From Candidatus Borrarchaeum weybense (GTDB lineage Archaea > Asgardarchaeota > Sifarchaeia > Borrarchaeales > Borrarchaeaceae): a stretch of DNA of 64,000 bases. Positions 1-64,000 of this stretch are shown here, piece after piece. The stretch spans positions 140,286 to 204,285 of the forward strand of contig JAHQJS010000008.1 of NCBI GenBank assembly GCA_019057385.1, in the 5' to 3' direction. The notes below the pieces were generated by a model. The model ran no database searches. It saw only the letters and a list, made by a program, of their open reading frames with translations, and was not told the origin of the DNA. Position 1 is the stretch's first letter. Each line of letters begins with the position of its first letter. A program made the position numbers and the translations under genes.

Positions 1-2
1 GG

Positions 3-317
3 CGTAGTATCGCCCTCCAAGAAATGATAGGATTGGATCCTGTCACAAGGGAACTTTTAACGAACAGGGCATTTGTTTGGAATGCACAGGACGATTCTCA
101 CCAATACCTTGGCCGAAGCGTTATCCTTGAAAAAATTATGGATGCTATAGGTGTGTCCGAAAGAGATATATGGGACGAAATCGAGAGACGCAAGATAGTA
201 CTCCGATGGATGGTAAAAAATCGAATTAGATATTATGAAGACGTTGCAAACGTAATTCGTGAATATGTGGCCGCTCCTGAAGAAACCTATGAAAAAGCCA
301 GGAGAGGTCTAACGTAG
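3..317 (+). CDS. Type IV pilus/T2SS assembly ATPase (PilB/ArlI/VirB11-like), C-terminal fragment cut by the window edge
   Basis: C-terminal pattern EMIGLDP..LLTNRAFVWN...EIERRKIVLRWM typical of archaeal secretion ATPases; directly upstream of two TadC-like genes. Confidence 0.8.
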   Translation, partial: RSIALQEMIGLDPVTRELLTNRAFVWNAQDDSHQYLGRSVILEKIMDAIGVSERDIWDEIERRKIVLRWMVKNRIRYYEDVANVIREYVAAPEETYEKARRGLT

Positions 318-329
318 GAGTCGTTAAAT

Positions 330-1232
330 ATGAGTAAACAATTAAAGAAAATCGCCTACCTACAATTTGGTAAATTAGTAGAACCATATCTTAACAGATT
401 TCAAAACCTTGGTGCAGCTTTAAAAAGAGCAAGTATTGAAATTAGCCTTCGAACTTACCTTAGTATGGCTCTTTTTTCATCATTAATTGCACTTATTGTA
501 GGATTTATTGTACCGTTTGTAGTTTTATGGGCTTTTTTGGGTCTATTTACAGTCTTATGGTTAACATTTTGGCAGTCTTACATTGTCCCAATTATACTTG
601 CGATAGCCTCTGCGATTATCACTTTTCTAGGCTTTTACGCTTACCCATTTCTCATGGCTTCTGGCCGTAAGAAAACACTTGATTCAATTCTACCTGCTGC
701 TGCCAGTTATATGGCGGCCATGGCAAGTGCAGGTGTTCCCCCGGATAAAATATTCATCTCTCTCTCATCAAGTGATGTAGAAATGGCTCTATCTGAAGAA
801 GCAAGAACAATCTCGCGAGATCTAGAGATCTTTGGATACGATATTCTTAAAACGCTACAAGAAGCTTCTAAACGTTCACCTTCCCGAAAATTTGCGACGT
901 TTTTGGAAGGCATGATCGCCACGATTACATCAGGAGGCGACCTGACTAGATATCTTGCAACTGAAACAAAGACTTTAATGCGTGATAAAGAAGTTGAAAC
1001 AAGAGAGTATATTGAGTCATTGGGAATCTTCGCAGAACTGTATCTGACTGCAGCGGTCGTGGGTCCCTTGTTCTTTGTGATCATGTTCTCTATATTAGGG
1101 GCACTAGGTGGAGGCGCAGTAGGATTTGGACTTCCACCAACTGTATTGTTGTCTTTACTGGTGTATGTATTAATCCCCGTCTTTGAAGCTTTCTTTATTA
1201 TTTTAATAGACTCTACACAACCAGCTGAATGA
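330..1232 (+). CDS. Type IV pilus platform membrane protein (T2SSF/TadC/PilC-like)
   Basis: Several TM segments; motif MAAMASAG..P, G.DIL..L..AS.RSPS..F..FL.G....I.SGGDL..YL. Confidence 0.85.
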   Translation: MSKQLKKIAYLQFGKLVEPYLNRFQNLGAALKRASIEISLRTYLSMALFSSLIALIVGFIVPFVVLWAFLGLFTVLWLTFWQSYIVPIILAIASAIITFLGFYAYPFLMASGRKKTLDSILPAAASYMAAMASAGVPPDKIFISLSSSDVEMALSEEARTISRDLEIFGYDILKTLQEASKRSPSRKFATFLEGMIATITSGGDLTRYLATETKTLMRDKEVETREYIESLGIFAELYLTAAVVGPLFFVIMFSILGALGGGAVGFGLPPTVLLSLLVYVLIPVFEAFFIILIDSTQPAE

Positions 1233-1250
1233 AATAGGAGTGAGTTAATA

Positions 1251-2129
1251 ATGCCAAAAGTTTCACAAGAACGAATAAAGTACTTATGGACAATTTCGTC
1301 CATTATAGGAATCCTAATAATTGCTGTAGGAATCATTTTGCCGCTATTAGGTCTTTATATTCGGTTAATACTATTGTTTACTGCTATAATGACCCCAACA
1401 GACTTCTTCATCTTGGGTTTGCTAGTTATTATCACTCCACCAGCATCAGCATATTTCGTAGATCAAAGATGGAGGAATGGAATCGATAATAACCTTCCAC
1501 AATTGCTAAGAGATATTTCAGATGCTCAAAGAACTGGATTATCTTTGCCCAGAGCTATCTTAGAGTCTTCTAAAAGAGAATATGGTCCCTTGACTACTGA
1601 ATTAAAAAAGATGGCCGCGAAGATTTCGTGGGGAGTTTCCTTTAGAGAAGCGATGCAAGCTTTATCTGAGACCGCGGACACACCCCTGGTTCGAAGGGCA
1701 TCTGTTCTAATTCTAGAAGCGGAGCGATTTGGAGGCGCTGCTGAGGATGTATTCGAATCAGCACACACCCATGTCGTTGAGTTATTAACGATTCGTAAGG
1801 AACGCGCAGGGCAGATCAGACCTTACATCTTCATCATATACGCTGCTTTCTTAGTTTTCTTGTTCGTTTGTATCGTTTTAATTACTACCTTTTTCGGTCC
1901 GATGGCTACTCAAGCAGGTGCAGGTCTATTTGCTCTAGCCATTGACATAGACTACATGAATACTCTTTTCTTACATATGTTAGTTGTAGAAGGATTTTTC
2001 GGTGGTCTTGTGGCTGGAAAAATGGGTGAAGCAGAATTACGCGCTGGATTAAAGCATAGCGTATTGTTGGTTGCTTTAGGGTGGATAATCTTCCGCGCGG
2101 TAATAATACTGGGCATTAGCCTCGTTTAA
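1251..2129 (+). CDS. Second type IV pilus platform membrane protein (T2SSF/TadC-like)
   Basis: LPQLLRDISD..RTGLSL..AI...YGPL...WG..F; C-terminal GLVAGKMGE..L..GLKH. Confidence 0.85.
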   Translation: MPKVSQERIKYLWTISSIIGILIIAVGIILPLLGLYIRLILLFTAIMTPTDFFILGLLVIITPPASAYFVDQRWRNGIDNNLPQLLRDISDAQRTGLSLPRAILESSKREYGPLTTELKKMAAKISWGVSFREAMQALSETADTPLVRRASVLILEAERFGGAAEDVFESAHTHVVELLTIRKERAGQIRPYIFIIYAAFLVFLFVCIVLITTFFGPMATQAGAGLFALAIDIDYMNTLFLHMLVVEGFFGGLVAGKMGEAELRAGLKHSVLLVALGWIIFRAVIILGISLV

Positions 2130-2156
2130 ACATTCTTACTTGGAGGCAACATTTGA

Positions 2157-2771
2157 ATGACTAAAATCGGCGAAGAGTTGCAAAGCCTTAACGAAAAGAT
2201 TGAAGAAATAAGTCAGAAAATGCAGAAAATTGGGTTCCTCATTGTTCAGTTAATTAACCGTCTTCCAGAAGAAGAAGAAAAAGTTACAAATAGTACAGAA
2301 GCAACAGATATTACTTCGCTCGAATCATTAGTTGCTCAAACTTTGACAAAAGCACTTGAAGGACAACTTCCAAGAATAATAAAAAACGAATTACGTTCTC
2401 AAATTGAAGGTAATGAAAAAATTAATGCAATTTATGATGAAATCAAGAGATCTCCTCGAATGGATTCATCAATTATTAATGAACTTAAAGAGAAAGTCTT
2501 TCCCCTCTTGACAGAAATGAAAACTGGTGATAGTGAAAATATCCAAAAAATAGAACAATACATGCTTAGCATCCGAAATGAACTCGAAAAACTAACTAGC
2601 GGGAAAATTAAAGAAGCTGAAGAAGTTATGAATCGATCTACAGCTTTGTTGGAAAAAGGATTGGCTCTCGTAGAGCTTGAATCTTTACTTAGAGAAATCA
2701 AGAGTTATCTTGAGGAACTTGTAATGGGTAACAAAGTGATCAAAGATTTAGATATCAATTCAAAGTTATAA
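2157..2771 (+). CDS. Soluble coiled-coil hypothetical protein in the pilus operon
   Basis: E/K/L-rich helical ORF, GGAGG RBS, operonic position. Confidence 0.6.
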   Translation: MTKIGEELQSLNEKIEEISQKMQKIGFLIVQLINRLPEEEEKVTNSTEATDITSLESLVAQTLTKALEGQLPRIIKNELRSQIEGNEKINAIYDEIKRSPRMDSSIINELKEKVFPLLTEMKTGDSENIQKIEQYMLSIRNELEKLTSGKIKEAEEVMNRSTALLEKGLALVELESLLREIKSYLEELVMGNKVIKDLDINSKL

Positions 2772-2783
2772 TTCGGAGGAACG

Positions 2784-4064
2784 GTGTTATTGAGTTTAAG
2801 TCGATTTAAATCTATCATATGGAGATTTTTCAAAGATAAAGTAGGACAGATGCAAGCAGTTGATTTTGCTATCGCTCTATCAATTTTTCTTATTGCTTTT
2901 TCTCAGGTATTGGGAATGGCAATAAATTCTACAACTGCTATCACTGAACAAACAACTCAAGACCATGTTTATATCGCAGGCAGCACTCTCTCAAATTATA
3001 TATTAACCAATGATGGTGGATTCGATTGGGATGATACAAGTAGTAGTAATTTAGAGCATGCAAATGGATATGCATTAGGCTTAGCGAATGAAACAGATTC
3101 TCCAGCCTATACCCTTCACCCTAATGCTTTAGCACGACTAGATCCAGAATCCAAGTATTATCTTCCAATTATCGATGAAACGCAATATGGAATACAAGAT
3201 CCTTATTATGACTCAGCATATCATGAGTACATTCACCCTACTGATGACTTTAACGCTCATAGCGCTTTAAATATTCCCTATGGAGAACGATTTTACTTTG
3301 GCCTTCACTCTCTCATAAGACTCAATCTAAATTATACGTTGGATCCCCTCACAGACCAATTAACTTTAACTACATGGGTTACTGATAATGGACAAAATCT
3401 GACTAATTCGAAGGTTAGCAACATCAGACACTATCTCATAGATTCACAAGGGAGTGTTAGAATAAGTAGAAGTTCTTCGGATGCTGTGATAACAGATACC
3501 ATTGATCTTACTGGACGACCTTATGGTTATTATGCTTATGTGGGACGAGTAGAAACAACAGGTGGTAATTTTGACTTTCGTTACACCATTATTGATTTTA
3601 ATGCCGACACTATCGATTATAGCACCCTTAAAGTTAATACTACATTACTTGAAAGGAGTTCACGTGACGGAGAACTCCATTTATGGTGGGATGGCGAATC
3701 TGGCGATATTCATGCGAACTATACAGTGATTCGTCCAGATGGTAGCACTGCAGAGTCTAGTCTCCATGTTAACAACCATTCGATGTACGAGGATTTGGAT
3801 TCCTTAGGTGCGAATAATCCTGTTATGGTAGTTGTCCGAGCCTACGATGACAATCAAAATCATGCAGTGACATTTACAGCTCTCCCATTACTATTTGATA
3901 GTGATGTACGTCCTACACATCAATCGGACCTTACCCATGAATATATCCGTTCAATTTACGGCATTTCTCCTACAGAAGGCGCAGTTTATACTGAGTATAT
4001 CCATAAATATGTTTCTGTCAGAGGAATGGTTTTTGAAGCTACTGTATGCTATTGGAGACGTTAA
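2784..4064 (+). CDS. Large pilin-like/adhesin protein with class III signal peptide
   Basis: KDKVG|QMQAVDFAIAL then hydrophobic helix and a beta-rich, acidic body with many N-x-S/T sequons. Confidence 0.7.
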   Translation: MLLSLSRFKSIIWRFFKDKVGQMQAVDFAIALSIFLIAFSQVLGMAINSTTAITEQTTQDHVYIAGSTLSNYILTNDGGFDWDDTSSSNLEHANGYALGLANETDSPAYTLHPNALARLDPESKYYLPIIDETQYGIQDPYYDSAYHEYIHPTDDFNAHSALNIPYGERFYFGLHSLIRLNLNYTLDPLTDQLTLTTWVTDNGQNLTNSKVSNIRHYLIDSQGSVRISRSSSDAVITDTIDLTGRPYGYYAYVGRVETTGGNFDFRYTIIDFNADTIDYSTLKVNTTLLERSSRDGELHLWWDGESGDIHANYTVIRPDGSTAESSLHVNNHSMYEDLDSLGANNPVMVVVRAYDDNQNHAVTFTALPLLFDSDVRPTHQSDLTHEYIRSIYGISPTEGAVYTEYIHKYVSVRGMVFEATVCYWRR

Positions 4065-4078
4065 TGAGAGGGTAAAGA

Positions 4079-4543
4079 ATGAGAATGAAATTTCTAATTC
4101 GCGGAAAGAAGGGTCAGATTCATACTCTTGAGGCAATAGTAGCTGTTGTAATTATGATCATTTTTGCGTTCTCAGTATTTCAGTTCTATTCTGTTCAAGC
4201 CTATGAGTCACAATCAGTAGAGGATCTCAAGGAGCGAGGAAGAAGCGCTTTAACCGCTTTGGATGCTTCAGGAAAGTTAAAGGATTGGGTTGCCTTTGAC
4301 GATGGAGATGATGATGACAATCTTAAAGCAGCATTACAAGAGATGCTACCCTCTGACACAGGATTTAACCTAGCTGTGTTTAGAGATAGTTTGGATGGCA
4401 CACTTGTAGATTCTGTAAACTATGGAGAATCACCGCCTCCAGATAAACCGATTGCCACTGTAAATTATGTGGTATGTATAGGTTACACAGGTGATATTGA
4501 TGATGATGTACGATACATAAAATTTCAGCTTTGGTATATTTGA
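4079..4543 (+). CDS. Minor pilin-like protein (class III signal peptide)
   Basis: RGKKG|QIHTLEAIVAVVIMII. Confidence 0.8.
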   Translation: MRMKFLIRGKKGQIHTLEAIVAVVIMIIFAFSVFQFYSVQAYESQSVEDLKERGRSALTALDASGKLKDWVAFDDGDDDDNLKAALQEMLPSDTGFNLAVFRDSLDGTLVDSVNYGESPPPDKPIATVNYVVCIGYTGDIDDDVRYIKFQLWYI

Positions 4544-4549
4544 GGAATA

Positions 4550-4951
4550 ATGATGAGAAGGTTTCGCCGATCTTCAAAAGGACAAATCCTATTATTGTCT
4601 GCTATCATAGTTTGCATTCTTCTGTTCGCAGTTGGAGGCTTTCTTGCAGACGCTTCCACGAAGAGACCTCCAAGGGAAACAGAGGATATATACTTTGTAT
4701 TTGCAAACATAAAAGCAGAAACCGAACAAGCTGGAGAACGTGCTTTACGTGATGATTCTGAATCTTATTTGAGCGATTGGACCGAGAGAGTAAATGCTTA
4801 TATCGAAGAATTAGGCTACAGTGGATTTTTAAGTTATGAAGATTGGACAAGAACCGCGGAAGAATGGTCCGTAGATTTTGTCTTTATTATGCAGTCTACA
4901 GATACGATCTTACAAGATAGATTCACTGCCAGTGTTCCCCCTGGCGGTTAA
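4550..4951 (+). CDS. Minor pilin-like protein (class III signal peptide)
   Basis: RRSSKG|QILLLSAIIVCILL. Confidence 0.75.
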   Translation: MMRRFRRSSKGQILLLSAIIVCILLFAVGGFLADASTKRPPRETEDIYFVFANIKAETEQAGERALRDDSESYLSDWTERVNAYIEELGYSGFLSYEDWTRTAEEWSVDFVFIMQSTDTILQDRFTASVPPGG

Positions 4952-5035
4952 ATACACATAATTAAAACATGCTTTATCCAAATGATACAAATACAATTGA
5001 ATGCATCGAAGAAATGATTCCACGAGAGGATATCA

Positions 5036-5947
5036 ATGAAAAAATTCCTGAAAAGTAAAAAAGGAGTAAGTCCCGTCATTTCGACGATATTAATCTTCAG
5101 TATATTAATGACAGGAGTCATTCTCACCTATAGTTGGGGGCTTCCTCTTGTTCTTGTCTTTCAGGATAAATCAGAAGTAAATGATGTAGAAAATCAGTTT
5201 TATGAACTTGATCGAAATATCAAAATCGTGACACATGAAGGCGATGGTGCTACAAGATCTACTCAATTTGAATTCAAAAAAGGTTTACTGAACTACACGA
5301 GTAGTAGTAATTTCAGTCTTATCGTGGTATCTGGTGATTCTCCCGATTTTGCAGATCCAGATGCTATAATCAGAGGTCTTGATGATTCTGGTATACCTGA
5401 TCTTGGAAGAATGTCTTATGTTGTGCAGAGTTCAATGGACGATCTTGCGATAAATTCTAGCACTGCTTTGACTGGAGCGGTAGATGCGTATCCAATTTTA
5501 AATGTGACGGAAGGAGCACGCGATGCTGGGCTTTATCCGGCGTTTGAAGAAGCAGATCAAAATCAGGATATTAGCAGGATTGTATATACGCGACCAGAAT
5601 CATCATTCTATTCTCTTTACCTGGAATACCGACCAATACTCGTAATTACTGCCCAAAAATCAGACGGGAGAATCGATTGGCTTGATGTGGAGCTACATTT
5701 AATTGAATTAGACAATGTTGGTTCTTTTCCTGAAGTTGGATCAACAAAAATAATCGTGAAACGTATAGATATCATACGCGATTCATGGTCAAGTGTTTCG
5801 ACCAATATTCAAGATCAAGATCAGGTTTATCTATATGCACTTGTTGATGGAGTATACCAGCAACTCACACTCGATTTTGAAGTTACTGGAGACTTTGAAT
5901 TTCGCCAACGTAGTGTAATCACACAAATACAAATTTATGATGCTTAA
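5036..5947 (+). CDS. Type IV pilin-like protein
   Basis: KSKKG|VSPVISTILIFSIL archaeal pilin N-terminus. Confidence 0.8.
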   Translation: MKKFLKSKKGVSPVISTILIFSILMTGVILTYSWGLPLVLVFQDKSEVNDVENQFYELDRNIKIVTHEGDGATRSTQFEFKKGLLNYTSSSNFSLIVVSGDSPDFADPDAIIRGLDDSGIPDLGRMSYVVQSSMDDLAINSSTALTGAVDAYPILNVTEGARDAGLYPAFEEADQNQDISRIVYTRPESSFYSLYLEYRPILVITAQKSDGRIDWLDVELHLIELDNVGSFPEVGSTKIIVKRIDIIRDSWSSVSTNIQDQDQVYLYALVDGVYQQLTLDFEVTGDFEFRQRSVITQIQIYDA

Positions 5948-6731
5948 AAGGAGTGACGTGACAAAATTGAGACTAACTAAACGCAAAGATGCGGTTAGCC
6001 CTGTTGTAGCAACAATACTACTCACGGCAATTATGATCGGAGGTATTACAGTAGCATACTCTGTAGGCGCTCCTCTCGTCACAGATTTTCAAGATAGGTC
6101 AACCGTTAACAATGTAGTTAATGATCTTTATGTAGCCGATAGTAATATCAGAGCCACTATACACGATGGTGTAAGTGGACAAAGAGTCACACAGTTCTCA
6201 CTTGATCGTGGTTCACTTCATTTTGACGAAGGCACGAATGCATCTCTAGAGATAAGAGGCGGCCCAAGTCCTGAGTATTTAACGATTGGAACAGTAGGTA
6301 GTCTAAGATATAGACTAAGGAGTTCAATGACCGAATTACCTATACAAGGAAGCCGTTCTTTTACTGGTGCTATCAGCCAGTTTGTATATACTAATGATAC
6401 AGCTACGAATAGCGAAATTGCCGTAATTAATTATACAAGACCTTCATTTGGTATATACCAAATCTCTTTGGAATATAGACCAAGACTCTACATAGACGAT
6501 AATACTCAGACGCTCTACATCTATACTATTCGACTAATTGATGAAGATAATAGCTTTCCCCGTGTTGGATCACCAAGAATTACTTCTACATTTGTAAATC
6601 TGACAATTGTAGAATCAAATTACAACGTAGGCGCTAACTGGGCTGTCTACGAAGGTGAAACGCAAATTACTGCTCAAAGAGCTTATAATAGTATAACCGT
6701 AAAAGTATTGTATTATTATGTTGAAATCTGA
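5937..6731 (+). CDS. Type IV pilin-like protein, paralog of the preceding gene
   Basis: KRKDA|VSPVVATILL; shares FQD(K/R)S.VN, YTRP, LEYRP and SFP.VGS motifs with 5036..5947. Confidence 0.8.
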   Translation: MMLKRSDVTKLRLTKRKDAVSPVVATILLTAIMIGGITVAYSVGAPLVTDFQDRSTVNNVVNDLYVADSNIRATIHDGVSGQRVTQFSLDRGSLHFDEGTNASLEIRGGPSPEYLTIGTVGSLRYRLRSSMTELPIQGSRSFTGAISQFVYTNDTATNSEIAVINYTRPSFGIYQISLEYRPRLYIDDNTQTLYIYTIRLIDEDNSFPRVGSPRITSTFVNLTIVESNYNVGANWAVYEGETQITAQRAYNSITVKVLYYYVEI

Positions 6732-6748
6732 TATGAGGATAGATTGAA

Positions 6749-7657
6749 ATGCCACACGAATGGGTATCCACTCTTACCGTAATGGCACTTAGTGTACTTG
6801 TTCTTTCATCGGTTACATTAACTACACAACAGTACGTATTCAATTTAGAGGATGCATTAGCAGAGGATAAATTACAAGACCTTACAGATGAGATTGCAAC
6901 AAAAGTTATTTCACTCTATAACATTGGACATAAAAGTGACGCTGACCCTTCGGATTCAGATCCTATTATTGATATTGCAAATACTAGATTAACATTATTA
7001 GAGCGAACAATAGGCAATTCTTTTTACCGTGTAGTATTAAATAATTCTACTGGTACTATTGAAGCCTATTTATCAAATGATCCAAGTGTTAGGGCCAGTA
7101 CATCCCTTCAAGGAATCAATCATCAAGTAGATCTGAGTGGGGATGCATGGAGTGGCAATAATACCTTTATTTGGTATCAAAAAAGGCTTAATCAAAAGGA
7201 TTTGATTTCAATAAATAATGGAGTGTTCGAATTTTTCCAGTTATCATTAGATACTTTGCCAGAAGATATGTTTGCCTTTTGGATAGAGCCTCCAAGTTTT
7301 AGAACCACAGGAATAGTAATGAATATTACGAATATTGGCACCAATGATGTTGATGTTTATTGGGTTGAACTTAGGGCTGAAGGAGGAAATGCTTATTTTA
7401 GTATAAATTCAGACGATCCTCCATCAGGAGCGTGGGCAATTGAAGCAGGAACTCAAGAAGAGTTTAGTTTATATTTTGGTCCTCCAGGCCAAGCACCCCC
7501 GACCTATCTTGAACCATACGACAGAGCAGCGTTTCCAAACTTCTTAGACGAAGGTGACGAGTTAACAATTATCTTTTATTTTGATCAAGTCACATTAGCC
7601 AATCTCGCATCTTCAGATAGCCAAGAGTTTACAGTAACCGTTCCTGCTCCTCCTTAG
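6749..7657 (+). CDS. Membrane-anchored pilin-associated protein, last gene of the pilus operon
   Basis: N-terminal hydrophobic helix without a charged leader; C-terminal pilin-like beta domain (NITNIGTNDVDV). Confidence 0.6.
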   Translation: MPHEWVSTLTVMALSVLVLSSVTLTTQQYVFNLEDALAEDKLQDLTDEIATKVISLYNIGHKSDADPSDSDPIIDIANTRLTLLERTIGNSFYRVVLNNSTGTIEAYLSNDPSVRASTSLQGINHQVDLSGDAWSGNNTFIWYQKRLNQKDLISINNGVFEFFQLSLDTLPEDMFAFWIEPPSFRTTGIVMNITNIGTNDVDVYWVELRAEGGNAYFSINSDDPPSGAWAIEAGTQEEFSLYFGPPGQAPPTYLEPYDRAAFPNFLDEGDELTIIFYFDQVTLANLASSDSQEFTVTVPAPP

Positions 7658-7716
7658 TAGCGGTTCTCTAGGCTATTTTTCTTTTTAAAATAACAAATAA
7701 TTCCAGTTCTTCTACA

Positions 7717-8937
7717 TCATCTTTTATTGTAGAGCATGAAAATATGTTCAACCATCGTTTTTACAGCATTGAATTTTAGTGCTTGTTTTCTAATCGCCTT
7801 TGCCATGTTCCCAAAAGAGGGCGTGGTTAAAATAGTGTTTATTGCCTTTAAAAGTGATTTTTTGGATACATGTGACTGAGAAATGACTAAACTAAGACCA
7901 AGTCTTCTAACAGAGTTTGCGTTATCTATTTTTTCAGGATGAGATGGTGTGGGAATGATTATCATTGGTTTTCCAAAGTATAGACATTCTGAAGTTGTAT
8001 TATGACCACCTCTATGAATAACTATATCGCAGATTCTGTAGATAGGAGTTCTTGTTTCAATCCAGCCATAAATCTTCACATTTTCTCGAATAATTGGCTT
8101 GAAATTTCTACGTCCAATTGTCACGAAAAACTGGAATGTTTTTGGAAATGATTGAAAAATCTCTCTAAATTTTTCAGTAATTGCCTTTTTTTCTTTGGGT
8201 GTCCCACTTAAGCCTAAAAATATAAGTGGTAGTTCATTTAGATCAAAAGAACGCCTAAAAGCGACATCCTCTCGTTTATTGCTTAGAGCATTTAGGTTTA
8301 TATCGATTATAGGGCCAATGAATTCGGCGCGTTTGTAAAATGAAGAATATACATTCACCTGTGATTTAGCAATTGTAAATGGATAGGGAAAATCAGGAAC
8401 ATATATTTTCTTACTTATCCGCCATACTACGCTTAGACACGCAACGAGGCTATATTCCAGCAATTTCTTTAAAATTCTTCGGATTTTTGAAAGTTCTTTT
8501 ACATGAGGTAGAATGACTTTCATTTGCTGTAAAATAAGAAGACAGGGTCGACCAAGAAGCCACGATGCAATTACTGTAGATATACGAGAATCTGTAATAA
8601 TGGTGTCTGGATTGATGCGTTTAATTAATCTTATTTCTTTACAGATTTGTCTTAACAATGCTGAGATATGTATTATTGGTCGTGTTGTGGTTTTTACAAA
8701 ATCAGGAGACCCGTCTGGTAACTCAAAATATTTTATTGCAGGTCCTCTTTCAACAGGAAAATTATGGGACTTAACAAAATTTACTGCTTCTCCATTAGTA
8801 GAAAAGAAACAAAATGCGCCAAGGTCACGTAGTTTTTTAGCTATAGTAATTAAGCGACCTGCATGACCTAATCCAATGCCGCATGGTGCAAGATAGATTT
8901 TTGGTCTCATATTTGGTTTAATGCTGGGTGTTTTCAT
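7717..8937 (-). CDS. GT-B glycosyltransferase (GT28/MurG-like)
   Basis: GIGLGHAGR and IHRGGHNTTSE...P....HPE motifs. Confidence 0.85.
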   Translation of the reverse strand: MKTPSIKPNMRPKIYLAPCGIGLGHAGRLITIAKKLRDLGAFCFFSTNGEAVNFVKSHNFPVERGPAIKYFELPDGSPDFVKTTTRPIIHISALLRQICKEIRLIKRINPDTIITDSRISTVIASWLLGRPCLLILQQMKVILPHVKELSKIRRILKKLLEYSLVACLSVVWRISKKIYVPDFPYPFTIAKSQVNVYSSFYKRAEFIGPIIDINLNALSNKREDVAFRRSFDLNELPLIFLGLSGTPKEKKAITEKFREIFQSFPKTFQFFVTIGRRNFKPIIRENVKIYGWIETRTPIYRICDIVIHRGGHNTTSECLYFGKPMIIIPTPSHPEKIDNANSVRRLGLSLVISQSHVSKKSLLKAINTILTTPSFGNMAKAIRKQALKFNAVKTMVEHIFMLYNKR

Positions 8938-8945
8938 GATTATCT

Positions 8946-9551
8946 CTATTTTAAAGTTCTCTTAACAACTTGACCTTTCGGCTTGGTTTCTTCAAAAACC
9001 TCTGCCTGAAATCTAGAAATCTCCACTTTTTCATCACAGATCCATTCATCTGGAGTTAATCCTGCCTTCACACAACATTGCGACAAAAATTGTTCCTCAT
9101 TCCATTCCCAGTCTACCGCAACTTGTGGTAGCAAAAGTCCTGAGAAAAAATCTTTTCTGACTATTAATCCATCTTTGCCGACTTCAATTTCGTTTGGATA
9201 GTCTTTTGGATCTTTTACTTCGATTTTTTCTGGAGGAGTTAGAACTGTGATTTCAATTAGAAGGTGATTCAGTTCTTTACGAGTTACTGGGGGAAATCGG
9301 GGGTCTCTAGTAGCAGCATTTATCGCTGAGCCTATTGTAGCCTTTATCAATGGAAAAACTGGCTCTGGATATCCTATACATCCCCTAAGATTGCCTTCTA
9401 AAGTATGAAGTGATGTAAAAACACCACATTTCCGGGTTAACTTCTCAGGTGCATCTATAGGAGGCTTAATTTCTTTACCAGTTTCAAGATATGATTCCAT
9501 AGATTTCCTAGCCAATTTTATGAGATATTCTCCATCTTGGAGCTCAAACAT
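8946..9551 (-). CDS. AMMECR1-domain protein
   Basis: GVFTSL..LRGCIG, AATRDPRF, GLLLPQV, C.KAGL. Confidence 0.92.
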   Translation of the reverse strand: MFELQDGEYLIKLARKSMESYLETGKEIKPPIDAPEKLTRKCGVFTSLHTLEGNLRGCIGYPEPVFPLIKATIGSAINAATRDPRFPPVTRKELNHLLIEITVLTPPEKIEVKDPKDYPNEIEVGKDGLIVRKDFFSGLLLPQVAVDWEWNEEQFLSQCCVKAGLTPDEWICDEKVEISRFQAEVFEETKPKGQVVKRTLK

Positions 9552-9598
9552 TTCTAACTCACCTTCACCTTGCCTACATCTTTATGAAACCTTTTAGT

Positions 9599-10090
9599 TT
9601 AAATAGATGAGCCGATCTCTTCAATTATCTTCCTCATCGATTCGTAATGCTTTCCAATCCAATAAATCTTCCTGCACTGAATACATTGCCAAAATTGATC
9701 ATATCTTGTGAACGTTGAAGACGGGATTTTTGATCGAATACTTTCTTTTTCAACGGAGGTTATTTTACCATTACAGAGTGGACATCGTGAACTGGATGGA
9801 TCTATATCAAATTGTATATTAAAAGTCTTTGAAAGGAATGCTAATACTTCACTATTCGAACTTGCAGGAATCAATACCGAGTTTAATTCTTCTCTTATTG
9901 CCTGCTGATGTAATTTCTTATCTCTTGTAAGTAAGAATCTGTTTTCGCTGCGAGTTCTCTCTAGCAATTCTTCGTCAGACACAATTTTAAAATAGAGTGT
10001 ATCGAGTCCAACAAGTCTTAACCACCGTGCTAAACGTCCGAGCATTGAATCTACAACGAATTTAGGGGACGATTTTTCCAACTTTTGCAC
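9599..10090 (-). CDS. Mut7-C RNase domain protein (PIN-like with Zn ribbon)
   Basis: FVVDSMLGRLARWLR..G.D, LLTRD, RCPLCN, C..CRKIYW.G.HY. Confidence 0.9.
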   Translation of the reverse strand: MQKLEKSSPKFVVDSMLGRLARWLRLVGLDTLYFKIVSDEELLERTRSENRFLLTRDKKLHQQAIREELNSVLIPASSNSEVLAFLSKTFNIQFDIDPSSSRCPLCNGKITSVEKESIRSKIPSSTFTRYDQFWQCIQCRKIYWIGKHYESMRKIIEEIGSSI

Positions 10091-11408
10091 TCTCTTGTAT
10101 TTGCTTATCCTGCATGACTATTTGCCCATTTACTATTGTCATTGAGGGAATAGCACGGATCTCATGTCCCTTAAATGGAGAAAATTTCGCCTTAGAGTAA
10201 AAATCATCTGGATTTATTTTCTTTCTGATCTTTGTGTTTATTATGGTTAGATTTGCGATGTATCCCTCTTCAATTTTTCCGGTGTTACCAAGATTAAATA
10301 TCTGTGCAGGTCTTTCCGATGTGAGCATAACAAAGCGATCTAGTGAAAGACGGTCATTTAGTACTTCAGTCATCATTATTGGTACTAATGTTTCCACTCC
10401 TGGTATGCCTGAGGGTGCTTCTGAAAATGACTTAGACTTCTCGACAAGAGAATGAGGTGCATGATCACTCGCTAAAATATCGATTTCACCATTTTTTAGC
10501 CCTTCCCATAACCCATCCACCTCTGTTTGTGAACGGAGTGGAGGGAGCATTTTTCCCCAACTTTTCCATTTGAATATATCATCTTCAGAAAGCAATAAAT
10601 GATGTGGTAATACTTCGCAAGTAATATGTGGATTTAATCCCCGTTCTTCCTTAATTGTTTCTAAACTTTGTTTCGTAGTTATATGGCAAATATGCAATTT
10701 GTTTTTAGATACTAATGAGAGCTTGCAAAATCTTTTTATTGATTCTATTTCGGATTGTGTGTCGTGAGTTCTTAAAAAGTCACTAATCTGTTCTTTTTCA
10801 TCAATAAGAAGCGATATTTGCTTCTGATCCCCTTTGAATGTATCAGGATGAATGCATATAGGAAGATTATATGATGAAACCACTTTAAGAAATTCCAAGA
10901 GCACATTATCATCATTTAAATCTACTGAAGAAATAGGCATATGTGGATATATTTTAAATCCAACAGTCTTTTCCCTGACTAGATTTTCTATATCATCTAT
11001 TGATTCAGGTAGTCCTGAAAAAAATCCAACATTGGTAAAAATATTGTCTTTGGCCTGTTGTTTTTTCTCTTGTAATCGTATAGCATTGATTGTTGGTGGC
11101 TTAGTATTTGGCATATCTAGGACGGTGGTCACTCCGCCCATAGCCGCAGCTTTTGTACCTGTCAGAAAGGTTTCCTTATATGCTAATTGAAAATCTCTTA
11201 GATGAACATGGGCGTCAATAATACCTGGTATGACTAACTGACCATTTAGATTTAGAGTTGTGTCAGCTTGTGGGAGTTTTGGTTCTTTCCCTATCTTTGT
11301 TATTACGCCATCTTCAATTACAAGTCCACCGCTGAAAAAAGCATGGCGAGTAAAGATTTTTGCATTTGTGATTTTAAGAGAGGTCTGCAAACAAGATCCT
11401 TTCCACAA
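10062..11408 (-). CDS. pyrC: Dihydroorotase (amidohydrolase family)
   Basis: DAHVHLRD, GGVTTVLDMPNT, CEVLPHHL, SDHAPH. Confidence 0.85.
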   Translation of the reverse strand: MWKGSCLQTSLKITNAKIFTRHAFFSGGLVIEDGVITKIGKEPKLPQADTTLNLNGQLVIPGIIDAHVHLRDFQLAYKETFLTGTKAAAMGGVTTVLDMPNTKPPTINAIRLQEKKQQAKDNIFTNVGFFSGLPESIDDIENLVREKTVGFKIYPHMPISSVDLNDDNVLLEFLKVVSSYNLPICIHPDTFKGDQKQISLLIDEKEQISDFLRTHDTQSEIESIKRFCKLSLVSKNKLHICHITTKQSLETIKEERGLNPHITCEVLPHHLLLSEDDIFKWKSWGKMLPPLRSQTEVDGLWEGLKNGEIDILASDHAPHSLVEKSKSFSEAPSGIPGVETLVPIMMTEVLNDRLSLDRFVMLTSERPAQIFNLGNTGKIEEGYIANLTIINTKIRKKINPDDFYSKAKFSPFKGHEIRAIPSMTIVNGQIVMQDKQIQESAKVGKIVP

Positions 11409-11450
11409 CTCTCTAAATATATAAGAAACGATTTGAACCTTTATCAGTCT

Positions 11451-12269
11451 TTAATCTGTTTGAAATTTATTAGCAACCAATTCAGTCATATCTGTTTTTG
11501 TTACAATCCCTATTAGGTCCTCAGATTCATCAAACACTGGTATCCCTTTTAATCCTTCGTTTAACATGAATTCTGCGGCTTCAGATACTGTTGCATCTGG
11601 TTTCAGAGAAGGAGGTGCCGTATTCATAACTTGATTCACTAAAAAATGGCGTATGCGTTCACTCTGGTGCTGTTTAGGGGTGGCTTCCCTGAACCTTGCT
11701 AAAGCCTTAGCAATTGAGTTATAATCAACAATTCCTACTAATTCACCTTCTTCAAAAACCGGCAGAGTACTAACTCTGTTCTCAAACATAATTTTACGTG
11801 CGTGAATTACCCTGTCTGTCGAATTTATATAATAGGGATTTTGAGTCATAATTTGACTAACTTGGATTGTATCAACTTTTGAGCAAAGTCGTACCATATC
11901 CATCTTTGTAATTATTCCAACAAGCTCTTCTGTCTCATCTGTTTTTATTGTCACGGCTAAAGAACCAATCTTTTCTTTTAACATTAGATTCGCGGCATCT
12001 TCAACATCAATATCCGATTCAGTTGTGATTAAATTTGTAGACATAGCACTGGAAATATGGAGTCCTGCTGGGCTTATTCTCTCGGTTTTGGTTGAACCTA
12101 GTCTATCCGCAATGTCTCTTATAGAGACAACTCCAACTAGTTTATCGTCATCAGTAACAATTATGTGCGCAATTCCATTCTTCTCCATCTTTTCTAAGGC
12201 CTCAGACAAGAGTTGATCTTTATCGATAGTATGCACGTTTTTATCTTTCAATATAGCTTCGATTTTCAT
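11451..12269 (-). CDS. Four-CBS-domain protein
   Basis: Repeated LVG(I/V)(V/I)(T/S)..D CBS motifs. Confidence 0.9.
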   Translation of the reverse strand: MKIEAILKDKNVHTIDKDQLLSEALEKMEKNGIAHIIVTDDDKLVGVVSIRDIADRLGSTKTERISPAGLHISSAMSTNLITTESDIDVEDAANLMLKEKIGSLAVTIKTDETEELVGIITKMDMVRLCSKVDTIQVSQIMTQNPYYINSTDRVIHARKIMFENRVSTLPVFEEGELVGIVDYNSIAKALARFREATPKQHQSERIRHFLVNQVMNTAPPSLKPDATVSEAAEFMLNEGLKGIPVFDESEDLIGIVTKTDMTELVANKFQTD

Positions 12270-12346
12270 CGGTTTATCCTCCAGAATATCATATTGTATT
12301 TCGTTTGATGGGTATTAAACATTCATACAGTAACAAATTCTGTATC

Positions 12347-12598
12347 GTGAACTACCATCCAACAAGTTGAATGGCTTCCTGAATCATTCATCTCCCAGCG
12401 GAGCATGTCAAACAGGCTCAACGGGCAGTTCCTGCCCTGAACTTGATGTTAATTTGAGAACTGGCGAGTGTGACCTCAGCTCAATTCTACTTACTCTCTA
12501 GGTGCACATACCTATTTAAAGATTGTAGACTGTTGTAAAAGTGAAAACACGCACTTCATCCCCCAACTAGTTGGGGGGGGTCTTCTTGTGAGACACTC
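12347..12598 (-). mobile_element. ORF-less IS200/IS605-derived element A (scaffold family 4): left-end hairpin, TATA, omega-RNA-like scaffold, right end ...GGTAGTTCAC
   Basis: Right part homologous to 26589-26682; left part homologous to 63869-64000. Confidence 0.8.
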
Positions 12599-12690
12599 AT
12601 ACAAACATAACTAGTATCTCATCAAAATCTTTTAGAGGTTGTTTCTTAACTGTTTATGAAATTTATCTAAAAAACTATCTTTGTGATTTA

Positions 12691-13830
12691 ATGAACTTTG
12701 ATGTTGTTATTGTGAGATATTCTGGAGAAATTGGAATTAAAGGAAAACAAACTAGAAAATGGATGGAAAAAATACTTACAGATAACATCAGAATAAAACT
12801 TGAAAAAGAAGAACTTGACGTAAAAGAAATCATTCGCAAATATGGTAGGATCTACATATATGGTAAAAACCCAAAAGCGATAAGCAAAACTGTTTCGAAC
12901 GTGTTTGGAGTTGTTTCGACAAGCCCAGCAATAATAGTTGACTCAGATGTAGATGAGATCTGTAAAACTTCCAGAAAGGTCGCAGAAGAAATCTTAGATG
13001 CAGGCGATTCTTTTAGAATTACTACTAGGCGAGTTGGTACACATCCCTTTACTTCAGAGGATATCTCTATCAAGGCTGGCGCGGCAGTACTCGATCAAAT
13101 GTCTGGAAAGGGAGTTTCTGTAAATTTAAATACCCCCGACAAGCAAATTTTTATTGAAATTAGACATGAAATGGCATACCTATTTCATGAAGTAATAAGT
13201 GCAGTAGGAGGTATGCCTACTGGCACTCAGGGAAAAATTGCGATTATAATCTCGTGTGATGAGTTAGGCTGGATTGCAGCCTTCTTAATAATGAAAAGAG
13301 GCTGTGAGCCTGTTCCTATAATCTTTAATATCCATAATTCGCTGAATAGCAGTAATCTTCCCGAAAAAATTCCTTATTTATCAGCGCTAAAAACATTTAT
13401 TCCCTCTGAATTTTCAGTATTTTTAGTTCCTTTTACAGCAATCCTCGAAGAATTGAAGCAATTGATTCCCAAGGAATCATTATACCTTTTTTGCAGGAAA
13501 TTACAATTACAAATTGCAGAGCATTTATGTAAACAATTTGACATGAAAGGCATAGTGACAGGTGATCTGTTAGATTGCCCAGAAAAATCTAAAATCTATA
13601 ATTTGGTTGATACCAGCGTAAAACTGCCCATATATCGACCCTTAATTTCTCTTGATGCAGAAAAATTAACTAAATACAAAAACCTTTTAGGCATCAGTGG
13701 CAATGTTTCTTGCCCTTCTTTATGCAAAGATACTACTATAAGTCTCGCGAAAATTAATCAAACTAGAAAAATAACCTTTGAGAAAAGAGTTAATAGTATT
13801 ATTGAAGAAATGGATATAATACACATTTAA
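12691..13830 (+). CDS. thiI: ThiI-like THUMP-domain tRNA-modification protein with degenerate PP-loop
   Basis: VRYSGEIGIKG, FGVVS.SPA, V.L..PD, GG.P.GTQG; canonical SGGxDS replaced by SCDELG. Confidence 0.75.
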   Translation: MNFDVVIVRYSGEIGIKGKQTRKWMEKILTDNIRIKLEKEELDVKEIIRKYGRIYIYGKNPKAISKTVSNVFGVVSTSPAIIVDSDVDEICKTSRKVAEEILDAGDSFRITTRRVGTHPFTSEDISIKAGAAVLDQMSGKGVSVNLNTPDKQIFIEIRHEMAYLFHEVISAVGGMPTGTQGKIAIIISCDELGWIAAFLIMKRGCEPVPIIFNIHNSLNSSNLPEKIPYLSALKTFIPSEFSVFLVPFTAILEELKQLIPKESLYLFCRKLQLQIAEHLCKQFDMKGIVTGDLLDCPEKSKIYNLVDTSVKLPIYRPLISLDAEKLTKYKNLLGISGNVSCPSLCKDTTISLAKINQTRKITFEKRVNSIIEEMDIIHI

Positions 13831-13874
13831 CGTAGACGGCGGGAAGTCCCTTCCGAGAGAGAGAAGGTAGTCAC
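13831..13874 (+). mobile_element. 44-bp minimal IS605-derived element B (left-end half fused to right-end half)
   Basis: TTTAA + 7 nt + GGCGGGAAGTCCC...GGTAGTCAC; same left-end geometry as the tnpB element and element K. Confidence 0.7.
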
Positions 13875-14005
13875 AAATTCACAAAGTCTGCTTCAAATTT
13901 ACCCCTTGCCAACTATTGAACTGATAGGATGAAAAAAGGATGTAATGAGGCAATTCCCCATTGGAGTATAAAGCACTGAATTTGTGAATTATAAGCACAT
14001 GGAGT

Positions 14006-14494
14006 TCAGAGTATATATGTTCCGCTAAATACCTGCGTATTTTGAGTGTCATAGAGAGTTATTGTAACAGGTTGGTTTGCTGCAAAAACATTATCAGTTA
14101 TAGTCACATCGATAGTTAAGGAGTCTCCTACCGGAACGACGAAATCCTGATCAGTTGAAGCATCGTAATATATTGTCCCTGTGGAAGTTTCTCTAACAGT
14201 ACTTAGAGTCCGCTCACTTCCATCATATTCTATGATGGAAGTATCTACATCAATTGTTACTGATTGCCCACCTGTATTCCGTATAGTGAAGAATATTGTA
14301 TCACCATCTAACATTGTGACATCAAGAACCTCTACCTTTGCTTGGGTAACACTACCGAGTATCCCTTGCGTGTATGCAAACACAGTAACACTTGCAGCTA
14401 CGGCAATAGCTATAAGTAGGATGACTGCAATTACTGGGGAGACAGCTTTTTTCGATTTTATAATAGCTTTTAATTTGTTGGAGTAGCTATTCAT
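14006..14494 (-). CDS. Type IV pilin 1 (major-pilin-like)
   Basis: KSKKA|VSPVIAVILLIAIAVAASVTVFAY; F.IRNTGG motif. Confidence 0.9.
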   Translation of the reverse strand: MNSYSNKLKAIIKSKKAVSPVIAVILLIAIAVAASVTVFAYTQGILGSVTQAKVEVLDVTMLDGDTIFFTIRNTGGQSVTIDVDTSIIEYDGSERTLSTVRETSTGTIYYDASTDQDFVVPVGDSLTIDVTITDNVFAANQPVTITLYDTQNTQVFSGTYIL

Positions 14495-15477
14495 AGTACC
14501 ATCACGTTATTATTTTATTCACAATCCTCTTTATTATTTTTGTTCTTTATACTTTGGAGAATAGATGCCTAAAAACTAGTTCAGTCTTATATAAGTCTTC
14601 GATGTACATTTTACTTGTAGCCAAGCGAGAAGTCTCCCCGGTTCACGGGGGAGATGAACCGCAGTAATTCCAGACTGGCTATAGAGCAGGGATGTCACCT
14701 TGAGTAATTGATTATATACGGGGCATAGGGAATTGACGCCTGTGGACCTGAGACCTCTGTAACCCATAATAGGGATACTCGTAAATCAGTTTTTAAAAAA
14801 GATACACTTTGATGAAAAGGTTAATCACTTCATTGAAAGAGTAAAGCGAAAAATAATATGATGAATGCAGAATAAATGAATTTATGAACCCGTAAGACTA
14901 TTTGTAAAAACTGCAGGACACGCCGATATCGGTCTTGTGCCAATTTAATCTCTAAGTCTTGAAAAGCTTAAGTTTATCTGATAATGCCAAATTACTTTTC
15001 ATCCTTTTTTCCAAAAGATTTGCGATTCTTCTAGTATATTGCTGATCAAAAGTGCACTTATTTTATAAGACTTTTTAGATTTGACTCTATCCTTCGTGAA
15101 AATCTTCGTAAGGCATCGAATTTTTCATAACATTTTAGTCAATTTACCAAAAAAAATATAATTAAGCTTTGAAGTGATTATTATTGAGGAGTTTGATAAA
15201 CGAAAAATTGCTATCTGTAAAGTAGATAGACTCTTAATTCTCTTATGTCATAAGACATAAGAGAGTTGGATCAAAAAAAAAAACACAAACAACTCATAAC
15301 CGAAAAAGGTGGAGATTTATTGAGAAAGACTCTTCTCAAGATGAAAAGGATGATGAAATCTAGGAAAGCAGTATCTCCAGTGATTGCAGTGATCTTGTTA
15401 ATTGCCATTGCCGTAGCTGCAAGTGTTACTGTGTTTGCATACACGCAAGGGATACTCGGTGGTGTTACCCAAGCAAA
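14337..15477. repeat. 71-bp inverted repeat (14337-14407 / 15407-15477, 1 mismatch) inside the two divergent pilin genes
   Basis: Manual alignment: ATTGCCGTAGCTGC...CCCAAGCAAA, 70/71 identical. Confidence 0.95.
14615..14776 (+). mobile_element. Truncated IS605-derived element C (family 2), right end missing
   Basis: TTAC + 8 nt + AAGCGAGAA left-end hairpin; TACGGGGCATAGGGAATTGACGCCTGTGG matches the family-2 scaffold. Confidence 0.7.
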
Positions 15478-15904
15478 TATAAGAATGTCAGGTGCTACAG
15501 CCACCAACCAAGCTTCTGACGTTGAAACTGCCACTGGCACGGGTAATGACAGTGGTGGTGACGGCAACCCTGAGCACGTTTTGATTTTCACTATTCAAAA
15601 CACTGGCGGCCAAGAGGCAACTGTTGATTATATGGAAGTGCAAGACGATGATGAGACTTGGGATTCGACCACAACCGACAGCACAGGCTGGATTGCGATT
15701 TATAATGCAGGAACAGGAGAACTTATCAAGTCTGGGAGTGCATCTAGCTTTTCCCTTACTGTAGGCGCTGGAGAAAGCGTCCAATTAAGATGTATTCTTG
15801 ATGGCGATCCTGGTAGTGGCGACGACAATCTTAGCGCGCCAATTTCAGTTACAATTAACACTGAAGCAGGCGACTCAGTTAGCGCATCATTTAATGTTCC
15901 ATAA
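15320..15904 (+). CDS. Type IV pilin 2 (major-pilin-like); start probably TTG 15320 or a downstream ATG
   Basis: KSRKA|VSPVIAVILLIAIAVAASVTVFAY; GGTGGAG RBS before 15320; T-rich tract follows the stop. Confidence 0.9.
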   Translation: MRKTLLKMKRMMKSRKAVSPVIAVILLIAIAVAASVTVFAYTQGILGGVTQANIRMSGATATNQASDVETATGTGNDSGGDGNPEHVLIFTIQNTGGQEATVDYMEVQDDDETWDSTTTDSTGWIAIYNAGTGELIKSGSASSFSLTVGAGESVQLRCILDGDPGSGDDNLSAPISVTINTEAGDSVSASFNVP

Positions 15905-16076
15905 GAACTCGTAACCTAGCGCCACTCTATCTTTTTATTTTTTTTATTCTTTCAATACTAAGAAACTGAAACTATTTTGGGGGATCCATTTCTCCAAACC
16001 GAACTGGGCCACTAGTTCTGGGTATTTATAATGGAAATGGGAATATGAAGGAAATCAAAACATTAAATACAGCCTC

Positions 16077-16363
16077 GTGAACTACTACTCACTAAAGCAG
16101 GTTGCTTCTGCCCTCATCGACCGTTCTTTCAACACGGTTAAACACAAGTAATCAGTTTATCGACAGTTCGGGGTGTCTAAGGATGTCCTCGTCCCTTTAC
16201 TAACGAGACACTTGAATATCCTTTCCCACAGGGACGTTATCGTTTGTGATCCTACCAGAGGTAGTGTATCCCTACGTTCCCTTCGATATCCATCAGTATA
16301 GTCAAAAGAAACTGCGAAAGTGAAAAAAACAACGCAATTCATCCCCTCCCCAACCAGTTGTCT
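16077..16363 (-). mobile_element. ORF-less IS605-derived element D (scaffold family 3)
   Basis: Ends ...AGTAGTTCAC on the minus strand; scaffold homologous to element L; GGGGATGAATTGCG left-end motif. Confidence 0.75.
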
Positions 16364-16368
16364 GTAAA

Positions 16369-16570
16369 GTGAGCTACCTCATGCTGAAGCTATGAGTCTT
16401 CTTGCTTCAATCACCAGACTCGATCTCCTTGCGGGTTACGGAGGTCTCGATGTCCACAGGGGTGAATTCCCTACGCATCATAGGTACTCATAGTCTCACT
16501 AAAAAACTATATATAACCAACGCCATTCATCACCACGCTAAAGTGTTGGTGCGTTCTTGCTTAGCTACCC
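16369..16570 (-). mobile_element. ORF-less IS605-derived element E (scaffold family 2)
   Basis: Homologous along its length to H (21836-22040) and M (55628-55835); TTAC upstream of the left end. Confidence 0.85.
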
Positions 16571-16618
16571 GTAAGATATTACTTAAATCTTGGATACAAT
16601 AAAAGTGGGTGTGTAAAG

Positions 16619-17400
16619 ATGATTGACAAGGAGAGCGTGAGGAAAGTCTGCCTACCCGACGGAGAGGCCTGCTTCAAGTATCTATGTGAAGTTAGGTCCG
16701 GAAGCAAGTCTGGAGGCGGCGTTACGTGCCTGCACTGTGGGAGCAAGGAGACGATAAAAAAAGGAAAAGAGGCCAAAAGGGGCTCAGTAATATTATTACA
16801 ACGGATGCGAGACTATCTTCAACAACTTGACAGGAATGGTGTTCGAACATCGCCACTCCCCCTGAAGAGATTTTTTACATCATCACGGAGATGGCGGCAA
16901 AGACCACGGCACAGATAGCCAGGTAATTGTATAGAGATTATTATTCTGTCCTCGACTTCGTTCACAAAGTTCAGGGTTTGGCTTCTAAACCGGTCGAGGA
17001 TGTTACACTTGAGGGCATACGTGAAATTGACGAGATATACGTTATGGCTGGAGAGAAGAGGAGAAAACAGAAGAACACCAGAGAACGAGGTAAGGCTTCC
17101 TGTGCTTCGGAATCTGACGAAGAAAAACGTTCAAAAGAAATTGAGAAGGTTATGAACAGGATTGTGGTACTTAATACTAATAACTACAGGACCTATAAAG
17201 GGATGATTAACAAAAAACAGCATCATAGTCACAAGGTGGTCAACCACTCTGAAGTACCCTAAAGGCGATGTTCACGTGAATACTTGCGAGAACAGGCACA
17301 GTTTTTTTGAGGAGTTGGCTCTTAAAGTTCAGAGGCGTCTTCAAATGCTACCTTCAGGGTTGCCTCGAACTTCTTGCCCTCACCCTTTACAGGAAAGAAT
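16619..17400 (+). pseudogene. Frameshifted IS1595-family (ISXO2-like DDE) transposase remnant
   Basis: Fragments across frames: CLHCGS Zn ribbon, FNNLTG.VFE, EIDEIYV, Y..YKG, HKVVNHSE, VHVNTCENRHS, FRGV. Confidence 0.8.
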
Positions 17401-17486
17401 GGTTTAATTAAGATCATAAGTAATAATTAATAGACATGAACATATTAAGATGATAGATATATAAGAAGGTATGTCGAGTCAATATT

Positions 17487-18569
17487 ATGGGTGAAAACAT
17501 GAATGCAAAGAACGTTGTGATACTTTCCTTCTTTTTAGTTGCTTTGTTAACAGTCAGTTCCCCCTCATTAAAAGCCAGTGCAGAAGTGAACTCCCTACCC
17601 AATGGAATTACGACAATGGATTCCCCCAAATTTGATGGAACCAACGTAGTCGGCTTGCCCTACGATGCCACTTCAGATGTTGGAGAAAATAAGAATTTCA
17701 AATATGATTTAGAAAAAGATAGAGAATATGTCGTATTTGTTTACGGAGCCTTTATAGCCACAAACACTGATTATGACATTGAAGTGTACGAACCTGGCAA
17801 AAGCGAAGCATTGATAGTAAGTACAAGGGCTGCTGGAATGTTAGAAAAAATCACATTCAAAGCAGGTGAAGACGGTGAATATAAAATTAGAGTACGTAAC
17901 GACAAAGACGATTCAGGTGGCGATGAAGGAGCGAAGATCTTTTTAGCAGAAGTTGCCAAATTAGGAAATTCATATGAAGTTTTAATAGAACATCAAGAAA
18001 CCATTCACACTTACTACGCATTTTGGTTTGATGCGTCAGGTTATACCGGTAGTGAGATCACAGTAAAGTTAAAAACATCCAAAGATGTCGATATGTACCA
18101 AATGAGGCTTTATCCATTTGTAAGTGGAGAGGAGAGCGGTGAAGGTGAACAGTTTTATGATATCTTAGAATCTACTAGCGAACATGCGCTTCTTACTGCT
18201 GATGCCGGTCAAGCTGGAGAGGATCTCGAATTCTCGTTCATAGCCCAAGCTTCTTACGAAGGCGAATCCCTAGGTGTATCTAGTACATTATCCGATACAG
18301 TTAATGCTCAACAAGATGGAAATGAGTTCGAATCACCTGATGGTGTATTTATAATCTCGTTAATTGGAGAAAAAGGCGATGGCGAGTGTAAATTTACTAT
18401 TTCTGCAGAATCAGAAGATAAGGAAGAAACTCAACCAACAAATGAAACAACAACAGAAGAGCCCACAGTAAGACCCTTATGTTTAGGAACTTTAGCAGTG
18501 AGTGCGTTTACAGTTATCTCGTTAATTGCTATCGGAATAAAACGCAGAAGATACGGAGAAGAAACTTAA
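17487..18569 (+). CDS. Acidic secreted cell-surface protein with C-terminal TM anchor
   Basis: Signal peptide, beta-sandwich-like repeats (DYDIEVY, GEYKIRV), T/E-rich linker, LCLGT-TM-KRRR tail. Confidence 0.75.
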   Translation: MGENMNAKNVVILSFFLVALLTVSSPSLKASAEVNSLPNGITTMDSPKFDGTNVVGLPYDATSDVGENKNFKYDLEKDREYVVFVYGAFIATNTDYDIEVYEPGKSEALIVSTRAAGMLEKITFKAGEDGEYKIRVRNDKDDSGGDEGAKIFLAEVAKLGNSYEVLIEHQETIHTYYAFWFDASGYTGSEITVKLKTSKDVDMYQMRLYPFVSGEESGEGEQFYDILESTSEHALLTADAGQAGEDLEFSFIAQASYEGESLGVSSTLSDTVNAQQDGNEFESPDGVFIISLIGEKGDGECKFTISAESEDKEETQPTNETTTEEPTVRPLCLGTLAVSAFTVISLIAIGIKRRRYGEET

Positions 18570-18759
18570 AATTGCGATTAAAAATTCCTCTCACAATTTT
18601 TTTCCATAACTGTTTTCCATAAAACAAATCAAAAATCAAATTTCATTTCTACTATTCTTCAAAAATTGAAGGAAGAAGAGAGAAGTTCCGATCTTTTTTA
18701 TGAAATTAATATGTTTTCAAATCAAAACCAAAATCAAAAAGATCGTTTTGCGAGGAATC

Positions 18760-19146
18760 TTATTTTAAAAGTTTTGCTATATTTTCCAGCGCAGTTTTTA
18801 GATTTAATCTGAGTAAGCCCAACTCTGCCCGTGCGTCTTGTCCTGCCAGTGCTGTAAGAGCAATATCTCCAGAATTTATGACAACAGCAAATCCCTCTTC
18901 GCAATCAATATCAATTTCACCAATCTTACCTTTATCTACTGCCTTGCCTAATGAACTAGCACCATTAACAATAGCCATTGCATATTCGATGATTTCATTG
19001 TGATTTAATTCTGTAAGTGTCTGGCCCGCTAGAATTTCACCTTTTTTTGGACGAAACGCGATTAAGCCTTCGATGGCGGGAATATTTTCCATAACATCAT
19101 TCAATTGATCTTCTATCTTCTTTTTCAATTTCTCAGTAACCATCAT
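18760..19146 (-). CDS. Roadblock/LC7 (MglB-like) protein
   Basis: IEGLIAF, LGLLRLNLK; about 125 aa with roadblock pattern. Confidence 0.7.
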   Translation of the reverse strand: MMVTEKLKKKIEDQLNDVMENIPAIEGLIAFRPKKGEILAGQTLTELNHNEIIEYAMAIVNGASSLGKAVDKGKIGEIDIDCEEGFAVVINSGDIALTALAGQDARAELGLLRLNLKTALENIAKLLK

Positions 19147-19521
19147 CTATCACCAAAGCGATTCTAGTCTAATGAATCTACTAAGATAATAAAACTCACA
19201 TGTTTAAAACATTTTTCGGTTGTATTTTTTGGTTCCCTTTTAGTGAATATACAGATAGAGTGAGGTTATAATGAGATAATTTTAATTGCATGCAAGTTTT
19301 ATCACTCCTCTGTAAGATGACCCTGCATGTATTTTTTTGATTCTATTGCGATCAGATTTTTTTCTGATGAATACAAACTGCGGGGAACTAATATTCAGAT
19401 CTCTAAACGTCTTAAATATAAAAGGAAGAAAACACTTATTAAGGAAGTATTTGATCTATAATCTATAGAGACTTAATCTCTAGAAACCACTGACATCCGA
19501 AAATACTTCGGAGGCCATTAT

Positions 19522-19821
19522 TTGATTAGTCAAAAAGTTTTTCAATCAACGTTGAAGAAACTGAAGGCGCATGAAGGCGTGAGGGGAGTTATTGTAACTA
19601 ATTCTGAAGGACTCCCTATTAGTTCAACGCTCGATACTGATAAAACAGAAAAAGTTGCCGCATTAATTACTTCACTAGTTGGAAAAGCAAAATCAATCGT
19701 AACCGAATTAGATGAGAAGAACTTAAATTTCTTCACGATAGACACGAAAGGCGGCGAGGTACTAGTTGCACCAGAAGAAACATATATATTGATTGTTTTA
19801 AAGGACAAGAGAAAAGCGTAG
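19522..19821 (+). CDS. Roadblock/LC7 protein resembling eukaryotic dynein light chain roadblock
   Basis: [20 protein letters not shown]...[15 protein letters not shown]. Confidence 0.85.
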
Positions 19822-19978
19822 TATCTCACTGGAATTCGTATACAGATTATTAAAATGATCTATACTTTGATGCACGAACAGATTGTGGAGAAACCTACTA
19901 GAAAGATTTTATATAGTAATGTTTCGAATCTTAATCATAAGATAATTATTTTATCAAATCTCAAGAAGTGAATTAAAG

Positions 19979-20464
19979 ATGCTAAATGTTAAAGCATTTG
20001 ATGAAATCCTTAGTAAGATTATAAAGAGCGAAAGCGGCATTAAGAAAGTCATTTTAGTAGACAGGACAGGTCTCACAATTGCACATGTAAGCAAGTTTAG
20101 TTACTACCCGGTAGATATCGACGGAATTGGGGCCATCGCCAGTGCAGTGTTTTGTGCTAGTGAAGAACAAGGTAAAAACCTGGATATCGGCGAACTAAAG
20201 ATTGTGACTTCCGAATTTGATGACGGCAAAATATTTGCAGCAAGCTGTGGAAAAGGCGTCTTATGCGTGATTACCGAAGCCGATGTCAACATTGGAATGG
20301 TTCGACTTGTCATCAAGAAAGGATCCGACAAACTGCAACAAATCTTAGATGAGTTCCTTGCCGAGAAACCAACAGCAGCACCTACGCCAACACCCGAAAC
20401 AACGAAGGAACTTGCAGAAAAAGAAGAACTTGAGGCTGCTCTCAAAGAATTAGAGAAATTCTAA
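19979..20464 (+). CDS. Roadblock/MglB-like protein with P/T linker and C-terminal helix
   Basis: VILVDRTGLTIA, GAIASAVF, NIGMVRL. Confidence 0.85.
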   Translation: MLNVKAFDEILSKIIKSESGIKKVILVDRTGLTIAHVSKFSYYPVDIDGIGAIASAVFCASEEQGKNLDIGELKIVTSEFDDGKIFAASCGKGVLCVITEADVNIGMVRLVIKKGSDKLQQILDEFLAEKPTAAPTPTPETTKELAEKEELEAALKELEKF

Positions 20465-20563
20465 ATCTTTTACCTTTTTATATTTGCTTTATTTCTAGTT
20501 CTCACTCTGTTTTTAACACTTAAGCCTGATTTAGTTTACTCAAGAGGCGGACAGAGGATTATC

Positions 20564-21151
20564 ATGAAAAAAGATGCGTCAGGGAGGATACATTTCAAAA
20601 TTGTCTTCGTGGGTGCATCACCTTCAGGAAAAACTACTGCACTTAAATGGATACATCAAAATGTCGAGGGTTATAATAAAGGCGGTTTTACTTCAGTCGA
20701 CGATCCAAACGGTTTCACTCTATATTTCGACTATACAACATTAATGTCTGACTCCAATGTTATTTTTGATGTATATACAGTTGCAGGCCAAAAACGTCAT
20801 AAACATCAGCGAAATGTAGTTTTAAAGGGCACTGATGGAATTATTTTCGTTGTTGACAGTTCTCGAAAGATGATGCCTGATAATAAATTCAGTGCTGATG
20901 AAATACGAGAATATGTTAATAACAAACTTGATAGTAAACTCCCAATGGTTATTATGCTAAATAAACGAGATGCTCCAGATTCTCTAACTAAGAAGGCGAT
21001 TTTAGCAGAACTTGAATTAGTAAAATATCCAGTTTACGAAACTATTGCAATAAAAGGAATAGGAATTAAAAATGCGTTCACGTCCCTTGCACGTGAAATT
21101 TTATCGCAAAATCTTCATGAAATTGAAGATAAAAAAAGAATGGCGTCCTAA
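20564..21151 (+). CDS. MglA-like small GTPase
   Basis: G1 GASPSGKT, G2 TLYFD, G3 TVAGQ, DGIIFVVDS, G4 NKRD. Confidence 0.88.
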   Translation: MKKDASGRIHFKIVFVGASPSGKTTALKWIHQNVEGYNKGGFTSVDDPNGFTLYFDYTTLMSDSNVIFDVYTVAGQKRHKHQRNVVLKGTDGIIFVVDSSRKMMPDNKFSADEIREYVNNKLDSKLPMVIMLNKRDAPDSLTKKAILAELELVKYPVYETIAIKGIGIKNAFTSLAREILSQNLHEIEDKKRMAS

Positions 21152-21329
21152 GAAGAGTTCTCCGCTTTTCAGTAAACTGTAAAGTTAGGTTTCAGTGAAG
21201 AGTCCTTCTCGCCGATAAAGTTAAATGTGAAGATCTAGATTACCTCAATGTGGAGTATTTAACATGCATTTCATTTTATAAATAAACCTTGTTTCAGAAA
21301 TCAAAATGGGTTTTTAAGGAAGTGACTTC

Positions 21330-21698
21330 ATGGAGGAAAAAGAAGGTGCATTACTAAGAATTCTTAAGGAGCTTAGAACAACAGTTGCATCAATAGAAGC
21401 GGCAGCAATAGTTAGCGTGGAAGGATTACCTATAACTAGTGACCTTCCTGGCGACATTGACGAAACGCGAATTGCTGCTATGACTGCTGCCATGCTTTCG
21501 CTAGGCGAAAGAGCAGCGATTGAGCTTGGCAAAGGTGAATTAGAAAGAATTTTTGTAGAAGGAAAAGATGGACACGTGATTGCGAGCGGTGCTGGAGAAA
21601 ATGCGGTGTTAACTGTTAGCACAATAAAAGGGGCGAAATTAGGGCTAATATTTTTAGAAATGAAACGTGCAGTAGAGAAAATATCTGAAATTCTCTGA
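21330..21698 (+). CDS. Roadblock/MglB-like protein
   Basis: IEAAAIVSVEGLPI, RIAAMTAAMLSLGER, KLGLIF. Confidence 0.92.
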   Translation: MEEKEGALLRILKELRTTVASIEAAAIVSVEGLPITSDLPGDIDETRIAAMTAAMLSLGERAAIELGKGELERIFVEGKDGHVIASGAGENAVLTVSTIKGAKLGLIFLEMKRAVEKISEIL

Positions 21699-21830
21699 CA
21701 TACTCCCACAGTTAAAGCAGTGAGGTTCTACATTTCTATGGTGAGAAATGAGGGGCGTGCCACCGCCCTGTTAACGACTCCCGCAGAGAGGAGTTCTCCC
21801 TGAGCGAGCCCTATATTTCCATTGATAATA
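21695..21830 (-). mobile_element. IS605-derived right-end/scaffold fragment G (family 5)
   Basis: Minus strand ends GAACCTCACTGCTTTAACTGTGGGAGTATGTCAG, a typical tnpB right-end hairpin. Confidence 0.65.
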
Positions 21831-21835
21831 ATTGC

Positions 21836-22040
21836 AGACAATTAAGCAAGAAAGCACCACCGCTTTAGCGTGGTGAGGAATTGCGTGGTGTTTATATAGT
21901 TTTTGGTAATAACACTCTTTGAGTACCTACGGGGCGTAGGGAATTTACGCCTGTGGAGATAAGACCTCCGTAACCCGTCAAGGGGATCGAGTCTGTCGTA
22001 GAAGCAGGAAGCCTCGAGGCTTTAGCACGAGGTAGCTCAC
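21836..22040 (+). mobile_element. ORF-less IS605-derived element H (family 2): left end, TTTATATA box, scaffold, right end GGTAGCTCAC
   Basis: Near-identical scaffold to element M in the opposite orientation. Confidence 0.88.
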
Positions 22041-22351
22041 CGAACTACACTGGACCACACCACAGGGGCTTCATCTTCTGTGATCCTACCAGAGGTCTTG
22101 TATCCCTGCCATCCCTGCCTTCCCTCTGATAGTCATACGTTGATTGATGCCTTTATGCACAGCCCCAGAGTCTATACCATCTCTCTGTCTTACCCACCCT
22201 CCACCAGACTGTGCGGCAATGACCACTTTACAGAGTGGGCCAAAACTATTTAAGTGTTAGGGAGACCCCGTGATGAAAATGATGGCAGTGAACATCAACT
22301 ACCGCAATTCATCCCACACCTGAAGCAGTGGGCTTTCTTGCTTAGCTACCT
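22041..22351 (-). mobile_element. Degenerate IS605-derived element I
   Basis: Left-end flank matches element E (CTTAC.GGTAGCTAAGCAAGAA); TTAAATA box; shares TGTGATCCTACCAGAGGT with element D. Confidence 0.7.
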
Positions 22352-22522
22352 GTAAGTTGTCCATAATAATACCCAAATGGAACTTTTTCTTTTTAAAACC
22401 TAAAAAAGGTTTAAATGAAAACGTGTCGTCAATAAAATGGTTTATAAGTTATATAGCTAAATGAACATTTATTATTTTCATATCAATATTCAAAGAGCTC
22501 GTTTCTCGAAAAAGAGCGTGAG

Positions 22523-24091
22523 GTGTTAAAATTGAGCGAAAAACGATCTACGCTTGATAAAGTAATGGAGGTATCACTTAGAAGGGGTCTAGTCTTCCCA
22601 ACTGCCGAAATCTACGGTGGTTTTGCGGGCGTTTACGATTTCGGTCCTGTAGGGAGCTTCCTAAGAGAAAATCTGATCAATTTTTGGTTACAATACTTTG
22701 TAAAAACTGAGATTGATCCTCCAGTTTACTTACTGAGTGGAGGAACTGTGTTACCTTTCGAAGTTCTAAAAGCTTCGGGACATGTTGACCACTTTGTTGA
22801 CCCCATCGTTTCATGTTCGTCCCCAGAATGCAAGACAGAATTCCGTGCCGATCATCTTATTGAAGATGCTACAGGACAATTTGTTGAAGGATTGGATGAA
22901 CAAGAATTAACTCGAATTATACGCGAGAATAATATAAGATGCCCAAACTGTGACTCTGAATTAGCTGACGTGACGATTTTTAATCTCATGTTGGCCACAA
23001 AGGTCGGTGCAGGTAAGGGCACTGTGGCGTATATGAGACCCGAGACCGCACAGATAATGTTCCTAGACTTCAAAAGAACAGCTATTAGCATGAGAGCGAA
23101 GCTTCCTTTTGGTATAGCTCAAGTTGGAAGTTCTTACAGAAATGAAATCTCACCGAGAAAAGGCCTTATTCGCCTAAGAGAATTCGAACAGATGGAAATC
23201 GAAATGTTTGTAGACCCCGCCACTCTAAATGAACAACCCAATTTTGATGAAATTAAAAATGTCAAGTTAAGACTTTTGACAAGAGAGGGTCAAGAGAAAG
23301 AACCACAAGAAATCTTAGAAATAACTGCAGACGAATCTGTAAAGCAGAATATCTTACCGAACCAATATTTTGCGTATTATTTAGCAAAAGAAACAGTTTT
23401 TTACACTCGTTGCGGTATTCCACGGGATAAATTCAGGTTTAGGCACATGAAACCCGAGGAGACGCCGCACTATTCAGGCGGGAACTGGGATTTAGAGATC
23501 GAATTACCAAGAGGCGAAAATTCACAAATAGTTGAGATTGTTGGCAACGCTTATCGTCAAGCCTATGATCTTGGTAATCATGCAAAACATAGCGGTGAAG
23601 ATCTCAGTATTGAGACAGAAAATGGCGAAAACATCATCGCTCATGTTGTTGAACCTTCATTCGGAGTAGACAGAAGTACTCATTGTATCTTAGAACACTG
23701 TTTCAGAGAAAAAGGTGTCGATAGAGATTGGACATGGTTTCAATTTCCTAATGTTATCGCACCAATTTCGGTTCAAGTCTATCCTTTAATGCGAAAAGAT
23801 GGGATGCCTGAAAAGGCAAGGGACATTTATGTCAAATTAAAAAAAGATGCTGGATTTAATGCTATATATGATCAGGCTGGATCTATTGGAAGGAGATATG
23901 CACGTGCTGACGAAATCGGATGTCCTTATTGCTTAACAATAGACTATACAACATTAGAAGATGACTCCGTTACAATACGTGACCGCGATTCGATGAAACA
24001 AATCCGAGTACCTTTAAGTAAACTTGTCGATATACTGAGACAATTACTTGAGGAAAACATCAAATTTGCAGAGGCAGGTCAGCCTGTCTAG
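22523..24091 (+). CDS. glyS: Glycine--tRNA ligase (alpha2 type)
   Basis: EIYGG..G.YDFGP, RPETAQ, RNEISPR.GLIRLREFEQME, EPSFG.DR, GSIGRRYARADEIG. Confidence 0.97.
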   Translation: MLKLSEKRSTLDKVMEVSLRRGLVFPTAEIYGGFAGVYDFGPVGSFLRENLINFWLQYFVKTEIDPPVYLLSGGTVLPFEVLKASGHVDHFVDPIVSCSSPECKTEFRADHLIEDATGQFVEGLDEQELTRIIRENNIRCPNCDSELADVTIFNLMLATKVGAGKGTVAYMRPETAQIMFLDFKRTAISMRAKLPFGIAQVGSSYRNEISPRKGLIRLREFEQMEIEMFVDPATLNEQPNFDEIKNVKLRLLTREGQEKEPQEILEITADESVKQNILPNQYFAYYLAKETVFYTRCGIPRDKFRFRHMKPEETPHYSGGNWDLEIELPRGENSQIVEIVGNAYRQAYDLGNHAKHSGEDLSIETENGENIIAHVVEPSFGVDRSTHCILEHCFREKGVDRDWTWFQFPNVIAPISVQVYPLMRKDGMPEKARDIYVKLKKDAGFNAIYDQAGSIGRRYARADEIGCPYCLTIDYTTLEDDSVTIRDRDSMKQIRVPLSKLVDILRQLLEENIKFAEAGQPV

Positions 24092-24287
24092 TTTTTTAAT
24101 TAACCTTGTTCCATCTTTGTGGTGGTATTTATATTTTTTTAATATTTCATTAGATTAGTGTACATACCGATCGCTAACTCCTCGTTCTTCGATTAAAGTG
24201 CTTCCTAGCGATAAAATATTTAAGTATCGGAATGGATTAATCTAAGTATCGGATGTATGGATCGCCCCGCTCCAGGAGACTCGCCCT

Positions 24288-24707
24288 ATGGCAAAGAAAA
24301 AGAAAAAAGAATCAAAAGCAAGCCAAGAACAGAAAATTCAGGCACTCCTTGATGAACTGATCGATGGTGAAGAGATCACGGATGGTGCCGTTGTCAGTAC
24401 TGTTGGATTACCTATAGTCAATAACTTTTCTGAAGATATGCCTGAAATCACTATAAGTGCTATGGCATCCTCAGTTTTAGCAATAGCAACAGAGGGACAT
24501 GGTTCTCCTGATCTTGGCGAAATGAAGGCAGCAATTTTAGACTTCAATAATGGTAGTATCATCTTAAAAAAGATCTATGGACCTAATTATCTTGGTATTC
24601 TTATTATCTATACAACTTTGCAGACGTCAAATCAAATTAGTTCTTTATTAGATAGAATTGAAATATCTGCTGCTAAATTAGCAACAATCATGTTAAATTC
24701 CCAATAA
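24288..24707 (+). CDS. Divergent roadblock/LC7 protein
   Basis: GAVVSTVGLPI, ISAMASSVLAIA. Confidence 0.75.
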   Translation: MAKKKKKESKASQEQKIQALLDELIDGEEITDGAVVSTVGLPIVNNFSEDMPEITISAMASSVLAIATEGHGSPDLGEMKAAILDFNNGSIILKKIYGPNYLGILIIYTTLQTSNQISSLLDRIEISAAKLATIMLNSQ

Positions 24708-24857
24708 CATACATGAACGGTTTGCCATTAACCAATACTAAAAACTAGATCAACTATTCTTCTTCTTTTTCAAAATATTTATTTTCTTAATGAATGATGA
24801 AGCAATTAGCTGTTTTTTTAATGATTGTGATTTTTCCTGATAGTGTTATTAAAGCGC

Positions 24858-26555
24858 TCACATATATCCTAAGCCTTTTAATCGTTCCATGATTTCTAAT
24901 TCTTCCTCTTTAGTAAGTATTTCTCGTTCATCATCTTCTATTTCTTCATTCTTTCTTGTTTCTTCTTCGATTTTTTCTAATCTGTTGTAAAGAACTGAAT
25001 TAGTATCAAATATGTTTCTGAGAACGTTTCCATCCATCATTTGAGGAATTGGTATATCCAATATGTGCAAAATTGTTGGTGCGATATCCATAACATTTGC
25101 CTCTACTTGGACAGGGTGTATATCTTTTCCAAATGACATGAAAACTCCGTTAATATCATGTGCAGCCTTCCAAATATGTCCATTTGGTTCATTCGTTGAT
25201 TTTTGCGCCAGATCTTTTTTATTGCTAAATATATCATTTCCGAAACCACCAAACATGGCAAACCCATCATTTAATTGAATTAATAGATCTGGTGCATCCT
25301 TTAAATATGGGCCAGCATAGATTTCTTCACGTTTGTAGATTTTTGATACTATTTTTCTGCCCGTTTCTGGTTCAGTGAGTTTAGAGAGTTTAAATGCAAT
25401 CGAATCTCGCAAATCATTATATTCTTCTGGATTAACTATTCCATTCTGTTCTCTGCCCTTTAAATTAATTCTTAAACCTTGACCAGTAAAAGAGTAAGAA
25501 AAAGCTTTAGTTTTATGCCAATCACAATATTTACGAATATTACTTAAATTTAGTGCAAAAAATGAAATGAGACGTTTTGGAATCACCTTATGAAGTATCT
25601 TGTACCATTTCGAGTGAGCATGTCTCATTAGTACAGCATTACTACTTTCGGTAGTAAAACCATGCTTAATTAACCATGCTGAGAAGGAGCCTTGGCTTTT
25701 AAGATGAAGCAATCCTATGCTTTTTAGCCAGTTGTTAATATAGAAGTCTCGTTTTACTTGTTGAAACCCGTGATCCGATACAATAAAATTAATTGTGTTC
25801 TCATCAAGTTTTTGAAGAATTTCACTAATAATCGAATCTATCAACTCATAATATTTGAGAATGACATTATACCTTATTGCTCCTTTTGATGTGTTCATCT
25901 GAAGATGAGTGTCCCAAAGAAAGTGTTGTAGACGATCTGAACCGACAAATATAACCATAAAAAAGTCCCAATCTTTTTCTTCCATTAAATATAAAACTGC
26001 GCGTTTTCTTGCTTCTGTTAGATGGTAAATGTCATTTACAAAGATTGATTTATGATTTAAATAAAATTCTTCTACATCCACATCTATACGATAATCAGGC
26101 ACGTTGTCAAGTAATTCCTGCTTTAAAGAATTTGGATAGGTAAAATTACTTTCCATTCCAGGTGATCCCAATCCTGAGATCATTAATCCATTAACCTTTT
26201 CAGGTGGATAGGTAAACGGAAAATTCACTATGACTGTCTTTTTACCATTTTCATTCAATATATGCCATATTGCTTTACCCTTCCGCTTTTTTAAGTAACT
26301 TAATTTGAGATCATAACCATCAGAAGTTTCTGCAAAGAAATCAAAAATCCCATGTCTTCCAGGATTCGTTCCTGTGACAATTGAGGTCCACGCCGGCGGA
26401 CTAAGCGGTGGAATTGTACTCTTAAGAAATCCGCTTGCACCTTGTTTAACTACTTTAGAAAAGGTAGGAAGCTTATGTAAATTGGGTTTAATTATTTCAA
26501 AAGTTGCACCATCAATTCCTATTACAAAAACCTTCTTTTCAGCCATATGTTTCAC
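24858..26555 (-). CDS. Alkaline-phosphatase-superfamily nucleotide pyrophosphatase/phosphodiesterase
   Basis: VIGIDGA, STIPP.S.PAW.S..TG.NPG.HGI.DF, DRLQH, VSDHG, C-terminal RLKGLGY. Confidence 0.9.
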   Translation of the reverse strand: MKHMAEKKVFVIGIDGATFEIIKPNLHKLPTFSKVVKQGASGFLKSTIPPLSPPAWTSIVTGTNPGRHGIFDFFAETSDGYDLKLSYLKKRKGKAIWHILNENGKKTVIVNFPFTYPPEKVNGLMISGLGSPGMESNFTYPNSLKQELLDNVPDYRIDVDVEEFYLNHKSIFVNDIYHLTEARKRAVLYLMEEKDWDFFMVIFVGSDRLQHFLWDTHLQMNTSKGAIRYNVILKYYELIDSIISEILQKLDENTINFIVSDHGFQQVKRDFYINNWLKSIGLLHLKSQGSFSAWLIKHGFTTESSNAVLMRHAHSKWYKILHKVIPKRLISFFALNLSNIRKYCDWHKTKAFSYSFTGQGLRINLKGREQNGIVNPEEYNDLRDSIAFKLSKLTEPETGRKIVSKIYKREEIYAGPYLKDAPDLLIQLNDGFAMFGGFGNDIFSNKKDLAQKSTNEPNGHIWKAAHDINGVFMSFGKDIHPVQVEANVMDIAPTILHILDIPIPQMMDGNVLRNIFDTNSVLYNRLEKIEEETRKNEEIEDDEREILTKEEELEIMERLKGLGYM

Positions 26556-26557
26556 CG

Positions 26558-26678
<121 letters not shown>

Positions 26679-26682
<4 letters not shown>

Positions 26683-28700
26683 GTTTCGAGTATTTTAGAG
26701 TTTCCTGAAGGCAGAACCCTTGTAATTTCATCCACAGATAGTTTTTTAATCTTATTTTTATCATCATCCTTTGCATGTCTTAAAAGAATTTCCTTAATGT
26801 GTCGTGCCAATTTGCCGCTAGAAATCTCTCCTGGAACTACAGTGATATAGTTTTCCGTTTGATTTGATATTGCAGGAAGGGGGCCGCTAAGTGGTAGTGC
26901 AAAATCATTCTCTATTTTAACACCTATAGCTATTTTTAGTGGATTATTTTTTAAAAATGTCCTCTCACCACGAACTATAACGCCTCCTTTTGGAATATAT
27001 TCACCAGAAGGTGCGGTTTCCGAAACTTGAGTTGCTTTGACATAATAAACGTCTCCTGCGCCTAAACCACTTTTCCATGCTCTTGAATATGAAACAGCAA
27101 ATTGTGCAGCTTCTCTTAACGTAGTTTCGGGTACATCGTTTCCTTCAGTTTTTATTACTACATAGGGCGCGCCTGCCATTTCAGCGTGCATAAATAAATC
27201 CTCGGTATCCATATATCGTTTGAAGAGGCTCTTATTAGACGTTATATCACGACCGCCAAGGACTAAGAAATCATCTGATGAAATAAAGAATCGAAATTTT
27301 TCATACCATTTTCTTTTTCGTTTCTTTTTTAGAGCAACGTCTTCTTCGGCCTTGTCATGTCCTTTTTCCTTTAATTTCTCGATTTTTTGTGATGTTTTTT
27401 TCAATGCTTTCTTTGCGCCTTCAATTTTTGAAGCGGTCTTCTTGGCAGAATCGTACCAGTTAGAGGCTACTTCTTCAATGGACTGATGAAGACGAAAAAC
27501 TATCTCTTTTTCATTTAAAGTAATTATAATTGCTTTATTTGCAGGATCTATATTTTTAATCATTTCTGCTGATCTTATCCCATTCGTTTTTCCTTCTTCT
27601 ATCCTTTTTTGTATTTCATCCCATGTAACTCTCTTATCATGCGCAGAGGAAATTGTATGTAAGATTTCGCGAAGATCAGCACTATATAAATAGATTTCTT
27701 CAGCAATTTGTTTCATTTCGATTTCTGATTTTTGCAGTTCTTCAATTGTCTTTGCTTGTTGATCACGTATTCTTTCCAGTTTTGCTAGTTTGTCTTCCGC
27801 TGGACTAGTAATTGCTTCTGCTATCTCTGATTTTTCAATCTCACCGAAGTAGAAATCTAGTCCTTCGTTGAAAGATGATATTTTTTTAGTTACAAAATTT
27901 GAATACGTCATTAAATGAATAGGTGTGACATCAAAAGGAGTAGAATTTTCGTAAATTATTTCAGGGCTAAGATGTCCCTCTTTTAAGGGTTGGAAGATTG
28001 ATTTTATCGCTTCCATTATAACAAGAACATGCTCATCATCGATGTTCGAAGATGGTGTTGTCTTTTCAATTTCTGCTCTGAGACAAATCTCTTCAGCAAA
28101 AATCTTCTTGATGTTGAAAAAATGTGTTAGAGTACGAGCAATATTCCCTGTGGATGATTCTATAATTTCCTTCAACCTATTCTTAGTAATTTGGAATATG
28201 TCAATTCCTCGGCTTGGTGGATATTGATAATTTCTTTTTGGGAGAACATCTCGGTCTTTCATTTTCCTATAATGCCGAGCGATTAGAATTTGTTCATTAG
28301 GATCAAGAAGCAGTATATTCCCATGACCGAAAAGTTCAATAATGAGTGTATATTTATCCGTCAGTTGCCCTACTTCGAGTAGTATTATTCGATCGAAATT
28401 ATATTGACGAATGTCAATTACGCGTCTATTCCTCAAATATTTCCGTAACGTGTGACAAAAATTAGGCGGTATCTTTGGCGGGGTTCTCACATATTCAGTG
28501 AGATGAAACCTTTGAAAGGGTGAAGTCTGAACTAGGACATTAAAACTGCCCTCATCGGTCTTTCGAAGTTTCCAAATAAACATAGAATCAATTTGATAAA
28601 TATTATCAATCCATGAATCTTTGATTCTATCTTTGCATTCCATTAAAACTGCAAATATATCAACATTCGACATATCGTTCTTCATTATCTCGTGCCTCAA
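26679..28700 (-). CDS. rqcH: Ribosome quality-control factor RqcH/NEMF (NFACT family); start possibly ATG 28685
   Basis: F...LRKYL, FDRI, ELFG.GNI, WYEKFRFF.SS...LV.GGRD, PSGEY..KG. Confidence 0.93.
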
Positions 28701-28725
28701 CTTGGAGGTTAGGTGGTGTATTAAC

Positions 28726-29022
28726 TTGGATATTTCAAGTAGAATTTATTGGATGAAGGTTCTCTTAGGTGTAGTAATAGGTCTTATAAACGGTTTTATT
28801 GGTATAATCCATTGGCCAGGAGTTGTGATAGGTGTAGCCGCCCTTTTTGTCACTTATCCACTTTCTCTCTTATTGATACGTTACACTGGAGGTCAATCTC
28901 CTGAGGCAGCTCAGTTAAAACCATTTAAAATCTTGACAAATGGCTTACCTGCCTACTTATTCGTATGGGTCGTAACTTGGACAGTAATTTTTAATTTGCT
29001 AAATCCAGGTGCTTTTTTCTAA
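28726..29022 (+). CDS. Small 3-TM membrane protein, EMC6/Rab5-interacting-like
   Basis: TTG start after GGTGGT; IYW.K...G...G.I.G..G and GL..YLFVWVVTWTVIFN pattern. Confidence 0.6.
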   Translation: MDISSRIYWMKVLLGVVIGLINGFIGIIHWPGVVIGVAALFVTYPLSLLLIRYTGGQSPEAAQLKPFKILTNGLPAYLFVWVVTWTVIFNLLNPGAFF

Positions 29023-29073
29023 AAGAAGCACCCTTCAATTCTATCTATTAGATAATGTCAAATGCCCTTCATC

Positions 29074-29222
29074 GTGAACTACCCCACTCTTACGGATGGG
29101 GCTTCCTGCGAGTCCTCCTAACTCCCTACGATGGGAGAAACTTTCGTTTTACACTTGGCTGTGTGTCGCAGATTATCGAGAAATACCCGATAGCCTGTCC
29201 ACTTGGCATTCTGTGATAGGTA
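29074..29222 (-). ncRNA. Predicted omega-RNA scaffold overlapping the tnpB 3' end (predicted guide GATGAAGGGCATTTGACA...)
   Basis: Position at the right end; hairpins conserved with compensatory changes in element K. Confidence 0.75.
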
Positions 29223-30362
29223 ACGTTTCATGAGGATGATTGCACTATTTTTGTCCCTCTCTATCACGTTACCACAGTCACATCTCATAACTCGTTTCCA
29301 AATTGGCATAAAGTGCTGTTTGCCGTACATCCAACATTCTTTGGTCGAGTTTCGTTCGTCACTTTCTATTGTCCTTTTACCTACTCGCCTCGACTTGTAG
29401 GTTAGAAAATGCACGAACCGTCCCAGCGCCCCTGTGTTCTGTGTAGCGCGGTTCAACCCCGCTCTCATGGCTTTCGGCACCTTGTTCGACTGTGCCATGC
29501 ATTTGACTTCTAGCTGGCCTACGATCAGAGTGTTAGCTTTGGTGTTCTCCACCAGTTTCCTGCTGAGTTTATGTTGAAAATCACGTGTCTGATCATCCCG
29601 CTTCCGCTCGTATTTCTGTTTGATCTGATTGAGCAATTTCCATCTGTTGCTGAATTTCTTACACTTATCCTTCCGCGATTGTACCTTGGCGATTTTCGGA
29701 TTCCAATATTTGTCCGGGCGCTGATTTTTCACCATCAAGAACTTGCTCTGGGAATTTACTGCCGTAACGATATGGGTAATGCCGAGGTCGATGGCTTGAT
29801 ACCGACCGTTATCTACAAAGGGGGGTTCTTCCAACTCATAGGTGATGGTCACAAAATATCGCCCTCTATGTGATGAGATGGCGACTTGTTTTACCTGTGT
29901 ATCGTCAAAAGAGAATTTGTCAGGGATGGTAAATTCCAGTGGTATATCATTGTATTTGTGGGAAAAGGTAATCATTCCGGGTTCGATCTTGAACCCTGAC
30001 TGGTTATACACCATAGTGGTGAAGTAGTTTTTTCCTTTGAATCGCGGGAGACAGGCCTCGATGTGCCCGTTTTTTCGAAGGGCAAAGAACGACTCGTAAT
30101 CAGCAGCTAATGCCCTGAGAGCATACTGTAAGACCTTAGAATACACCCACTTATACTCTGGGAATTGCTCTTTGATGAGTGGCAGGTCGTTTTGCTGCTT
30201 GCGGTAATTCACACCCTTTGCTCCAGTTCTATAGGCGTCCATTCTTTCAGCAAGGGCAAAGTTATAGATGAGTCTGCATTTTTCCGAGAGTTTCCAAAGC
30301 ACAGTTTTTTGTGCGTGATTCGGAAAGATCCTGATTTTCTGTGTGAGTTTCATGGATTTCAC
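29118..30362 (-). CDS. tnpB: RNA-guided endonuclease TnpB (rearranged RuvC-II type)
   Basis: N-terminal HTH (IYNFALAER), RuvC-I AIDLG, RuvC-II LIVGQL with alternative DERNSTKEC, RuvC-III ERDKNSA. Confidence 0.93.
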   Translation of the reverse strand: MKSMKLTQKIRIFPNHAQKTVLWKLSEKCRLIYNFALAERMDAYRTGAKGVNYRKQQNDLPLIKEQFPEYKWVYSKVLQYALRALAADYESFFALRKNGHIEACLPRFKGKNYFTTMVYNQSGFKIEPGMITFSHKYNDIPLEFTIPDKFSFDDTQVKQVAISSHRGRYFVTITYELEEPPFVDNGRYQAIDLGITHIVTAVNSQSKFLMVKNQRPDKYWNPKIAKVQSRKDKCKKFSNRWKLLNQIKQKYERKRDDQTRDFQHKLSRKLVENTKANTLIVGQLEVKCMAQSNKVPKAMRAGLNRATQNTGALGRFVHFLTYKSRRVGKRTIESDERNSTKECWMYGKQHFMPIWKRVMRCDCGNVIERDKNSAIILMKRYLSQNAKWTGYRVFLDNLRHTAKCKTKVSPIVGS

Positions 30363-30902
30363 CAGACTCTGATATTACTAGTTATACCCAAAAAGTCTAT
30401 ATAAGACCAGTGGCTTTCATCCCCTACCTGTCGGAGGGGGACTTCCCACCGATTAAGTTAAAAGATATTTGTCAAGTTAAACTTTTCAAGTATCCTCTTT
30501 TATTTTCAATATGTAAATAACAATGAAATCTCAGAAGTTTTGAGATTTCGCAATGTAGTATTCCTAGAAAAATGCTTTATTGAAAGAAATGTCAAATTTC
30601 CATAGAATATTTTCTTCGTATTCCGTTAAATAAACGCATTAACTATAAATAAAGACTATAAAAATAAAGATTAGATTAATAGACTTATCTTACGTAAACT
30701 ATAACTTTGTTAGCCTTGTTAAGGCTCTTTTAATTTGCAGAACTTTTAGCTAAAAAATTCTATGGAATTTGAGAATTTCGCAAAAACGTTTAAATAGTCG
30801 AACGTCACTATGTAAGAGAATGTGAACCATTCAAATAAGATTGAGAAATATGAACTATCCAGATATAATTGTTAAGAGAATTGAGTTGAGTGAGGGAAAG
30901 AT

Positions 30903-31394
30903 TTGCAATCTGACGAATGGGAACTCGATGATTTAGACAAACAAATCCTGTCAATATTGCAAGGTAATGCCCGCATTGCTTTTACTGATATTGCCAGACA
31001 ACTAGATTCACCAGATACTACTATTCATTTCAGAGTTCGCCGAATGAAAGATAAGGGGATTATTAAGAACTTTACCGTTCTAATTTCTCCTGAAAGTCTA
31101 GGATTAAATCAATATGCATTTTTCCGTCTGAAAGTTTCTGGACACATACTGCCAGATATTTCGAAGGAACGTGCCCAACAAATTGCTGAGAAGCAGAAAC
31201 AAAGACCAGAAATACGTTTTGTTGGCATTGAAGATGATGAAACTACTATCATTGGTCTGGCATTAGTCCATGATTTTAAAGAACTTGAAGAACTGCGAAA
31301 CGTATTCGAAAAAAATACGGATATTACTGAGATTCAAATATGGCCTTTAACAAAAGTTCTAAAAGGCGAAGATTATACAGATCAACTTGTATAA
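30903..31394 (+). CDS. Lrp/AsnC-family transcriptional regulator
   Basis: LDDLDKQIL..LQ.NARI.FTDIA..L....T.H.RVRRM...GII. Confidence 0.9.
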   Translation: MQSDEWELDDLDKQILSILQGNARIAFTDIARQLDSPDTTIHFRVRRMKDKGIIKNFTVLISPESLGLNQYAFFRLKVSGHILPDISKERAQQIAEKQKQRPEIRFVGIEDDETTIIGLALVHDFKELEELRNVFEKNTDITEIQIWPLTKVLKGEDYTDQLV

Positions 31395-31408
31395 TGAGAG
31401 GGGAAATA

Positions 31409-32155
31409 ATGGCAACTACATCAAAATTAATTGAAAGGGTAAAAACAGGCATCCCTGGACTTGATGGAATCTTACACGGGGGGTTCATAAGAGGTACAAA
31501 TATTGTCATTTCAGGGGGCGTTGGTACAGGTAAATCAATTTTTAGCACGCAGTTCCTTGTTGCTGGCGCAGAAAAATATAATGAATCTGGTGTCCTTGTA
31601 ACTCTAGAAGAAAAACCCGCAGAACTTAGAAGAGAGGCTGCTCAGTTTGGATGGAACCTTGAACAACTAGAGAATGAAAAAAAACTCATTATTATTGATG
31701 CTGCTTCAAGCAAAGCAGGACTCCCATCCAGTGAAGAATGGGCGCTCCGCAGAGGCTTTGATTTAAATACGTTAGCACAAGAGATCTATAAGGCTACAAA
31801 AACTATTGCAGCTCAAAGAATAGCCGTTGATTCTCTTTCAGGACTTGGCCTTAGGATAGAATCGTCTGCTGAAGTGCGGGGGTCTATTTTTAAACTAAGT
31901 GCACTATTACGTGAACTTGGAGTGACGAGTATAATGACCTCGGAGATTTTAAGCAATAGCCCAGGACTTAGCCGTTATGGTGTTGAAGAATTTGTTGCAC
32001 AAGGTCTAATAATCCTTTCCTTGGAAGAAGAACAAAGCGAATTGAGACGAAGTATGGTTATCAGAAAAATGCGTGCTACAGCACATAGCTTAAAACGTTT
32101 TCCGTTCGAAATCTCTACTAAAGGAATTGTTGTAATGCCAAGCGGAGAGATGTAG
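31409..32155 (+). CDS. Single-domain KaiC/RAD55-like ATPase
   Basis: TGIPGLD..L.GG, Walker A GGVGTGKS, VTLEE, IAVDSL, IRKMR. Confidence 0.9.
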   Translation: MATTSKLIERVKTGIPGLDGILHGGFIRGTNIVISGGVGTGKSIFSTQFLVAGAEKYNESGVLVTLEEKPAELRREAAQFGWNLEQLENEKKLIIIDAASSKAGLPSSEEWALRRGFDLNTLAQEIYKATKTIAAQRIAVDSLSGLGLRIESSAEVRGSIFKLSALLRELGVTSIMTSEILSNSPGLSRYGVEEFVAQGLIILSLEEEQSELRRSMVIRKMRATAHSLKRFPFEISTKGIVVMPSGEM

Positions 32156-32199
32156 AACATCTTTAAGCCAATAAACACAATTTTCGTTTCTTTATCCTT

Positions 32200-32703
32200 T
32201 TAAACTAAAGCACTCTTTTTTAAATATTCTACAATACCTCCGTTATCTAAAATCTCAACTAAGAATTCTGGCAATGGTTTCATGTTTATTCTATCTCCAT
32301 TAGTAAGATTCTTCACCTCGCCAGTTGAAGGGGTAATAACCAATTCATCAAGATCCATTCCAAAGCTAGATATACCTGGTGCTATAAACACGGGAAGTCC
32401 AATATTTATTGCGTTTCGAAAGAATATACGAGCAAAGCTCTCCGCTAAAACTGCTTTTATTCCAGAATACTTTAATACATAAGGAGCTTGTTCTCTTGAA
32501 CTACCCGACCCAAAATTCCTGCCGGCAACAATAATTGTCTGCCCATCTTTGACTTTTTCTAAAAACTGTGTATCAAAGTTTTCAAATGTATATTTAACTA
32601 ACTTCTCATAGTCTGAACCTAAAGTAAGTCTATGCGCTGCTATTATCAAGTCTGTATCGATATTATCCCCAAATTTCATGATTTTTCCTCTAATTTCCTT
32701 CAT
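32200..32703 (-). CDS. leuD: 3-isopropylmalate dehydratase/homoaconitase small subunit
   Basis: DNIDTDLII, NFGSGSSREQA, SFARIFFRNAINIGL; substrate not determinable. Confidence 0.88.
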   Translation of the reverse strand: MKEIRGKIMKFGDNIDTDLIIAAHRLTLGSDYEKLVKYTFENFDTQFLEKVKDGQTIIVAGRNFGSGSSREQAPYVLKYSGIKAVLAESFARIFFRNAINIGLPVFIAPGISSFGMDLDELVITPSTGEVKNLTNGDRINMKPLPEFLVEILDNGGIVEYLKKSALV

Positions 32704-33965
32704 TTTACATCCCTCGGATCTGTGATTTTTCCCATCAAAGAAGAAGCGGCAACTGTGGCACTAGAAGCTAAGAACACTTCACTTGTTCTGTCTCCCATCC
32801 TGCCAATAAAATTGCGATTAGTTGTTGAAATGCACTTTTCTCCAGGACCCAACACACCCATATGTCCACCTAGGCATGGTCCACATGTTGGTGTAGAAAC
32901 AACTCCACCTGCTTCTGCAAAGATCTCCAGAAGTCCTTCTCTTAATGCTTGTAACCAGATTTGCTGTGTACCAGGAATTACAATCAGCCTGAAATTTGCT
33001 TTCACTTGCTTTCCTTTTAGTATTTTTGCCGCTATTCTCAAATCTGTAAGTCTTCCACCAGTACATGAACCAATAAAGGCTTGGTCAACTTCTTGCCCTT
33101 CTAATTCCCTTGCAGTAACAACATTTGACGGTAAATGAGGTTTTGCGACCACAGGTTCAAGATTATCTGCTTCTATTTCGATTTTTTCTAAGTATTCGGC
33201 ATCTTTATCACTAGTTAATGGTGTAAACACTTTTTTGGTTCTTTGCTCGATATATTCTATTGTTCTTTCATCAGGACAGACTATTCCTGTCTTAGCACCT
33301 GCTTCTATGCTCATGTTACAAATCGTAAAACGTTCATCAAATGGAAGTGCTCGTAATGCGTTTCCATCAAATTCCATTGCTCTATACGTAGCACCATCTA
33401 CACCAATATCTCCTATAATCGATAAAATGACATCTTTACCCGAGATATATCCATGTTCGGGTAAATTTCCTGAAATATTAAAACACATAGTCTCAGGAAC
33501 TCTAAACCATAATTCGCCGGTAGCAAACACTACTGCCATTTCTGTTGTACCTATTCCAACTGCAAAGGCGCCTACGGCTCCTGAGGTGCAAGTATGTGAG
33601 TCTGTTCCGACAACAAGATCTCCTGGAACTACATGTCCCTCTTGTGAGATCATTATATGACAAATCCCATGGCGACCAATCGGATAATAATTTGCGATAT
33701 TTTGCTCTTTTACGAATTTCTCCATTGACAAACATAACTTGGCAGACGCAATGTCTTTATTTGGTACAAAATGGTCTGGTGTGACAATTATCCGTGAGGA
33801 ATCCCAGACTTTTCCACCCAATTGTTCCAAGATTTCAGCGGTAGGTCCGCATAATACATCATGAGTTAAAGCAAGATCTATTTTTGCAGTTACTATTTGA
33901 CCGCTTGTTACATGTTTTTCTCCAGATGCCCTTGCTAGTATTTTTTCTGAAATCGTATAGCCCAT
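32700..33965 (-). CDS. leuC: 3-isopropylmalate dehydratase/homoaconitase large subunit
   Basis: GICH, DSHTCT.GA, FIGSCTGGR, TCGPCLG, STTNRNF.GRMG. Confidence 0.9.
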   Translation of the reverse strand: MGYTISEKILARASGEKHVTSGQIVTAKIDLALTHDVLCGPTAEILEQLGGKVWDSSRIIVTPDHFVPNKDIASAKLCLSMEKFVKEQNIANYYPIGRHGICHIMISQEGHVVPGDLVVGTDSHTCTSGAVGAFAVGIGTTEMAVVFATGELWFRVPETMCFNISGNLPEHGYISGKDVILSIIGDIGVDGATYRAMEFDGNALRALPFDERFTICNMSIEAGAKTGIVCPDERTIEYIEQRTKKVFTPLTSDKDAEYLEKIEIEADNLEPVVAKPHLPSNVVTARELEGQEVDQAFIGSCTGGRLTDLRIAAKILKGKQVKANFRLIVIPGTQQIWLQALREGLLEIFAEAGGVVSTPTCGPCLGGHMGVLGPGEKCISTTNRNFIGRMGDRTSEVFLASSATVAASSLMGKITDPRDVK

Positions 33966-34187
33966 CTTTCATCACTATACATATTGGTTTTTCCTCAAAA
34001 TCTCACAGATTTTTAAAAGTTTACTGGAGAAAAAAAGTTGCCTATCTTTAATAAGATATAATTGTATACTGACAACGGAATTTCTTGGCTTTTCTAAAAG
34101 TTAAAATTTAAAATCCACAATCACTATTAAAAATGAAGGTTGATTACAAGCCCCCTTAAAAGAGTAATTTTCCTTTGAGGTGTTTCT

Positions 34188-35486
34188 TTGAGGTATTTAA
34201 CGATTGATGAAGCTTTGAATAGGGGTTCTGGAGCAGTAAATTTAAGAGGCTGGGTTTATAGAGAACGAAAATCGAACAAATTTGTATTCATAGTCCTAAG
34301 AGACGAATCTGACATAATACAATGTGTTATATCAAAGGAAAAAAATCCAGAACTCTTTGAAGAAGCCACAAAATTAACGATTGAATCGTCCGTACGGCTC
34401 ACAGGTGAATTAAAGAAGGATGATAGGGCTCCCACCGGCTATGAAATTTCTCCTGTATCTGATTTGGAGGTTATACAAATTGCCGACCCTTTCCCAATAA
34501 CTGCGGAGCAGTCTCTTGAACTTCTCTACGACAATAGACACCTTTGGTTAAGGTCAAGGAAATTAAATGCCGTATTAAAAGTTCGGCATTGCGTGGTTGG
34601 AGCCATTCACGAGTTCTTCAGAAGTCGTGGATATTATTTATTTGATGCCCCCATTTTTCAACCCATTCAATCTGAAGGTGGCGCTACGCTTTTTGAAGTT
34701 AAATACTTTGAAGATGACAAGATTTACTTAAGCCAAACATGGCAATTGTATGCTGAAGCAGCGATTTTTTCATTAGGCAAGATCTACAATATGGGGCCAA
34801 CGTTTAGAGCAGAAAAATCAAAATCTTCAAGGCATTTGGCAGAATTTTGGATGGCCGAAATGGAAGCCGCTTGGATGAAGCTTGATGAGGTCACAGAAGT
34901 CGCAAAAGATGAAGTTCGATTTATCATACAAGAAGTTCTAAAACATAATAGGAAAGAAATTGAAATTCTACAGAGAGACATTGACTTGTTAGAACGTTAT
35001 GCAAAAGAAGAATATCCGACGATCAAATATTCTGAAGCGTTAGATATACTCGCTAACGAATATCAAATGCATGTTCCCTGGGGTAAGGATTTAAGAACCA
35101 TCGAAGAAGGAAAGATCGGCGAATACTTTAACGTACCTGTAGTTGTTACACATTATCCCACTAAAATCATGGGGTTTTACAAACCTCCGAGTGAGGATAA
35201 ACCTGAGGAAGCGTTATGTTTTGACATGTTAGCACCAGAGGGGTATTGTGAAATCATTGGTGGGTCGGAAAGAAGTTTGTTAGTTAACGATATGATAAAA
35301 AGATTGGAAGCAGAAGGTGAAGATCCCACAAAATATGAATGGTATTTTGACCTGCGAAAGTATGGTAGTGTGCCCCATTCGGGCTACGGGTTGGGCGTGG
35401 AACGAGTAGTCAGTTGGATTTGTGGACTAGATAATATTAAGGACGCCATAGCTTTCCCGAGAACTATGACGCGAAAGAATCCATAA
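34188..35486 (+). CDS. asnS: Asparagine--tRNA ligase
   Basis: OB-fold RGWV..R, YLSQT.QLY.E, FRAEKS...RHLAEFW, YGSVPHSG.GLG.ER. Confidence 0.92.
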   Translation: MRYLTIDEALNRGSGAVNLRGWVYRERKSNKFVFIVLRDESDIIQCVISKEKNPELFEEATKLTIESSVRLTGELKKDDRAPTGYEISPVSDLEVIQIADPFPITAEQSLELLYDNRHLWLRSRKLNAVLKVRHCVVGAIHEFFRSRGYYLFDAPIFQPIQSEGGATLFEVKYFEDDKIYLSQTWQLYAEAAIFSLGKIYNMGPTFRAEKSKSSRHLAEFWMAEMEAAWMKLDEVTEVAKDEVRFIIQEVLKHNRKEIEILQRDIDLLERYAKEEYPTIKYSEALDILANEYQMHVPWGKDLRTIEEGKIGEYFNVPVVVTHYPTKIMGFYKPPSEDKPEEALCFDMLAPEGYCEIIGGSERSLLVNDMIKRLEAEGEDPTKYEWYFDLRKYGSVPHSGYGLGVERVVSWICGLDNIKDAIAFPRTMTRKNP

Positions 35487-36886
35487 TTCCAAATACCAGA
35501 ATTCGTTAAATGTTGTCGTGTTCTACTTTTTTATTCAGCATATAAAAGAAGCCTTGCTTTTTGTTTATAAGAAGAACTTGAGGACACTAGGCTTGAAAAT
35601 TATTCTCGGATTTAATTTTTTTTAGAACATAAAAAACTATTATCCCTACAGCAAACCCTACAGCCATATTTGTTAATATCGATAAAATAGCAGTTACAAG
35701 CATTATACCTATTTCCCTAAGATCGCGTTTAATGTCTTTAACGAAACTAACTAACTGAACACTCACAAAAAGTAACATTGCCGCTACTATGCCGATCGGG
35801 AATGCTGAAAATAAGGCAACAATTGATCCTGCAAACAATAAACCTAAAATTAGCTCAATTGTTCCTTCCATGATATTTGCTCCACCTGTCCGAGCGCCAA
35901 AAGAATATTGCGCGACTAGCCCGCCGCCCCCGTGACACATAGGAAAGCCACCAAAGAAGGGTGCAGCTAAATTCATTACCCCCATGTTTTGCATAATTCT
36001 TTTTTCACTGACTGCTCTTTCTGGGAAATAATCTTTAATTAAGGCTGCTACCACAATTACCGCATTTGTAATACTTAGAGGAATCTGGGCGATACCTGCT
36101 AAAAGCATTCCTTGATACATGCTTTGCAATGTCGGTGCTGTAAGAGGCGGTAATGTGAAATTAAAGATAATCACTCCCAATAACTGACCTTGAAACGCTA
36201 TAATCCCAATCCCAAGAAGTACTAATACAAGTGCTGCTGGGGCGTTCTTGTTATTTCTTAATAAGACTATTAGAATAATGGCGATAAGACCGAAAAGCAA
36301 TCCTGACAGCAGCATTTCAAAACCAGTAAGTGCGAGACTTATTCCTAGTGCTAAAAGAATTCCCCTAATTACACATTGCGGAGTATATTTTGAAATTTTC
36401 TCGATTACAGATTCTCCTTTGATCTTAGTAAAGGAAAGACCAAGCCACGCTAAACCTAGACTAAACCCTGTGCCATACACCAAACTTGGAGTCCATTTTT
36501 GCGCGATGGCAGCACTCGCGACAACTTTTTTGGGTTGAAGAGGCATTGGGATCTTGTAAACTAAACCTAGAAAGATATTGGTTAGCCCCAACATCACGAG
36601 AAAACCTGCCGGATGTAACCCTACTATCACGATATAACCTATAGCTAGGGGGACTAACGTTCCAAAATCTCCCATTGATCCCGCTAACTCTCTTAAATTA
36701 AATTCGAAATCAGGATGTGAACCTTTAACAGGGGTGATGGTAGCAGGCTCTGACTCTGCTTTCGCCTCTAAGCTCTGTTCTTGTTGCTGATCTTCCTTGT
36801 CATCTATCAAGTTCATCTATCCTCTTAATTAACTTCAAGATGCAGGCAATCCATTCCCTAGAACTATGACTCGAAAGAATCCTTAA
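35454..36886 (+). repeat. 33-bp direct repeat of the asnS 3' end (35454-35486 / 36854-36886) flanking the molybdate transporter gene
   Basis: 30/33 identical; all three differences synonymous (FPRTMTRKNP*). Confidence 0.9.
35587..36816 (-). CDS. MOT1-type sulfate/molybdate transporter
   Basis: ELAGSMGDFGT..P, PMPLQP.K, FGGFPMCHG.GGL..QY.FGARTGG. Confidence 0.88.
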   Translation of the reverse strand: MNLIDDKEDQQQEQSLEAKAESEPATITPVKGSHPDFEFNLRELAGSMGDFGTLVPLAIGYIVIVGLHPAGFLVMLGLTNIFLGLVYKIPMPLQPKKVVASAAIAQKWTPSLVYGTGFSLGLAWLGLSFTKIKGESVIEKISKYTPQCVIRGILLALGISLALTGFEMLLSGLLFGLIAIILIVLLRNNKNAPAALVLVLLGIGIIAFQGQLLGVIIFNFTLPPLTAPTLQSMYQGMLLAGIAQIPLSITNAVIVVAALIKDYFPERAVSEKRIMQNMGVMNLAAPFFGGFPMCHGGGGLVAQYSFGARTGGANIMEGTIELILGLLFAGSIVALFSAFPIGIVAAMLLFVSVQLVSFVKDIKRDLREIGIMLVTAILSILTNMAVGFAVGIIVFYVLKKIKSENNFQA

Positions 36887-37072
36887 TCCAAATATACCAA
36901 CATCTTTTGACTAGAAGTTTTTTGTGAAACATCTTGTCAGTATGCTATCCTATTATCATGGGCACTTTCTGGCTTATTTATCGGTAAAGTTGGACGTCAA
37001 TTAAATGATCTTAAACTCTAAAAATTCTTTATGAGCATATACAAAATAAAAAAAAGGAATGTAATGATGAAT

Positions 37073-38056
37073 TCAATGGCAGTGACAACATTCATGTGCT
37101 TCACAGAGTGCTGCTGTACTTGTTCCAAAGTTGCCGCTTATCGGTCCCCAGTGCGCGAGTTCTGCAGATTGCGTTGAACATCCGGTTATACTTGCACACT
37201 TACCATACAAGGGCTTAAACAAAACTTCGCCACCTACGGTATAACTGGCGATTTTGGCCTGGCCTGCTTCTGAAATCATGAACGCTACGAGATTTTGAGC
37301 CATTTCATGATTAAGATCTGGATACATCGCTGGATTAATCTGTATCATTCCATAGGGGTTCAGCAGGATTTGATCACCCTCTGATAAGACAATAAGCCCC
37401 AATGTGTTCTTTTTGGATAACCATGTGCCTCGATCTACAAGACAATAACCTAGTTGTTGATCCGCTACCGTTAATGTGTCACCCATCCCCTGACCAGTTT
37501 CTACGTACCATGACTTACCCACAGGGTCTATGCCAGTTTCATCCCAAATAACCAACTCTTTTTTATGCGTGCCTGAGTTATCTCCTCTACTGATAAATAC
37601 GGCGTTGCCAGCATCCCCAGCAGCTGCGATTTTTTTGAACGTAGTTGTTGCACTGGTTTGACCAAGTATACCCGCAGGATCGCTTGGCGGTCCAATTATT
37701 ATGAAATCATTATACATTACACATACACGATGCACTCCATATCCATCATTGACAAATTGATCTTCCGATGCCCGAGCATGGACCAGCAACACATCTGCAT
37801 CACCCGACTGCGCTGTAGCTATTGCTTGACCAGTCCCGACAGATACTATGTCGACTTTCACGAGATATCTGTTTTCGAACTCTGGTAGAAGATAATCAAG
37901 TAAGCCAGAATCGTAAGTGGAAGTTGTTGTAGCTAAGATCAGCCTTGGTCGGCCGTATTCCCATGCAGCAAGGCCTACAGTAACGCCAAGTACAGCAACA
38001 ATGACAACCGCAATCGCAATTCTCGTTCTTCTTTGACTCCACCTTGACATTTCCAT
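37073..38056 (-). CDS. tupA: Tungstate ABC transporter substrate-binding protein
   Basis: ATTTSTYDSGLL, GTGQA, GDADVLLVHA, MYNDF, FISRGDNSGTH.KE, LLNPY. Confidence 0.93.
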   Translation of the reverse strand: MEMSRWSQRRTRIAIAVVIVAVLGVTVGLAAWEYGRPRLILATTTSTYDSGLLDYLLPEFENRYLVKVDIVSVGTGQAIATAQSGDADVLLVHARASEDQFVNDGYGVHRVCVMYNDFIIIGPPSDPAGILGQTSATTTFKKIAAAGDAGNAVFISRGDNSGTHKKELVIWDETGIDPVGKSWYVETGQGMGDTLTVADQQLGYCLVDRGTWLSKKNTLGLIVLSEGDQILLNPYGMIQINPAMYPDLNHEMAQNLVAFMISEAGQAKIASYTVGGEVLFKPLYGKCASITGCSTQSAELAHWGPISGNFGTSTAALCEAHECCHCH

Positions 38057-38071
38057 ATTCTCCTCAATATT

Positions 38072-38200
38072 GTTATGTATTTGAATTCATATCGTATACG
38101 ATAGGAATATATATACATAACGGATAAATAATTGTCCGCGCTAGAAGGAAACCATCTTTTTATATTTACAGAAATACCTTTATGCGCAAGATTGCATAAT
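38072..38200. promoter_or_regulatory. Three ModE-box-like palindromes in the tupA/tupB divergent region
   Basis: GTTATG-N10-CATATC (38072), GATAGG-N10-CATAAC (38100), TTTATG-N10-CATAAT (38179). Confidence 0.6.
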
Positions 38201-38261
38201 GATTATAAAATGCATAACGGTTGTTGATCAGGATAGTTGATAGCGGTAGGAATGTGATATA

Positions 38262-38945
38262 ATGGCTATCGGGGAGTCTTTATTAGAAGCGTTTTCAGCT
38301 GGCGAGTTATGGCAAATCATGTTTCTTTCGTTGCGTGTTTCTGGCACAGCGACATTTTTAGCGGCCTGTTGTGGAATCCCTCTAGGGATGATTCTTGGCT
38401 TACGCGTTTATATAGGTCGTAGGATGATCAATAATTTGGTAAACACAGCAATGGGACTTCCTCCAGTCGTTATTGGATTATTTGTGTTTCTCTTAGTTTC
38501 AAGGACCGGGCCATTAGGTTTTTTAGAACTTTTATATACCCCAACTGCTATGATTGTTGCACAGTGGGTATTGGCCACACCAATTGTTACAGGTATCACC
38601 ATGGCTGCGGTTCGCAGTGTTCAAAACAAATATAGAGATACCGCCTTATCGCTGGGTGCAACAGAGACACAACTATGGATCACAATTCTCAAAGAGGCGC
38701 GAATATCGATCTTAGCGGGTATATGCGTTGCATTCGGACAGGCGATTTCTGAAGTCGGTGCTATTATGATAGTGGGCGGTAATATTCGTTTTACTACGCG
38801 TGCAATGACAACAGCAATCGTCCTACAGACCAGAATGGGCCTATTTGGCATGGCAATAGCACTTGGCATAATTCTCATTGTACTTGCCTTCCTTGTTAAT
38901 CTGATTTTCACGACGCTGCAGGAAGGAACTGAGGTTGTAAGATGA
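38262..38945 (+). CDS. tupB: Tungstate ABC transporter permease
   Basis: MGLPPVVIGL, SR.GPLG...LLYTP.AM, ISEVGA...VGGNI. Confidence 0.92.
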   Translation: MAIGESLLEAFSAGELWQIMFLSLRVSGTATFLAACCGIPLGMILGLRVYIGRRMINNLVNTAMGLPPVVIGLFVFLLVSRTGPLGFLELLYTPTAMIVAQWVLATPIVTGITMAAVRSVQNKYRDTALSLGATETQLWITILKEARISILAGICVAFGQAISEVGAIMIVGGNIRFTTRAMTTAIVLQTRMGLFGMAIALGIILIVLAFLVNLIFTTLQEGTEVVR

Positions 38946-39676
38946 CTCTTCTCAAAGTTAGTAATCTGTCTAAAAAATACGTTGAAAAATACGCAATAAA
39001 AGATATTTCCTTTGAACTTGAACAAAGAAAATTTTTTACACTCATAGGACCTTCTGGCGCCGGAAAAACTACACTTTTACGCCTGATTAACCTTTTAGAG
39101 CCACCTACATCTGGAGAAATCGAATATAATGGATGGTCACTTAAAACATTGCACAAGAAAAAAATGGTAAATGCACGGCGTGAGATGGGTTTTGTGTTTC
39201 AGCGTCCTGTTGTTTTCTCCACGACAGTCAAAGCAAATGTGGCTTATGGTCTCAATTTTCGAAATCTACCTTCTGATGAAATTGAAGAAAGAGTTCATCG
39301 CGCACTTGACATGGTAGGTCTCCATGGATTTGAAGAAAGAAAAGCGTTGACTCTAAGCGGCGGTGAGATCCAGCGAGTGGCACTTGCAAGGACGCTTGCG
39401 ACTGAGCCAAAAATGTTATTATTAGACGAAGCCACAGCTGATTTAGATCCCGCAAATGTAGCATTGATCGAAAGTGTGCTTAAAAAATTCAATGAGGAAA
39501 AAAAAGTCACAATTATTATGGCCACGCATAATTTTTTCCAAGCTAAACGTCTTGGAGCTCTTGTAGGATTCATGATGGGCGGTGAAATGATTGAGATAGG
39601 TACCGCTGACCAAATCTTTAATCATCCTCAAGATGAGCGTACGGAAGCTTTCATCTCGGGAGAAATGATCTATTAA
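38942..39676 (+). CDS. tupC: Tungstate ABC transporter ATP-binding protein
   Basis: GPSGAGKT, LSGGE.QR, LLLDE; operonic with tupB. Confidence 0.88.
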   Translation: MTLLKVSNLSKKYVEKYAIKDISFELEQRKFFTLIGPSGAGKTTLLRLINLLEPPTSGEIEYNGWSLKTLHKKKMVNARREMGFVFQRPVVFSTTVKANVAYGLNFRNLPSDEIEERVHRALDMVGLHGFEERKALTLSGGEIQRVALARTLATEPKMLLLDEATADLDPANVALIESVLKKFNEEKKVTIIMATHNFFQAKRLGALVGFMMGGEMIEIGTADQIFNHPQDERTEAFISGEMIY

Positions 39677-39697
39677 AATAGCCTGTGTTTGATTAAA

Positions 39698-40372
39698 ATG
39701 TCTACCAAAGTTCAAAGTGACAAAGAAAAGCATGACAAAGAGATTGAAGAAGTAGAAAACGACAATCGCACCTTACTTGAAATCTCACCGAAATTTCGAC
39801 TGTGGTTAGAACTAGATGATGAATCACTTAGTGAGGAAGATAAAGCGTTACTTGGAAAAGGTGGCGCTTTACTTTTGCAAAAAATTTCAGAAACAGGTAG
39901 CATTAGCGAAGCTATCCGTGATGTCCCCTCTAAACATGGTGCACATAAAAAAACAGGTCTATCCTATCGATATGCTTGGGGTCTTCTAAAGAAGATAAGT
40001 ACTCGTCTTAAGAAACCAATTATTCAAAAATTTCGAGGTGGGCGAAAGGGTGGAGGCTCTGAACTGACTTCAACTGGCGAAGAATTATTACGCTACTACA
40101 TACGCTTAGAAAATCTCATTCAGGCAACTTTAGCCGATAAGGAATTGTGGGAGGCGATAAGCCTTAAATTAATCGATAAAAATCGCTTAGAAGGTGAAGT
40201 TGTTAGTGTTATGAGAGATCCTATTGCTGCAAAGGTAAAAATCGAATTAAAAGTTCCCACCGTAATACATTCGTTAATTACTACTGAAGCGGTAGATGAT
40301 TTAAACCTAAAGGAAGGAGATACAGTCAAAGCGATAATTAAAGCTCCCCATCTTTACCTTAATGTCGCATAG
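39698..40372 (+). CDS. modE: ModE-like regulator (wHTH + TOBE)
   Basis: LL..I.ETGSIS.A, SYRYAW, RGG..GGGSELT, C-terminal N.L.G.V...IT.EAV..L.L. Confidence 0.85.
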   Translation: MSTKVQSDKEKHDKEIEEVENDNRTLLEISPKFRLWLELDDESLSEEDKALLGKGGALLLQKISETGSISEAIRDVPSKHGAHKKTGLSYRYAWGLLKKISTRLKKPIIQKFRGGRKGGGSELTSTGEELLRYYIRLENLIQATLADKELWEAISLKLIDKNRLEGEVVSVMRDPIAAKVKIELKVPTVIHSLITTEAVDDLNLKEGDTVKAIIKAPHLYLNVA

Positions 40373-40441
40373 TCGAATTTAATTCCTGAAAAGGAGTTAT
40401 TCAAATAATTAAATAGAATACAAACCTTGAGAGGTTGTAGT

Positions 40442-40654
40442 TTGAAAATAAGCGCTAGGAATCAAATTGTGGGTAAAGTCATCAGTATTGAGAAAAAGCA
40501 AGTAGCTGCTTCGGTCAAGATTGAAGTGACCGAACCCGTAACTTTGACTACAGTTATTACTGTTGAAGCAGTCGATGAGTTGAATATAAAACCAGGTGAT
40601 ACTATCGAGGTGGTCGTGAAAGCCACCGAGGTAATGGTAGCCAAGGAATTGTAA
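40442..40654 (+). CDS. Molbindin (Mop/TOBE) protein
   Basis: KISARNQI.GKV...IT.EAVDEL....VKATEVMV. Confidence 0.92.
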   Translation: MKISARNQIVGKVISIEKKQVAASVKIEVTEPVTLTTVITVEAVDELNIKPGDTIEVVVKATEVMVAKEL

Positions 40655-40672
40655 CTTTAACTTCTCATTAGT

Positions 40673-41503
40673 TTAACTTCTTATTACAGTTCCTACATTT
40701 TCCCCGTTAAGAATTCTGGTGAGAAATCCTTTTTTATGTCCGTTAACAATTTTTATTTCTTTTAAATGCTTAGAGTAAAGAAGTAACTCCACTGCTCTTC
40801 TTTCAAGAACCATATCCTCCATATCTCTTTCAAGAAGTTCTTCTGCAGTAATTTCACGAATAAGATCAGCATTTGGGTTCACGAATGGGTTTTCAGTATA
40901 TAGTCCATCCACGTTTTTCACCATGATACAATTCTTTGCTCCAAGCACCTCAGCAATGAGAACGGCGCCCGTATCAGTTCTATTTGGAGGAATAGATCCT
41001 ACTTTTGGCGGTTGTTCATATAGTCCATAGGTCGGAGTGCCATGAATCACTGGCAAGAGTCCAATGGCGAGTAAACTGGATATCTGCAGTAGATCGGCAG
41101 TATGTATCCTCACGCCATCGTATTTCGAGAGGAGAATAGACATCATGATGGCGTTTTGTTCACTAATCTTACCAGCCAATTCTGCTAGTACTCCAGTAGG
41201 CATGCCCAACTCGATTCCAATATCCATAATATGCCTTACCCTTACGCCACCGCCCGTTACCACCAAAAGTTTGTTCCTCTCGGAAAGTTTTCCAATCTCC
41301 TCAACTAAAGGCAGGACCACTTCTCTGCCATAATCAATGATTCCATGACCTCCTATCTTTATAATATTCAAGTCTGGGACAATTTTGACTTGAGGGACAA
41401 CATCAATTTTCTCGAACAATCCCTTCCGAACTAGTGATTCTCCCTTTAAACCCGATTCAAGTTCACGGCGCTTTGTCATTTTGATCAACTCAAGATGAGA
41501 CAT
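40673..41503 (-). CDS. Molybdenum storage protein-like (amino-acid-kinase/UMP kinase fold)
   Basis: ESL.., IKIGGHG.IDYG, TGGG.R.RH......LGMPTGVL, IPP.RTD.GA, KNVDGLYT. Confidence 0.82.
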   Translation of the reverse strand: MSHLELIKMTKRRELESGLKGESLVRKGLFEKIDVVPQVKIVPDLNIIKIGGHGIIDYGREVVLPLVEEIGKLSERNKLLVVTGGGVRVRHIMDIGIELGMPTGVLAELAGKISEQNAIMMSILLSKYDGVRIHTADLLQISSLLAIGLLPVIHGTPTYGLYEQPPKVGSIPPNRTDTGAVLIAEVLGAKNCIMVKNVDGLYTENPFVNPNADLIREITAEELLERDMEDMVLERRAVELLLYSKHLKEIKIVNGHKKGFLTRILNGENVGTVIRS

Positions 41504-41538
41504 TATTTTATAACTTATACGGTTAAGTCTTCGCTTTT

Positions 41539-41661
41539 TATATCAGGCAATATAACACTTGATATAATTGTTGTTATATCGATCTAAAAATGACTTGATG
41601 CTAACGATAACTTTATATGTTTGGCACTCAGATTATATCATGTGATATATCAATTGATATA
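41539..41661. promoter_or_regulatory. Four TATATCA-NN-TGATATA-type palindromes (two overlapping pairs)
   Basis: Sites start at 41539, 41551, 41634 and 41646. Confidence 0.65.
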
Positions 41662-41683
41662 ACAATTGAATGAGGTGAATCAT

Positions 41684-41908
41684 ATGAAAATCTACGTTCG
41701 TGAAAGAATGAAAGTAAAGACTGGAGTAAAAGCACCAAGATTTCGAGTTCTTGCTGTCACAAATGGCTCAGGAACAGACGCCCAACTGAGTTTTCCCACA
41801 AGAATGCACCTTAGGAAAGTAGAACTTGAACAAATTGCTAAGGATGTCGGTGCTGAAATTGTATATCTCCAGCCGATAGCTGAGGCAGAACGAGGAAAAA
41901 TGAAGTGA
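41684..41908 (+). CDS. Small basic hypothetical protein
   Basis: GAGGTGA RBS before ATG 41684; probably co-transcribed with the wHTH gene. Confidence 0.65.
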   Translation: MKIYVRERMKVKTGVKAPRFRVLAVTNGSGTDAQLSFPTRMHLRKVELEQIAKDVGAEIVYLQPIAEAERGKMK

Positions 41909-41918
41909 AGGAAAACAC

Positions 41919-42311
41919 ATGACGGCACTCACTGACGATGAGATCTTTGATGCGGCAATACAGATTATGCTTTTCATTGATCGTTCTATTACCATCCACT
42001 TTAGTAAAAATACTATTCAAGTAAGGTTTCCCACAACGCGAAAGTTGGCGGAGCATTTACAAATCCCACATTACTATGTACTTCCTTATTTCGCCACGAT
42101 GGAGAAGGACAACCTGATTATAAGAGTGGAGCGGGTAGGCATCTCTACAACTCAAGCAGGCAGTAAAAAACTGATCGAGTTAATGGCCACCAAATATAAA
42201 GAAAAGACTGAATCCGTTATCGGAACTGCGCTTTTTGAAGAGATTCAAAACCGTGTAATGATTGAAGATCGAACACGAGACCTAACTCTTCCTGAATCAA
42301 ATAGCGAATAA
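41919..42311 (+). CDS. GntR-like winged-helix protein
   Basis: FPTTRKLAEHLQIP...MEKDNLI.R..RVG. Confidence 0.65.
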   Translation: MTALTDDEIFDAAIQIMLFIDRSITIHFSKNTIQVRFPTTRKLAEHLQIPHYYVLPYFATMEKDNLIIRVERVGISTTQAGSKKLIELMATKYKEKTESVIGTALFEEIQNRVMIEDRTRDLTLPESNSE

Positions 42312-42386
42312 GGCTCAGAAGATGAGTATAAACACAAAGCAAAATCCCTTTGGCTCAAGAGCGAGCGTTAGTAAATCAAAAAAATG

Positions 42387-42530
42387 TTATTGAGACTTTA
42401 AGCGTTTAATAATTGGTGGCCTTCCTTTATACAGAATTCGCTGACCACAGTGTGGGCATTTTACGCCAGGCAATGCTTCTGTAAGGTTAATATCAACCTC
42501 TTGCTTGCACTTGTAGCAAGTGTACACCAT
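42387..42530 (-). CDS. rpoP: DNA-directed RNA polymerase subunit P (Rpo12), 47 aa, missing from the ORF track
   Basis: MVYTCYKCKQEV...VKCPHCGQRILYKGRPPIIKRLKSQ; GGTGA RBS. Confidence 0.88.
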   Translation of the reverse strand: MVYTCYKCKQEVDINLTEALPGVKCPHCGQRILYKGRPPIIKRLKSQ

Positions 42531-42715
42531 GTAAGTTCACCATCACTTTTTCTTTCCTAACTCGTTATAAAGATTTCCTTAGATTCAAGTTTACCAAAAT
42601 ACTGTTTATCCCTTTAGATATGCAATCGAATTTCTTACTTGTATCCGATACGTTATTTAAGAAGTTATCAATTTTATATCATGAGATTCCTTAAACGCAA
42701 TCTAGAGGCAATTAT

Positions 42716-43315
42716 ATGACCATACACGGATTTTTTGTAGTTGAAAGGGTGAGAGAAGCGTGTATCTATTATTATCGAGAGCCAGACAGCAACCTGAAAC
42801 TTGATCACTCAACTATTGGGCCATTTGCTAGTATTATTGCAAATATTAGTGAAACATTCAGAGCAGACGGTAAAGAAAAACTGCAATTTTTTATCACATC
42901 AAATTATAAACTGTCATTCGATGTGGATCAAAACTTAATCTGTATTATTGTTGCTTCAGCAGATTACGATGATCTAGAGTTGATCTATTTAATAACACAA
43001 ATGAGCAATGATATAAGAGCGTTTTGTTCTCAATATAACGATTTGTCGCAATTTCCAATTAAAAATTATATCTGGCAAGGGCATGTAAGGCATAGCAGTC
43101 CTGATAGGGCTTCAAAAACCATTTTAATGCGACTAGGTGATATTTTACAGGAACTTGATTTCTTGGTCAAAGATGTAGATCTATTGAAGACTTCCTCGAA
43201 TTATGATAGTTCGAATTTGCCAGTAATTTCAGCGATGGAAACATCACTTGAACAGAAGATCTCGCAAGTTCGAGAAAAATTAAAAGAATTGCCCTACGTA
43301 GGCGGCGAGTTCTAA
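42716..43315 (+). CDS. Longin-like domain protein with C-terminal helix
   Basis: IHGFFVV....CIYY, helix, KL.FF....KLSF....LICIIV pattern. Confidence 0.5.
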   Translation: MTIHGFFVVERVREACIYYYREPDSNLKLDHSTIGPFASIIANISETFRADGKEKLQFFITSNYKLSFDVDQNLICIIVASADYDDLELIYLITQMSNDIRAFCSQYNDLSQFPIKNYIWQGHVRHSSPDRASKTILMRLGDILQELDFLVKDVDLLKTSSNYDSSNLPVISAMETSLEQKISQVREKLKELPYVGGEF

Positions 43316-43363
43316 ATTGATAACCTGCCTCCAGGTAGGGTTATGAGTATTGCTTTACTTATC

Positions 43364-43909
43364 TTATACGGTGTTTTCTACATCTACTTCTAGGACAAAC
43401 TTAGTTTCAGTATGGCTGATAGCTTGTTCCTCTGTCAATGCGAGTGCGGTCAGTCTTCCAATTTCAGTAAATCTTACTGGAATACCTTTGTTGTCTCTAT
43501 TTCCTGCACTAATCAATCCAGCATTCCTTAGAGCTACGAGATTCCAACGAATTGTCGATGGCGCTACGTTCAACTTTTCGGAGAGTATGCCGATCATTGC
43601 TGTCAAAGTAAGAGATGCACCATTCATGTTGGCAATTTCTCTAAGAATAGTCTTCTGCTTAGGCGTCAGATTGTCAAAAACAGTTGCGACTATTTTTTCT
43701 TGGTATTTTGAAAGTTTTTCCTCTAATATTTTGTTTTTATGTCTTAAGAAGTAGTGGATAGTCAAAATATCCGAAAGAATAGTTTCAATATCTCCAACAA
43801 GTTCAGTATCTGACACGATATCCAAGAAAAGTGTTTTTAGCGTTTTTATACGATGCCTAAATTCTATTTGTTCAGAAAAAACTAATTTTTCAATGGAGAA
43901 CCAATTCAC
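43364..43909 (-). CDS. Winged-helix (MarR/ArsR-like) DNA-binding protein
   Basis: LTPKQK.IL, STIRWNL..LR.AGLI, FTEIGR. Confidence 0.7.
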   Translation of the reverse strand: MNWFSIEKLVFSEQIEFRHRIKTLKTLFLDIVSDTELVGDIETILSDILTIHYFLRHKNKILEEKLSKYQEKIVATVFDNLTPKQKTILREIANMNGASLTLTAMIGILSEKLNVAPSTIRWNLVALRNAGLISAGNRDNKGIPVRFTEIGRLTALALTEEQAISHTETKFVLEVDVENTV

Positions 43910-44374
43910 CCACTTAAGGCACCCCCAATTAGACCTCTTTTGAGTCTAACGGATTCTTAGTTAAGGGATTTTGAAAACATATGATACGGGGGGTTTTTTA
44001 AAGTTTTTGTAAATGATTTTTTGTATGCTATATACCTATATGATACTCTATGTTTAAGTCGCAAAAACATTTTGTATAGTTTGCGGAGGATTTCACTACA
44101 AAATTAAAAAGCACCATTTTTCAAAATAGTAATTAATTTTATCGAAATAGCGAAGGGGAACGCAAAGATGGATCTTCAACTAAGAATGTTACAAATCTTC
44201 TTTGCGAAAACCGGGAAACTCACGTAAAAAATTGCGATATTTGAGAAATATTTAAATATGATCTATGAGAATATTGTAATGTATCTTCAATACCCTACTA
44301 TATATTCGCGATTTAGACTCTCATTGAATAAGAAATTCAAATGAGAATTTCGATAAAAACGAGGCTGTGTTCTC

Positions 44375-45334
44375 ATGGTGGAGAGTACTGAATTAACTGA
44401 AACTAAATTTACACCGGGTGTAGCTATTTCTTCTCAAGAATGTATGGAATGCGGTTCAACTGAAATTGTAATGGACTCTATTCGAGGGGAGAGAATTTGT
44501 AGTATATGTGGATTAGTAATTACAGAACATGTGATAGATACTGGTCCTGAATGGAGAGCGTTTACTTCAGATGAACGCAATAAAAGAAGCAGAGTAGGCA
44601 GTCCAGTCTCATGCGTTGTTCCTTCTATGGGACTATCAACTATGATTGGGTGGGAAAATAGAGATATTTATGGCAACAAATTGTCACCAAAAAAACGTGC
44701 CCAAATCTATAGATTGAGAAAATGGCAAATACGAACAAGATCACAAGGTTCTTATGAGCGTAATCTCTCCCACGCTATACGCGAACTAGAAAGACTTTCT
44801 AGTCAACTTGGAATTCACAATGGAGTAAAAGAATCAGCGGCTGTCATCTATCGGCGGGCTATAGAAAAAAAGTTAGTTCGTGGACGTTCAATAGAAGCTA
44901 TGGTTGCTGCATCTGTGTATGCAGGTTCACGACTTAGGAAAGTTCCTCGTACCCTGGATGAGATTGCCCAGTGTACACGTGTTAATAAAAAAGAATTAGG
45001 TCGTTGCTATCGTTTAATTCTTCGAGAACTTCATATTTCAATCCCCATAGCCAGTCCAGTTGACTTCATTTCTCGTTTTAGTGAAGAATTAAAAATCTCT
45101 GGAAAAACTCAACAACGTGCAATAGAAATTCTAAATCAAGCAAAAGAATTTGGAATTACTGCTGGTAAAGATCCAACTGGTCTTGCTGCTGCAGCATTGT
45201 ATATCTCAAGCATTACTGAAGGTGAGAGAAGAACCCAAAGGGAAATTGCAGAAATAGCAAGGATAACTGAAGTTACTGTTCGTAACCGCTACAAGGAAAT
45301 TGTTAGAGTACTTGGAATAAAAATAGCTGTCTAG
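44375..45334 (+). CDS. tfb: Transcription initiation factor IIB
   Basis: Zn ribbon CMECGS..C..CG, GPEWRAF, RLRKWQ, LVRGRSIE, GKDPTGLAAA, TEVTVRNRYKE. Confidence 0.97.
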   Translation: MVESTELTETKFTPGVAISSQECMECGSTEIVMDSIRGERICSICGLVITEHVIDTGPEWRAFTSDERNKRSRVGSPVSCVVPSMGLSTMIGWENRDIYGNKLSPKKRAQIYRLRKWQIRTRSQGSYERNLSHAIRELERLSSQLGIHNGVKESAAVIYRRAIEKKLVRGRSIEAMVAASVYAGSRLRKVPRTLDEIAQCTRVNKKELGRCYRLILRELHISIPIASPVDFISRFSEELKISGKTQQRAIEILNQAKEFGITAGKDPTGLAAAALYISSITEGERRTQREIAEIARITEVTVRNRYKEIVRVLGIKIAV

Positions 45335-45371
45335 ATATTATATTAAATGGCATTATCCTTCTTTTTTTTAA

Positions 45372-45672
45372 TTTTATTGGCGGGAAGTCCCCTTGCGCCA
45401 GCTGGGGGATGAAAGCCGCAAGGTTTTTATAGTGTTTTGCACAGAAGAGTTCTGATGAATATCGAGAGGAAAGCAGGGATACAAGACTCTTGATAGGAAG
45501 GCAGTATGGTGTGATTTTGAAACCTGAGGGTTGCTATCACAGAATGCCAAGTGGACAGGCTATTCTCTTTAGAGGGTAATCTGCGACACACAGCCGAACG
45601 TAAAACGAAAGTTTCCCGCAAGGGTTGGGAGGACTCGCAGGAAGCCCCATCTGAAAGGGTGGGGTAGTTCAC
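45372..45672 (+). mobile_element. ORF-less element K: left end + TATA + omega-RNA scaffold cognate to the 29-kb TnpB + right end
   Basis: About 140 nt homologous to the tnpB 3' end with conserved hairpins; same TTTAA + 7 nt left-end geometry. Confidence 0.9.
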
Positions 45673-47054
45673 TGAACATGTTGATACCATCGTTTATATT
45701 CCACTAATGCCCCTAATGTTCTAATAGCTCTTTCTGGTAGTGTATGAACTGGAATTTTGTTCCACTCTAAAAATCTTTTATATTTTTCAAATTGCTTAAA
45801 TGTGCTTCCCAAGCAGGATATAATAGGTTTTTTACTGCTTTTCATAACTGCAACAAGTGTTTTGATTGTCTGAAACTCGATATTTGGACCACTTGGGATT
45901 GTTACGACAAGCACAGAATCAACTTGTGGGTCGCTTAGAATGAGTTTTGTTACCCATTCATATCTCTCCGTGTCAGCATCCGCTGCTAAATCAACTGGAT
46001 TTGAAGGGGTACAATGTTGAGGTAAACTATGCAATTGTTCAAGCGTTTTACTGCTAAACTCTGCAAGACGTAAATCATTATTTTCAAGAGCATCTGCTGC
46101 TAAGACACCATGTCCACCACTATTTGTTATTATACCCACATTATTTCCTTTAGGTAATGGTTGAGTTGCAAAGCAATAGCAAATATCAAGGAGTTCTTCT
46201 AGATCCTTTGCAGTGATTACACCTGTTTGTTTGAACATTGCTTTAAATGATTCTACAGAACCTGCGAGAGACCCAGTATGTGATTTTGAAGCTTTTGCTC
46301 CTGCTTCTGTTTTTCCAACTTTGCAAATAATAACGGGTTTTGCTTTAGTAACCTCTCTTAGTGTCTTGTAAAATCGTCTTCCTTCTTTTACACCCTCAAC
46401 ATACATTCCGATAACTTTAGTGGTTGTATCTTGTTTTAAATATCCTAGAAGATCGCTTTCATTTACATCTATGGCATTTCCATAAGAACATGTTTTACTA
46501 ATTCCTATCCCCCGATATGCACACCATTCAAGTAGTGTTACAAGGATTGCTCCAGATTGGGATAACAACGCAATATTTCCTTTTGTTGGATATCCTATTG
46601 TCCTTTCACGTGGTACAAGAAAACTATTGATTCCAGAATAAGGATCAAATATACCAATACAATTTGGACCAATGATTTGCATTCCATACTTATGAGCAAT
46701 TTTTGTGATTTCATTTTCTCTTTCAGTTCCTACTTCATTTCCTGTTTCTCCAAAGCCTCCAGTGACAATTATAATTACTTTAACTCCCTTTTCTCCGCAT
46801 TCTTGAACAATCTTAGGAACTTGTTGTGCTGTTAAAGCTATTATTGCAAGATCCACAGATTCAGGAATATCCTTTATTTTGGAATAAACAGGAGTGTTCA
46901 AGATTTCATCTGCATAAGGATTAATTGGATAAATTGTACCTTTGTATTTTTGGAGAATCATGTTCTCTAGAATTATGTACCCGATTTTTCCTTTATTCCT
47001 ACTTGCTCCGATTATAGCAACATTAAGGGGAGAAAAAAAAACTTCTAATGATAT
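45669..47054 (-). CDS. acdA: ADP-forming acyl-CoA synthetase alpha subunit; in-frame N-terminus extends to an ATA codon at 47054
   Basis: (I/M)SLEVFFSP.NVAIIGAS..KGKIGY, IIGPNC.G, SQSGA, SHTGSLAG, TNSGG.GVL. Confidence 0.88.
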   Translation of the reverse strand: MSLEVFFSPLNVAIIGASRNKGKIGYIILENMILQKYKGTIYPINPYADEILNTPVYSKIKDIPESVDLAIIALTAQQVPKIVQECGEKGVKVIIIVTGGFGETGNEVGTERENEITKIAHKYGMQIIGPNCIGIFDPYSGINSFLVPRERTIGYPTKGNIALLSQSGAILVTLLEWCAYRGIGISKTCSYGNAIDVNESDLLGYLKQDTTTKVIGMYVEGVKEGRRFYKTLREVTKAKPVIICKVGKTEAGAKASKSHTGSLAGSVESFKAMFKQTGVITAKDLEELLDICYCFATQPLPKGNNVGIITNSGGHGVLAADALENNDLRLAEFSSKTLEQLHSLPQHCTPSNPVDLAADADTERYEWVTKLILSDPQVDSVLVVTIPSGPNIEFQTIKTLVAVMKSSKKPIISCLGSTFKQFEKYKRFLEWNKIPVHTLPERAIRTLGALVEYKRWYQHVQ

Positions 47055-47144
47055 TCATATCACCTTAAGTAGTAGATTATTATTTGTTTTAATTGCATGA
47101 TTCGTTCTGTAATCTTTTAGATGTTTCAGCCTTAATTTTTTTAT

Positions 47145-47472
47145 CTAATTTCGCAAGAAGACTCCTCAACTTGTGGGGGGGATGAATTGCGGTAGAGTGT
47201 CTTACTTTCACGCAGGTCACCCTAAACTTAAATAGTAGTTACCTATCATCTAAATGTATAGTATGCTGAGGTGTCTGGCTTGGCGTTAAGGGCGTAAACA
47301 AGACACAGTACCGATGAGGGTACTGTCGGACCTCAAGTGTCCCTTGAGGGACGGGGGCTGCCGTGGACCAGCCCGAAATGTCGATGACTAGGTTTAATGT
47401 GACCAACCGTGTTGGCTAAGCAGAACAGCCTAGGAGGGCAGAAGCTACCTAACTTGTTTGGTGGTAGTTCAC
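47145..47472 (+). mobile_element. ORF-less IS605-derived element L (family 3) with a highly structured scaffold
   Basis: Left-end hairpin + TTAAATA; stems GTGTCT/AGACAC, ACAGTACC/GGTACTGT, CCTCAAG/CTTGAGG, GGGCTG/CAGCCC; ends GGTAGTTCAC. Confidence 0.85.
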
Positions 47473-47496
47473 AGGATAATCTGATATCTAATTCCT

Positions 47497-49572
47497 ATGT
47501 TCAGATTAACAAAATACAAGAAAATAGCGTTTCTTTTTTTCTTGGTTATGTTGTTTGTAATTCCAATATTTCTAACTTCATATCCAGATAATAACGCCCA
47601 AATTATCAAACTAGATATAATTAAACCTAAAAAAGTTCATGCAGGCAATCGGTTGAAGATTGAAGGAAGTGTAAAATATCTTGGACCTTTTAGTAGTTCT
47701 TTAGATGTCGTTCTTTTGGTGAATGGAACTCGAGAGCAGACTCGAAGGATTTTTATATCGAGTTATCAAACTATTAATATCTCATTTTTTTGGACGCCCG
47801 CAAGAAAAGGAGCGTATTTAGTTTCTTTGAGAATATATAATTCGCCCACCTCATTCAAGGAGAGCCCAGTCCTCACTATACAAGTTGATTCCATAGCAGG
47901 TCATCAAAAATATACCATGGCCTTATATCATTTTAATGTTCAATATGTTCCAGGATCAACTGCTATTGAAAATCGAGTTATAGAAGAATCGTTTTACCCA
48001 CTCCTCAAAATGTATCAGCGTCATAGCACATGGAGATGTAATATTGAACTTAGTGGCTATATGCTCGAACTCTTGCATCAGAGATATCCCCATATATTAG
48101 ATTTTCTCAAGTTTCTTGTGAGTGAAGGGAAAATTGAACTTATTGTAAGTCATTATTCAGAGCAGTTTTTAGTGGCATATCCTCGAACTGATATGGCAAA
48201 ATCAATAGAGATCTCAGATTCATTGCTTGATTCCTTAGATCTCGTTCGCTCTGGATTATTTTTTGCACAAGAGAGCCAGTGGACACCTGGATATGCTGAA
48301 CTGCTTAACGCGTACGACTATGATACAGTTGTCGTATCAAGTGATCCATTCTATAATTACTTGCATCAAAGAATGAAAATAACATCTCCACTTTACTTCT
48401 TAGAAGATAATTCAACTCAATCTCTTAGTGCTGATGAAAGGCAAGTAAATGTGCTTCTTTTTACAAAACCTAAACTTATCAATGATATAGAATTTCGTTG
48501 GTCTTGGGCTTATGATGGAGAATTTGCCAATACTTATGCTTACAATAATGACTTTCGCTATGATTCATCAAGAGCACAAGCACATGAAAACAAATTGGAA
48601 AAATATGAGGCAGAAGGATACTATTTCGCTTTCATAAGCGAGATCGTATCATTGCTAAATGAGATGACTGACCCTGAAAGAATTCCAAAAATTCCAGAAG
48701 CAACTTGGGACATGAAGAAATGTAAAGGTGTTTGGCGATGGATGGGTGACAATATAGCTGATTATGAAGATGATGCCTTTGTAAGAGCATATACTTATCA
48801 GGCACGACAAGAGGCACTAGTTGCTGAAGTATTGCTTGAAAAAACCCGTGAAAAGGGAATAGATGTTTCAGATGAAGAACAAACGCTTCTCAACATTTGG
48901 AAGCAAATCTTACTTGCAGAGGTATCAGATTCAACTGGATGGTTTCCTTGGGAGATTGAAGTTAAAGAATCAATTAAACTTACAGATTCTGCTCTCATAT
49001 TATTGGATAATGTAATTGCGGAATTGAAAATGAAATTAGGATATCAAGATAGTCTGTTAAAGGTAGATCCTTCTAAGAACACCATTTCAAAGGTTTCATC
49101 AATTAGTTCCCCGGAACCTACATCTACTCCTAATCTAAACATGAAAATTAAAGGCGGTCCTTATCAAATAAATTATACTAAGGGAGAATTTGGTGTAACA
49201 ATCAATATCAAGATGTTTCTTGAAGAGAAAAGTACGGTTGAAATCAGATTTCCTGCCGAGAATAGTATCATGTATTCTCCCAGTCTGGCAGAGAACACAT
49301 TAATCACTTTAAACCCGTCAGATATCCATGAAAATCCATATTTGCCACTTTCTAACGGTTTAGTGATAATTAATGGCAGTAAAGCCATTATAAAACATTG
49401 TGCCGAACGTCATATGGCAATGCAATGGAATCGCGACAAGTATATCGTCTTTAAAGAAAATTCAGTCAGTGGGAATCTTACTTATTCATTCACGTTCGTA
49501 GAAGACATATTCTACTTCAATTTCATTTATATTGCAAATTCAATCAATGTCTATCCACATTTGATTGTTTAA
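47497..49572 (+). CDS. Secreted/membrane-anchored GH57-like glycoside hydrolase with N-terminal Ig/CARDB-like domain, copy 1
   Basis: HFN.QY, ESFYPLL, LSGYMLE, G.F.AQE, DGE, EVSDSTGW motifs. Confidence 0.72.
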   Translation: MFRLTKYKKIAFLFFLVMLFVIPIFLTSYPDNNAQIIKLDIIKPKKVHAGNRLKIEGSVKYLGPFSSSLDVVLLVNGTREQTRRIFISSYQTINISFFWTPARKGAYLVSLRIYNSPTSFKESPVLTIQVDSIAGHQKYTMALYHFNVQYVPGSTAIENRVIEESFYPLLKMYQRHSTWRCNIELSGYMLELLHQRYPHILDFLKFLVSEGKIELIVSHYSEQFLVAYPRTDMAKSIEISDSLLDSLDLVRSGLFFAQESQWTPGYAELLNAYDYDTVVVSSDPFYNYLHQRMKITSPLYFLEDNSTQSLSADERQVNVLLFTKPKLINDIEFRWSWAYDGEFANTYAYNNDFRYDSSRAQAHENKLEKYEAEGYYFAFISEIVSLLNEMTDPERIPKIPEATWDMKKCKGVWRWMGDNIADYEDDAFVRAYTYQARQEALVAEVLLEKTREKGIDVSDEEQTLLNIWKQILLAEVSDSTGWFPWEIEVKESIKLTDSALILLDNVIAELKMKLGYQDSLLKVDPSKNTISKVSSISSPEPTSTPNLNMKIKGGPYQINYTKGEFGVTINIKMFLEEKSTVEIRFPAENSIMYSPSLAENTLITLNPSDIHENPYLPLSNGLVIINGSKAIIKHCAERHMAMQWNRDKYIVFKENSVSGNLTYSFTFVEDIFYFNFIYIANSINVYPHLIV

Positions 49573-50075
49573 TGCATGGTTTCAAAAAATTATGAACAAG
49601 GCCTTCTTGTATATTTTATTTATGCGAAGTATGGGTGGTCAACTGTTGATAGTTTTATGGACAAATCTTGCCAAATGTAGTCAAATATCTCGTTTGAGAC
49701 AAGTATTTCGTGGTGAAAGCTGATGAGCTGGGTTCACCTGTTACCCGCTAATAGAAACGCTGTCTTTTTATAGTGGGTTACCCTAGAGTATATCTGCCAG
49801 TAACTGACTGGACTCACACATCACCACCATCCTCACTTGGGAATGATCGCAGTCATGACCTCTCTAACGCAAAGTTATCCACTCAAACTCCCACAAGATA
49901 CTACCTTACGCCACCAACTGGATATATTACGGGATCTGGTTCTACACGCCGCTCAACTGTCCTAGCGGGGACACCATTCACGTCCTTCTTCAGACTGTGA
50001 GTGGATAGACCTTGTTACTACTTGTCTATAGTTGTAAAGAAATGTCTATGATGAAAGGAACGGTGTCTATGGTAC

Positions 50076-52151
50076 ATGCGGATATTAACAAAAAAAAAGA
50101 CAATCTTTCTCTTCTTGTTAGTCATTTTGTTTACAATATCGATATTTTCAACACATCTCTCAGATGCTTCTGCTAGAATAACTGATTTACGTGTAATTAA
50201 ACCAAAAAAAGTTCATATGGGCAATCGTCTAAAGATTGAAGGAAGTGTACAATATCTTGGAACTGGTCTTCGTTCTTTTTATGTCTCACTCATGGTAAAT
50301 GAGACTCAAAATCAAACTGAAAAGATTTCAGTAGCGAATTTTCAAACAATAAATGTCTCATTCTTTTGGACACCTGAACGAAATGGAGTATATACAATTT
50401 CTTTGAGACTGTATAAATCGCCTTCTTCATTTGAGGAAAGCATCCCTCTCAATATTCATGTTGATTCTATCTCAGGTTATCAGAAATATACTATGGCACT
50501 TTACCACTTCAATGTTCAATATGTTCCAGGATCTACCACGATTGAAAATCGTATTATTGAGAAATCGTTTTACCCGCTCCTTAAAATGTATGAGCACCAT
50601 AGCACGTGGAGATGTAATATTGAACTAAGTGGCTACATGCTCGAAATTTTATATCACAAATACCCTCAATTATTAGATCTTCTAAAGAACCTGGTGAATG
50701 AAGGACAAATAGAACTTATAGTGAGTCATTACTCTGAGCAGTTGTTAGTAGCGTATCCACGAACAGATATGGCAAAATCAATAGAAATTTCAGACACAAT
50801 ACTTGATTCTTCAGATCTCGTTCGTTCTGGAGTATTTTTTGCACAAGAGAGCCAGTGGACACCTGGATATGCTGGATTGCTTAATACCTATGATTACAAC
50901 ACCGTAGTTGTATCGAGCGATCCATGGTATTATTATCTTCCGAATAGAATGAAAATGAACTCACCACTTTTTTATTTAGAGGATAACTCGTCACAGTCTC
51001 TTGGTTCTGATAAACGACTGTTAAATGTGCTTCTTCACAAAAAGGATGGAAATGTTAATGGTATAGATTACCACTGGGCTTATGCCTCTGATGGAGAAAC
51101 TGCTAATACCTTCGCTTATCAGAACAATTTTCGATACGATTCTCAAAAAGAACAAAATCACGAACAAAAATTGAGAAAAATTGCAACAGAATATCATTTT
51201 GTTTTTATCAGCGAATTTGTTGCCATGTTACGAGAAAAGAACGTTGAACGAGAAAAAATCCCAGTCATCCCAGAAGCAACTTGGAAAATGAGGAAAAGTG
51301 AAGGGGTTTGGCTATGGATGGGTAATAATAGCGCTCGTTATGAAGATGATGCCTTTATTCGAGCATATACGTATCGAGCACGACAAAAAGCGCTCGTAGC
51401 CGAATCATTACTTAAGATAACGAGAGCAAAGGGAATAGATGTCTCAGACGAAGAGCGAATGCTTCTCAACATCTGGAAGCAAATCTTACTTGCAGAGGTA
51501 TCAGATTCAACAGGATGGTTTCCATGGGAGATTGAAGTTAAAGAATCTGTTCGTCTGACAGATTTAGCACTAGAATCTCTGGATAATGTAATTGCGGAAT
51601 TGAAAATGAAATTAGGATATCAAGATAGTCTGTTAAAGGTAGATCCTTCTAAGAACACCATTTCAAAGGTTTCATCAATAAACAAACCTGTACTCGTTCC
51701 TACGCCTCCATTACATATAACTGTGAAAGGCGGTCCTTATCAAATTAATTATACTAAGGGAGAATTTGGTGTAACACTCAATATCAAGATGTTTCTTGAA
51801 AAGAAAAGCACAGTTGAAATCAGATTTCCTGCCGAAAATAGCATCATGTATTCTCCTAGTCTGGCAGAGAACACATTAATCACTTTAAATCCGTCAGATA
51901 TCCATGAAAATCCATATCTACCGCTTTCTAACGGTTTAGTGATAATTAATGGCAGTAAAGCCATTATAAAACATTGTGCCGAACGTCATATGGCAATGCA
52001 ATGGAATCGCGGCAAATATATCGTCTTTAAAGAAATAGCTGCCAGTGGGAATCTTACGTACTCCTTTACTTTTGTGGAGGCTACCGTTTATCACTTTACT
52101 TTCGTTGATATAGCAAATTCAATTAATGTCTATCCTGTATTGGTTATTTAG
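50076..52151 (+). CDS. GH57-like glycoside hydrolase, tandem copy 2
   Basis: Same length (691 aa) and motifs as copy 1. Confidence 0.72.
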   Translation: MRILTKKKTIFLFLLVILFTISIFSTHLSDASARITDLRVIKPKKVHMGNRLKIEGSVQYLGTGLRSFYVSLMVNETQNQTEKISVANFQTINVSFFWTPERNGVYTISLRLYKSPSSFEESIPLNIHVDSISGYQKYTMALYHFNVQYVPGSTTIENRIIEKSFYPLLKMYEHHSTWRCNIELSGYMLEILYHKYPQLLDLLKNLVNEGQIELIVSHYSEQLLVAYPRTDMAKSIEISDTILDSSDLVRSGVFFAQESQWTPGYAGLLNTYDYNTVVVSSDPWYYYLPNRMKMNSPLFYLEDNSSQSLGSDKRLLNVLLHKKDGNVNGIDYHWAYASDGETANTFAYQNNFRYDSQKEQNHEQKLRKIATEYHFVFISEFVAMLREKNVEREKIPVIPEATWKMRKSEGVWLWMGNNSARYEDDAFIRAYTYRARQKALVAESLLKITRAKGIDVSDEERMLLNIWKQILLAEVSDSTGWFPWEIEVKESVRLTDLALESLDNVIAELKMKLGYQDSLLKVDPSKNTISKVSSINKPVLVPTPPLHITVKGGPYQINYTKGEFGVTLNIKMFLEKKSTVEIRFPAENSIMYSPSLAENTLITLNPSDIHENPYLPLSNGLVIINGSKAIIKHCAERHMAMQWNRGKYIVFKEIAASGNLTYSFTFVEATVYHFTFVDIANSINVYPVLVI

Positions 52152-52353
52152 CTTGTTTTTTCCAAAAACCGCATCGTGGACATCTCTGAATGCCATGAGA
52201 GCTTAGTATATTCATCTGATACCCACATCTAGGACATGAGAGCCCATCATTCATTCGTTTGGATAAATCTTCCAATACTTCCACCGCGCGCGGGTAATAC
52301 ATGGATGTTACGGGTTGTTTACATTTATAAATATTTGCTTCGCGCGTATCCAA
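52144..52353 (-). CDS. Small Zn-ribbon protein (start possibly ATG 52302)
   Basis: CPRCG...CPRCG. Confidence 0.6.
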   Translation of the reverse strand: MDTREANIYKCKQPVTSMYYPRAVEVLEDLSKRMNDGLSCPRCGYQMNILSSHGIQRCPRCGFWKKQAK

Positions 52354-52461
52354 TTAGACGAAAAAATCTATATTATTTTCAAATATCTGTGTAAATAGTA
52401 CTATATTTTTAATATCTATCATCTCACTGAAAACCTACATTGGTGTTTCAACTATTTTGAA

Positions 52462-53163
52462 ATGAGAAAAAGTGGAGGTAATTTCTTGATTATTGAGAGT
52501 ATTGAACGTCCGTCCAAAGATATAATCAATGGATTATCAAAATATCCAACGGCTTTATTATCTGATGCAATGGAAAAAAGTCAGGCTATGCATAGTGAGA
52601 TTAAACCTGTTATACCGATAGAAAAGGTTGTTGGTCCTGCTATTACAGCAAGGACAATGGTCGCTGACTATTTGACGCCTGTTGCAGCTATTGATTATGC
52701 TGAACCGGGTGATGTACTTGTTATCGATGTCCGAGGCCATCGCGATACAGCGATCTGGGGTGGGTTGGCTTCAACTTCTTGTAAATCCAGAGGAATCGTT
52801 GCTGTAATCATCGATGGTGCTATAAGAGATGTAGCTGAAATAAGAAAAATTCAATTTCCTGTATTTGCTCGTGCTGTAACTCCAAATGCTGGTGATTGTT
52901 CCGTACTTGGAGATATTAATGTTCCAATTCAATGCGGCGGAGTATTAGTAAATCCAGGTGATATTGTCGTAGCTGATACTGACGGAGTCGTAATAGTGCC
53001 AGCAAATAGAGCCGTTCAAGTTCTTGAAAAAGTGAAAAAGCAAGAAGAAATCGAGGAAAAGATTCGGCAGTTAATGTCACAGGGTCTTTCCTGCTATGAG
53101 GCATTAAAAGATGTATGTGGAGGATTTACAATAACTGTAGGGAAAGATGTGGAAATTCCCTAA
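52462..53163 (+). CDS. RraA/HMG-aldolase family protein
   Basis: LSDAM, GPA.T, PGDVLVID, AIWGGL, IDGAIRD, V.PGDIV.AD.DGVV. Confidence 0.9.
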   Translation: MRKSGGNFLIIESIERPSKDIINGLSKYPTALLSDAMEKSQAMHSEIKPVIPIEKVVGPAITARTMVADYLTPVAAIDYAEPGDVLVIDVRGHRDTAIWGGLASTSCKSRGIVAVIIDGAIRDVAEIRKIQFPVFARAVTPNAGDCSVLGDINVPIQCGGVLVNPGDIVVADTDGVVIVPANRAVQVLEKVKKQEEIEEKIRQLMSQGLSCYEALKDVCGGFTITVGKDVEIP

Positions 53164-53186
53164 CAAATATTGAAATTTGTGCGTAA

Positions 53187-54413
53187 TTAGACATGTCCGC
53201 GTCCAAGACGTTCATGTGCGCCAGTCAGATGAAGTGCAGACTGTGCCGATAACAAACTTATATCTCCAGCCAGTGCCGCTGCCGCGACAATCTCTGCAAA
53301 CCTTTTTCCCATTGCTCCTGGTGGATCACCGGGACCTTGACATCCTATTATAGCAAGTGCCTCACTTTGAGTTGGTAACCCTGTACCTCCACCAAATGTT
53401 CCGGTCTCAAGGGAGGGTATGGTAACAGCTATATATAGATCCCCGTCTTCTGTCACCTCTGGAGTGACAATAGACATGCTTGAATCTGTTATATGCGCTG
53501 CATCCTGACCTGTAGCTAAGAAGATGGCTGCAATAATATTCGCCACATGAGCATTAAATCCTAAAGTTAATGCCTGTGCTCCGCCTAAAAATAATTTTCG
53601 ATAGGCAAGTTCTGCTATACTTTCAGGAGTGGTTTTTAATACATCTTTTACGACTTCTTTCTTCAGGATAACCTCTGAAATCACAGTTTTACCGCGTCCT
53701 AGTATCCAATTAATTGCGCTAGGTTTCTTATCTACACACACATTACCTGATTCACTGATTAATTTTGCATAGGGCTGTTCTTGTGTTATGAAATCGCAAG
53801 CAAATCGAGCACCTCTTGTTACAGTATTCATACCCATTGCGTCATAAGTATTGGCACGAAAACGAAGGAAGACAGTTCTTCCAACTATCCAAGGTTCGAT
53901 ATTTATCAAGTTTAGGAATGGATCAGTATCATCAAAAACCTTGACAATTTCTTGATGATTTTCGCGTACCCAGCTTATAAGTTTATAAGCATGTTCTAAG
54001 TCAGGAACTTTCAAAGCAGGTGCGCGAGTAATTCCATCTCTAATAATTTTAGATTTTGCCCCGCCACTTCGCGTAATAGCAGTACAACCTCTATTCGTAC
54101 TCGCTACGAGTGTACCTTCAGTAGTGGCAAGAGGTATATAAACTTCTTCATCAATATAATCGCCAGTGACTTTAAGAGGACCTGCGATGCCAATCGGAAT
54201 TTGTGCACAACCTATGGAATTTTCTATATTTCTTTTTGCAGTTAAATTCATGTCCATAGAGTAGTTTCCGATATTCTTAAGCGATATGTCTCTCATCTTT
54301 TCTAAAACTTTCCTTCTGATTTCTGAAGCTATATTAACGTCATTTCCAACGTGTTCTTCAATCCTGTAAAACTTGATTTCTCCTTTGATTACTTTATTAA
54401 CAATTTCATCCAT
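53187..54413 (-). CDS. hmgA: Hydroxymethylglutaryl-CoA reductase (class I, NADPH)
   Basis: NIEN.IG, PLATTEG.LVAS..RG, DAMGMN, DKKPS, ATGQDAAH, GT.GGGT. Confidence 0.96.
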   Translation of the reverse strand: MDEIVNKVIKGEIKFYRIEEHVGNDVNIASEIRRKVLEKMRDISLKNIGNYSMDMNLTAKRNIENSIGCAQIPIGIAGPLKVTGDYIDEEVYIPLATTEGTLVASTNRGCTAITRSGGAKSKIIRDGITRAPALKVPDLEHAYKLISWVRENHQEIVKVFDDTDPFLNLINIEPWIVGRTVFLRFRANTYDAMGMNTVTRGARFACDFITQEQPYAKLISESGNVCVDKKPSAINWILGRGKTVISEVILKKEVVKDVLKTTPESIAELAYRKLFLGGAQALTLGFNAHVANIIAAIFLATGQDAAHITDSSMSIVTPEVTEDGDLYIAVTIPSLETGTFGGGTGLPTQSEALAIIGCQGPGDPPGAMGKRFAEIVAAAALAGDISLLSAQSALHLTGAHERLGRGHV

Positions 54414-54685
54414 TTTTTTCCCCTCAAAAGCGTCTAGACTAGAAATAGTCGTCTTAGGGATATAATTGGTAGATTATTCCAACCTTATAAACTTGTTTCA
54501 TTTCTCATTAGCAATAAATCACATGCAAACTTATCTCATGTCATCGAAAAACTAATCATATTAAACTTAATGATTAATTGCGTCAAATGCGGATTTCATG
54601 CAACATTATAAATGATACAAAAAAGTGTTATAGTGTAAAAACAGAACAAAAGCTTAAGGACAAAAACAGTTAGAGGAAGAAAAAT

Positions 54686-55183
54686 ATGAACAAAACCAAA
54701 CAAGCATATGATCTTGGATTTAAATACGAAAAAGAATATTATGGCTGTTCCCAATGCGTGTTATTAGCGATTCAAGATACTTTTAATTTAGAAAATGAGA
54801 CGGTCTTTAAATCTGCTTCTGGCCTTGCTGCAGGGATTGGCTTGCTGGGATCGGTTTGCGGTGCATTAACAGGTGGCGTAATGGCATTAAGTTTAAAATA
54901 TGGTCGTGATTTACAAGCTTTCAAGGCAGGTGATCCAGAAGGTAAACGTCTCAAGGCTTATGAAAAAGCAAGAAAGTTGTATAAACGCTTTGAAGATGAA
55001 TATGGAAGTGTTATCTGCAAAGATATTCAAAAGAAAATTTTTGGTCGTTCTTATAATTTGAATGATCCGCAAGATTTTAAAGAATTCGAAGAGGCTGGCG
55101 CGCATGTTGATAAATGTCCTGGTGTTGTTGGAAGAGTTGCGCAATGGGTTGCAGAAATAATACTCAAAGATAATGAAAAATAA
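54686..55183 (+). CDS. C_GCAxxG_C_C family putative redox protein
   Basis: GCSQCVL, VCGALTGG, GSVICKD, KC. Confidence 0.9.
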   Translation: MNKTKQAYDLGFKYEKEYYGCSQCVLLAIQDTFNLENETVFKSASGLAAGIGLLGSVCGALTGGVMALSLKYGRDLQAFKAGDPEGKRLKAYEKARKLYKRFEDEYGSVICKDIQKKIFGRSYNLNDPQDFKEFEEAGAHVDKCPGVVGRVAQWVAEIILKDNEK

Positions 55184-55226
55184 TTTCTCGAAAAAGGATT
55201 AACAGCCTATTGCCATAATTGAGGGA

Positions 55227-55631
55227 TTGACAATGAGTTTTTTTAAAATGATTACAACAGAGATTGATGTTTTGTTGACCACCGTACGAACCATAGAGCA
55301 AGGTAAAAGTGCTGATTCCGATAAAGAAAGCAAAAAATACTTCGATGAAGCCGCAATCGTGTTGTTACACACAGAAGATATGAAAAAATTAAGTGTAGAA
55401 AATAATAAACCTGTTAAGATACGTACGAAATATGGTGAAGTAGTTGTGAAAGTAAAAGAGTCAGAAGAAACTAAGGAAGGCATCGCATTAATTCCTGTTG
55501 GTCTTTGGGCTAATATGACGATGGGAAATTCAGTTCAAAGTAATGGAATTCCTCTTTTGAAGAATATTCCTGCAACGATCGAATCGACGGATGAATCACC
55601 AGAGGATATACAGCATCTCACAAGCATATGA
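55227..55631 (+). CDS. fwdD: Formylmethanofuran dehydrogenase subunit D
   Basis: T.RTIEQG, YGEVVV, G...IP.G.WAN, G.P..K. Confidence 0.85.
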   Translation: MTMSFFKMITTEIDVLLTTVRTIEQGKSADSDKESKKYFDEAAIVLLHTEDMKKLSVENNKPVKIRTKYGEVVVKVKESEETKEGIALIPVGLWANMTMGNSVQSNGIPLLKNIPATIESTDESPEDIQHLTSI

Positions 55632-55835
55632 GCTACCTCGTGCTAAAGCATCGCGGCTTCCTGCTTCAACGACAGACGCGATCCCCTTGCGGGTTACGGA
55701 GGTCTTATCTCCACAGGCGTAAATTCCCTACGCCCCGTAGGTACTCATCAAGAGTATGACCTATACACTATATAAACACAACTACAGCAATTCATCACCA
55801 CGCTGAAGCTGTGGTGCTTTCTTGCTTTTCTTCAT
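55628..55835 (-). mobile_element. ORF-less IS605-derived element M (family 2) inserted between fwdD and fwdA
   Basis: Homologous to H and E; TTAC upstream of the left end; right end supplies the fwdD TGA. Confidence 0.88.
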
Positions 55836-55864
55836 GTAAAAGCCCCGAAGGTAGGTACACTGAC

Positions 55865-57535
55865 ATGGCAGATTCTATATTAATTAAGAACGGATATGTT
55901 TATGATCCTATTAATAATATCAATGGAGAAACTTTAGATATTTCAATTAAAGATAGGAAAATTGTAGAAAAAGCATCTGCAAACGCTGAAGTCATAGACG
56001 CATCGAATATGATTGTCATGCCCGGTGCGATAGATATTCATACGCATATAAGTTCTCAAACTGTAAATTTTGGACGAATGTTTACAAAGCCACCTTCACA
56101 GCCTCTTTATACAACCTCTCAGATTGGTCATGAATATATTAAACAAGGGTATACGCTATTCATTGAGGCTGCAGTTGCTGCTCACTTGGCAAGGCACACA
56201 CATTTAGAATTTCAAGATATCCCTTTTGTTGATAAGGCATTTTTAGTTCTTGTTGGCTCAGATTCTCACGTGATGAATTTTCTAAAAAAGGACAGAATCG
56301 AAGAGTGTGCCGCTTATCTTTCTTGGCTTCTTAAATCAGTTAAAGGATATGGATTAAAGTTAGCAAATCCTGGCGGGGCCGAAATGTGGGCTTGGGGAAA
56401 AGACACAGATTCGCTCGAAAAACAAATTTTAGGCTATGAATTAAATCCACTTGATATTGTTACAGGTCTTGTAAAAGTCAATGAATTGCTAAATTTGCCA
56501 CATTCTATACATATTCATCCAAACCAGGCAGGGCGTCCTGGTAATATTGATACAACAATACAAACGTTGGAATCTATTCAAAATATTGAAAAAAGTAGTC
56601 AGGTAAGCAGAAATCAATTAATTCATCTTGCTCATGCTCAACTTCACAGTTACGGAGGCCAGGACTGGGAAAATTTTGAATCAAAAAGCCAAACTATAGT
56701 AGATTATATGAATACACATGAACAGGTTGAACTTGATATTGGCCAAATTACGTTTCATACATCAACTGCTATTTTTCCAGATGGAAATTATGCCTATTAT
56801 CTTGCAAAAATGGCAAATAATCGATGGATAAGCCATAATATCGAGTTACAAGGGGGTTTTGGAGCAATTACCCTTAATTTCTCTCCTGAACACTATATTG
56901 ATGCCATAAAATGGACCATAGGACTTGAAATTGCGTTGCAAGTGACTAACCCTTGGCAGGTTCAATTATCAACAGATCATCCTAATATGGGTCTAGTGAC
57001 TGATTATCCGAAGGTTATTAGTTGGCTGATAAGTAAACTCGCTAGAGATGAGATAGTCGACACGCTTCATCCTGATGTTCAGACTAATGCGATACTCCCA
57101 CACCTTGAACGTGAATATTCACTTCTTGAAATTGCTATAATCACTCGTGCTAGCCAAACGAAGTCATTAGGTCTCGACATACAAAGAGGTCACTTAGGAA
57201 TCGGTGCCCTTGCTGATGTAGTTGTATATAATTTTGATCCAAAAGCCAATGATCCCTCTAAGGAGTACAAATTATTAGAAAAGGCGTTTTCACATGCCGA
57301 ATATGTTATAAAACGCGGCAACCCAATCATAAAAAAGAAAATAATAGATCCAAATGTTTTCACAGGATCAACGCTCTGGGTGGATGCAAAGGTTAATGAA
57401 GACTTAGGAAACATGACGTTAGAAAACCTGGAGAGTAAATTAGAGCGTTATTCTTCAATAAATACACCCAATTTGTACGTGGATTCTTCCTACCTCAAGA
57501 ACTCGGAAAAAATAATGATACAGAGCAACCTATAA
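55865..57535 (+). CDS. fwdA: Formylmethanofuran dehydrogenase subunit A
   Basis: IKNG.VYDP.N, DIHTHI, GYGLK..NPGG, LPHSIH.H, STDHPN; ATG 55865 preferred because the longer ORF start lies in element M. Confidence 0.92.
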   Translation: MADSILIKNGYVYDPINNINGETLDISIKDRKIVEKASANAEVIDASNMIVMPGAIDIHTHISSQTVNFGRMFTKPPSQPLYTTSQIGHEYIKQGYTLFIEAAVAAHLARHTHLEFQDIPFVDKAFLVLVGSDSHVMNFLKKDRIEECAAYLSWLLKSVKGYGLKLANPGGAEMWAWGKDTDSLEKQILGYELNPLDIVTGLVKVNELLNLPHSIHIHPNQAGRPGNIDTTIQTLESIQNIEKSSQVSRNQLIHLAHAQLHSYGGQDWENFESKSQTIVDYMNTHEQVELDIGQITFHTSTAIFPDGNYAYYLAKMANNRWISHNIELQGGFGAITLNFSPEHYIDAIKWTIGLEIALQVTNPWQVQLSTDHPNMGLVTDYPKVISWLISKLARDEIVDTLHPDVQTNAILPHLEREYSLLEIAIITRASQTKSLGLDIQRGHLGIGALADVVVYNFDPKANDPSKEYKLLEKAFSHAEYVIKRGNPIIKKKIIDPNVFTGSTLWVDAKVNEDLGNMTLENLESKLERYSSINTPNLYVDSSYLKNSEKIMIQSNL

Positions 57536-57571
57536 CTGATATTTATATCTATGATCTTAAAACTGCATTTC

Positions 57572-58504
57572 TTAGTCTTTTTCATTTTTTAACTTCTTTT
57601 TACTCCTTAAAAACGAATTTAGTGCTTTTTCTGTGTCTCCCTTTTCGGTTAAATGACGTATTTTAATGCCTTTCCTGCTTTGCAAATGCTTCTCTATCTC
57701 TTCAATTTTCTCTTTTAACAACTTTTTACATTCTTTTGGTATTTCTGGTATTTCTTCTGGCGGTTTTTTAACTAATGGCTTTTCTTCTTTCTCGTATTCA
57801 ATTATCCGTGATAAATCAATCTCTTTTGCCTTTCCTATTAACTTCTCAAAGGCCTCTTTCCAAGCATTCATCCATGGCACATCTGGTATCTCCGTATACT
57901 TCACTTTGGTTCGTTTTACTTCAATCAGTTTTTCAGGACAAGCATTGACACACGCGCCACAGAAGGTACAATCCTCTTCCCTTACGCGTATCTTGTCTCC
58001 TGTCTTTTCTTCGATGTCTTTTGGGATGTACCAGCACGATTCGTCCACCGGACAGATATTAATACACGCTTTACATGCCGATGGATCACATTTTTCAAGA
58101 TTATATACCGCTATAGTGCCCTCAAGGAATTTGGAGTCTTTCATCACTTTGGGATAATCTAAGTCATCAATAGTTTCTTCATCGAACTTACATTCAAGAG
58201 CGTCTTCAGGACAGATTATCGCACATAAACCACAGAACACACATTTATCTTGGTCGATCATGATTAGGGGAACGGTTCCTCTCTCAAACTCTCCCGTAGC
58301 TACCTCTACTACAGGCCCCATCTCTATGGCGTCGACTGGACAAACAATCTTACATAATTCACAGCCTATGCATTTTTCAATTTTTAGCTCTAGATTTTTG
58401 GTTTTCTTCTTATCGTCAGTCCGTAGATGTTTCCATTTGTATTCCATTTCTTCTTCTGTTACATCCATATCAATTTCTGGTGAATCTGTGCCCATAAATA
58501 TCAC
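57572..58504 (-). CDS. Polyferredoxin (FwdF-like), four 4Fe-4S motifs
   Basis: CIGCELC...CP, CVFCGLC...CP, C...CKAC...CP, CTFCGAC...CP. Confidence 0.8.
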   Translation of the reverse strand: MIFMGTDSPEIDMDVTEEEMEYKWKHLRTDDKKKTKNLELKIEKCIGCELCKIVCPVDAIEMGPVVEVATGEFERGTVPLIMIDQDKCVFCGLCAIICPEDALECKFDEETIDDLDYPKVMKDSKFLEGTIAVYNLEKCDPSACKACINICPVDESCWYIPKDIEEKTGDKIRVREEDCTFCGACVNACPEKLIEVKRTKVKYTEIPDVPWMNAWKEAFEKLIGKAKEIDLSRIIEYEKEEKPLVKKPPEEIPEIPKECKKLLKEKIEEIEKHLQSRKGIKIRHLTEKGDTEKALNSFLRSKKKLKNEKD

Positions 58505-60867
58505 CTAATTCTCGTTTCTGTCACTAATTCGGCGCCAACTGGCTTAAATTGCTCAATTTCATCTACAAACTCTCTTATTAATTTTGAGAGTTTTTTGCCT
58601 TCACTTGCAGATACGCTCACAATTTTCACGCGTTTTGAATTTATACCTACTACTTCTAAAATTTCTTTAAGCGCATTAATTCGTCTTTCGGCTTTCATAA
58701 AGCCAGTGTTATAATGACAATCTCCAGGATAACATCCCATAATGAGAACTCCATCTGAACCTTTTTTTAGGGCTTCTAAAACGAAAACTGGGCTTACTCT
58801 TGCCGAACACATCACCTTTATGATTCGAATATTGGTTGGATAATTTGTTCTTGAGATTCCAGCGTTATCCGCGGCTGCGTAGGCGCACCAGTTGCATAGG
58901 AAACCAACTATCAGAGGAAATTCACTTTTATTTTCAAGAGCCGCATCAACCTGAGCGAGTATTTGTTGATCAGTGAAGTTTCTTATCTGAAGTGCCCCTG
59001 TTGCACAGGCAGCGGCGCATGCACCACATCCTCTGCAAGCAACTTCGTCAACTTCAATACTTTTATCTGAATTCACTTTTATTGCACCATAGTCACAGAC
59101 ATGTTCACAGATTTTACAAGCAAAACACAAATCCGGATCTATAACTGGCACAAATGGATCTAATTCTACTTCTCCTTGGGATAAAGTTGTTGCTTTAAGT
59201 GCTGCTGCGCTTGCTTGTGTTGTTGAACTTTCTATAGATTTTGGAGAATGGGCACATCCGACTACATAAAAACCTGGTATTTGTGAGTCAATTGGTCGGA
59301 GTTTGGGATGTCCTTCTAAATAAAAACCATCTTCACTTCGAGGGATGCCAAGGATTGAACTCATTTTTTCAGCATCTTTTGGAGGAGTAAGTCCAACCGA
59401 TAAGACAACCATATCTGCCTCCACTTGAAGATGTTTTCCAATATCAGTATCATATACGTTTAATGTAAGTACCTTATTATTTGGTAGCTCTTGAATCTCA
59501 GAAGGTTGTCCACGAACAAATATGACTCCTTTTTCTCTCATAGTCTGATAAAATTCTTCATAGCGTTTTCCGAATGCCCTGATATCTATGTAGCAGATGT
59601 ATATCTTTACAGAGTCTCCTAAGCGCTCTATTATTGAATTTGTTTGTTTCAATGCATACATGCAGCAAACTTGTGAGCAATATTCATTCGTATTCTTGTC
59701 ACGTGAGCCCACACATTGTACAAAGACTACAGTTTTTGGGGGTTGACCATTGGAAGGTCGAATGATATCTCCTTCTGTGGGTCCAGAAGGACTAAGCATT
59801 CTTTCTAATTCTAAAGATGTTAAAACGTTGGAATATCTGCCATATCCCAATTCTGGGATTTTATGTGCATCAAAAGGCTCATAACCCGTGGCAACTATTA
59901 CCGCACCAACTTTCACATCGAAGGTCTTTGGTTTTTGGTCAAATCGGATCGCGTTCCTCTCGCAATAAGCTTCGCAATTACGACAGCCTATGCAACTGTC
60001 AGGATCAATTTTGTAGATAAATGGGACTGCTTGAGGAAATGGAATATATATAGCCTTCCGCAAACCTAACTTTAGATCAAATTCATTGGGGACTTCGACA
60101 GGACAATTTGGGACACAATCTCCACAGCCAGTACATTCGTCAGGATCCACATAAATGGGATTTCTTCTAATTTTCACGCTAAAATTCCCTATACCTCCCC
60201 TTACCTCCAATACCTCAGAGTTGGTATACAACTCAATATTTGGATGCTGGTAAACTTCAACCATTAGTGGGGCAAGAATACAGATCGAGCAATCATTAGT
60301 TGGAAAGACTTTATCGAACATTGCCATATGACCACCGATGGTCGGCTCTTTCTCGACTAAATGCACTTTATGTCCGAGATCCGCCAAATCCAACGCTGAT
60401 CGTATACCCGCGACGCCTCCTCCAATAATCAAAAACTCATTTTCAACGGGGATCTTGATGGCGCTGAAGGGTTGCAATAAGGTTGCTTTTGCGATGCCCA
60501 TCGCAACTAGATCAATAACTTTCTCCGTAGCACGGTCGGGGTCATGACTGTGAACCCATGAACCTTGTTCTCTAATATTTACTATTTCCAATAGATATGG
60601 ATTTAGTCCAGCTTCTTCTAGCGTCTTTCTGAAGAGAGATTCATGTAGATTTGGTGTACATGCCGCTATTACAATTCTGTCGAGTTGATTCTCAATAATT
60701 TCCTCTTGTATTAACTTCAGTCCAGGATCTGCACACAGAAATGTATCCGCTTTAATAAAGATGCCCATATTCGTGAAATGATCTACGACTTCCTTGATAT
60801 TAATGACCTCAGCTATATTCTTACCGCAATGACAAATGAACACTCCAACCTTTGGATCCGCTTTCAT
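58501..60867 (-). CDS. hdrA: Heterodisulfide reductase subunit A fused to MvhD
   Basis: GVFICHCG.NI, IREQ.SWVH, IGGGVAG, DKVFPT.DC, QCVGSRD; C-terminal FLCNWCAY, MCSARV, GC.PGDCHY. Confidence 0.95.
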   Translation of the reverse strand: MKADPKVGVFICHCGKNIAEVINIKEVVDHFTNMGIFIKADTFLCADPGLKLIQEEIIENQLDRIVIAACTPNLHESLFRKTLEEAGLNPYLLEIVNIREQGSWVHSHDPDRATEKVIDLVAMGIAKATLLQPFSAIKIPVENEFLIIGGGVAGIRSALDLADLGHKVHLVEKEPTIGGHMAMFDKVFPTNDCSICILAPLMVEVYQHPNIELYTNSEVLEVRGGIGNFSVKIRRNPIYVDPDECTGCGDCVPNCPVEVPNEFDLKLGLRKAIYIPFPQAVPFIYKIDPDSCIGCRNCEAYCERNAIRFDQKPKTFDVKVGAVIVATGYEPFDAHKIPELGYGRYSNVLTSLELERMLSPSGPTEGDIIRPSNGQPPKTVVFVQCVGSRDKNTNEYCSQVCCMYALKQTNSIIERLGDSVKIYICYIDIRAFGKRYEEFYQTMREKGVIFVRGQPSEIQELPNNKVLTLNVYDTDIGKHLQVEADMVVLSVGLTPPKDAEKMSSILGIPRSEDGFYLEGHPKLRPIDSQIPGFYVVGCAHSPKSIESSTTQASAAALKATTLSQGEVELDPFVPVIDPDLCFACKICEHVCDYGAIKVNSDKSIEVDEVACRGCGACAAACATGALQIRNFTDQQILAQVDAALENKSEFPLIVGFLCNWCAYAAADNAGISRTNYPTNIRIIKVMCSARVSPVFVLEALKKGSDGVLIMGCYPGDCHYNTGFMKAERRINALKEILEVVGINSKRVKIVSVSASEGKKLSKLIREFVDEIEQFKPVGAELVTETRIR

Positions 60868-61184
60868 ACTTAACCTCTCTTATAATGCCTTTTAGTCTTG
60901 ATGACGCTTTGTTAGCCATTCTTAGTGCACAATGGGTGATGTTTAATCATTATAGTAATTATTCTCGATTTCTCTTAGCCTTCAATCTTTAAATGACATT
61001 CGATTTTGGCACCTGAATGTTCGTTATAAATATTGCAAAATACTATGAGGATTATTTTCACTAATCTTTAAAATGACAGATGCATCTAAATTATAAAATT
61101 CTTATAGTGTTGCTTGAAAGGTAACTTTATTCAATACCCTTGCGGTGCATAAAGTGTCTACATAAATCCATTGAGGTAACAAGA

Positions 61185-61670
61185 ATGTCTGAAAAGAAGC
61201 GCCTAAATGCAATGATGATTTATAAACTGCTCCCTCAAACTAACTGTCGAATTTGCGGCGAACCAAATTGCATGGCATTTGCAGTTAAATTACTTAACCG
61301 TTCAGTAGAACTCAAGCAATGTACACCGCTCTTCGAAGAAGAACAATATGCAGAAAAGGCGGAAAAACTCAAAGAACTGGTTGCTCCACTTGAACTGGCG
61401 AAAGAAACTGGGATCATTTTAGAGGAAGAAAAATGCATTGGATGTGGTAATTGTGTTGTTTGCTGCCCAGCGAATGCAGCTATTGCGCCAGAAACTTCTG
61501 GGGGCAAAGGCATCAAAGATGAAACAAATCCCGATCTCATATTCATTGTGGAAAAAGGTGTAGCAAAAATCTGTAAGCTTGAAAAGTGCCGTAGATACGA
61601 ACCGCCTCGAACATCATGCAGGGTTTGCGAAATTTTATGCCCAACGAAAGCAATTGAAATACTTCAATGA
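61185..61670 (+). CDS. Fe-S protein: FeS domain + 2x[4Fe-4S] (FwdG-like)
   Basis: LLPQTNC..CGE..CMAFA...C; CIGCGNCVVCCP; C..C...CP. Confidence 0.8.
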   Translation: MSEKKRLNAMMIYKLLPQTNCRICGEPNCMAFAVKLLNRSVELKQCTPLFEEEQYAEKAEKLKELVAPLELAKETGIILEEEKCIGCGNCVVCCPANAAIAPETSGGKGIKDETNPDLIFIVEKGVAKICKLEKCRRYEPPRTSCRVCEILCPTKAIEILQ

Positions 61671-61679
61671 GTTGATTAT

Positions 61680-62978
61680 ATGTCGAAAGAGATCTCTGAC
61701 GTGATATGTCCAGGTTGTGGAGTTCTCTGCGACGATATCAAGGTGAAGCTGGAGGATAATACAGTTGTAACAAACTATAATGCGTGTTCTAAAGGTAACG
61801 CGAAATTTCTTGATATCGCCTCTAATAGAATCCTTAATCCAACAATTATGACTGATAAAACCACTAAAGAAACTGATTTAGACTCTGCACTTTTGAAAAC
61901 AGCAGAAATATTGATTAATGCTGACTCCCCCCTCCTCTATGGCTGGAGCGCTACAACTTGTGAAGCACAAAGGCTTGGCATTCAACTTGCCAAAGAATTG
62001 AAGGGGATCGTAGATAGCACATCTTCATTCTGCCACGGCGTAACACTTTCAACTCTCATAGAGAACTCGTGGAGTACTGCAACTCTTGGTGAAGTCATGA
62101 ATAGGGCTGATGTGATCTTATATTGGGGTGCTAATCCTATAGAATCACATCCAAGGCATATGTCACGGTATAGTACAGTACCACGTGGTATTTTCAGACA
62201 AGCTGGAAAAGATGAGCGAACCGTTGTTGTTATAGATATCCGTAAAACACGAACTGCTAACATCGCAGATCGTTTTCTTGAAGTTGAACCTAACCGAGAT
62301 TTCGAACTAATTAGCGTTATGCGTTCTCTTTTGAACGGATATCGTCCAAATATAGACACTGTAGCAAATATTCCTTTAAAAGAAGTAGACCGACTGCTTG
62401 AACTAATTAAAGAAGCGAATTTTTGTACGATATTTTTTGGCTTAGGGTTGTTGATGAGTGCAGGAACATATCATAATATCTCTAGTCTTCTTTCATTTGT
62501 TGCCGAACTCAACCAATTTGCCAAAGTCGTTGCTATTCCCATGATTGGTCATTACAATATGATTGGATTTAATCAAGTATGCAGCTGGTTAACTGGATTC
62601 CCTTATGGCGTAGATTTTCGTAAAGAAGATCCCATGTTTAATCCTGGTGAAACTACAACTGCAGAACTATTACAGAAGAAAGAAATTGATGCAATGCTAT
62701 GTATTGCTTCTGATCCAGTTTCTACATTGCCTTATTCTTTAACCTCTTACCTAAAAGAGATCCCCGTTATCACGATGGAGCGCCAAATGACACCAACTAC
62801 ACGAATTTCAAAAATCGTCATCCCCGTAGCTCTGTCTGGAATTGAGGTTAGCGGCACCGCCTATCGAATGGATTCTGTTCCTCTTTATATGAAAAATATC
62901 ATCTCTCCACCAAATGGCATTTTATCTGATGAAATGATTCTGACAAAATTGTTGGAACTCGTTAAAGAAGCAAAATGA
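61680..62978 (+). CDS. fwdB: Formylmethanofuran dehydrogenase subunit B (Cys form)
   Basis: CPGCG.LCDD, AC..G..KF, SFCHG, TLGEV.NRAD....WG.NP..SHPRH.SRY, GHYN. Confidence 0.93.
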   Translation: MSKEISDVICPGCGVLCDDIKVKLEDNTVVTNYNACSKGNAKFLDIASNRILNPTIMTDKTTKETDLDSALLKTAEILINADSPLLYGWSATTCEAQRLGIQLAKELKGIVDSTSSFCHGVTLSTLIENSWSTATLGEVMNRADVILYWGANPIESHPRHMSRYSTVPRGIFRQAGKDERTVVVIDIRKTRTANIADRFLEVEPNRDFELISVMRSLLNGYRPNIDTVANIPLKEVDRLLELIKEANFCTIFFGLGLLMSAGTYHNISSLLSFVAELNQFAKVVAIPMIGHYNMIGFNQVCSWLTGFPYGVDFRKEDPMFNPGETTTAELLQKKEIDAMLCIASDPVSTLPYSLTSYLKEIPVITMERQMTPTTRISKIVIPVALSGIEVSGTAYRMDSVPLYMKNIISPPNGILSDEMILTKLLELVKEAK

Positions 62979-62996
62979 TTTTTAATGATTCTAAAA

Positions 62997-63863
62997 TCAC
63001 AATAACGGATCTGGCTGTTTGTGTTCAACTAGTTTTGGCAACCGTGCTCGTGTCACCAATAATTGGGAGTCTATTCTCACAATTCTGTTAGCAATGATTT
63101 TTTTCCCTTGTTCAGTTAACGCAAAAACTGGAATACCTACTCCAATTTGAAGTAATGCGTTTGGTCCAATGATTTCTCGAAGTGCTTTTGATGCACATCC
63201 CCAGATAAGATCGCATCCCTTTGCTAAAACTGATGCTTGATTGGGAGAAATACCAGTCGTGTGAACTGCTAAGATTGTTAACTTAACATCCAATTGTTTT
63301 TCATATTTCTTGAGTAAAGGAATTTTTTCAGCGTCAATTCCAGCAAGAGTTACTGCAACCTTATTAGCTAATGAGAATGCTCTTTTCACTCCTTCGACCT
63401 GATCTATTACGGCTGTCTTTGGGTTTAATACGATTCCACCTTTATTTTTCAGTTGATTTATTGTCTCTGGGATCGGTGATGTCTTTACCAATCCTGTCAT
63501 TCGAGCTCCAATTCCCTGAACTAGTTCTGGTGACTTCACTAATACGGTTCCCGCACCATCACACGCACACACCGTAATATCTATCAATCCATTGTGCATC
63601 GCATCCCTTAGCATCTCTGATGCTCCAAATGGCACATCCCTCCCTTCATATTCTAGCACTCTATTTTTTGTAAAAAAACCAAACTCTTCTATTTTCATTT
63701 CGACGCTATCACGAATGCTTTCTGGAGTCTCTTTTACCCCACCATAAAATTCATGTCGTAAAGGGCAATGAGTCACTAAAGGCTTTCCAACATCTATAAC
63801 TTTCCCGTTCTTTATGACAACTCTAGCTTTTGCAACTTCAATTATATGTTCATCTTCACTCAT
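62997..63863 (-). CDS. DUF2099 / methanogenesis marker protein 8-like
   Basis: DEHIIE, CPL, FGASE, CDGAGTV, QGIGARM.GL..TSPI, HTTG, CASK. Confidence 0.85.
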   Translation of the reverse strand: MSEDEHIIEVAKARVVIKNGKVIDVGKPLVTHCPLRHEFYGGVKETPESIRDSVEMKIEEFGFFTKNRVLEYEGRDVPFGASEMLRDAMHNGLIDITVCACDGAGTVLVKSPELVQGIGARMTGLVKTSPIPETINQLKNKGGIVLNPKTAVIDQVEGVKRAFSLANKVAVTLAGIDAEKIPLLKKYEKQLDVKLTILAVHTTGISPNQASVLAKGCDLIWGCASKALREIIGPNALLQIGVGIPVFALTEQGKKIIANRIVRIDSQLLVTRARLPKLVEHKQPDPLL

Positions 63864-63868
63864 TTTAT

Positions 63869-64000
63869 CATGTCTCCGAAAGAAGACCCCCCAACTTGTT
63901 GGGGGGATGAATTGCGTGTGTTACTTGTTTCACTTTCACGATACTCCCTAATCTTTAAATACGGTTTTGCAGCGATTCTAAGTAGAATTGAGCTGAGGTA
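63869..64000 (+). mobile_element. Left part of IS605-derived element N (family 4), cut by the window edge
   Basis: Left-end hairpin CCCCCCAAC..GTTGGGGGGATGAATTGCG, TTTAAATA, and TAAGTAGAATTGAGCTGAGGT shared with element A. Confidence 0.8.

What the first reader, a model, noticed from the sequence alone, without database searches (positions are those of the whole stretch)
12347..64000. Dense population of ORF-less omega-RNA-like cassettes (about 13 in 64 kb, 4-5 scaffold families): candidate trans-acting guide repertoire
Seen: elements at 12347, 13831, 14615, 16077, 16369, 21695, 21836, 22041, 26589, 45372, 47145, 55628 and 63869 carry IS200/IS605 end hairpins but no ORF. The complete ones have left end, TATA box, GC-rich stem-loop scaffold and right end (TCAC/TCAT). 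Scaffold families: 1 (K, cognate to the local tnpB), 2 (C,E,H,M), 3 (D,L), 4 (A,J,N), 5 (G). Established: TnpB uses a right-end-derived omega-RNA whose guide is the flanking DNA. Inference: these keep the parts needed to express a guide RNA and could borrow TnpB/TnpA in trans, each giving a different guide. Families 2-5 predict further TnpBs elsewhere in the genome.
Basis: partly seen in the sequence, partly recalled or inferred. Interest (0 to 1): 0.85.

Follow-up and report, generated by a model that had tools for sequence, protein, structure and literature searches.

The report
ORF-less IS605 omega-RNA mini-transposons
The window, from a Borrarchaeum-like Asgard archaeon, is peppered with short gene-less offshoots of IS200/IS605 transposons that keep both transposon ends, the old tnpB promoter and the guide-RNA scaffold; they are real and mobile, but of a kind already described (PATEs / standalone omega-RNAs).

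Summary
The elements exist, and most of the stated boundaries are right to the base. They are dispersed repeat families of the genome. By my count it holds about 117 IS605-type right ends: 30 beside a tnpB and 87 without one.

Six window copies are complete: A, E, G, K, L and M. "F" and "H" are the two halves of one element split by G. B, C, D and J are fragments. N is cut by the contig end. The family grouping was partly wrong: G belongs with E and M, and H belongs with F.

Every family matches the ends of a tnpB cluster elsewhere in the genome, which has about 40 tnpB places and one tnpA.

Mobility is shown. Same-genus genomes carry clean empty sites for K and L, after TTTAA/TTTAC and TTTAT, with no duplication. 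Sediment contigs lack G or the whole F/H element.

The TATA box is the former tnpB promoter, fused to the scaffold. The commonest family carries a shortened scaffold found only in ORF-less copies (34 copies, none tnpB-linked).

Expression and TnpB loading could not be tested. The guides have no second full match in the genome. The best reading is therefore selfish homing with TnpB supplied in trans, not a host guide library.

This is a new member of a known kind. First-stage notes from other windows of this genome describe the same elements.

The parts
12347..12598 (-). Element A. Complete ORF-less element of the family cognate to tnpB cluster 2. It has an LE hairpin, a TATA-like box (about 12513-12520), a scaffold, an RE hairpin and an end TTCAC. 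The flanking target motif is GTAT.
   Evidence: There are 13 complete copies of 235-251 nt in the genome. A copy sits at the orthologous site in a Ca. Borrarchaeum yapensis MAG.
13831..13874 (+). Element B. A remnant of about 40 nt that resembles an RE hairpin plus end (..GGTAGTCAC). It has no LE, promoter or scaffold.
   Evidence: It has only one other 40-nt hit in the genome.
14615..14783 (+). Element C. Decayed copy of the E/G/M family. It follows TTTAC and has an LE hairpin, TATA and the 5' half of the scaffold, but no RE hairpin.
   Evidence: The segment 13735-14783 is missing in the relative L001.
16077..16368 (-). Element D. Diverged single copy related to L (tnpB cluster 8). The RE and scaffold are present. 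The LE hairpin lacks its second arm and abuts E.
   Evidence: (I9).
16369..16571 (-). Element E. Complete 203-nt copy of the short E/G/M family. It follows TTAC (complement at 16572-16575) and ends TCAC.
21695..21835 (-). Element F. RE half of a 452-nt ORF-less derivative of the cluster-4 IS. It is 93% identical to the 3' end of the tnpB element at C5:168854-170065. Its last bases supply the TGA stop of the Roadblock/LC7 gene (21696-21698).
   Evidence: A contig of run X5 lacks the whole F/H element (table 5c).
21836..22040 (+). Element G. Complete 205-nt copy of the short E/G/M family, nested inside the F/H element after TTGC.
   Evidence: Contigs in sediment runs X3 and X5 join 21833 to 22039, skipping exactly 205 nt.
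22041..22351 (-). Element H. LE half of the same element as F. It has an LE hairpin, a TATA-like box and interior sequence, and follows TTAC (complement at 22352-22355).
26589..26683 (+). Element J. RE-proximal 95 nt of a cluster-2 element behind a (CAT)n tract, as in the 3' UTR of full-length copies. It has no LE and no promoter. Its end overlaps the stop codon of the NFACT gene on the other strand.
29074..30457 (-). Full-length IS1341-type element. tnpB is at 29118-30362 (414 aa; HTH, OrfB_IS605 and zinc-ribbon/TNB domains). The RE ends TTCAC at 29074. The LE follows TTTAA.
   Evidence: It belongs to cluster 7, which has seven copies.
45372..45672 (+). Element K. Complete 301-nt ORF-less derivative of the cluster-7 IS (the local tnpB family). 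It is inserted after TTTAA.
   Evidence: Empty sites occur in same-genus genomes G002 and G004.
47145..47472 (+). Element L. Complete 328-nt ORF-less element whose RE and scaffold are cognate to tnpB cluster 8. It is inserted after TTTAT.
   Evidence: Empty sites occur in G002 and G004.
55628..55835 (-). Element M. Complete 208-nt copy of the short E/G/M family. It follows TTAC (complement at 55836-55839) and ends TCAT. The complement of its end gives the stop codon of ORF 55227-55631.
63869..64000 (+). Element N. LE hairpin and TATA-like box of an A-type element, after TTTAT. The rest is lost because the contig, and so the window, ends here.

Best explanation
**What they are.** These are non-autonomous IS200/IS605 elements, also called palindrome-associated transposable elements (PATEs) or standalone omega-RNA elements. 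Each arose from a tnpB-bearing IS by loss of the coding region. That loss joined the left end, which carries the tnpB promoter's TATA box, to the last 90-150 nt of the element, which specify the omega-RNA scaffold and the right-end hairpin.

**Shown here.**
- They are dispersed families whose ends are homologous to tnpB elements of the same genome.
- They insert precisely 3' of TTAC, TTTAT or TTTAA without a target duplication.
- They are present or absent between related genomes and between environmental populations.
- The scaffold is the best-conserved part of the element.

**Inferred.**
- The TATA box drives a transcript of about 115-170 nt that starts near the 5' edge of the conserved scaffold. 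It runs through the right end into the flank, which becomes the guide.
- A cognate TnpB made elsewhere in the genome loads this RNA. It cuts the scar-less empty site (target motif plus guide match) left when the single TnpA excises the element. Recombination with a sister copy then restores the element.

On this reading the cassettes are selfish riders on both TnpA and TnpB, not a host guide library.
For: **Repeat families and cognate tnpB.**
- Family membership and hit counts.
- Each family matches both the 3' and 5' flanks of one tnpB cluster.
- The genome has about 40 tnpB places and one Y1 tnpA.

**Precise insertion.**
- K and L are absent from same-genus genomes. The flanks there are 92-97% identical and rejoin at TTTAA/TTTAC and TTTAT with no duplication.
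- G is absent in contigs of two sediment runs, and F/H is absent in one.
- TTAC precedes most of the 34 aligned copies of the E/G/M family. TTTAT precedes the A-type and L-type copies.

**Promoter.** The TATA-like box of A-type elements aligns with the TATA upstream of full-length cluster-2 tnpB genes. TATA boxes are kept in all families.

**Scaffold conservation.** Mean pairwise column identity per 15-column block is 0.79-0.91 (short class) and 0.80-0.99 (long class) across the scaffold, apart from one loop/indel block at 0.55 in the long class. It is 0.36-0.49 in the linker and the spacer between TATA and scaffold, and 0.27-0.48 in the flanks.

**Structure.**
- The 5' hairpin covaries between subfamilies, CCUAC/GUAGG against GGUAG/CUACC. 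The RE hairpin shows A-U to G-C exchanges. Five of 22 consensus pairs carry double changes.
- A long-range helix just 5' of AAGCC plus the RE hairpin recurs in all four families with different sequences.
- A-subfamily copies carry compensatory changes in two stems.

**Shortened scaffold.** The central arm of the tnpB-linked omega-RNA region is about 35 nt shorter in the ORF-less E/G/M family and is capped by a GCAA-type loop. That form occurs 34 times and never beside tnpB.

[quoted passage not shown] PATEs that encode omega-RNAs, and the homing model, are described in PMC10055086.
Against: - No RNA data could be obtained, so transcription, 5'/3' ends and TnpB loading are untested.
- Within the ORF-less family itself, covariation is weak because the copies are too alike. 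96.3% of cells are paired against 95.8% in shuffles, and only 3 pairs show double changes.
- The canonical RuvC-II glutamate aligns with Q in cluster 6, with G in clusters 7 and 4, and with G or I in cluster 8. An acidic residue lies nearby. Such rearranged sites are known and thought to be active (PMC10691335), but activity here is unproven.
- The local tnpB has Q where its six paralogues have E or D.
- The shortened scaffold may or may not still fit the cluster-6 TnpB.
- Only one tnpA is present, and it belongs to the K-type family. Mobilisation of the other families by it is assumed.
Confidence: 0.78

Rival explanations
1. The elements are inert deletion derivatives. Only the DNA ends matter, as substrates for TnpA. 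The scaffold is carried along or is needed at the DNA level, and no functional guide RNA is made.
For: - No expression data could be obtained.
- Within-family covariation is weak.
- Several window copies are plainly decaying: B, C, D and J.
- PATEs as short as 52 bp appear to be mobile in Haloquadratum without any scaffold (PMC3119063).
Against: - Conservation reaches about 115 nt in from the right end. It is higher there than in the LE hairpin, while the adjacent spacer has drifted to near flank level.
- Five independent families all kept both a TATA box and the scaffold.
- The central arm was shortened, but its base pairing and a tetraloop-like cap were kept. This is what selection on an RNA predicts, and it is not what a TnpA DNA substrate requires.
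Confidence: 0.15
2. The cassettes are a host-domesticated guide set. Their RNAs direct a TnpB, possibly a nuclease-impaired one, to chosen loci for regulation or defence. Alternatively they act as antisense RNAs on neighbouring genes.
For: - Some TnpB clusters lack the canonical RuvC-II glutamate, and the local copy has Q there.
- Several elements read outward, antisense, into the 3' ends of adjacent genes: F/H into Roadblock, M into ORF 55227-55631, J into NFACT.
- A is kept at the same site in a second species.
Against: - None of 117 guides has a second match of 20 nt. The 16-nt hits with one mismatch occur at about the rate expected by chance.
- The elements are insertion-polymorphic rather than fixed.
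- The tnpB genes are themselves multi-copy and sit inside IS ends. They are not single-copy in a conserved host context.
Confidence: 0.06

Closest known systems
Palindrome-associated transposable elements (PATEs) of Haloquadratum walsbyi and other haloarchaea (PMC3119063)
   Same: Both are gene-less and have subterminal palindromes like those of IS605-type elements. Both lack inverted terminal repeats and target duplications. Both arise by core deletion of IS1341-type (tnpB) elements, outnumber the parent IS, often nest in one another, and coexist with few or no intact tnpA.
   Different: The host is an Asgard (Borrarchaeum-like) archaeon. The copies here consistently retain a promoter plus a 90-150-nt scaffold, whereas many Haloquadratum PATEs are ends-only, some just 52 bp. 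That paper predates the discovery of omega-RNA.
Standalone omega-RNAs of OMEGA systems (Altae-Tran et al. 2021, as summarised in PMC10691335)
   Same: Both are mobilised loci that carry an omega-RNA but no effector or transposase. Both lie in genomes that also hold effector-bearing loci. Function in trans with a compatible effector has been shown experimentally for the published cases.
   Different: Function has not been tested here. One family carries a shortened scaffold that is not found beside any tnpB in the genome.
PATE-like minimal elements of Geobacillus stearothermophilus and the TnpB homing model (PMC10055086)
   Same: Both share LE/RE with tnpB elements, rely on one candidate tnpA acting in trans, and encode omega-RNAs that would need TnpB in trans. 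In both, the guide is the flank, so the target is the empty donor joint.
   Different: The host is archaeal, so the promoter is a TATA box. There are several target motifs (TTAC, TTTAT, TTTAA). The excess of ORF-less copies is much larger (87 against 30).
Sense-overlapping transcripts / omega-RNAs at the 3' end of archaeal IS1341 tnpB genes (PMC12558985 and work cited there)
   Same: The scaffold is homologous to the 3' end of tnpB and the right end.
   Different: Those RNAs are made from tnpB-bearing elements. Here the coding region is gone and the tnpB promoter is fused to the scaffold.

Membership tests
Non-autonomous IS200/IS605 element (PATE) | Subterminal hairpins at both ends and no terminal inverted repeats | tested here: met
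   LE and RE hairpins are visible in every complete copy and are conserved across each family.
Non-autonomous IS200/IS605 element (PATE) | Insertion 3' of a short target motif, with no target-site duplication and a scar-less empty site | tested here: met
   Empty sites for K (TTTAA/TTTAC) and L (TTTAT) occur in same-genus genomes. G and F/H are absent in sediment contigs. TTAC precedes most of the 34 aligned copies.
Non-autonomous IS200/IS605 element (PATE) | Too short to encode a transposase or TnpB | tested here: met
   The complete copies are 203-328 nt, and 452 nt for F/H. None shows Pfam transposase signal, and only spurious short ORFs are present.
Non-autonomous IS200/IS605 element (PATE) | Ends homologous to a tnpB- or tnpA-bearing element in the same genome, with a Y1 transposase available in trans | tested here: met
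   Each family matches both flanks of one tnpB cluster. One PF01797 gene lies at C7:194221-194586. Its ability to move all families was not tested.
TnpB omega-RNA (guide RNA gene) | Scaffold derived from the tnpB 3' end and right end, ending at the transposon boundary so that the flank becomes the guide | tested here: met
   Alignment of ORF-less copies with tnpB 3' ends.
TnpB omega-RNA (guide RNA gene) | Conserved secondary structure supported by covariation | tested here: inconclusive
   Between subfamilies, 5 of 22 pairs carry compensatory double changes, and the helix positions are shared by four families. Within the ORF-less family alone the signal is weak. No R-scape-type test was run.
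TnpB omega-RNA (guide RNA gene) | Transcribed, and bound by a TnpB that then cuts target motif plus guide-matched DNA | not testable with these tools
   No RNA holder was listed for this organism. Biochemistry is needed.
TnpB omega-RNA (guide RNA gene) | Cognate TnpB with an intact RuvC triad | tested here: inconclusive
   The RuvC-I D and RuvC-III D are present in all full-length copies. The canonical RuvC-II E is present in clusters 0, 2, 3 and 5. It is replaced, with an acidic residue nearby, in clusters 4, 6, 7 and 8. Such rearrangements are known (PMC10691335).
Curated Rfam RNA family | Match at or above a family's gathering score | tested here: not met
   No match in the window at gathering thresholds. 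No match at E<=1 over K and L. Only sub-threshold RAGATH-18 hits (25 bits against a cut-off of 44.9) on two copies.

The most novel reading that the evidence does not exclude
The abundant E/G/M family may be an independently evolving omega-RNA gene lineage. Freed from the tnpB reading frame, it shortened its central arm by about 35 nt, kept its own TATA promoter, and now exists only without tnpB (34 copies against 12 tnpB-linked and 13 ORF-less right ends of the parental scaffold types). It would be a hyperparasite that exploits both TnpA and TnpB of its parent IS, and a natural minimal omega-RNA for an archaeal TnpB with a rearranged RuvC-II site.
Probability: 0.3. Interest if true: 0.55.

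Novelty: new member of a known kind. Interest (0 to 1): 0.38.

Why it matters
The result documents, in an Asgard archaeon, how far omega-RNA genes can separate from their nuclease genes. ORF-less guide-RNA elements outnumber tnpB elements about three to one while a single tnpA remains. This fits the view that TnpA, TnpB and omega-RNA are modular parts that can be supplied in trans.

The naturally shortened scaffold with its matched TnpB cluster gives a concrete pair to test for compact genome-editing guides. The clean empty sites provide ready-made target-motif-plus-target substrates.

It does not change the current picture of how these systems work.

Tried and rejected
- **RNA evidence.** Two searches for public runs were made. 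No RNA holder was listed, so expression could not be examined. The DNA holders were used only for presence/absence of insertions.
- **Rfam.** There was nothing at gathering scores and nothing at E<=1 over K and L. Two sub-threshold RAGATH-18 hits on E/G/M-type copies are treated as chance.
- **First family alignments.** The first automatic alignments of right ends were disturbed by outliers for two families. They were redone with curated sets.
- **Single-sequence folds.** Folds of the window copies are not clearly better than shuffles (z -0.9 to -2.3). Only the tnpB-linked scaffolds stand out (z -2.9 and -3.9). Single-sequence folding was therefore not used as evidence for the ORF-less copies.
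- **Guide search.** The first script timed out. The BLAST version found only matches of 16-19 nt with at most one mismatch, at about chance frequency. The idea that guides aim at other genomic loci was dropped.
- **Considered and rejected.**
  - CRISPR-like array: the copies are not tandem and have no repeat-spacer order.
  - Ordinary MITEs of DDE transposons: there are no inverted terminal repeats and no target duplication.
  - Small protein genes: only spurious short ORFs are present.
- **The 57-nt module shared by D, H and K** recurs only in a few K-type copies and upstream of one tnpB. Its role stays open.


Full report
**Source and setting.** The window is C8:140286-204285 of a 4.18-Mb, 8-contig genome. 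A ThiI-like gene and 7 kb around it are 89% (protein) and 92% (DNA) identical to a MAG of Candidatus Borrarchaeum yapensis. That genus belongs to Promethearchaeati, the Asgard archaea. The genome holds 41 places that match the TnpB zinc-ribbon/TNB domain, 40 of them above the Pfam cut-off, and a single Y1 transposase gene. At 50% identity or more the TnpB proteins fall into nine clusters. The large ones have 13 copies (cluster 2), 12 (cluster 6, some of them fragments), 7 (cluster 7, which includes the window's tnpB at 29118-30362) and 3 (cluster 8).

The inventory, however, needs correction.
- Six copies are complete: A 12347-12598 (-), E 16369-16571 (-), G 21836-22040 (+), K 45372-45672 (+), L 47145-47472 (+) and M 55628-55835 (-).
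- "F" (21695-21835) and "H" (22041-22351) are the right and left halves of one 452-nt minus-strand element. G has inserted into it.
  - F is 93% identical to the 3' end of the single cluster-4 tnpB element, and H is 80% identical to its 5' end.
  - A 903-nt contig from another sediment sample joins 21833 to 22039, skipping exactly 205 nt.
- B is a 40-nt right-end-like remnant.
- C lacks a right end.
- D has half a left hairpin.
- J is the last 95 nt of a cluster-2 element behind its (CAT)n tract.
- N is cut by the contig end.

Family assignment by homology is as follows.

| Window copies | Cognate tnpB cluster |
|---|---|
| A, J, N | cluster 2 |
| C, E, G, M | cluster 6 |
| K | cluster 7 |
| D, L | cluster 8 |
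| F + H | cluster 4 |

**Anatomy.** Alignments of all complete genomic copies show a common plan. A 4-5-nt target motif precedes the element: TTAC for the cluster-6 family, TTTAT for the cluster-2 and cluster-8 families, and TTTAA for cluster 7. Then come:
1. a left end with a G+C-rich hairpin followed by ATGAA;
2. a TATA-like box (for example TTTATATA or CTTTAAATA);
3. a poorly conserved spacer of about 20-25 nt;
4. a conserved structured region;
5. AAGCC, the right-end hairpin, and GGTAGYTCAC (rarely TCAT).

Similarity stops abruptly beyond that point. In the cluster-2 family the left end and TATA box align with the region upstream of full-length tnpB genes, where the TATA box lies about 70 nt before the start codon. 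The cassette promoter is therefore the former tnpB promoter. The right part aligns with the tnpB 3' end and downstream sequence. In cluster 6 the element ends only 10 nt after the stop codon, so the whole scaffold lies inside the reading frame of the parent.

**Mobility.** In two same-genus genomes the flanks of K and L are 92-97% identical and rejoin directly. K's site reads ...TTTAA (or TTTAC) followed by the sequence that lies right of K. L's site reads ...TTTAT followed by the sequence right of L. Neither shows a duplication or a scar. In two further, more distant same-genus genomes the BLAST rows also leave out both elements.

Sediment metagenome contigs show alleles without G and without the whole F/H element. 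In the F/H-free allele the Roadblock/LC7 gene ends ...I-L-stop, with the stop inside the target-motif region. In the window it ends I-L-stop with the TGA supplied by the element's last bases.

Element A, by contrast, sits at the same site in the Ca. B. yapensis MAG. It differs at about 7 of 170 scaffold positions (my count), and its first 24 flanking bases are identical. The cluster-6-type family occurs 16-47 times in each of the four same-genus genomes and hardly at all outside the genus.

**Census.** I searched for right ends that have a stem of at least 6 bp, the AAG motif and the terminal decamer. This gives 117 sites: 30 beside a tnpB frame and 87 without one. The count is conservative, because it misses D and J. 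The window has 7 such sites against a mean of 1.8 per 64 kb. The best fixed bin has 6.

| Scaffold type | tnpB-linked | ORF-less |
|---|---|---|
| Cluster-6 parental (6a + 6b) | 12 | 13 |
| Shortened E/G/M type | 0 | 34 |
| Cluster 2 | 12 | 20 |
| Cluster 7 | 5 | 4 |
| Cluster 8 | 1 | 4 |
| Unassigned | 0 | 12 |

**Is the scaffold an RNA under selection?** Three lines of evidence bear on this.
1. *Rate heterogeneity.* In the 17 short and 17 long copies of the E/G/M family, mean pairwise column identity per 15-column block is 0.79-0.91 and 0.80-0.99 across the scaffold, apart from one loop/indel block at 0.55 in the long class. It is 0.36-0.49 in the linker and the TATA-to-scaffold spacer, and 0.27-0.48 in the flanks. 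The TATA block itself scores 0.70. Conservation thus begins about where a TATA-driven archaeal transcript should start, and it extends about 115 nt. I judge that more than a TnpA end hairpin should need.
2. *Comparison with the tnpB-linked scaffolds.*
   - The 5' hairpin is CCUAC...GUAGG in subfamily 6a and in the ORF-less copies, but GGUAG...CUACC in 6b.
   - The right-end hairpin exchanges A-U for G-C.
   - A long-range helix (CCUGU with GCAGG) closes a central arm.
   - Five of 22 consensus pairs show double compensatory changes, with few broken pairs.
   - In the parents the central arm is a long hairpin, which itself differs in sequence but not in pairing between 6a and 6b. In the ORF-less family it is about 35 nt shorter, its basal pairs are different but still complementary, and its tip is a CCC/GGG stem capped by GCAA or variants of differing length.
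   - A 35-nt change is not a multiple of three. This form therefore could not sit in the parental reading frame, and it occurs only without tnpB.
3. *Shared helix across families.* A helix at the equivalent position just 5' of AAGCC, plus the right-end hairpin, is found in all four families with different sequences: CCUG/CAGG, CUGCGA/UCGCAG and CUGUC/GGCAG.

Against this, covariation inside the ORF-less family alone is weak (96.3% of cells paired against 95.8% in shuffles). Single-sequence folds of the window copies are also unremarkable.

**The proteins.** The window's TnpB aligns over 370 residues with ISDra2 TnpB and a derived designed nuclease. The RuvC-I and RuvC-III aspartates are conserved in all full-length copies. 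The canonical RuvC-II glutamate is present in clusters 0, 2, 3 and 5. It aligns with Q in cluster 6, with G in clusters 4 and 7, and with G or I in cluster 8, each with an acidic residue one to three positions on. Rearranged RuvC-II sites with an alternative glutamate are known, are common in archaea and are thought to be active (PMC10691335). Activity here is not shown. In the window's own copy the position where its six paralogues have E or D is Q.

[quoted passage not shown] TnpA excises the element and leaves target motif plus flank. An omega-RNA whose guide is that flank directs TnpB to the empty site, and repair from a sister copy restores the element. An ORF-less element that keeps a promoter and scaffold can use this protection with TnpB supplied in trans.

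The 117 guides have no second 20-nt match in the genome. The shorter matches occur at about chance frequency. Nothing therefore points to other targets. The rival that only the DNA ends matter is weakened by the conservation pattern and by the structure-preserving shortening. The rival of host domestication is weakened by the insertion polymorphism and the lack of targets.

**Comparison with what is known.** PATEs were defined in Haloquadratum as gene-less IS605-type derivatives formed by core deletion, and they are more numerous than their parents (PMC3119063). Standalone, mobilised omega-RNAs lacking effector and transposase were reported and shown to work in trans (PMC10691335, citing its reference 1). 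Meers et al. note that PATEs often encode omega-RNAs that would need TnpB in trans (PMC10055086). What this locus adds is an Asgard example with several families and a three-to-one excess of ORF-less copies. It also adds explicit promoter capture, documented empty sites, and one family with a shortened scaffold never linked to tnpB.

First-stage notes from other windows of the same genome describe the same kinds of elements. They agree with this reading but are not independent evidence.

**Verdict.** The finding is real, well defined and correctly recognised in kind. It is over-counted, partly misgrouped and over-rated in novelty.

Noticed in passing
window 29118-30362 (-): The local TnpB has Q in the motif LIVGQLEVK, where its six paralogues have E or D (GEL/GDL). 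This may be a nuclease-impaired copy. RuvC-I D and RuvC-III D are intact.
   Followed up: partly
window 21696-21698, 55629-55631, 26679-26681: The complement of the right-end terminus (..TCAC, TCAT or GTCAG) supplies the TGA stop codon of adjacent genes: Roadblock/LC7, ORF 55227-55631 and the NFACT gene. In the F/H-free allele seen in a sediment contig, the Roadblock gene ends with the same last residue, using a TAA in the target-motif region.
   Followed up: partly
window 13735-14783; also 14337-14477 vs 15337-15477: A segment of about 1050 bp is missing in the Ca. Borrarchaeum yapensis MAG. It holds the last 96 nt of the ThiI-like gene, remnant B, a pilin-like gene (Pilin_N) and element C. 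The two neighbouring pilin/flagellin-like genes share an inverted 141-nt N-terminal repeat at 84% identity.
   Followed up: partly
window 16619-17410 (+): A string of broken frames follows element E. The first has a weak, sub-threshold match to the IS1595 transposase zinc ribbon (E 0.009). This is probably a decayed IS of another family.
   Followed up: partly
window 16226-16282, 22060-22116, 45468-45498: A module of about 57 nt is shared, in the same orientation relative to LE and RE, by D, H and K, which belong to different families. It recurs in three other K-type copies and upstream of one cluster-7 tnpB. Its origin and role are unknown.
   Followed up: partly
window 47497-49572 and 50076-52151: Two tandem 691-aa paralogues with a glycoside hydrolase family 57 domain. 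Their DNA is 75-92% identical, rising towards the 3' end.
   Followed up: no
window 26560-26590: A (CAT)n microsatellite precedes J. The same tract lies between the stop codon and the right-end region in full-length cluster-2 elements, with variable length.
   Followed up: no
window 64000 = end of contig C8: The contig breaks inside element N, as expected when an assembler meets a dispersed repeat. Element counts from this assembly are therefore lower bounds.
   Followed up: no
window 12347-12598 and L001 about 5650-5900: Element A and its guide region are conserved at the orthologous site in a second species. Changes in its hairpins keep pairing (G-C to G-U). Its outward-reading promoter points at the start of gene 11451-12269.
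   Followed up: partly

Follow-up and report, generated by a model that had tools for sequence, protein, structure and literature searches.

In the 64,000-nucleotide stretch of the Candidatus Borrarchaeum weybense genome analysed here (the window), the stop codons of four host genes, roadblock, rqcH, acdA and fwdD, are TGA triplets contained in the reverse-complemented right ends (...GGTAG(T/C)TCAN) of transposable elements, all four being found just as the original prediction had described them. That prediction had also held that the target motifs end in TTAN and the right ends in TCAN, and that antisense insertion at an N-TAA stop converts TAA to TGA with at most the last codon altered; both points are borne out. 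The coincidence of right ends with stops is enriched across the genome, and we consider it probable that IS200/IS605 insertion followed by survivorship and lock-in, rather than targeting or function, explains the excess.

Anatomy of the element family

The right ends, of which there are about 150 genome-wide, carry a hairpin followed by the common sequence ...GGTAG(T/C)TCAC, and the end motif T(T/C)CAC (TEM) is present in 132 of the 154 genomic profile hits for the right end. The left ends comprise a hairpin and GATGAA just 3' of TTAC, TTTAT or TTTAA; one of these motifs (the TAM) lies directly 5' of nearly all left ends, according to family (TTAC in B, TTTAT in C and TTTAA in A). As in the IS200/IS605 family, terminal inverted repeats and target-site duplications are absent and subterminal hairpins are present at both ends, and the empty sites of fwdD, acdA, roadblock, rqcH, a KH-domain gene and a prenyltransferase-like gene rejoin without duplication. 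The genome of the window (G000) holds a single Y1 tnpA (Pfam Y1_Tnp above cut-off, G000:C7:194221-194586), which adjoins a tnpB, and about 40 tnpB loci with a TNB domain. On this anatomy, the stop-swap elements are ordinary members of the IS200/IS605 family, which is represented by tnpB-only copies and many gene-less PATE/MITE derivatives. One full-length copy lies in the window:

29074..30457, minus strand: full-length A-type tnpB-only element (tnpB 29118-30362; Pfam OrfB_IS605, Cas12f1-like_TNB, HTH_OrfB_IS605)

The complement of 30458-30462 gives its target, TTTAA. The element lies off any stop codon, and the antisense ORF in its TGA frame spans only 22 aa.

Four stop codons within element right ends

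We compared the four sites with those of same-genus genomes (G001 to G004). In orthologs without the element the C-termini are never longer and are of the same length in every case, and the empty sites that had been reconstructed by removing the elements from acdA and fwdD are matched by the sequences of G002 (acdA) and G004 (fwdD). The fwdD site comprises three features:

55227..55631, plus strand: fwdD (Pfam Molydop_binding), with TGA 55629-55631 supplied by element M
55628..55835, minus strand: element M, B-type, gene-less, 208 bp, with a hairpin at the left end, TTTATATAG and a scaffold resembling omega-RNA; right end ...GGTAGCTCAT
55836..55839, plus strand: GTAA, complement of the target TTAC, holding the old, displaced TAA of fwdD 25 nt upstream of the fwdA start

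The fwdD TGA is located within ATGAGCTACC, the reverse complement of the M right end, and fwdA (Pfam Amidohydro_3) starts at 55865, downstream of M. In G004 the fwdD/fwdA junction is empty and reads ...AGC ATG TAA, followed by a 26-nt spacer and ATG. A natural empty allele is found in metagenome run X9, in which a contig joins 55628 to 55837, skipping 208 nt; this allele is about 99% identical and lacks M, implying that M is polymorphic in nature. Other read joints ('goes back 196/199', 'skips 84') come from other copies of the family, e.g., tandem or terminal-only forms, and not from M. The fwdD stretch occurs in metagenomes from nine studies; a search of sequencing runs brought up no RNA run with it, and the sole run labelled metatranscriptomic is probably DNA.

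At acdA, the gene and the element lie in the opposite orientation on the window:

45669..46961, minus strand: acdA, ADP-forming acetyl-CoA synthetase alpha-type (Pfam Succ_CoA_lig, CoA_binding, Ligase_CoA_2), with its stop supplied by element K
45372..45672, plus strand: element K, A-type gene-less derivative, 301 bp, preceded by TTTAA (45367-45371); ends GGGGTAGTTCAC

The acdA stop is the complement of TCA 45669-45671 in the K right end, and the last codon changes from CAT to CAG upon K insertion. The K site is empty in both G002 and G004, the acdA gene of G002 ending ...CAT TAA AAAAAAG.

At the remaining two sites the stop-codon coincidences stood, but the anatomy needed correction, the roadblock site being a composite of two elements and the rqcH element a 94-nt remnant. 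The roadblock site comprises:

21330..21698, plus strand: Roadblock/LC7 gene (Pfam Robl_LC7), with TGA 21696-21698 supplied by element Y
21695..22351, minus strand: element Y, IS200/IS605 derivative lacking genes and split by element X, with right end ...GTGGGAGTATGTCAG and left-end hairpin ...GGGATGAATTGC
21836..22040, plus strand: element X, B-type, gene-less, about 205 bp, nested in Y, with TTGC just before it; ends GGTAGCTCAC
22352..22355, plus strand: GTAA, complement of the target TTAC, the displaced original TAA of the roadblock gene, at the Y left-end flank

The roadblock TGA sits in CTGA, the reverse complement of the Y right end ...GTATGTCAG, and a full-length paralog of Y is present at G000:C5:168729-170100. 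Rejoined without Y, the gene reads GAA ATT CTG TAA and encodes an unchanged protein. In G001 and G002 the orthologs are empty and stop at the corresponding codon (...TTG TAA); in G004 the site is occupied by a 47-bp terminal-only form of this element. At rqcH, only the right end of an element is left:

26679..28700, minus strand: rqcH (NFACT; Pfam NFACT_N and NFACT-R_1), with its stop supplied by the right-end remnant
26589..26682, plus strand: C-type right-end remnant, about 94 nt, ending ...CTACAAGTAGGGGTGGTAGTTCAC, with the left end and the original TAA deleted

The rqcH stop is the complement of TCA 26679-26681, within ...GGTGGTAGTTCAC (end 26682), and the remnant abuts an (ATG)n run at 26560-26592. 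It is shared with G004, and the orthologs without the element, in G001 and G003, end GCA/ACA TAA at the same codon.

These comparisons also bear on the exact position of the cut. The X9 allele reads ATA TAA, whereas cleavage after TTAC/TCAC predicts ATG TAA, and the boundaries of M may be shifted by 1 nt. We considered an alternative cut 1 nt earlier, after TTA/TCA, which fits both the X9 allele and the G004 acdA allele (CAG TAA). However, the comparisons for the KH gene (GAA TAA vs GAG TGA), rqcH and roadblock fit cleavage after the full TAM/TEM, as does published biochemistry, and the KH-gene empty site, GAA TAA A, is consistent with cleavage after TTTAT.

Genome-wide excess at stop codons and its source

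The genome-wide count confirms an enrichment. Of the 132 right ends, 17 provide the stop codon for an ORF that is 100 aa or longer (at least 17 genes). With nulls drawn up per family, about 1.1 would be expected if all target motifs were used equally (Poisson p = 3e-15) and about 4.7 if only intergenic and stop-overlapping motifs were tolerated (p = 8e-6). The latter null, which is exceeded about 3.6-fold, is built on crude gene calls, with ORFs taken from 100 aa upwards and overlaps removed greedily. Long antisense ORFs that reach the junction do so 17 times in the TGA frame and 2 times in each of the other frames (p = 1e-5). The host ORFs are real genes, e.g., those for ribosomal protein S10, a thiolase and MeaB, and the KH-domain and prenyltransferase-like genes, which lie elsewhere in the genome, have their stops at an unchanged codon position in congeners that lack the element. 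A search of G001-G004 for orthologs of a HAD-hydrolase gene (G000:C7:66266-66871) gave none at E <= 1e-20. The supposition that an in-frame TGA always marks a former TAA stop proved false for a DUF1028 gene, in which the original TGA was split (TG|ATAAA); after insertion this gene reads TGG TGA and its protein gains one Trp.

The elements insert, probably on single-stranded DNA, 3' of a TAM (TTAC, TTTAT or TTTAA) and end in the TEM T(T/C)CAC, and on the opposite strand the TAM reads N-TAA and the TEM G-TGA in the same register. An antisense landing on an N-TAA stop therefore moves the old TAA to the left-end side and places the TGA of the element in frame, keeping the length of the protein and altering at most its last residue, and it would be near-neutral even in essential genes and operons. 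Because the swap follows from complements of TAM and TEM that carry stops in the same register, it is a corollary of the published IS200/IS605 TAM/TEM rule and requires no new mechanism. Being close to neutral, stop-swap copies would escape the purifying selection that clears insertions from other parts of genes and from many promoters. Upon decay of the element they would be locked in, since the gene would now need the TGA of the element, as rqcH does.

Several observations point to survivorship and lock-in rather than stop-seeking. The rqcH remnant, common to G000 and G004, is left with neither its left end nor the old TAA, and right ends off stops show no bias between gene 3' and 5' ends (54 vs 52). 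All 17 stop-swap copies are gene-less derivatives, whereas tnpB-bearing copies are never found at stops (17/99 vs 0/33; p = 0.007). In addition, the excess is larger in diverged copies: by family-profile score, with the profile E-value serving only as a rough proxy for element age, stops are supplied by 6 of 85 well-scoring and 11 of 47 poorly scoring right ends (p = 0.013).

An active preference, by which the transposase or TnpB-guided homing preferentially installs or retains elements at the 3' ends of genes or at stops, could exploit, for example, DNA left single-stranded at termination sites or in the template of the lagging strand. The roughly 3.6-fold residual excess over intergenic and stop-overlapping motifs is in its favour, as is the spike at distance 0 from stops, which is sharp compared with the next 100 nt; given this residue and the crude gene calls, there may be a modest true insertion preference for stops or gene 3' ends. 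However, the enrichment of target motifs in stop codons themselves is already contained in the null, right ends off stops face gene 3' and 5' ends alike (54 vs 52), and the excess rises with divergence, not reaching significance among the best-scoring ends (6/85 vs 3.9% expected, p = 0.11). We regard active preference as an unlikely source of the excess.

We give a little less credence to a bolder proposal, that the TAM/TEM pair (TTA-N / TCA-C) of the IS608/ISGst-like clade is kept by selection on the element because both complements are in-register stops, offering scarless landing sites at gene ends, even in essential and operon genes, and that some gene-less copies with a promoter-like TATA element and a putative omega-RNA scaffold yield host-used RNAs antisense to mRNA 3' ends.

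Antisense guides had likewise been foreseen in the original prediction, and their geometry is correct: the 16-20 nt past the right end, the omega-RNA guide position in TnpB systems, are the reverse complement of the host last codons. The suggested co-option for regulation found no support. No tnpB is carried by the stop-swap copies, M varies between natural alleles, and the excess peaks among old, decayed copies. Under such an exaptation, gene-less elements would be omega-RNA genes, with guides from the flank antisense to the last codons of the host mRNA, kept for regulating the host genes, either by acting on RNA or by way of a TnpB/TldR-like protein in trans. Apart from the guide geometry, this would accord with the retention in M of two segments that match sequence lying just 3' of the zinc-ribbon (TNB domain) of tnpB in B-type copies of full length, with TTTATATAG upstream of both, and with the insertions at roadblock, rqcH and the KH gene that are common to G000 and G004. 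That sharing, however, is explicable by descent and lock-in, and M is missing in the X9 allele and K in G002 and G004. Moreover, it is the TEM, not a TAM, that precedes the would-be DNA target in the occupied allele, so TnpB-type recognition of the host gene is not expected (PMC10055086). The host genes show no common theme, the predicted fold of the M RNA is no better than that of shuffled sequences (z = -1.2), and Rfam at gathering threshold gave no match over the whole window. We therefore judge exaptation to be very unlikely. Pure chance, with repeat ends that contain TGA happening to fall at gene ends, might draw on the small number of cases in the window (four), but the count across the genome speaks against it, as do the frame bias and the empty sites, and it is rejected.

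Significance and relation to known systems

Insertion with survivorship and lock-in suggests how an abundant transposon family can persist harmlessly in compact archaeal genomes, e.g., within the fwdD-fwdA operon and at the end of the gene for the essential ribosomal protein S10, and it provides a route by which a host gene may come to rely for good on a transposon-derived stop codon. For annotation, a gene whose TGA lies within ...GTGA(A/G)CTACC may end in transposon sequence. Stop-swap sites also permit nucleotide-exact reconstruction of the empty site, which could help to date insertions and to predict natural TnpB guides and TAMs. We found no published report of stop-codon replacement by IS200/IS605 ends in a search outside which most subscription journals lay, so that this is not proof of absence.

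The paradigm of the family is IS608 of Helicobacter pylori, with the target TTAC and the right cleavage site TCAA. Like the elements described here, it has the target TTAC and a TCA in its right end, with neither inverted repeats nor target duplication, and the complements of its two sites (GTAA and TTGA) likewise hold in-register stops. IS608 carries both tnpA and tnpB, whereas the copies at stop codons here have neither.

The TAM/TEM concept and the TEM TTCAC have been published for the ISGst elements of Geobacillus stearothermophilus (Meers et al. 2023, PMC10055086), a paper in which stop codons are not mentioned. ISGst and our elements share subterminal hairpins, a TAM 5' of the left end and an identical right-end motif, TTCAC (PMC10055086). 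In both systems, many tnpA-less and PATE-like gene-less copies are presumably mobilised in trans by one TnpA. A putative omega-RNA, its guide taken from the flank, would lie at the right end here as it does in ISGst. Unlike ISGst, our elements reside in an archaeal host and use three coexisting TAMs (TTAC, TTTAT and TTTAA).

PATEs and their 52-bp terminal-only forms have been published for Haloquadratum, in a paper that reports no link to host stop codons (PMC3119063). The PATEs of Haloquadratum walsbyi resemble our stop-swap copies in being gene-less IS605-type derivatives with near-terminal palindromes, and their terminal-only forms of about 50 bp, which arose by core deletion, match the 47-bp forms here, e.g., those at the G004 roadblock site and at G000:C4:585228 (PMC3119063).

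Element anatomy and the register of target and right end

The genome containing the window (G000; 4.18 Mb, 37% G+C, archaeal; window at G000:C8:140286-204285) carries ~40 tnpB loci and ~150 right ends of IS200/IS605 elements versus a single Y1 transposase gene (tnpA; G000:C7:194221-194586). A tnpB and an A-type right end (C7:195885) follow closely downstream of it. This lone tnpA, together with the ~40 tnpB loci, could act in trans. Besides one full-length tnpB-only element, the window contains several short gene-less relatives:

21695-22351, minus strand: element Y, right end supplying the roadblock TGA
21836-22040, plus strand: element X, nested within Y
22352-22355: GTAA beyond the Y left end
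29074-30457, minus strand: full-length tnpB-only IS200/IS605 element (Pfam OrfB_IS605, Cas12f1-like_TNB, HTH_OrfB_IS605)
45372-45672: element K, TTTAA directly before it
~55628-55835: element M, right end supplying the fwdD TGA, GTAA beyond it

The left end of each element consists of a hairpin followed by GATGAA, and the right end of a hairpin followed by GGTAG(T/C)TCAC; no inverted repeats or target duplications were found at the window elements. The targets read from the left-end flanks are TTAC (family B), TTTAT (C) and TTTAA (A), with complements G-TAA, A-TAA-A and T-TAA-A, and the common right-end complement is G-TGA-(A/G). TAA and TGA therefore stand in one register relative to the cut. 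Antisense insertion on any N-TAA stop leaves ...xxG TGA, and the far flank is GTAA in all B-type cases. This stop swap is a real corollary of known chemistry.

Elsewhere in G000, the C6:509683 region holds a mini B-type element in tandem, the right end GGTAGTCCAC running straight into the same 9 nt that open the left end, CTAAAACTA; metagenome contigs with 'goes back' joints may represent such tandems. In the window, two tandem 691-aa paralogs (47497-49572, with a GH57 domain, and 50076-52151) form DNA repeats spaced 2576 nt apart, with 75-92% identity, and a C-type gene-less element (right end 47472) lies just upstream of the first.

Host genes ending in an element TGA

The original prediction placed the stops of four window genes, roadblock, rqcH, acdA and fwdD, within element right ends, and all four are as it described; orthologs in four same-genus genomes (G001-G004) do not have the longer C-termini that would have spoken against it. 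The roadblock gene ends ...GAA ATT CTC TGA, of which CTGA is the complement of the Y right end. With GTAA beyond the Y left end, removal of Y therefore yields ...CTG TAA and an unchanged protein; G001 and G002, which lack the element, read ...TTG TAA. In G004, a 47-bp terminal-only element occupies the same site (CTT TGA CATACTCCCAC...CCT GTAA), compared with a ~450-bp element plus a nested second element in G000. The base preceding the TGA also differs (CTC in G000, CTT in G004), both codons being Leu. Similarly, acdA ends ...CAG TGA within the right end of K and, since TTTAA precedes K, would end ...CAT TAA upon its removal. The element-free genes of G002 (...CAT TAA AAAAAAG) and G004 (...CAG TAA AAAAAAAAG) share the protein length and the downstream flank found beyond K in G000.

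The rqcH gene (NFACT domains) ends ...ACG TGA within a C-type right end that terminates at 26682; of this element, only a 94-nt right-end remnant survives. The old TAA was deleted along with the left end, and rqcH therefore relies on the transposon TGA; G001 and G003, without the element, have GCA/ACA TAA at the same codon. The remnant, common to G000 and G004, shows the end state of the stop swap. An (ATG)n/(CAT)n microsatellite (26560-26592; ~11 units in G000, ~6 in G004) adjoins it downstream of rqcH and may mark the deletion that took the left end.

At fwdD, which ends ...ATA TGA within the right end of M, the GTAA after M lies 25 nt ahead of the fwdA start, and element-free G004, with ...AGC ATG TAA GAGCCCCGAAGGTAGGTACACTGAC ATG, matches the predicted empty site exactly. 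In a 667-nt contig from a metagenome run (X9) that matches the window at ~99% identity, position 55628 is followed directly by 55837 and the 208 nt of M are missing; M is therefore polymorphic in nature. This natural empty allele reads AGC ATA TAA versus the AGC ATG TAA predicted by cleavage after TTAC/TCAT; in effect, the last bases of the TAM (the target motif 5' of the left end) and the TEM (the motif closing the right end) are exchanged. Both cuts lying one base earlier (TTA^ / TCA^) would fit this sequence without mutation; alternatively, it could stem from a polymorphism of the empty allele that changes the TAM from TTAC to TTAT. The canonical cut has in its favour the published biochemistry and the comparisons for KH, rqcH and roadblock.

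Among other G000 genes, the base change is seen directly in a KH-domain gene, ...GAA TAA ACGTTAC in G002 versus ...GAG TGA [element] ATAAACGTTAC in G000. Two further cases involve short elements:

G000:C5:113008-113910: DUF1028 gene, original TGA split by a 50-bp C-type mini-element (TG^ATAAA)
G000:C5:217319-217627: ribosomal protein S10 gene, TGA from a ~47-bp terminal-only B-type element (ATGACCTACC...CTGTAA)

The split DUF1028 stop became TGG TGA, adding one Trp to the protein, and the insertion is missing from G004 and G002.

Frequency of stops among insertions

A profile made from right ends gave 154 matches in G000, 132 with TCA in place, and at 17 of these 132 the complementary TGA is the stop of an ORF of at least 100 aa. 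ORF lengths are bimodal (17 of at least 102 aa, the others almost all below 60 aa), and 14 of the 17 ORFs contain a Pfam domain; hosts include ribosomal protein S10, thiolase, MeaB GTPase, DUF362, DUF1028, a KH-domain protein, a HAD hydrolase and a giant Ig-like/RING protein. The roadblock site, whose Y-type end the profile missed, is an eighteenth case outside the 17. Long antisense ORFs at the junction number 17 in the TGA frame versus 2 + 2 in the other frames (p = 1e-5). Expectations were drawn from crude gene calls (ORFs of at least 100 aa, greedy overlap removal; 3,532 genes, 83% coding), with intergenic and stop-overlapping target motifs counted as tolerated.

Insertions at stops by family, and stops as a share of all and of tolerated target motifs
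B: 10/61 at stops; 0.7-0.9% of all; 3.9% of tolerated
C: 5/49 at stops; 0.7-0.9% of all; 3.4% of tolerated
A: 2/21 at stops; 0.7-0.9% of all; 2.9% of tolerated

Pooled, 17 insertions lie at stops versus 1.1 expected from all motifs or 4.7 from tolerated motifs, so that the genome-wide count bears out the predicted enrichment: the coincidence greatly exceeds random insertion and stands ~3.6-fold over a simple model of neutral sites. Three results favour survivorship over stop-seeking. The remaining right ends show no bias in which end of a gene they face (3' in 54 cases, 5' in 52). By family profile E-value, a rough age proxy only, 7% of well-scoring versus 23% of poorly scoring right ends are at stops (p = 0.013). 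Finally, none of 33 tnpB-bearing copies (right end at most 600 nt downstream of the tnpB zinc-ribbon domain) lies on a stop versus 17 of 99 gene-less copies (Fisher p = 0.007), all 17 being gene-less derivatives or right-end remnants.

Antisense guides and known systems

The guide in TnpB systems comprises the 16-20 nt immediately past the right end (PMC10055086). The proposal of guides antisense to host last codons has the geometry right, as in an antisense stop-swap copy the stretch past the right end complements those codons. The empty allele (TAM + flank) is what such a guide naturally targets in DNA, which corresponds to its published role in homing; where the element is present, the TEM, not the TAM, stands before the flank. 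In full-length B copies, the TnpB zinc ribbon is followed on its 3' side by a region to which segments kept in M are homologous; M has TTTATATAG upstream of those segments. Searched against Rfam, the window gave no match, and no exceptional fold was found among structures predicted for M's RNA. Regulatory co-option of antisense guides is pure speculation.

Work on Geobacillus ISGst elements (PMC10055086) describes the TAM/TEM concept, a TEM of TTCAC, trans-mobilised tnpA-less copies and PATEs with omega-RNAs, and work on Haloquadratum (PMC3119063) describes PATEs together with ~50-bp terminal-only forms. Host stop codons are unmentioned in both papers, and a literature search covering few subscription journals found no published account of stop-codon replacement. 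The core deletions described for Haloquadratum PATEs have a counterpart at the roadblock stop, where the 47-bp form in G004 is a core deletion of like kind.

Follow-up and report, generated by a model that had tools for sequence, protein, structure and literature searches.

The window analyzed here is a 64,000-nucleotide stretch of the genome of Candidatus Borrarchaeum weybense, and positions are counted from its first letter. The element that we followed up, hereafter K, lies between the 3′ end of a gene for the transcription factor TFIIB and the 3′ end of an acdA-like gene. A full-length tnpB element is found elsewhere in the window. The features to which we refer throughout are as follows, with nucleotides written as RNA where the helix is considered in the predicted transcript:

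29074–30457, minus: local full-length tnpB element, IS1341-type without tnpA, 1,384 bp (tnpB, 29118–30353; omega-RNA core, ~29074–29248; TTTAA, 30458–30462)
44375–45334, plus: TFIIB gene (Pfam TFIIB, Zn_Ribbon_TF)
45367–45371, plus: TTTAA target and TAM, directly 5′ of the left end of K; without K, the stop codon of acdA (TAA, minus strand) is taken from it
45372–45672, plus: element K, whole, 301 bp; a protein-less IS200/IS605 derivative made up of a left end, a promoter-like box, and an omega-RNA scaffold/right end
45380–45419, plus: left-end subterminal imperfect hairpin, GCGG..CCCC..GGGG..CCGC, conserved in all copies; presumed TnpA recognition structure
45424–45431, plus: TATA-like box, TTTTTATA; homologue of the box upstream of tnpB in full elements, its position kept in all short and full copies
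45460–45495, plus: 5′ hairpin, UAUCGAGAG / CUCUUGAUA, restricted to the short-element family; 98.5% paired, one pair occurring as GC, AU, or GU; present in the fold of K
45504–45505, plus: junction of an internal deletion private to K; 93 alignment columns missing that are present in all 29 other aligned copies
45510–45541, plus: helix P0, GUGUGA / UCACAC region, preceding the core scaffold; 95.6% paired in the protein-less alignment
45551–45556, plus: closing helix P1, 5′ half, GUGGAC, with the six terminal bases of K (45667–45672) as the proposed partner
45561–45578, plus: stem 1, TATTCTC-TTTA-GAGGGTA; five of six counted pairs double-changed across the family
45581–45640, plus: central helix, CUGCGA (45581–45586) / UCGCAG (45635–45640), enclosing stem 2; 98.8% paired, nearly invariant
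45615–45624, plus: stem 2, CCC-GCAA-GGG, a short form of longer hairpins in tnpB-linked copies; two of three pairs double-changed
45644–45665, plus: stem 3, the terminal hairpin of the RNA and the right-end subterminal hairpin of the transposon; four of nine pairs double-changed; DNA fold computed
45667–45672, plus: right end, GTTCAC; 3′ strand of P1 and transposon boundary, at which homology among all copies ends exactly
45669–46961, minus: acdA-like NDP-forming acyl-CoA synthetase gene (Succ_CoA_lig and CoA_binding domains)
45673–45688, plus: predicted 16-nt guide, TGAACATGTTGATACC, in flanking DNA, antisense to the last acdA-like codons; position follows from the TnpB mechanism (PMC10691335, PMC10055086)

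K has no plus-strand ORF of at least 60 amino acids and no tnpB reading frame. An 87-amino-acid ORF antisense to K (45427–45690, minus strand) overlaps the end of acdA; it matches nothing in Pfam and is in all likelihood spurious. The two ends of K are not inverted repeats of each other, and each carries a subterminal hairpin that is kept in every copy; taken alone, the DNA fold of the left-end hairpin is not significant (z-score of −0.9). Within the family of short elements to which K belongs, conservation of the sequence starts at GATGAATATCG, ~23–27 nt downstream of the TATA-like box, and based upon this onset and the spacing from the box, we place a putative transcription start near 45454. 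A search with Rfam covariance models gave no match at gathering score anywhere in the window, and the omega-RNA type of K matches no curated Rfam model.

The TnpB protein of the local element (411–414 amino acids) has the Pfam domains OrfB_IS605, Cas12f1-like_TNB, and HTH_OrfB_IS605, and in a comparison with the PDB matched ISDra2 TnpB at an E-value of 1.5e-16, a distant relation. When K (plus strand) was aligned with the minus strand of 29040–29420, the two were found to be nearly identical from ~45534 to 45672 (against 29212–29074), with divergence confined mainly to three hairpins. The last ~140 nt of K are homologous to the 3′ end of tnpB and the omega-RNA of the local element; beyond the right end that was compared in the preliminary description, the left end of K, too, shares homology with that of the full element. 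That description had reported that stem TATCGGG/CTCGATA becomes TATTCTC/GAGGGTA in K, and we find that three of the seven pairs (45561–45567 with 45572–45578) are indeed double-changed and two have become G.U, with all seven still paired. The replacement of CTCCC-ATCGTA-GGGAG by CCC-GCAA-GGG (45615–45624), with its pairing kept, and of the terminal loop GTAA by GAAA (45653–45656) were likewise seen, the terminal stem gaining one pair as C.A became C-G, and the linkers are near-identical as described (in 40 copies, 45 columns are invariant and 61 nearly so). That both terminal loops are GNRA is, on the other hand, coincidental, given that the commonest terminal loop of the family is GUCA and that the loop of stem 2 can be GCAA, GCAC, GCAU, GAAA, or GUAA; conserved GNRA loops were rejected as a feature because loops vary across the family. 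Twelve substitutions were listed in paired columns between K and the local element, none of which breaks a pair; part of stem 1 is shifted by one register in the alignment used, and an anchor-based count agrees. RNA-type structure, rather than coding, is conserved, as had been proposed: K is without a tnpB frame and keeps every helix and every invariant linker.

The insertion site of K

K is inserted 3′ of TTTAA and onto the stop codon of the acdA-like gene, without target duplication. In congener G002, the interval from TFIIB to acdA is collinear with that of Ca. B. weybense, the two flanks are 97% and 93% identical, and K is precisely absent. The empty site reads ...TTTTTTTTAA followed directly by TGAAATTGCTG..., i.e., TTTAA/TGAA, with nothing duplicated. 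In this empty state, acdA ends in His-TAA with a stop codon provided by TTTAA, whereas in the K-inserted state it ends in Gln-TGA and the stop codon (45669–45671, minus strand) is inside K. Contigs from two other sequencing runs bridge the end of TFIIB into the left end of K, with 1 and 5 differences. A second congener, G004, is also without K at the orthologous site.

It had been predicted that TTTAA serves as the TAM and that the guide begins with TGAACATG at 45673, antisense to the 3′ end of acdA. The exact K-less site in G002 bears out the insertion together with the predicted TAM and guide: TTTAA precedes each of the eleven copies in the genome and is found at the empty site, and these same copies, together with the G002 site, fix the boundary at which the guide begins. 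The 16-mer guide occurs nowhere else in the genome. At the occupied site, TTCAC stands directly before this 16-mer in place of TTTAA, and without the TAM the site would not be self-targeted. A lone TTTAA-flanked near-match to the guide seed (12 nt, 1 mismatch) is located at C4:513125 on the plus strand; about one is expected by chance.

In G004, the joint (G004:C101, locus L031, ~1747) reads TTTAC/TGAA, the T-run is two bases longer, and acdA still ends in Gln-TAA. This non-TAM version of the site could be either a simple substitution or a trace of past activity of the element.

Relatives of K and the search for a parental tnpB

We searched the whole assembly (4.18 Mb in 8 contigs, 37% G+C), four genomes of the same genus, and metagenomes; the relatives belong to Candidatus Borrarchaeum/Borrarchaeota and Candidatus Sifarchaeum (Asgard archaea). 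The genome of Ca. B. weybense itself has eleven elements of K's family, comprising seven with an intact tnpB and four that are gene-less, namely K (301 bp) and three others of ~390 bp. All eleven have TTTAA directly before them and end in GTAGTTCAC, and similarity between copies stops exactly there. Compared with the other family copies in the genome, including the one that bears tnpA, the left end of K is 76–91% identical and the right end 75–88%. The right end of K is, moreover, 86–93% identical to those of protein-less elements, as opposed to 75–83% for tnpB-linked right ends.

In addition to K, 29 full-length protein-less copies were aligned (three from the same genome, 16 from the four congeners, and 10 from sediment metagenomes). 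Additional short copies that are cut by contig ends were used in the alignment of right ends only. Each of the 29 is ~390 bp, lacks an ORF, and carries the "changed" stems, i.e., CAUCCUC/GAGGAUG or a close variant, plus CCC-GNNN-GGG. Since all of its siblings have them, the stem differences from the local tnpB element are a property of the family, and not of K. Contrary to what had been proposed, K thus does not descend from the local tnpB through compensatory changes, but is a member of a separate, genus-wide family of protein-less ~390-bp elements. The caveat that accompanied the proposal, namely that the changes could predate loss of the ORF, holds insofar as they predate K, but covariation continues within the protein-less lineage.

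The siblings of K are found in unrelated genomic contexts. In one ~390-bp sibling (G004:C88:1430-1950), a scaffold segment of ~34 nt, extending from stem 2 to the central helix (~87–120 of the element), is inverted and the central helix is destroyed; this copy is evidently dead.

A search for a closer parental tnpB had been suggested. No tnpB with stems of the K type was identified in the genome itself, in the congeners, or in the scans of one genome per species and of metagenomes. BLAST of the genome and inspection of the right ends of the four congeners gave no closer parent, and a TnpB protein search in the congeners gave no TnpB with the short-element versions of stems 1 and 2; two congener TnpBs, at 61–62% identity, have a group-B-like stem 1 and a different terminal hairpin. 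In one genome per species, the exact pattern occurred in 12 stretches, each of them a short element from the genus of K. Contigs of metagenomes, searched by pattern, also gave 12 stretches, all ORF-less, including 10 with both ends ~390 bp apart, and tblastn detected no tnpB in them. Because the pattern scans catch exact matches only and repeats are lost from MAGs, the absence of a parental tnpB is weak evidence. Since no TnpB was found with the short-element stems 1 and 2, compatibility of these elements with the resident TnpBs is an assumption.

A 3′ fragment of tnpB at a contig end (G003:C168:3550-3975) has a stem 1 of the IS type (TATCAAG/CTTGATA) together with a stem 2 that is short (CCC-UAA-GGGG). 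Of all that was found, this fragment comes closest to a transitional form between the scaffolds linked to tnpB and those of protein-less elements.

Covariation, folding, and the deletion in K

The right-end alignment has 40 rows: besides K, it contains 25 short elements and 14 copies linked to tnpB, among the latter one from a different family within the phylum. Across these right ends, the 30 proposed pairs in five helices are paired in 97.7% of cells, compared with 32–46% when the 3′ partners are slid by 1–3 columns. Eleven pairs are double-changed (1–7 in the slid controls), and none of 500 column shuffles reached the observed covariation score. Across the family, stem 1 occurs in at least four versions in which the two strands compensate each other. 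The copies encoding the two TnpBs at 61–62% identity add a fifth, and their terminal hairpin differs completely in sequence but is likewise paired. The terminal hairpin is at the same time a DNA structure that the transposase recognizes, and its covariation need not therefore reflect RNA. The central helix hardly varies and is thus neither supported nor contradicted by covariation; similarly, P1 (GUGGAC/GUUCAC) is pairable in 99.2% of cells, yet both of its strands are essentially invariant, so that covariation is silent for or against it. An equivalent of P0, GUGAUAG/CUAUCAC, can be drawn in the full element, as read from its sequence.

To consider the gene-less lineage separately, the protein-less copies alone were aligned (30 rows, of which 25 are distinct) and a structure of 71 pairs was obtained for the whole RNA. 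In this set, 97.4% of cells are paired versus 34–42% in slid controls, and nine pairs are double-changed, a number reached by one of 500 shuffles, where the structure was derived from the same sequences as were counted and related copies are non-independent. The counts among protein-less copies alone indicate that pairing is maintained within the gene-less lineage. RNAalifold also paired AAUAU at the 5′ end of the transcript with the 3′ end and drew an inner helix around ACGAAAGU; both involve invariant columns only and were not counted.

K differs from the consensus of the short elements at 17 of 141 core positions, eight of which are in stems, and none of the changes breaks a pair. The closest sibling differs from K at 11 core positions, five of them in stems, again with no pair broken. 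At columns that are at least 90% conserved in the other copies, K deviates at only four, and three of these deviations are wobble-preserving changes in stems. The predicted 219-nt transcript of K folds into the same helices (MFE of −68.9 kcal/mol, z = −2.8). The structure-preserving substitutions of K may all predate its insertion and deletion, and do not prove selection on K itself.

The 93-nt 5′ RNA domain that is missing from K comprises 22 base pairs, itself covaries (e.g., pair 176–217 as GC or UA, and pairs 164–228 and 187–196), and includes a non-coding remnant of the tnpB region at ~29355–29420. No second 301-bp copy was found in the genome, the congeners, or the metagenomes. The domain may be needed in K's family, even though the analogous region of ISDra2 is dispensable, and its loss makes activity of K less certain than that of the ~390-bp siblings.

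Sequencing runs were screened for sampled words of the window, and none had half of them or more. Four runs were examined as contigs; K itself is absent from the one RNA library with relevant contigs, X2, a wetland metatranscriptome, the contigs of which represent ~390-bp siblings with 95 extra letters at the deletion point of K. One of these sibling contigs begins upstream of the TATA-like box; carry-over of DNA is possible, and the contigs lack information on strand and ends. X2 hints, at best weakly, at transcription of family members, and shows nothing either way for K.

Possible partners of K and interpretation

The genome encodes seven intact TnpB ORFs of this family that share 72–100% amino acid identity, and all four congeners with short elements carry the same TnpB family. 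Fourteen further TnpB genes in the genome are ~26–31% identical to the local one (e.g., C4:63701-64789, C6:302595-303680, and C7:428241-429332). In the local TnpB, the first zinc-finger motif is CWMY (~29325–29327, minus strand), a Cys-to-Tyr change that is unique when compared with the CxxC of the six paralogues and relatives. The protein also has Gln in the motif G-x-L-x-V-K (~29514–29516, minus strand), where the six paralogues have Glu or Asp. When ISDra2 TnpB and an AI-designed relative were used for HMM alignment, the RuvC-II glutamate fell near this motif without an unambiguous position, and since position x among relatives is E, D, Q, A, or K, the local Gln cannot be called inactivating. 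Based on these residues, the local TnpB, which had been proposed as the partner of K, may be impaired and would seem the least safe choice among the seven. The only Y1 transposase gene in the genome (C7:194221-194586; Y1_Tnp, 131 bits) is intact and resides in a 1,778-bp element with tnpA and tnpB (C7:194108-195885) that belongs to the same family as K. Its product is the likely mobilizer of all eleven copies, including K.

We consider it probable that K is a non-autonomous, protein-less IS200/IS605 derivative, which could be described as a PATE/MITE-like element or as a "stand-alone omega-RNA", with a presumed capacity for movement and a presumed role as a guide. In this scheme, the Y1 TnpA from the C7 element would move K in trans as single-stranded DNA, and the TATA-like box of K would drive a transcript from ~45454 through 45672 into the flank. 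A TnpB made elsewhere, by one of the seven resident paralogues, would load the scaffold together with ~16 nt of flank, and the complex would cut the K-less site, i.e., TTTAA followed by the guide sequence from 45673. Recombination with a K-bearing copy would then restore K, as in the published mechanism of TnpB homing and retention (PMC10055086, PMC10691335). PATEs often encode omega-RNAs for which the TnpB of other elements must act in trans (PMC10055086), and stand-alone omega-RNAs function in trans (PMC10691335).

K might instead be a dead relic, in which a ~390-bp element was crippled by the deletion, the stems were simply inherited, and what is left would do no more than supply the stop codon of acdA and fill space between genes. 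Such a view is favored by the fact that K alone among the 30 aligned copies has the deletion, that the lost domain is conserved and covarying in every other copy, and that contigs of the RNA library show siblings and not K. However, everything needed under the ISDra2 paradigm has been kept, including both ends, the TATA-like box, and a core scaffold of ~165 nt; the 5′ 115 nt of the ISDra2 omega-RNA are dispensable, and cleavage is unimpaired after removal of the 5′ region (PMC10097598). The 11 core differences from the closest sibling have left every pair intact, and the few deviations at conserved columns are mostly wobble-preserving. We regard the relic as unlikely, whilst recognizing that the loss of the domain weighs in its favor. 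A quite different possibility is that the pairing serves a structure in single-stranded DNA for "peel-and-paste" transposition by TnpA, and not a guide RNA. Stem 3 is indeed the subterminal hairpin of the right end and has an analogous hairpin at the left end, and G.T wobbles would fit top-strand DNA as well as RNA. Yet stems 1 and 2, the central helix, and P0 sit 30–160 nt inside the right end, whereas TnpA requires only subterminal hairpins and cleavage motifs, according to the established IS608/IS200 biochemistry cited in PMC10055086. The same region is, in addition, the omega-RNA of tnpB-linked copies, and PATEs have been reduced to 52 bp and are maybe still mobilized in Haloquadratum (PMC3119063), which implies that a long structured interior is not required for movement. 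We consider this explanation highly improbable.

The least probable of the readings is that K has been co-opted, either to act on the acdA-like gene as a cis-antisense or regulatory RNA, through convergent transcription into its 3′ end, or as the guide for a nuclease-impaired TnpB that acts as a repressor. The transcript predicted for K would enter the final codons of acdA in antisense orientation, K supplies the stop codon of this gene, the neighboring TnpB has unusual substitutions, and TnpB-derived RNA-guided repressors are known (PMC10705468). The antisense geometry is, however, an automatic outcome of insertion at a TTTAA that overlaps the stop codon, the siblings occupy unrelated contexts, and the guide matches its own flank only. 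The insertion is also absent in close congeners, from which it follows that it is recent and not fixed. Returning to K as a non-autonomous element with a guide-RNA module, we tentatively entertain the possibility, which we think doubtful, that the ~390-bp elements constitute an independent and long-lived lineage of orphan guide RNAs, with stems of their own but without a cognate tnpB, which live as parasites on TnpB and TnpA from two or more of the resident IS subfamilies. In that case, K would represent a naturally minimized guide (~165-nt core) that is still active. If this were so, the conserved 5′ domain would be dispensable for guidance and would serve another purpose, e.g., RNA stability or processing.

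ISDra2, the TAM of which is TTGAT, has no sequence similarity to K, for which the TAM is TTTAA. As in the omega-RNA type of K, the scaffold of the ISDra2 omega-RNA overlaps the 3′ end of tnpB; as predicted for K, the guide is 16 nt long, and several stems are closed by pre-guide nucleotides that pair with a segment more than 100 nt upstream (PMC10097598). The position of P1 in K resembles that of the pseudoknot in the ISDra2 omega-RNA (PMC10097598), a resemblance only; P1 is invariant in K's family. With its shortened 5′ region, K looks like a natural counterpart of "Trim1", the engineered 5′-trimmed version of the ISDra2 RNA (PMC10097598).

At the level of sequence, K has every feature by which PATEs were defined in Haloquadratum (PMC3119063). 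Like the PATEs of haloarchaea, such as HqIRS71 of Haloquadratum walsbyi (PMC3119063), K is protein-less, has subterminal hairpins but no terminal inverted repeats, made no target duplication, has a target oligonucleotide of 4–5 nt at its 5′ end, and shares its ends with IS605/IS1341-type elements of the same genome. HqIRS71 and K also both keep an extended terminal segment, including a non-coding remnant of the C-terminal region of tnpB. The two are nevertheless unrelated in sequence and come from different phyla (Halobacteria and Asgard archaea, respectively), and K is a further-deleted, 301-bp version of a ~390-bp family. The descriptions of PATEs (PMC3119063) predate the understanding of the retained segment as a guide RNA. 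Stand-alone omega-RNAs (PMC10691335) and the PATE-like elements of Geobacillus stearothermophilus (PMC10055086) are, like K, mobilized scaffolds without a gene for effector or transposase. With both, K shares the presence in the same genome of effector-bearing elements with similar ends, and a guide that, for K by prediction, is taken from the flank past the right end. Their function in trans was demonstrated experimentally, whereas for K we infer it. K's family differs from them in having its own TATA-like box and an extra 5′ hairpin, and in that no tnpB was found with the same stem versions.

As stand-alone omega-RNAs and PATEs have already been described, K reveals no new mechanism. New here are the 301-bp deletion variant, the exact empty site, with a TAM that also provides a stop codon, the counts of covariation over the whole family, the search for a parental tnpB with its negative outcome, and the odd residues of the local TnpB. 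Among protein-less IS200/IS605 derivatives that have retained a module for a guide RNA, K is a clean and well-delimited natural case from an Asgard archaeon, and its family offers a panel for cross-compatibility between omega-RNAs and TnpBs, with seven TnpB paralogues, three scaffold versions, and one natural deletion of the 5′ domain.
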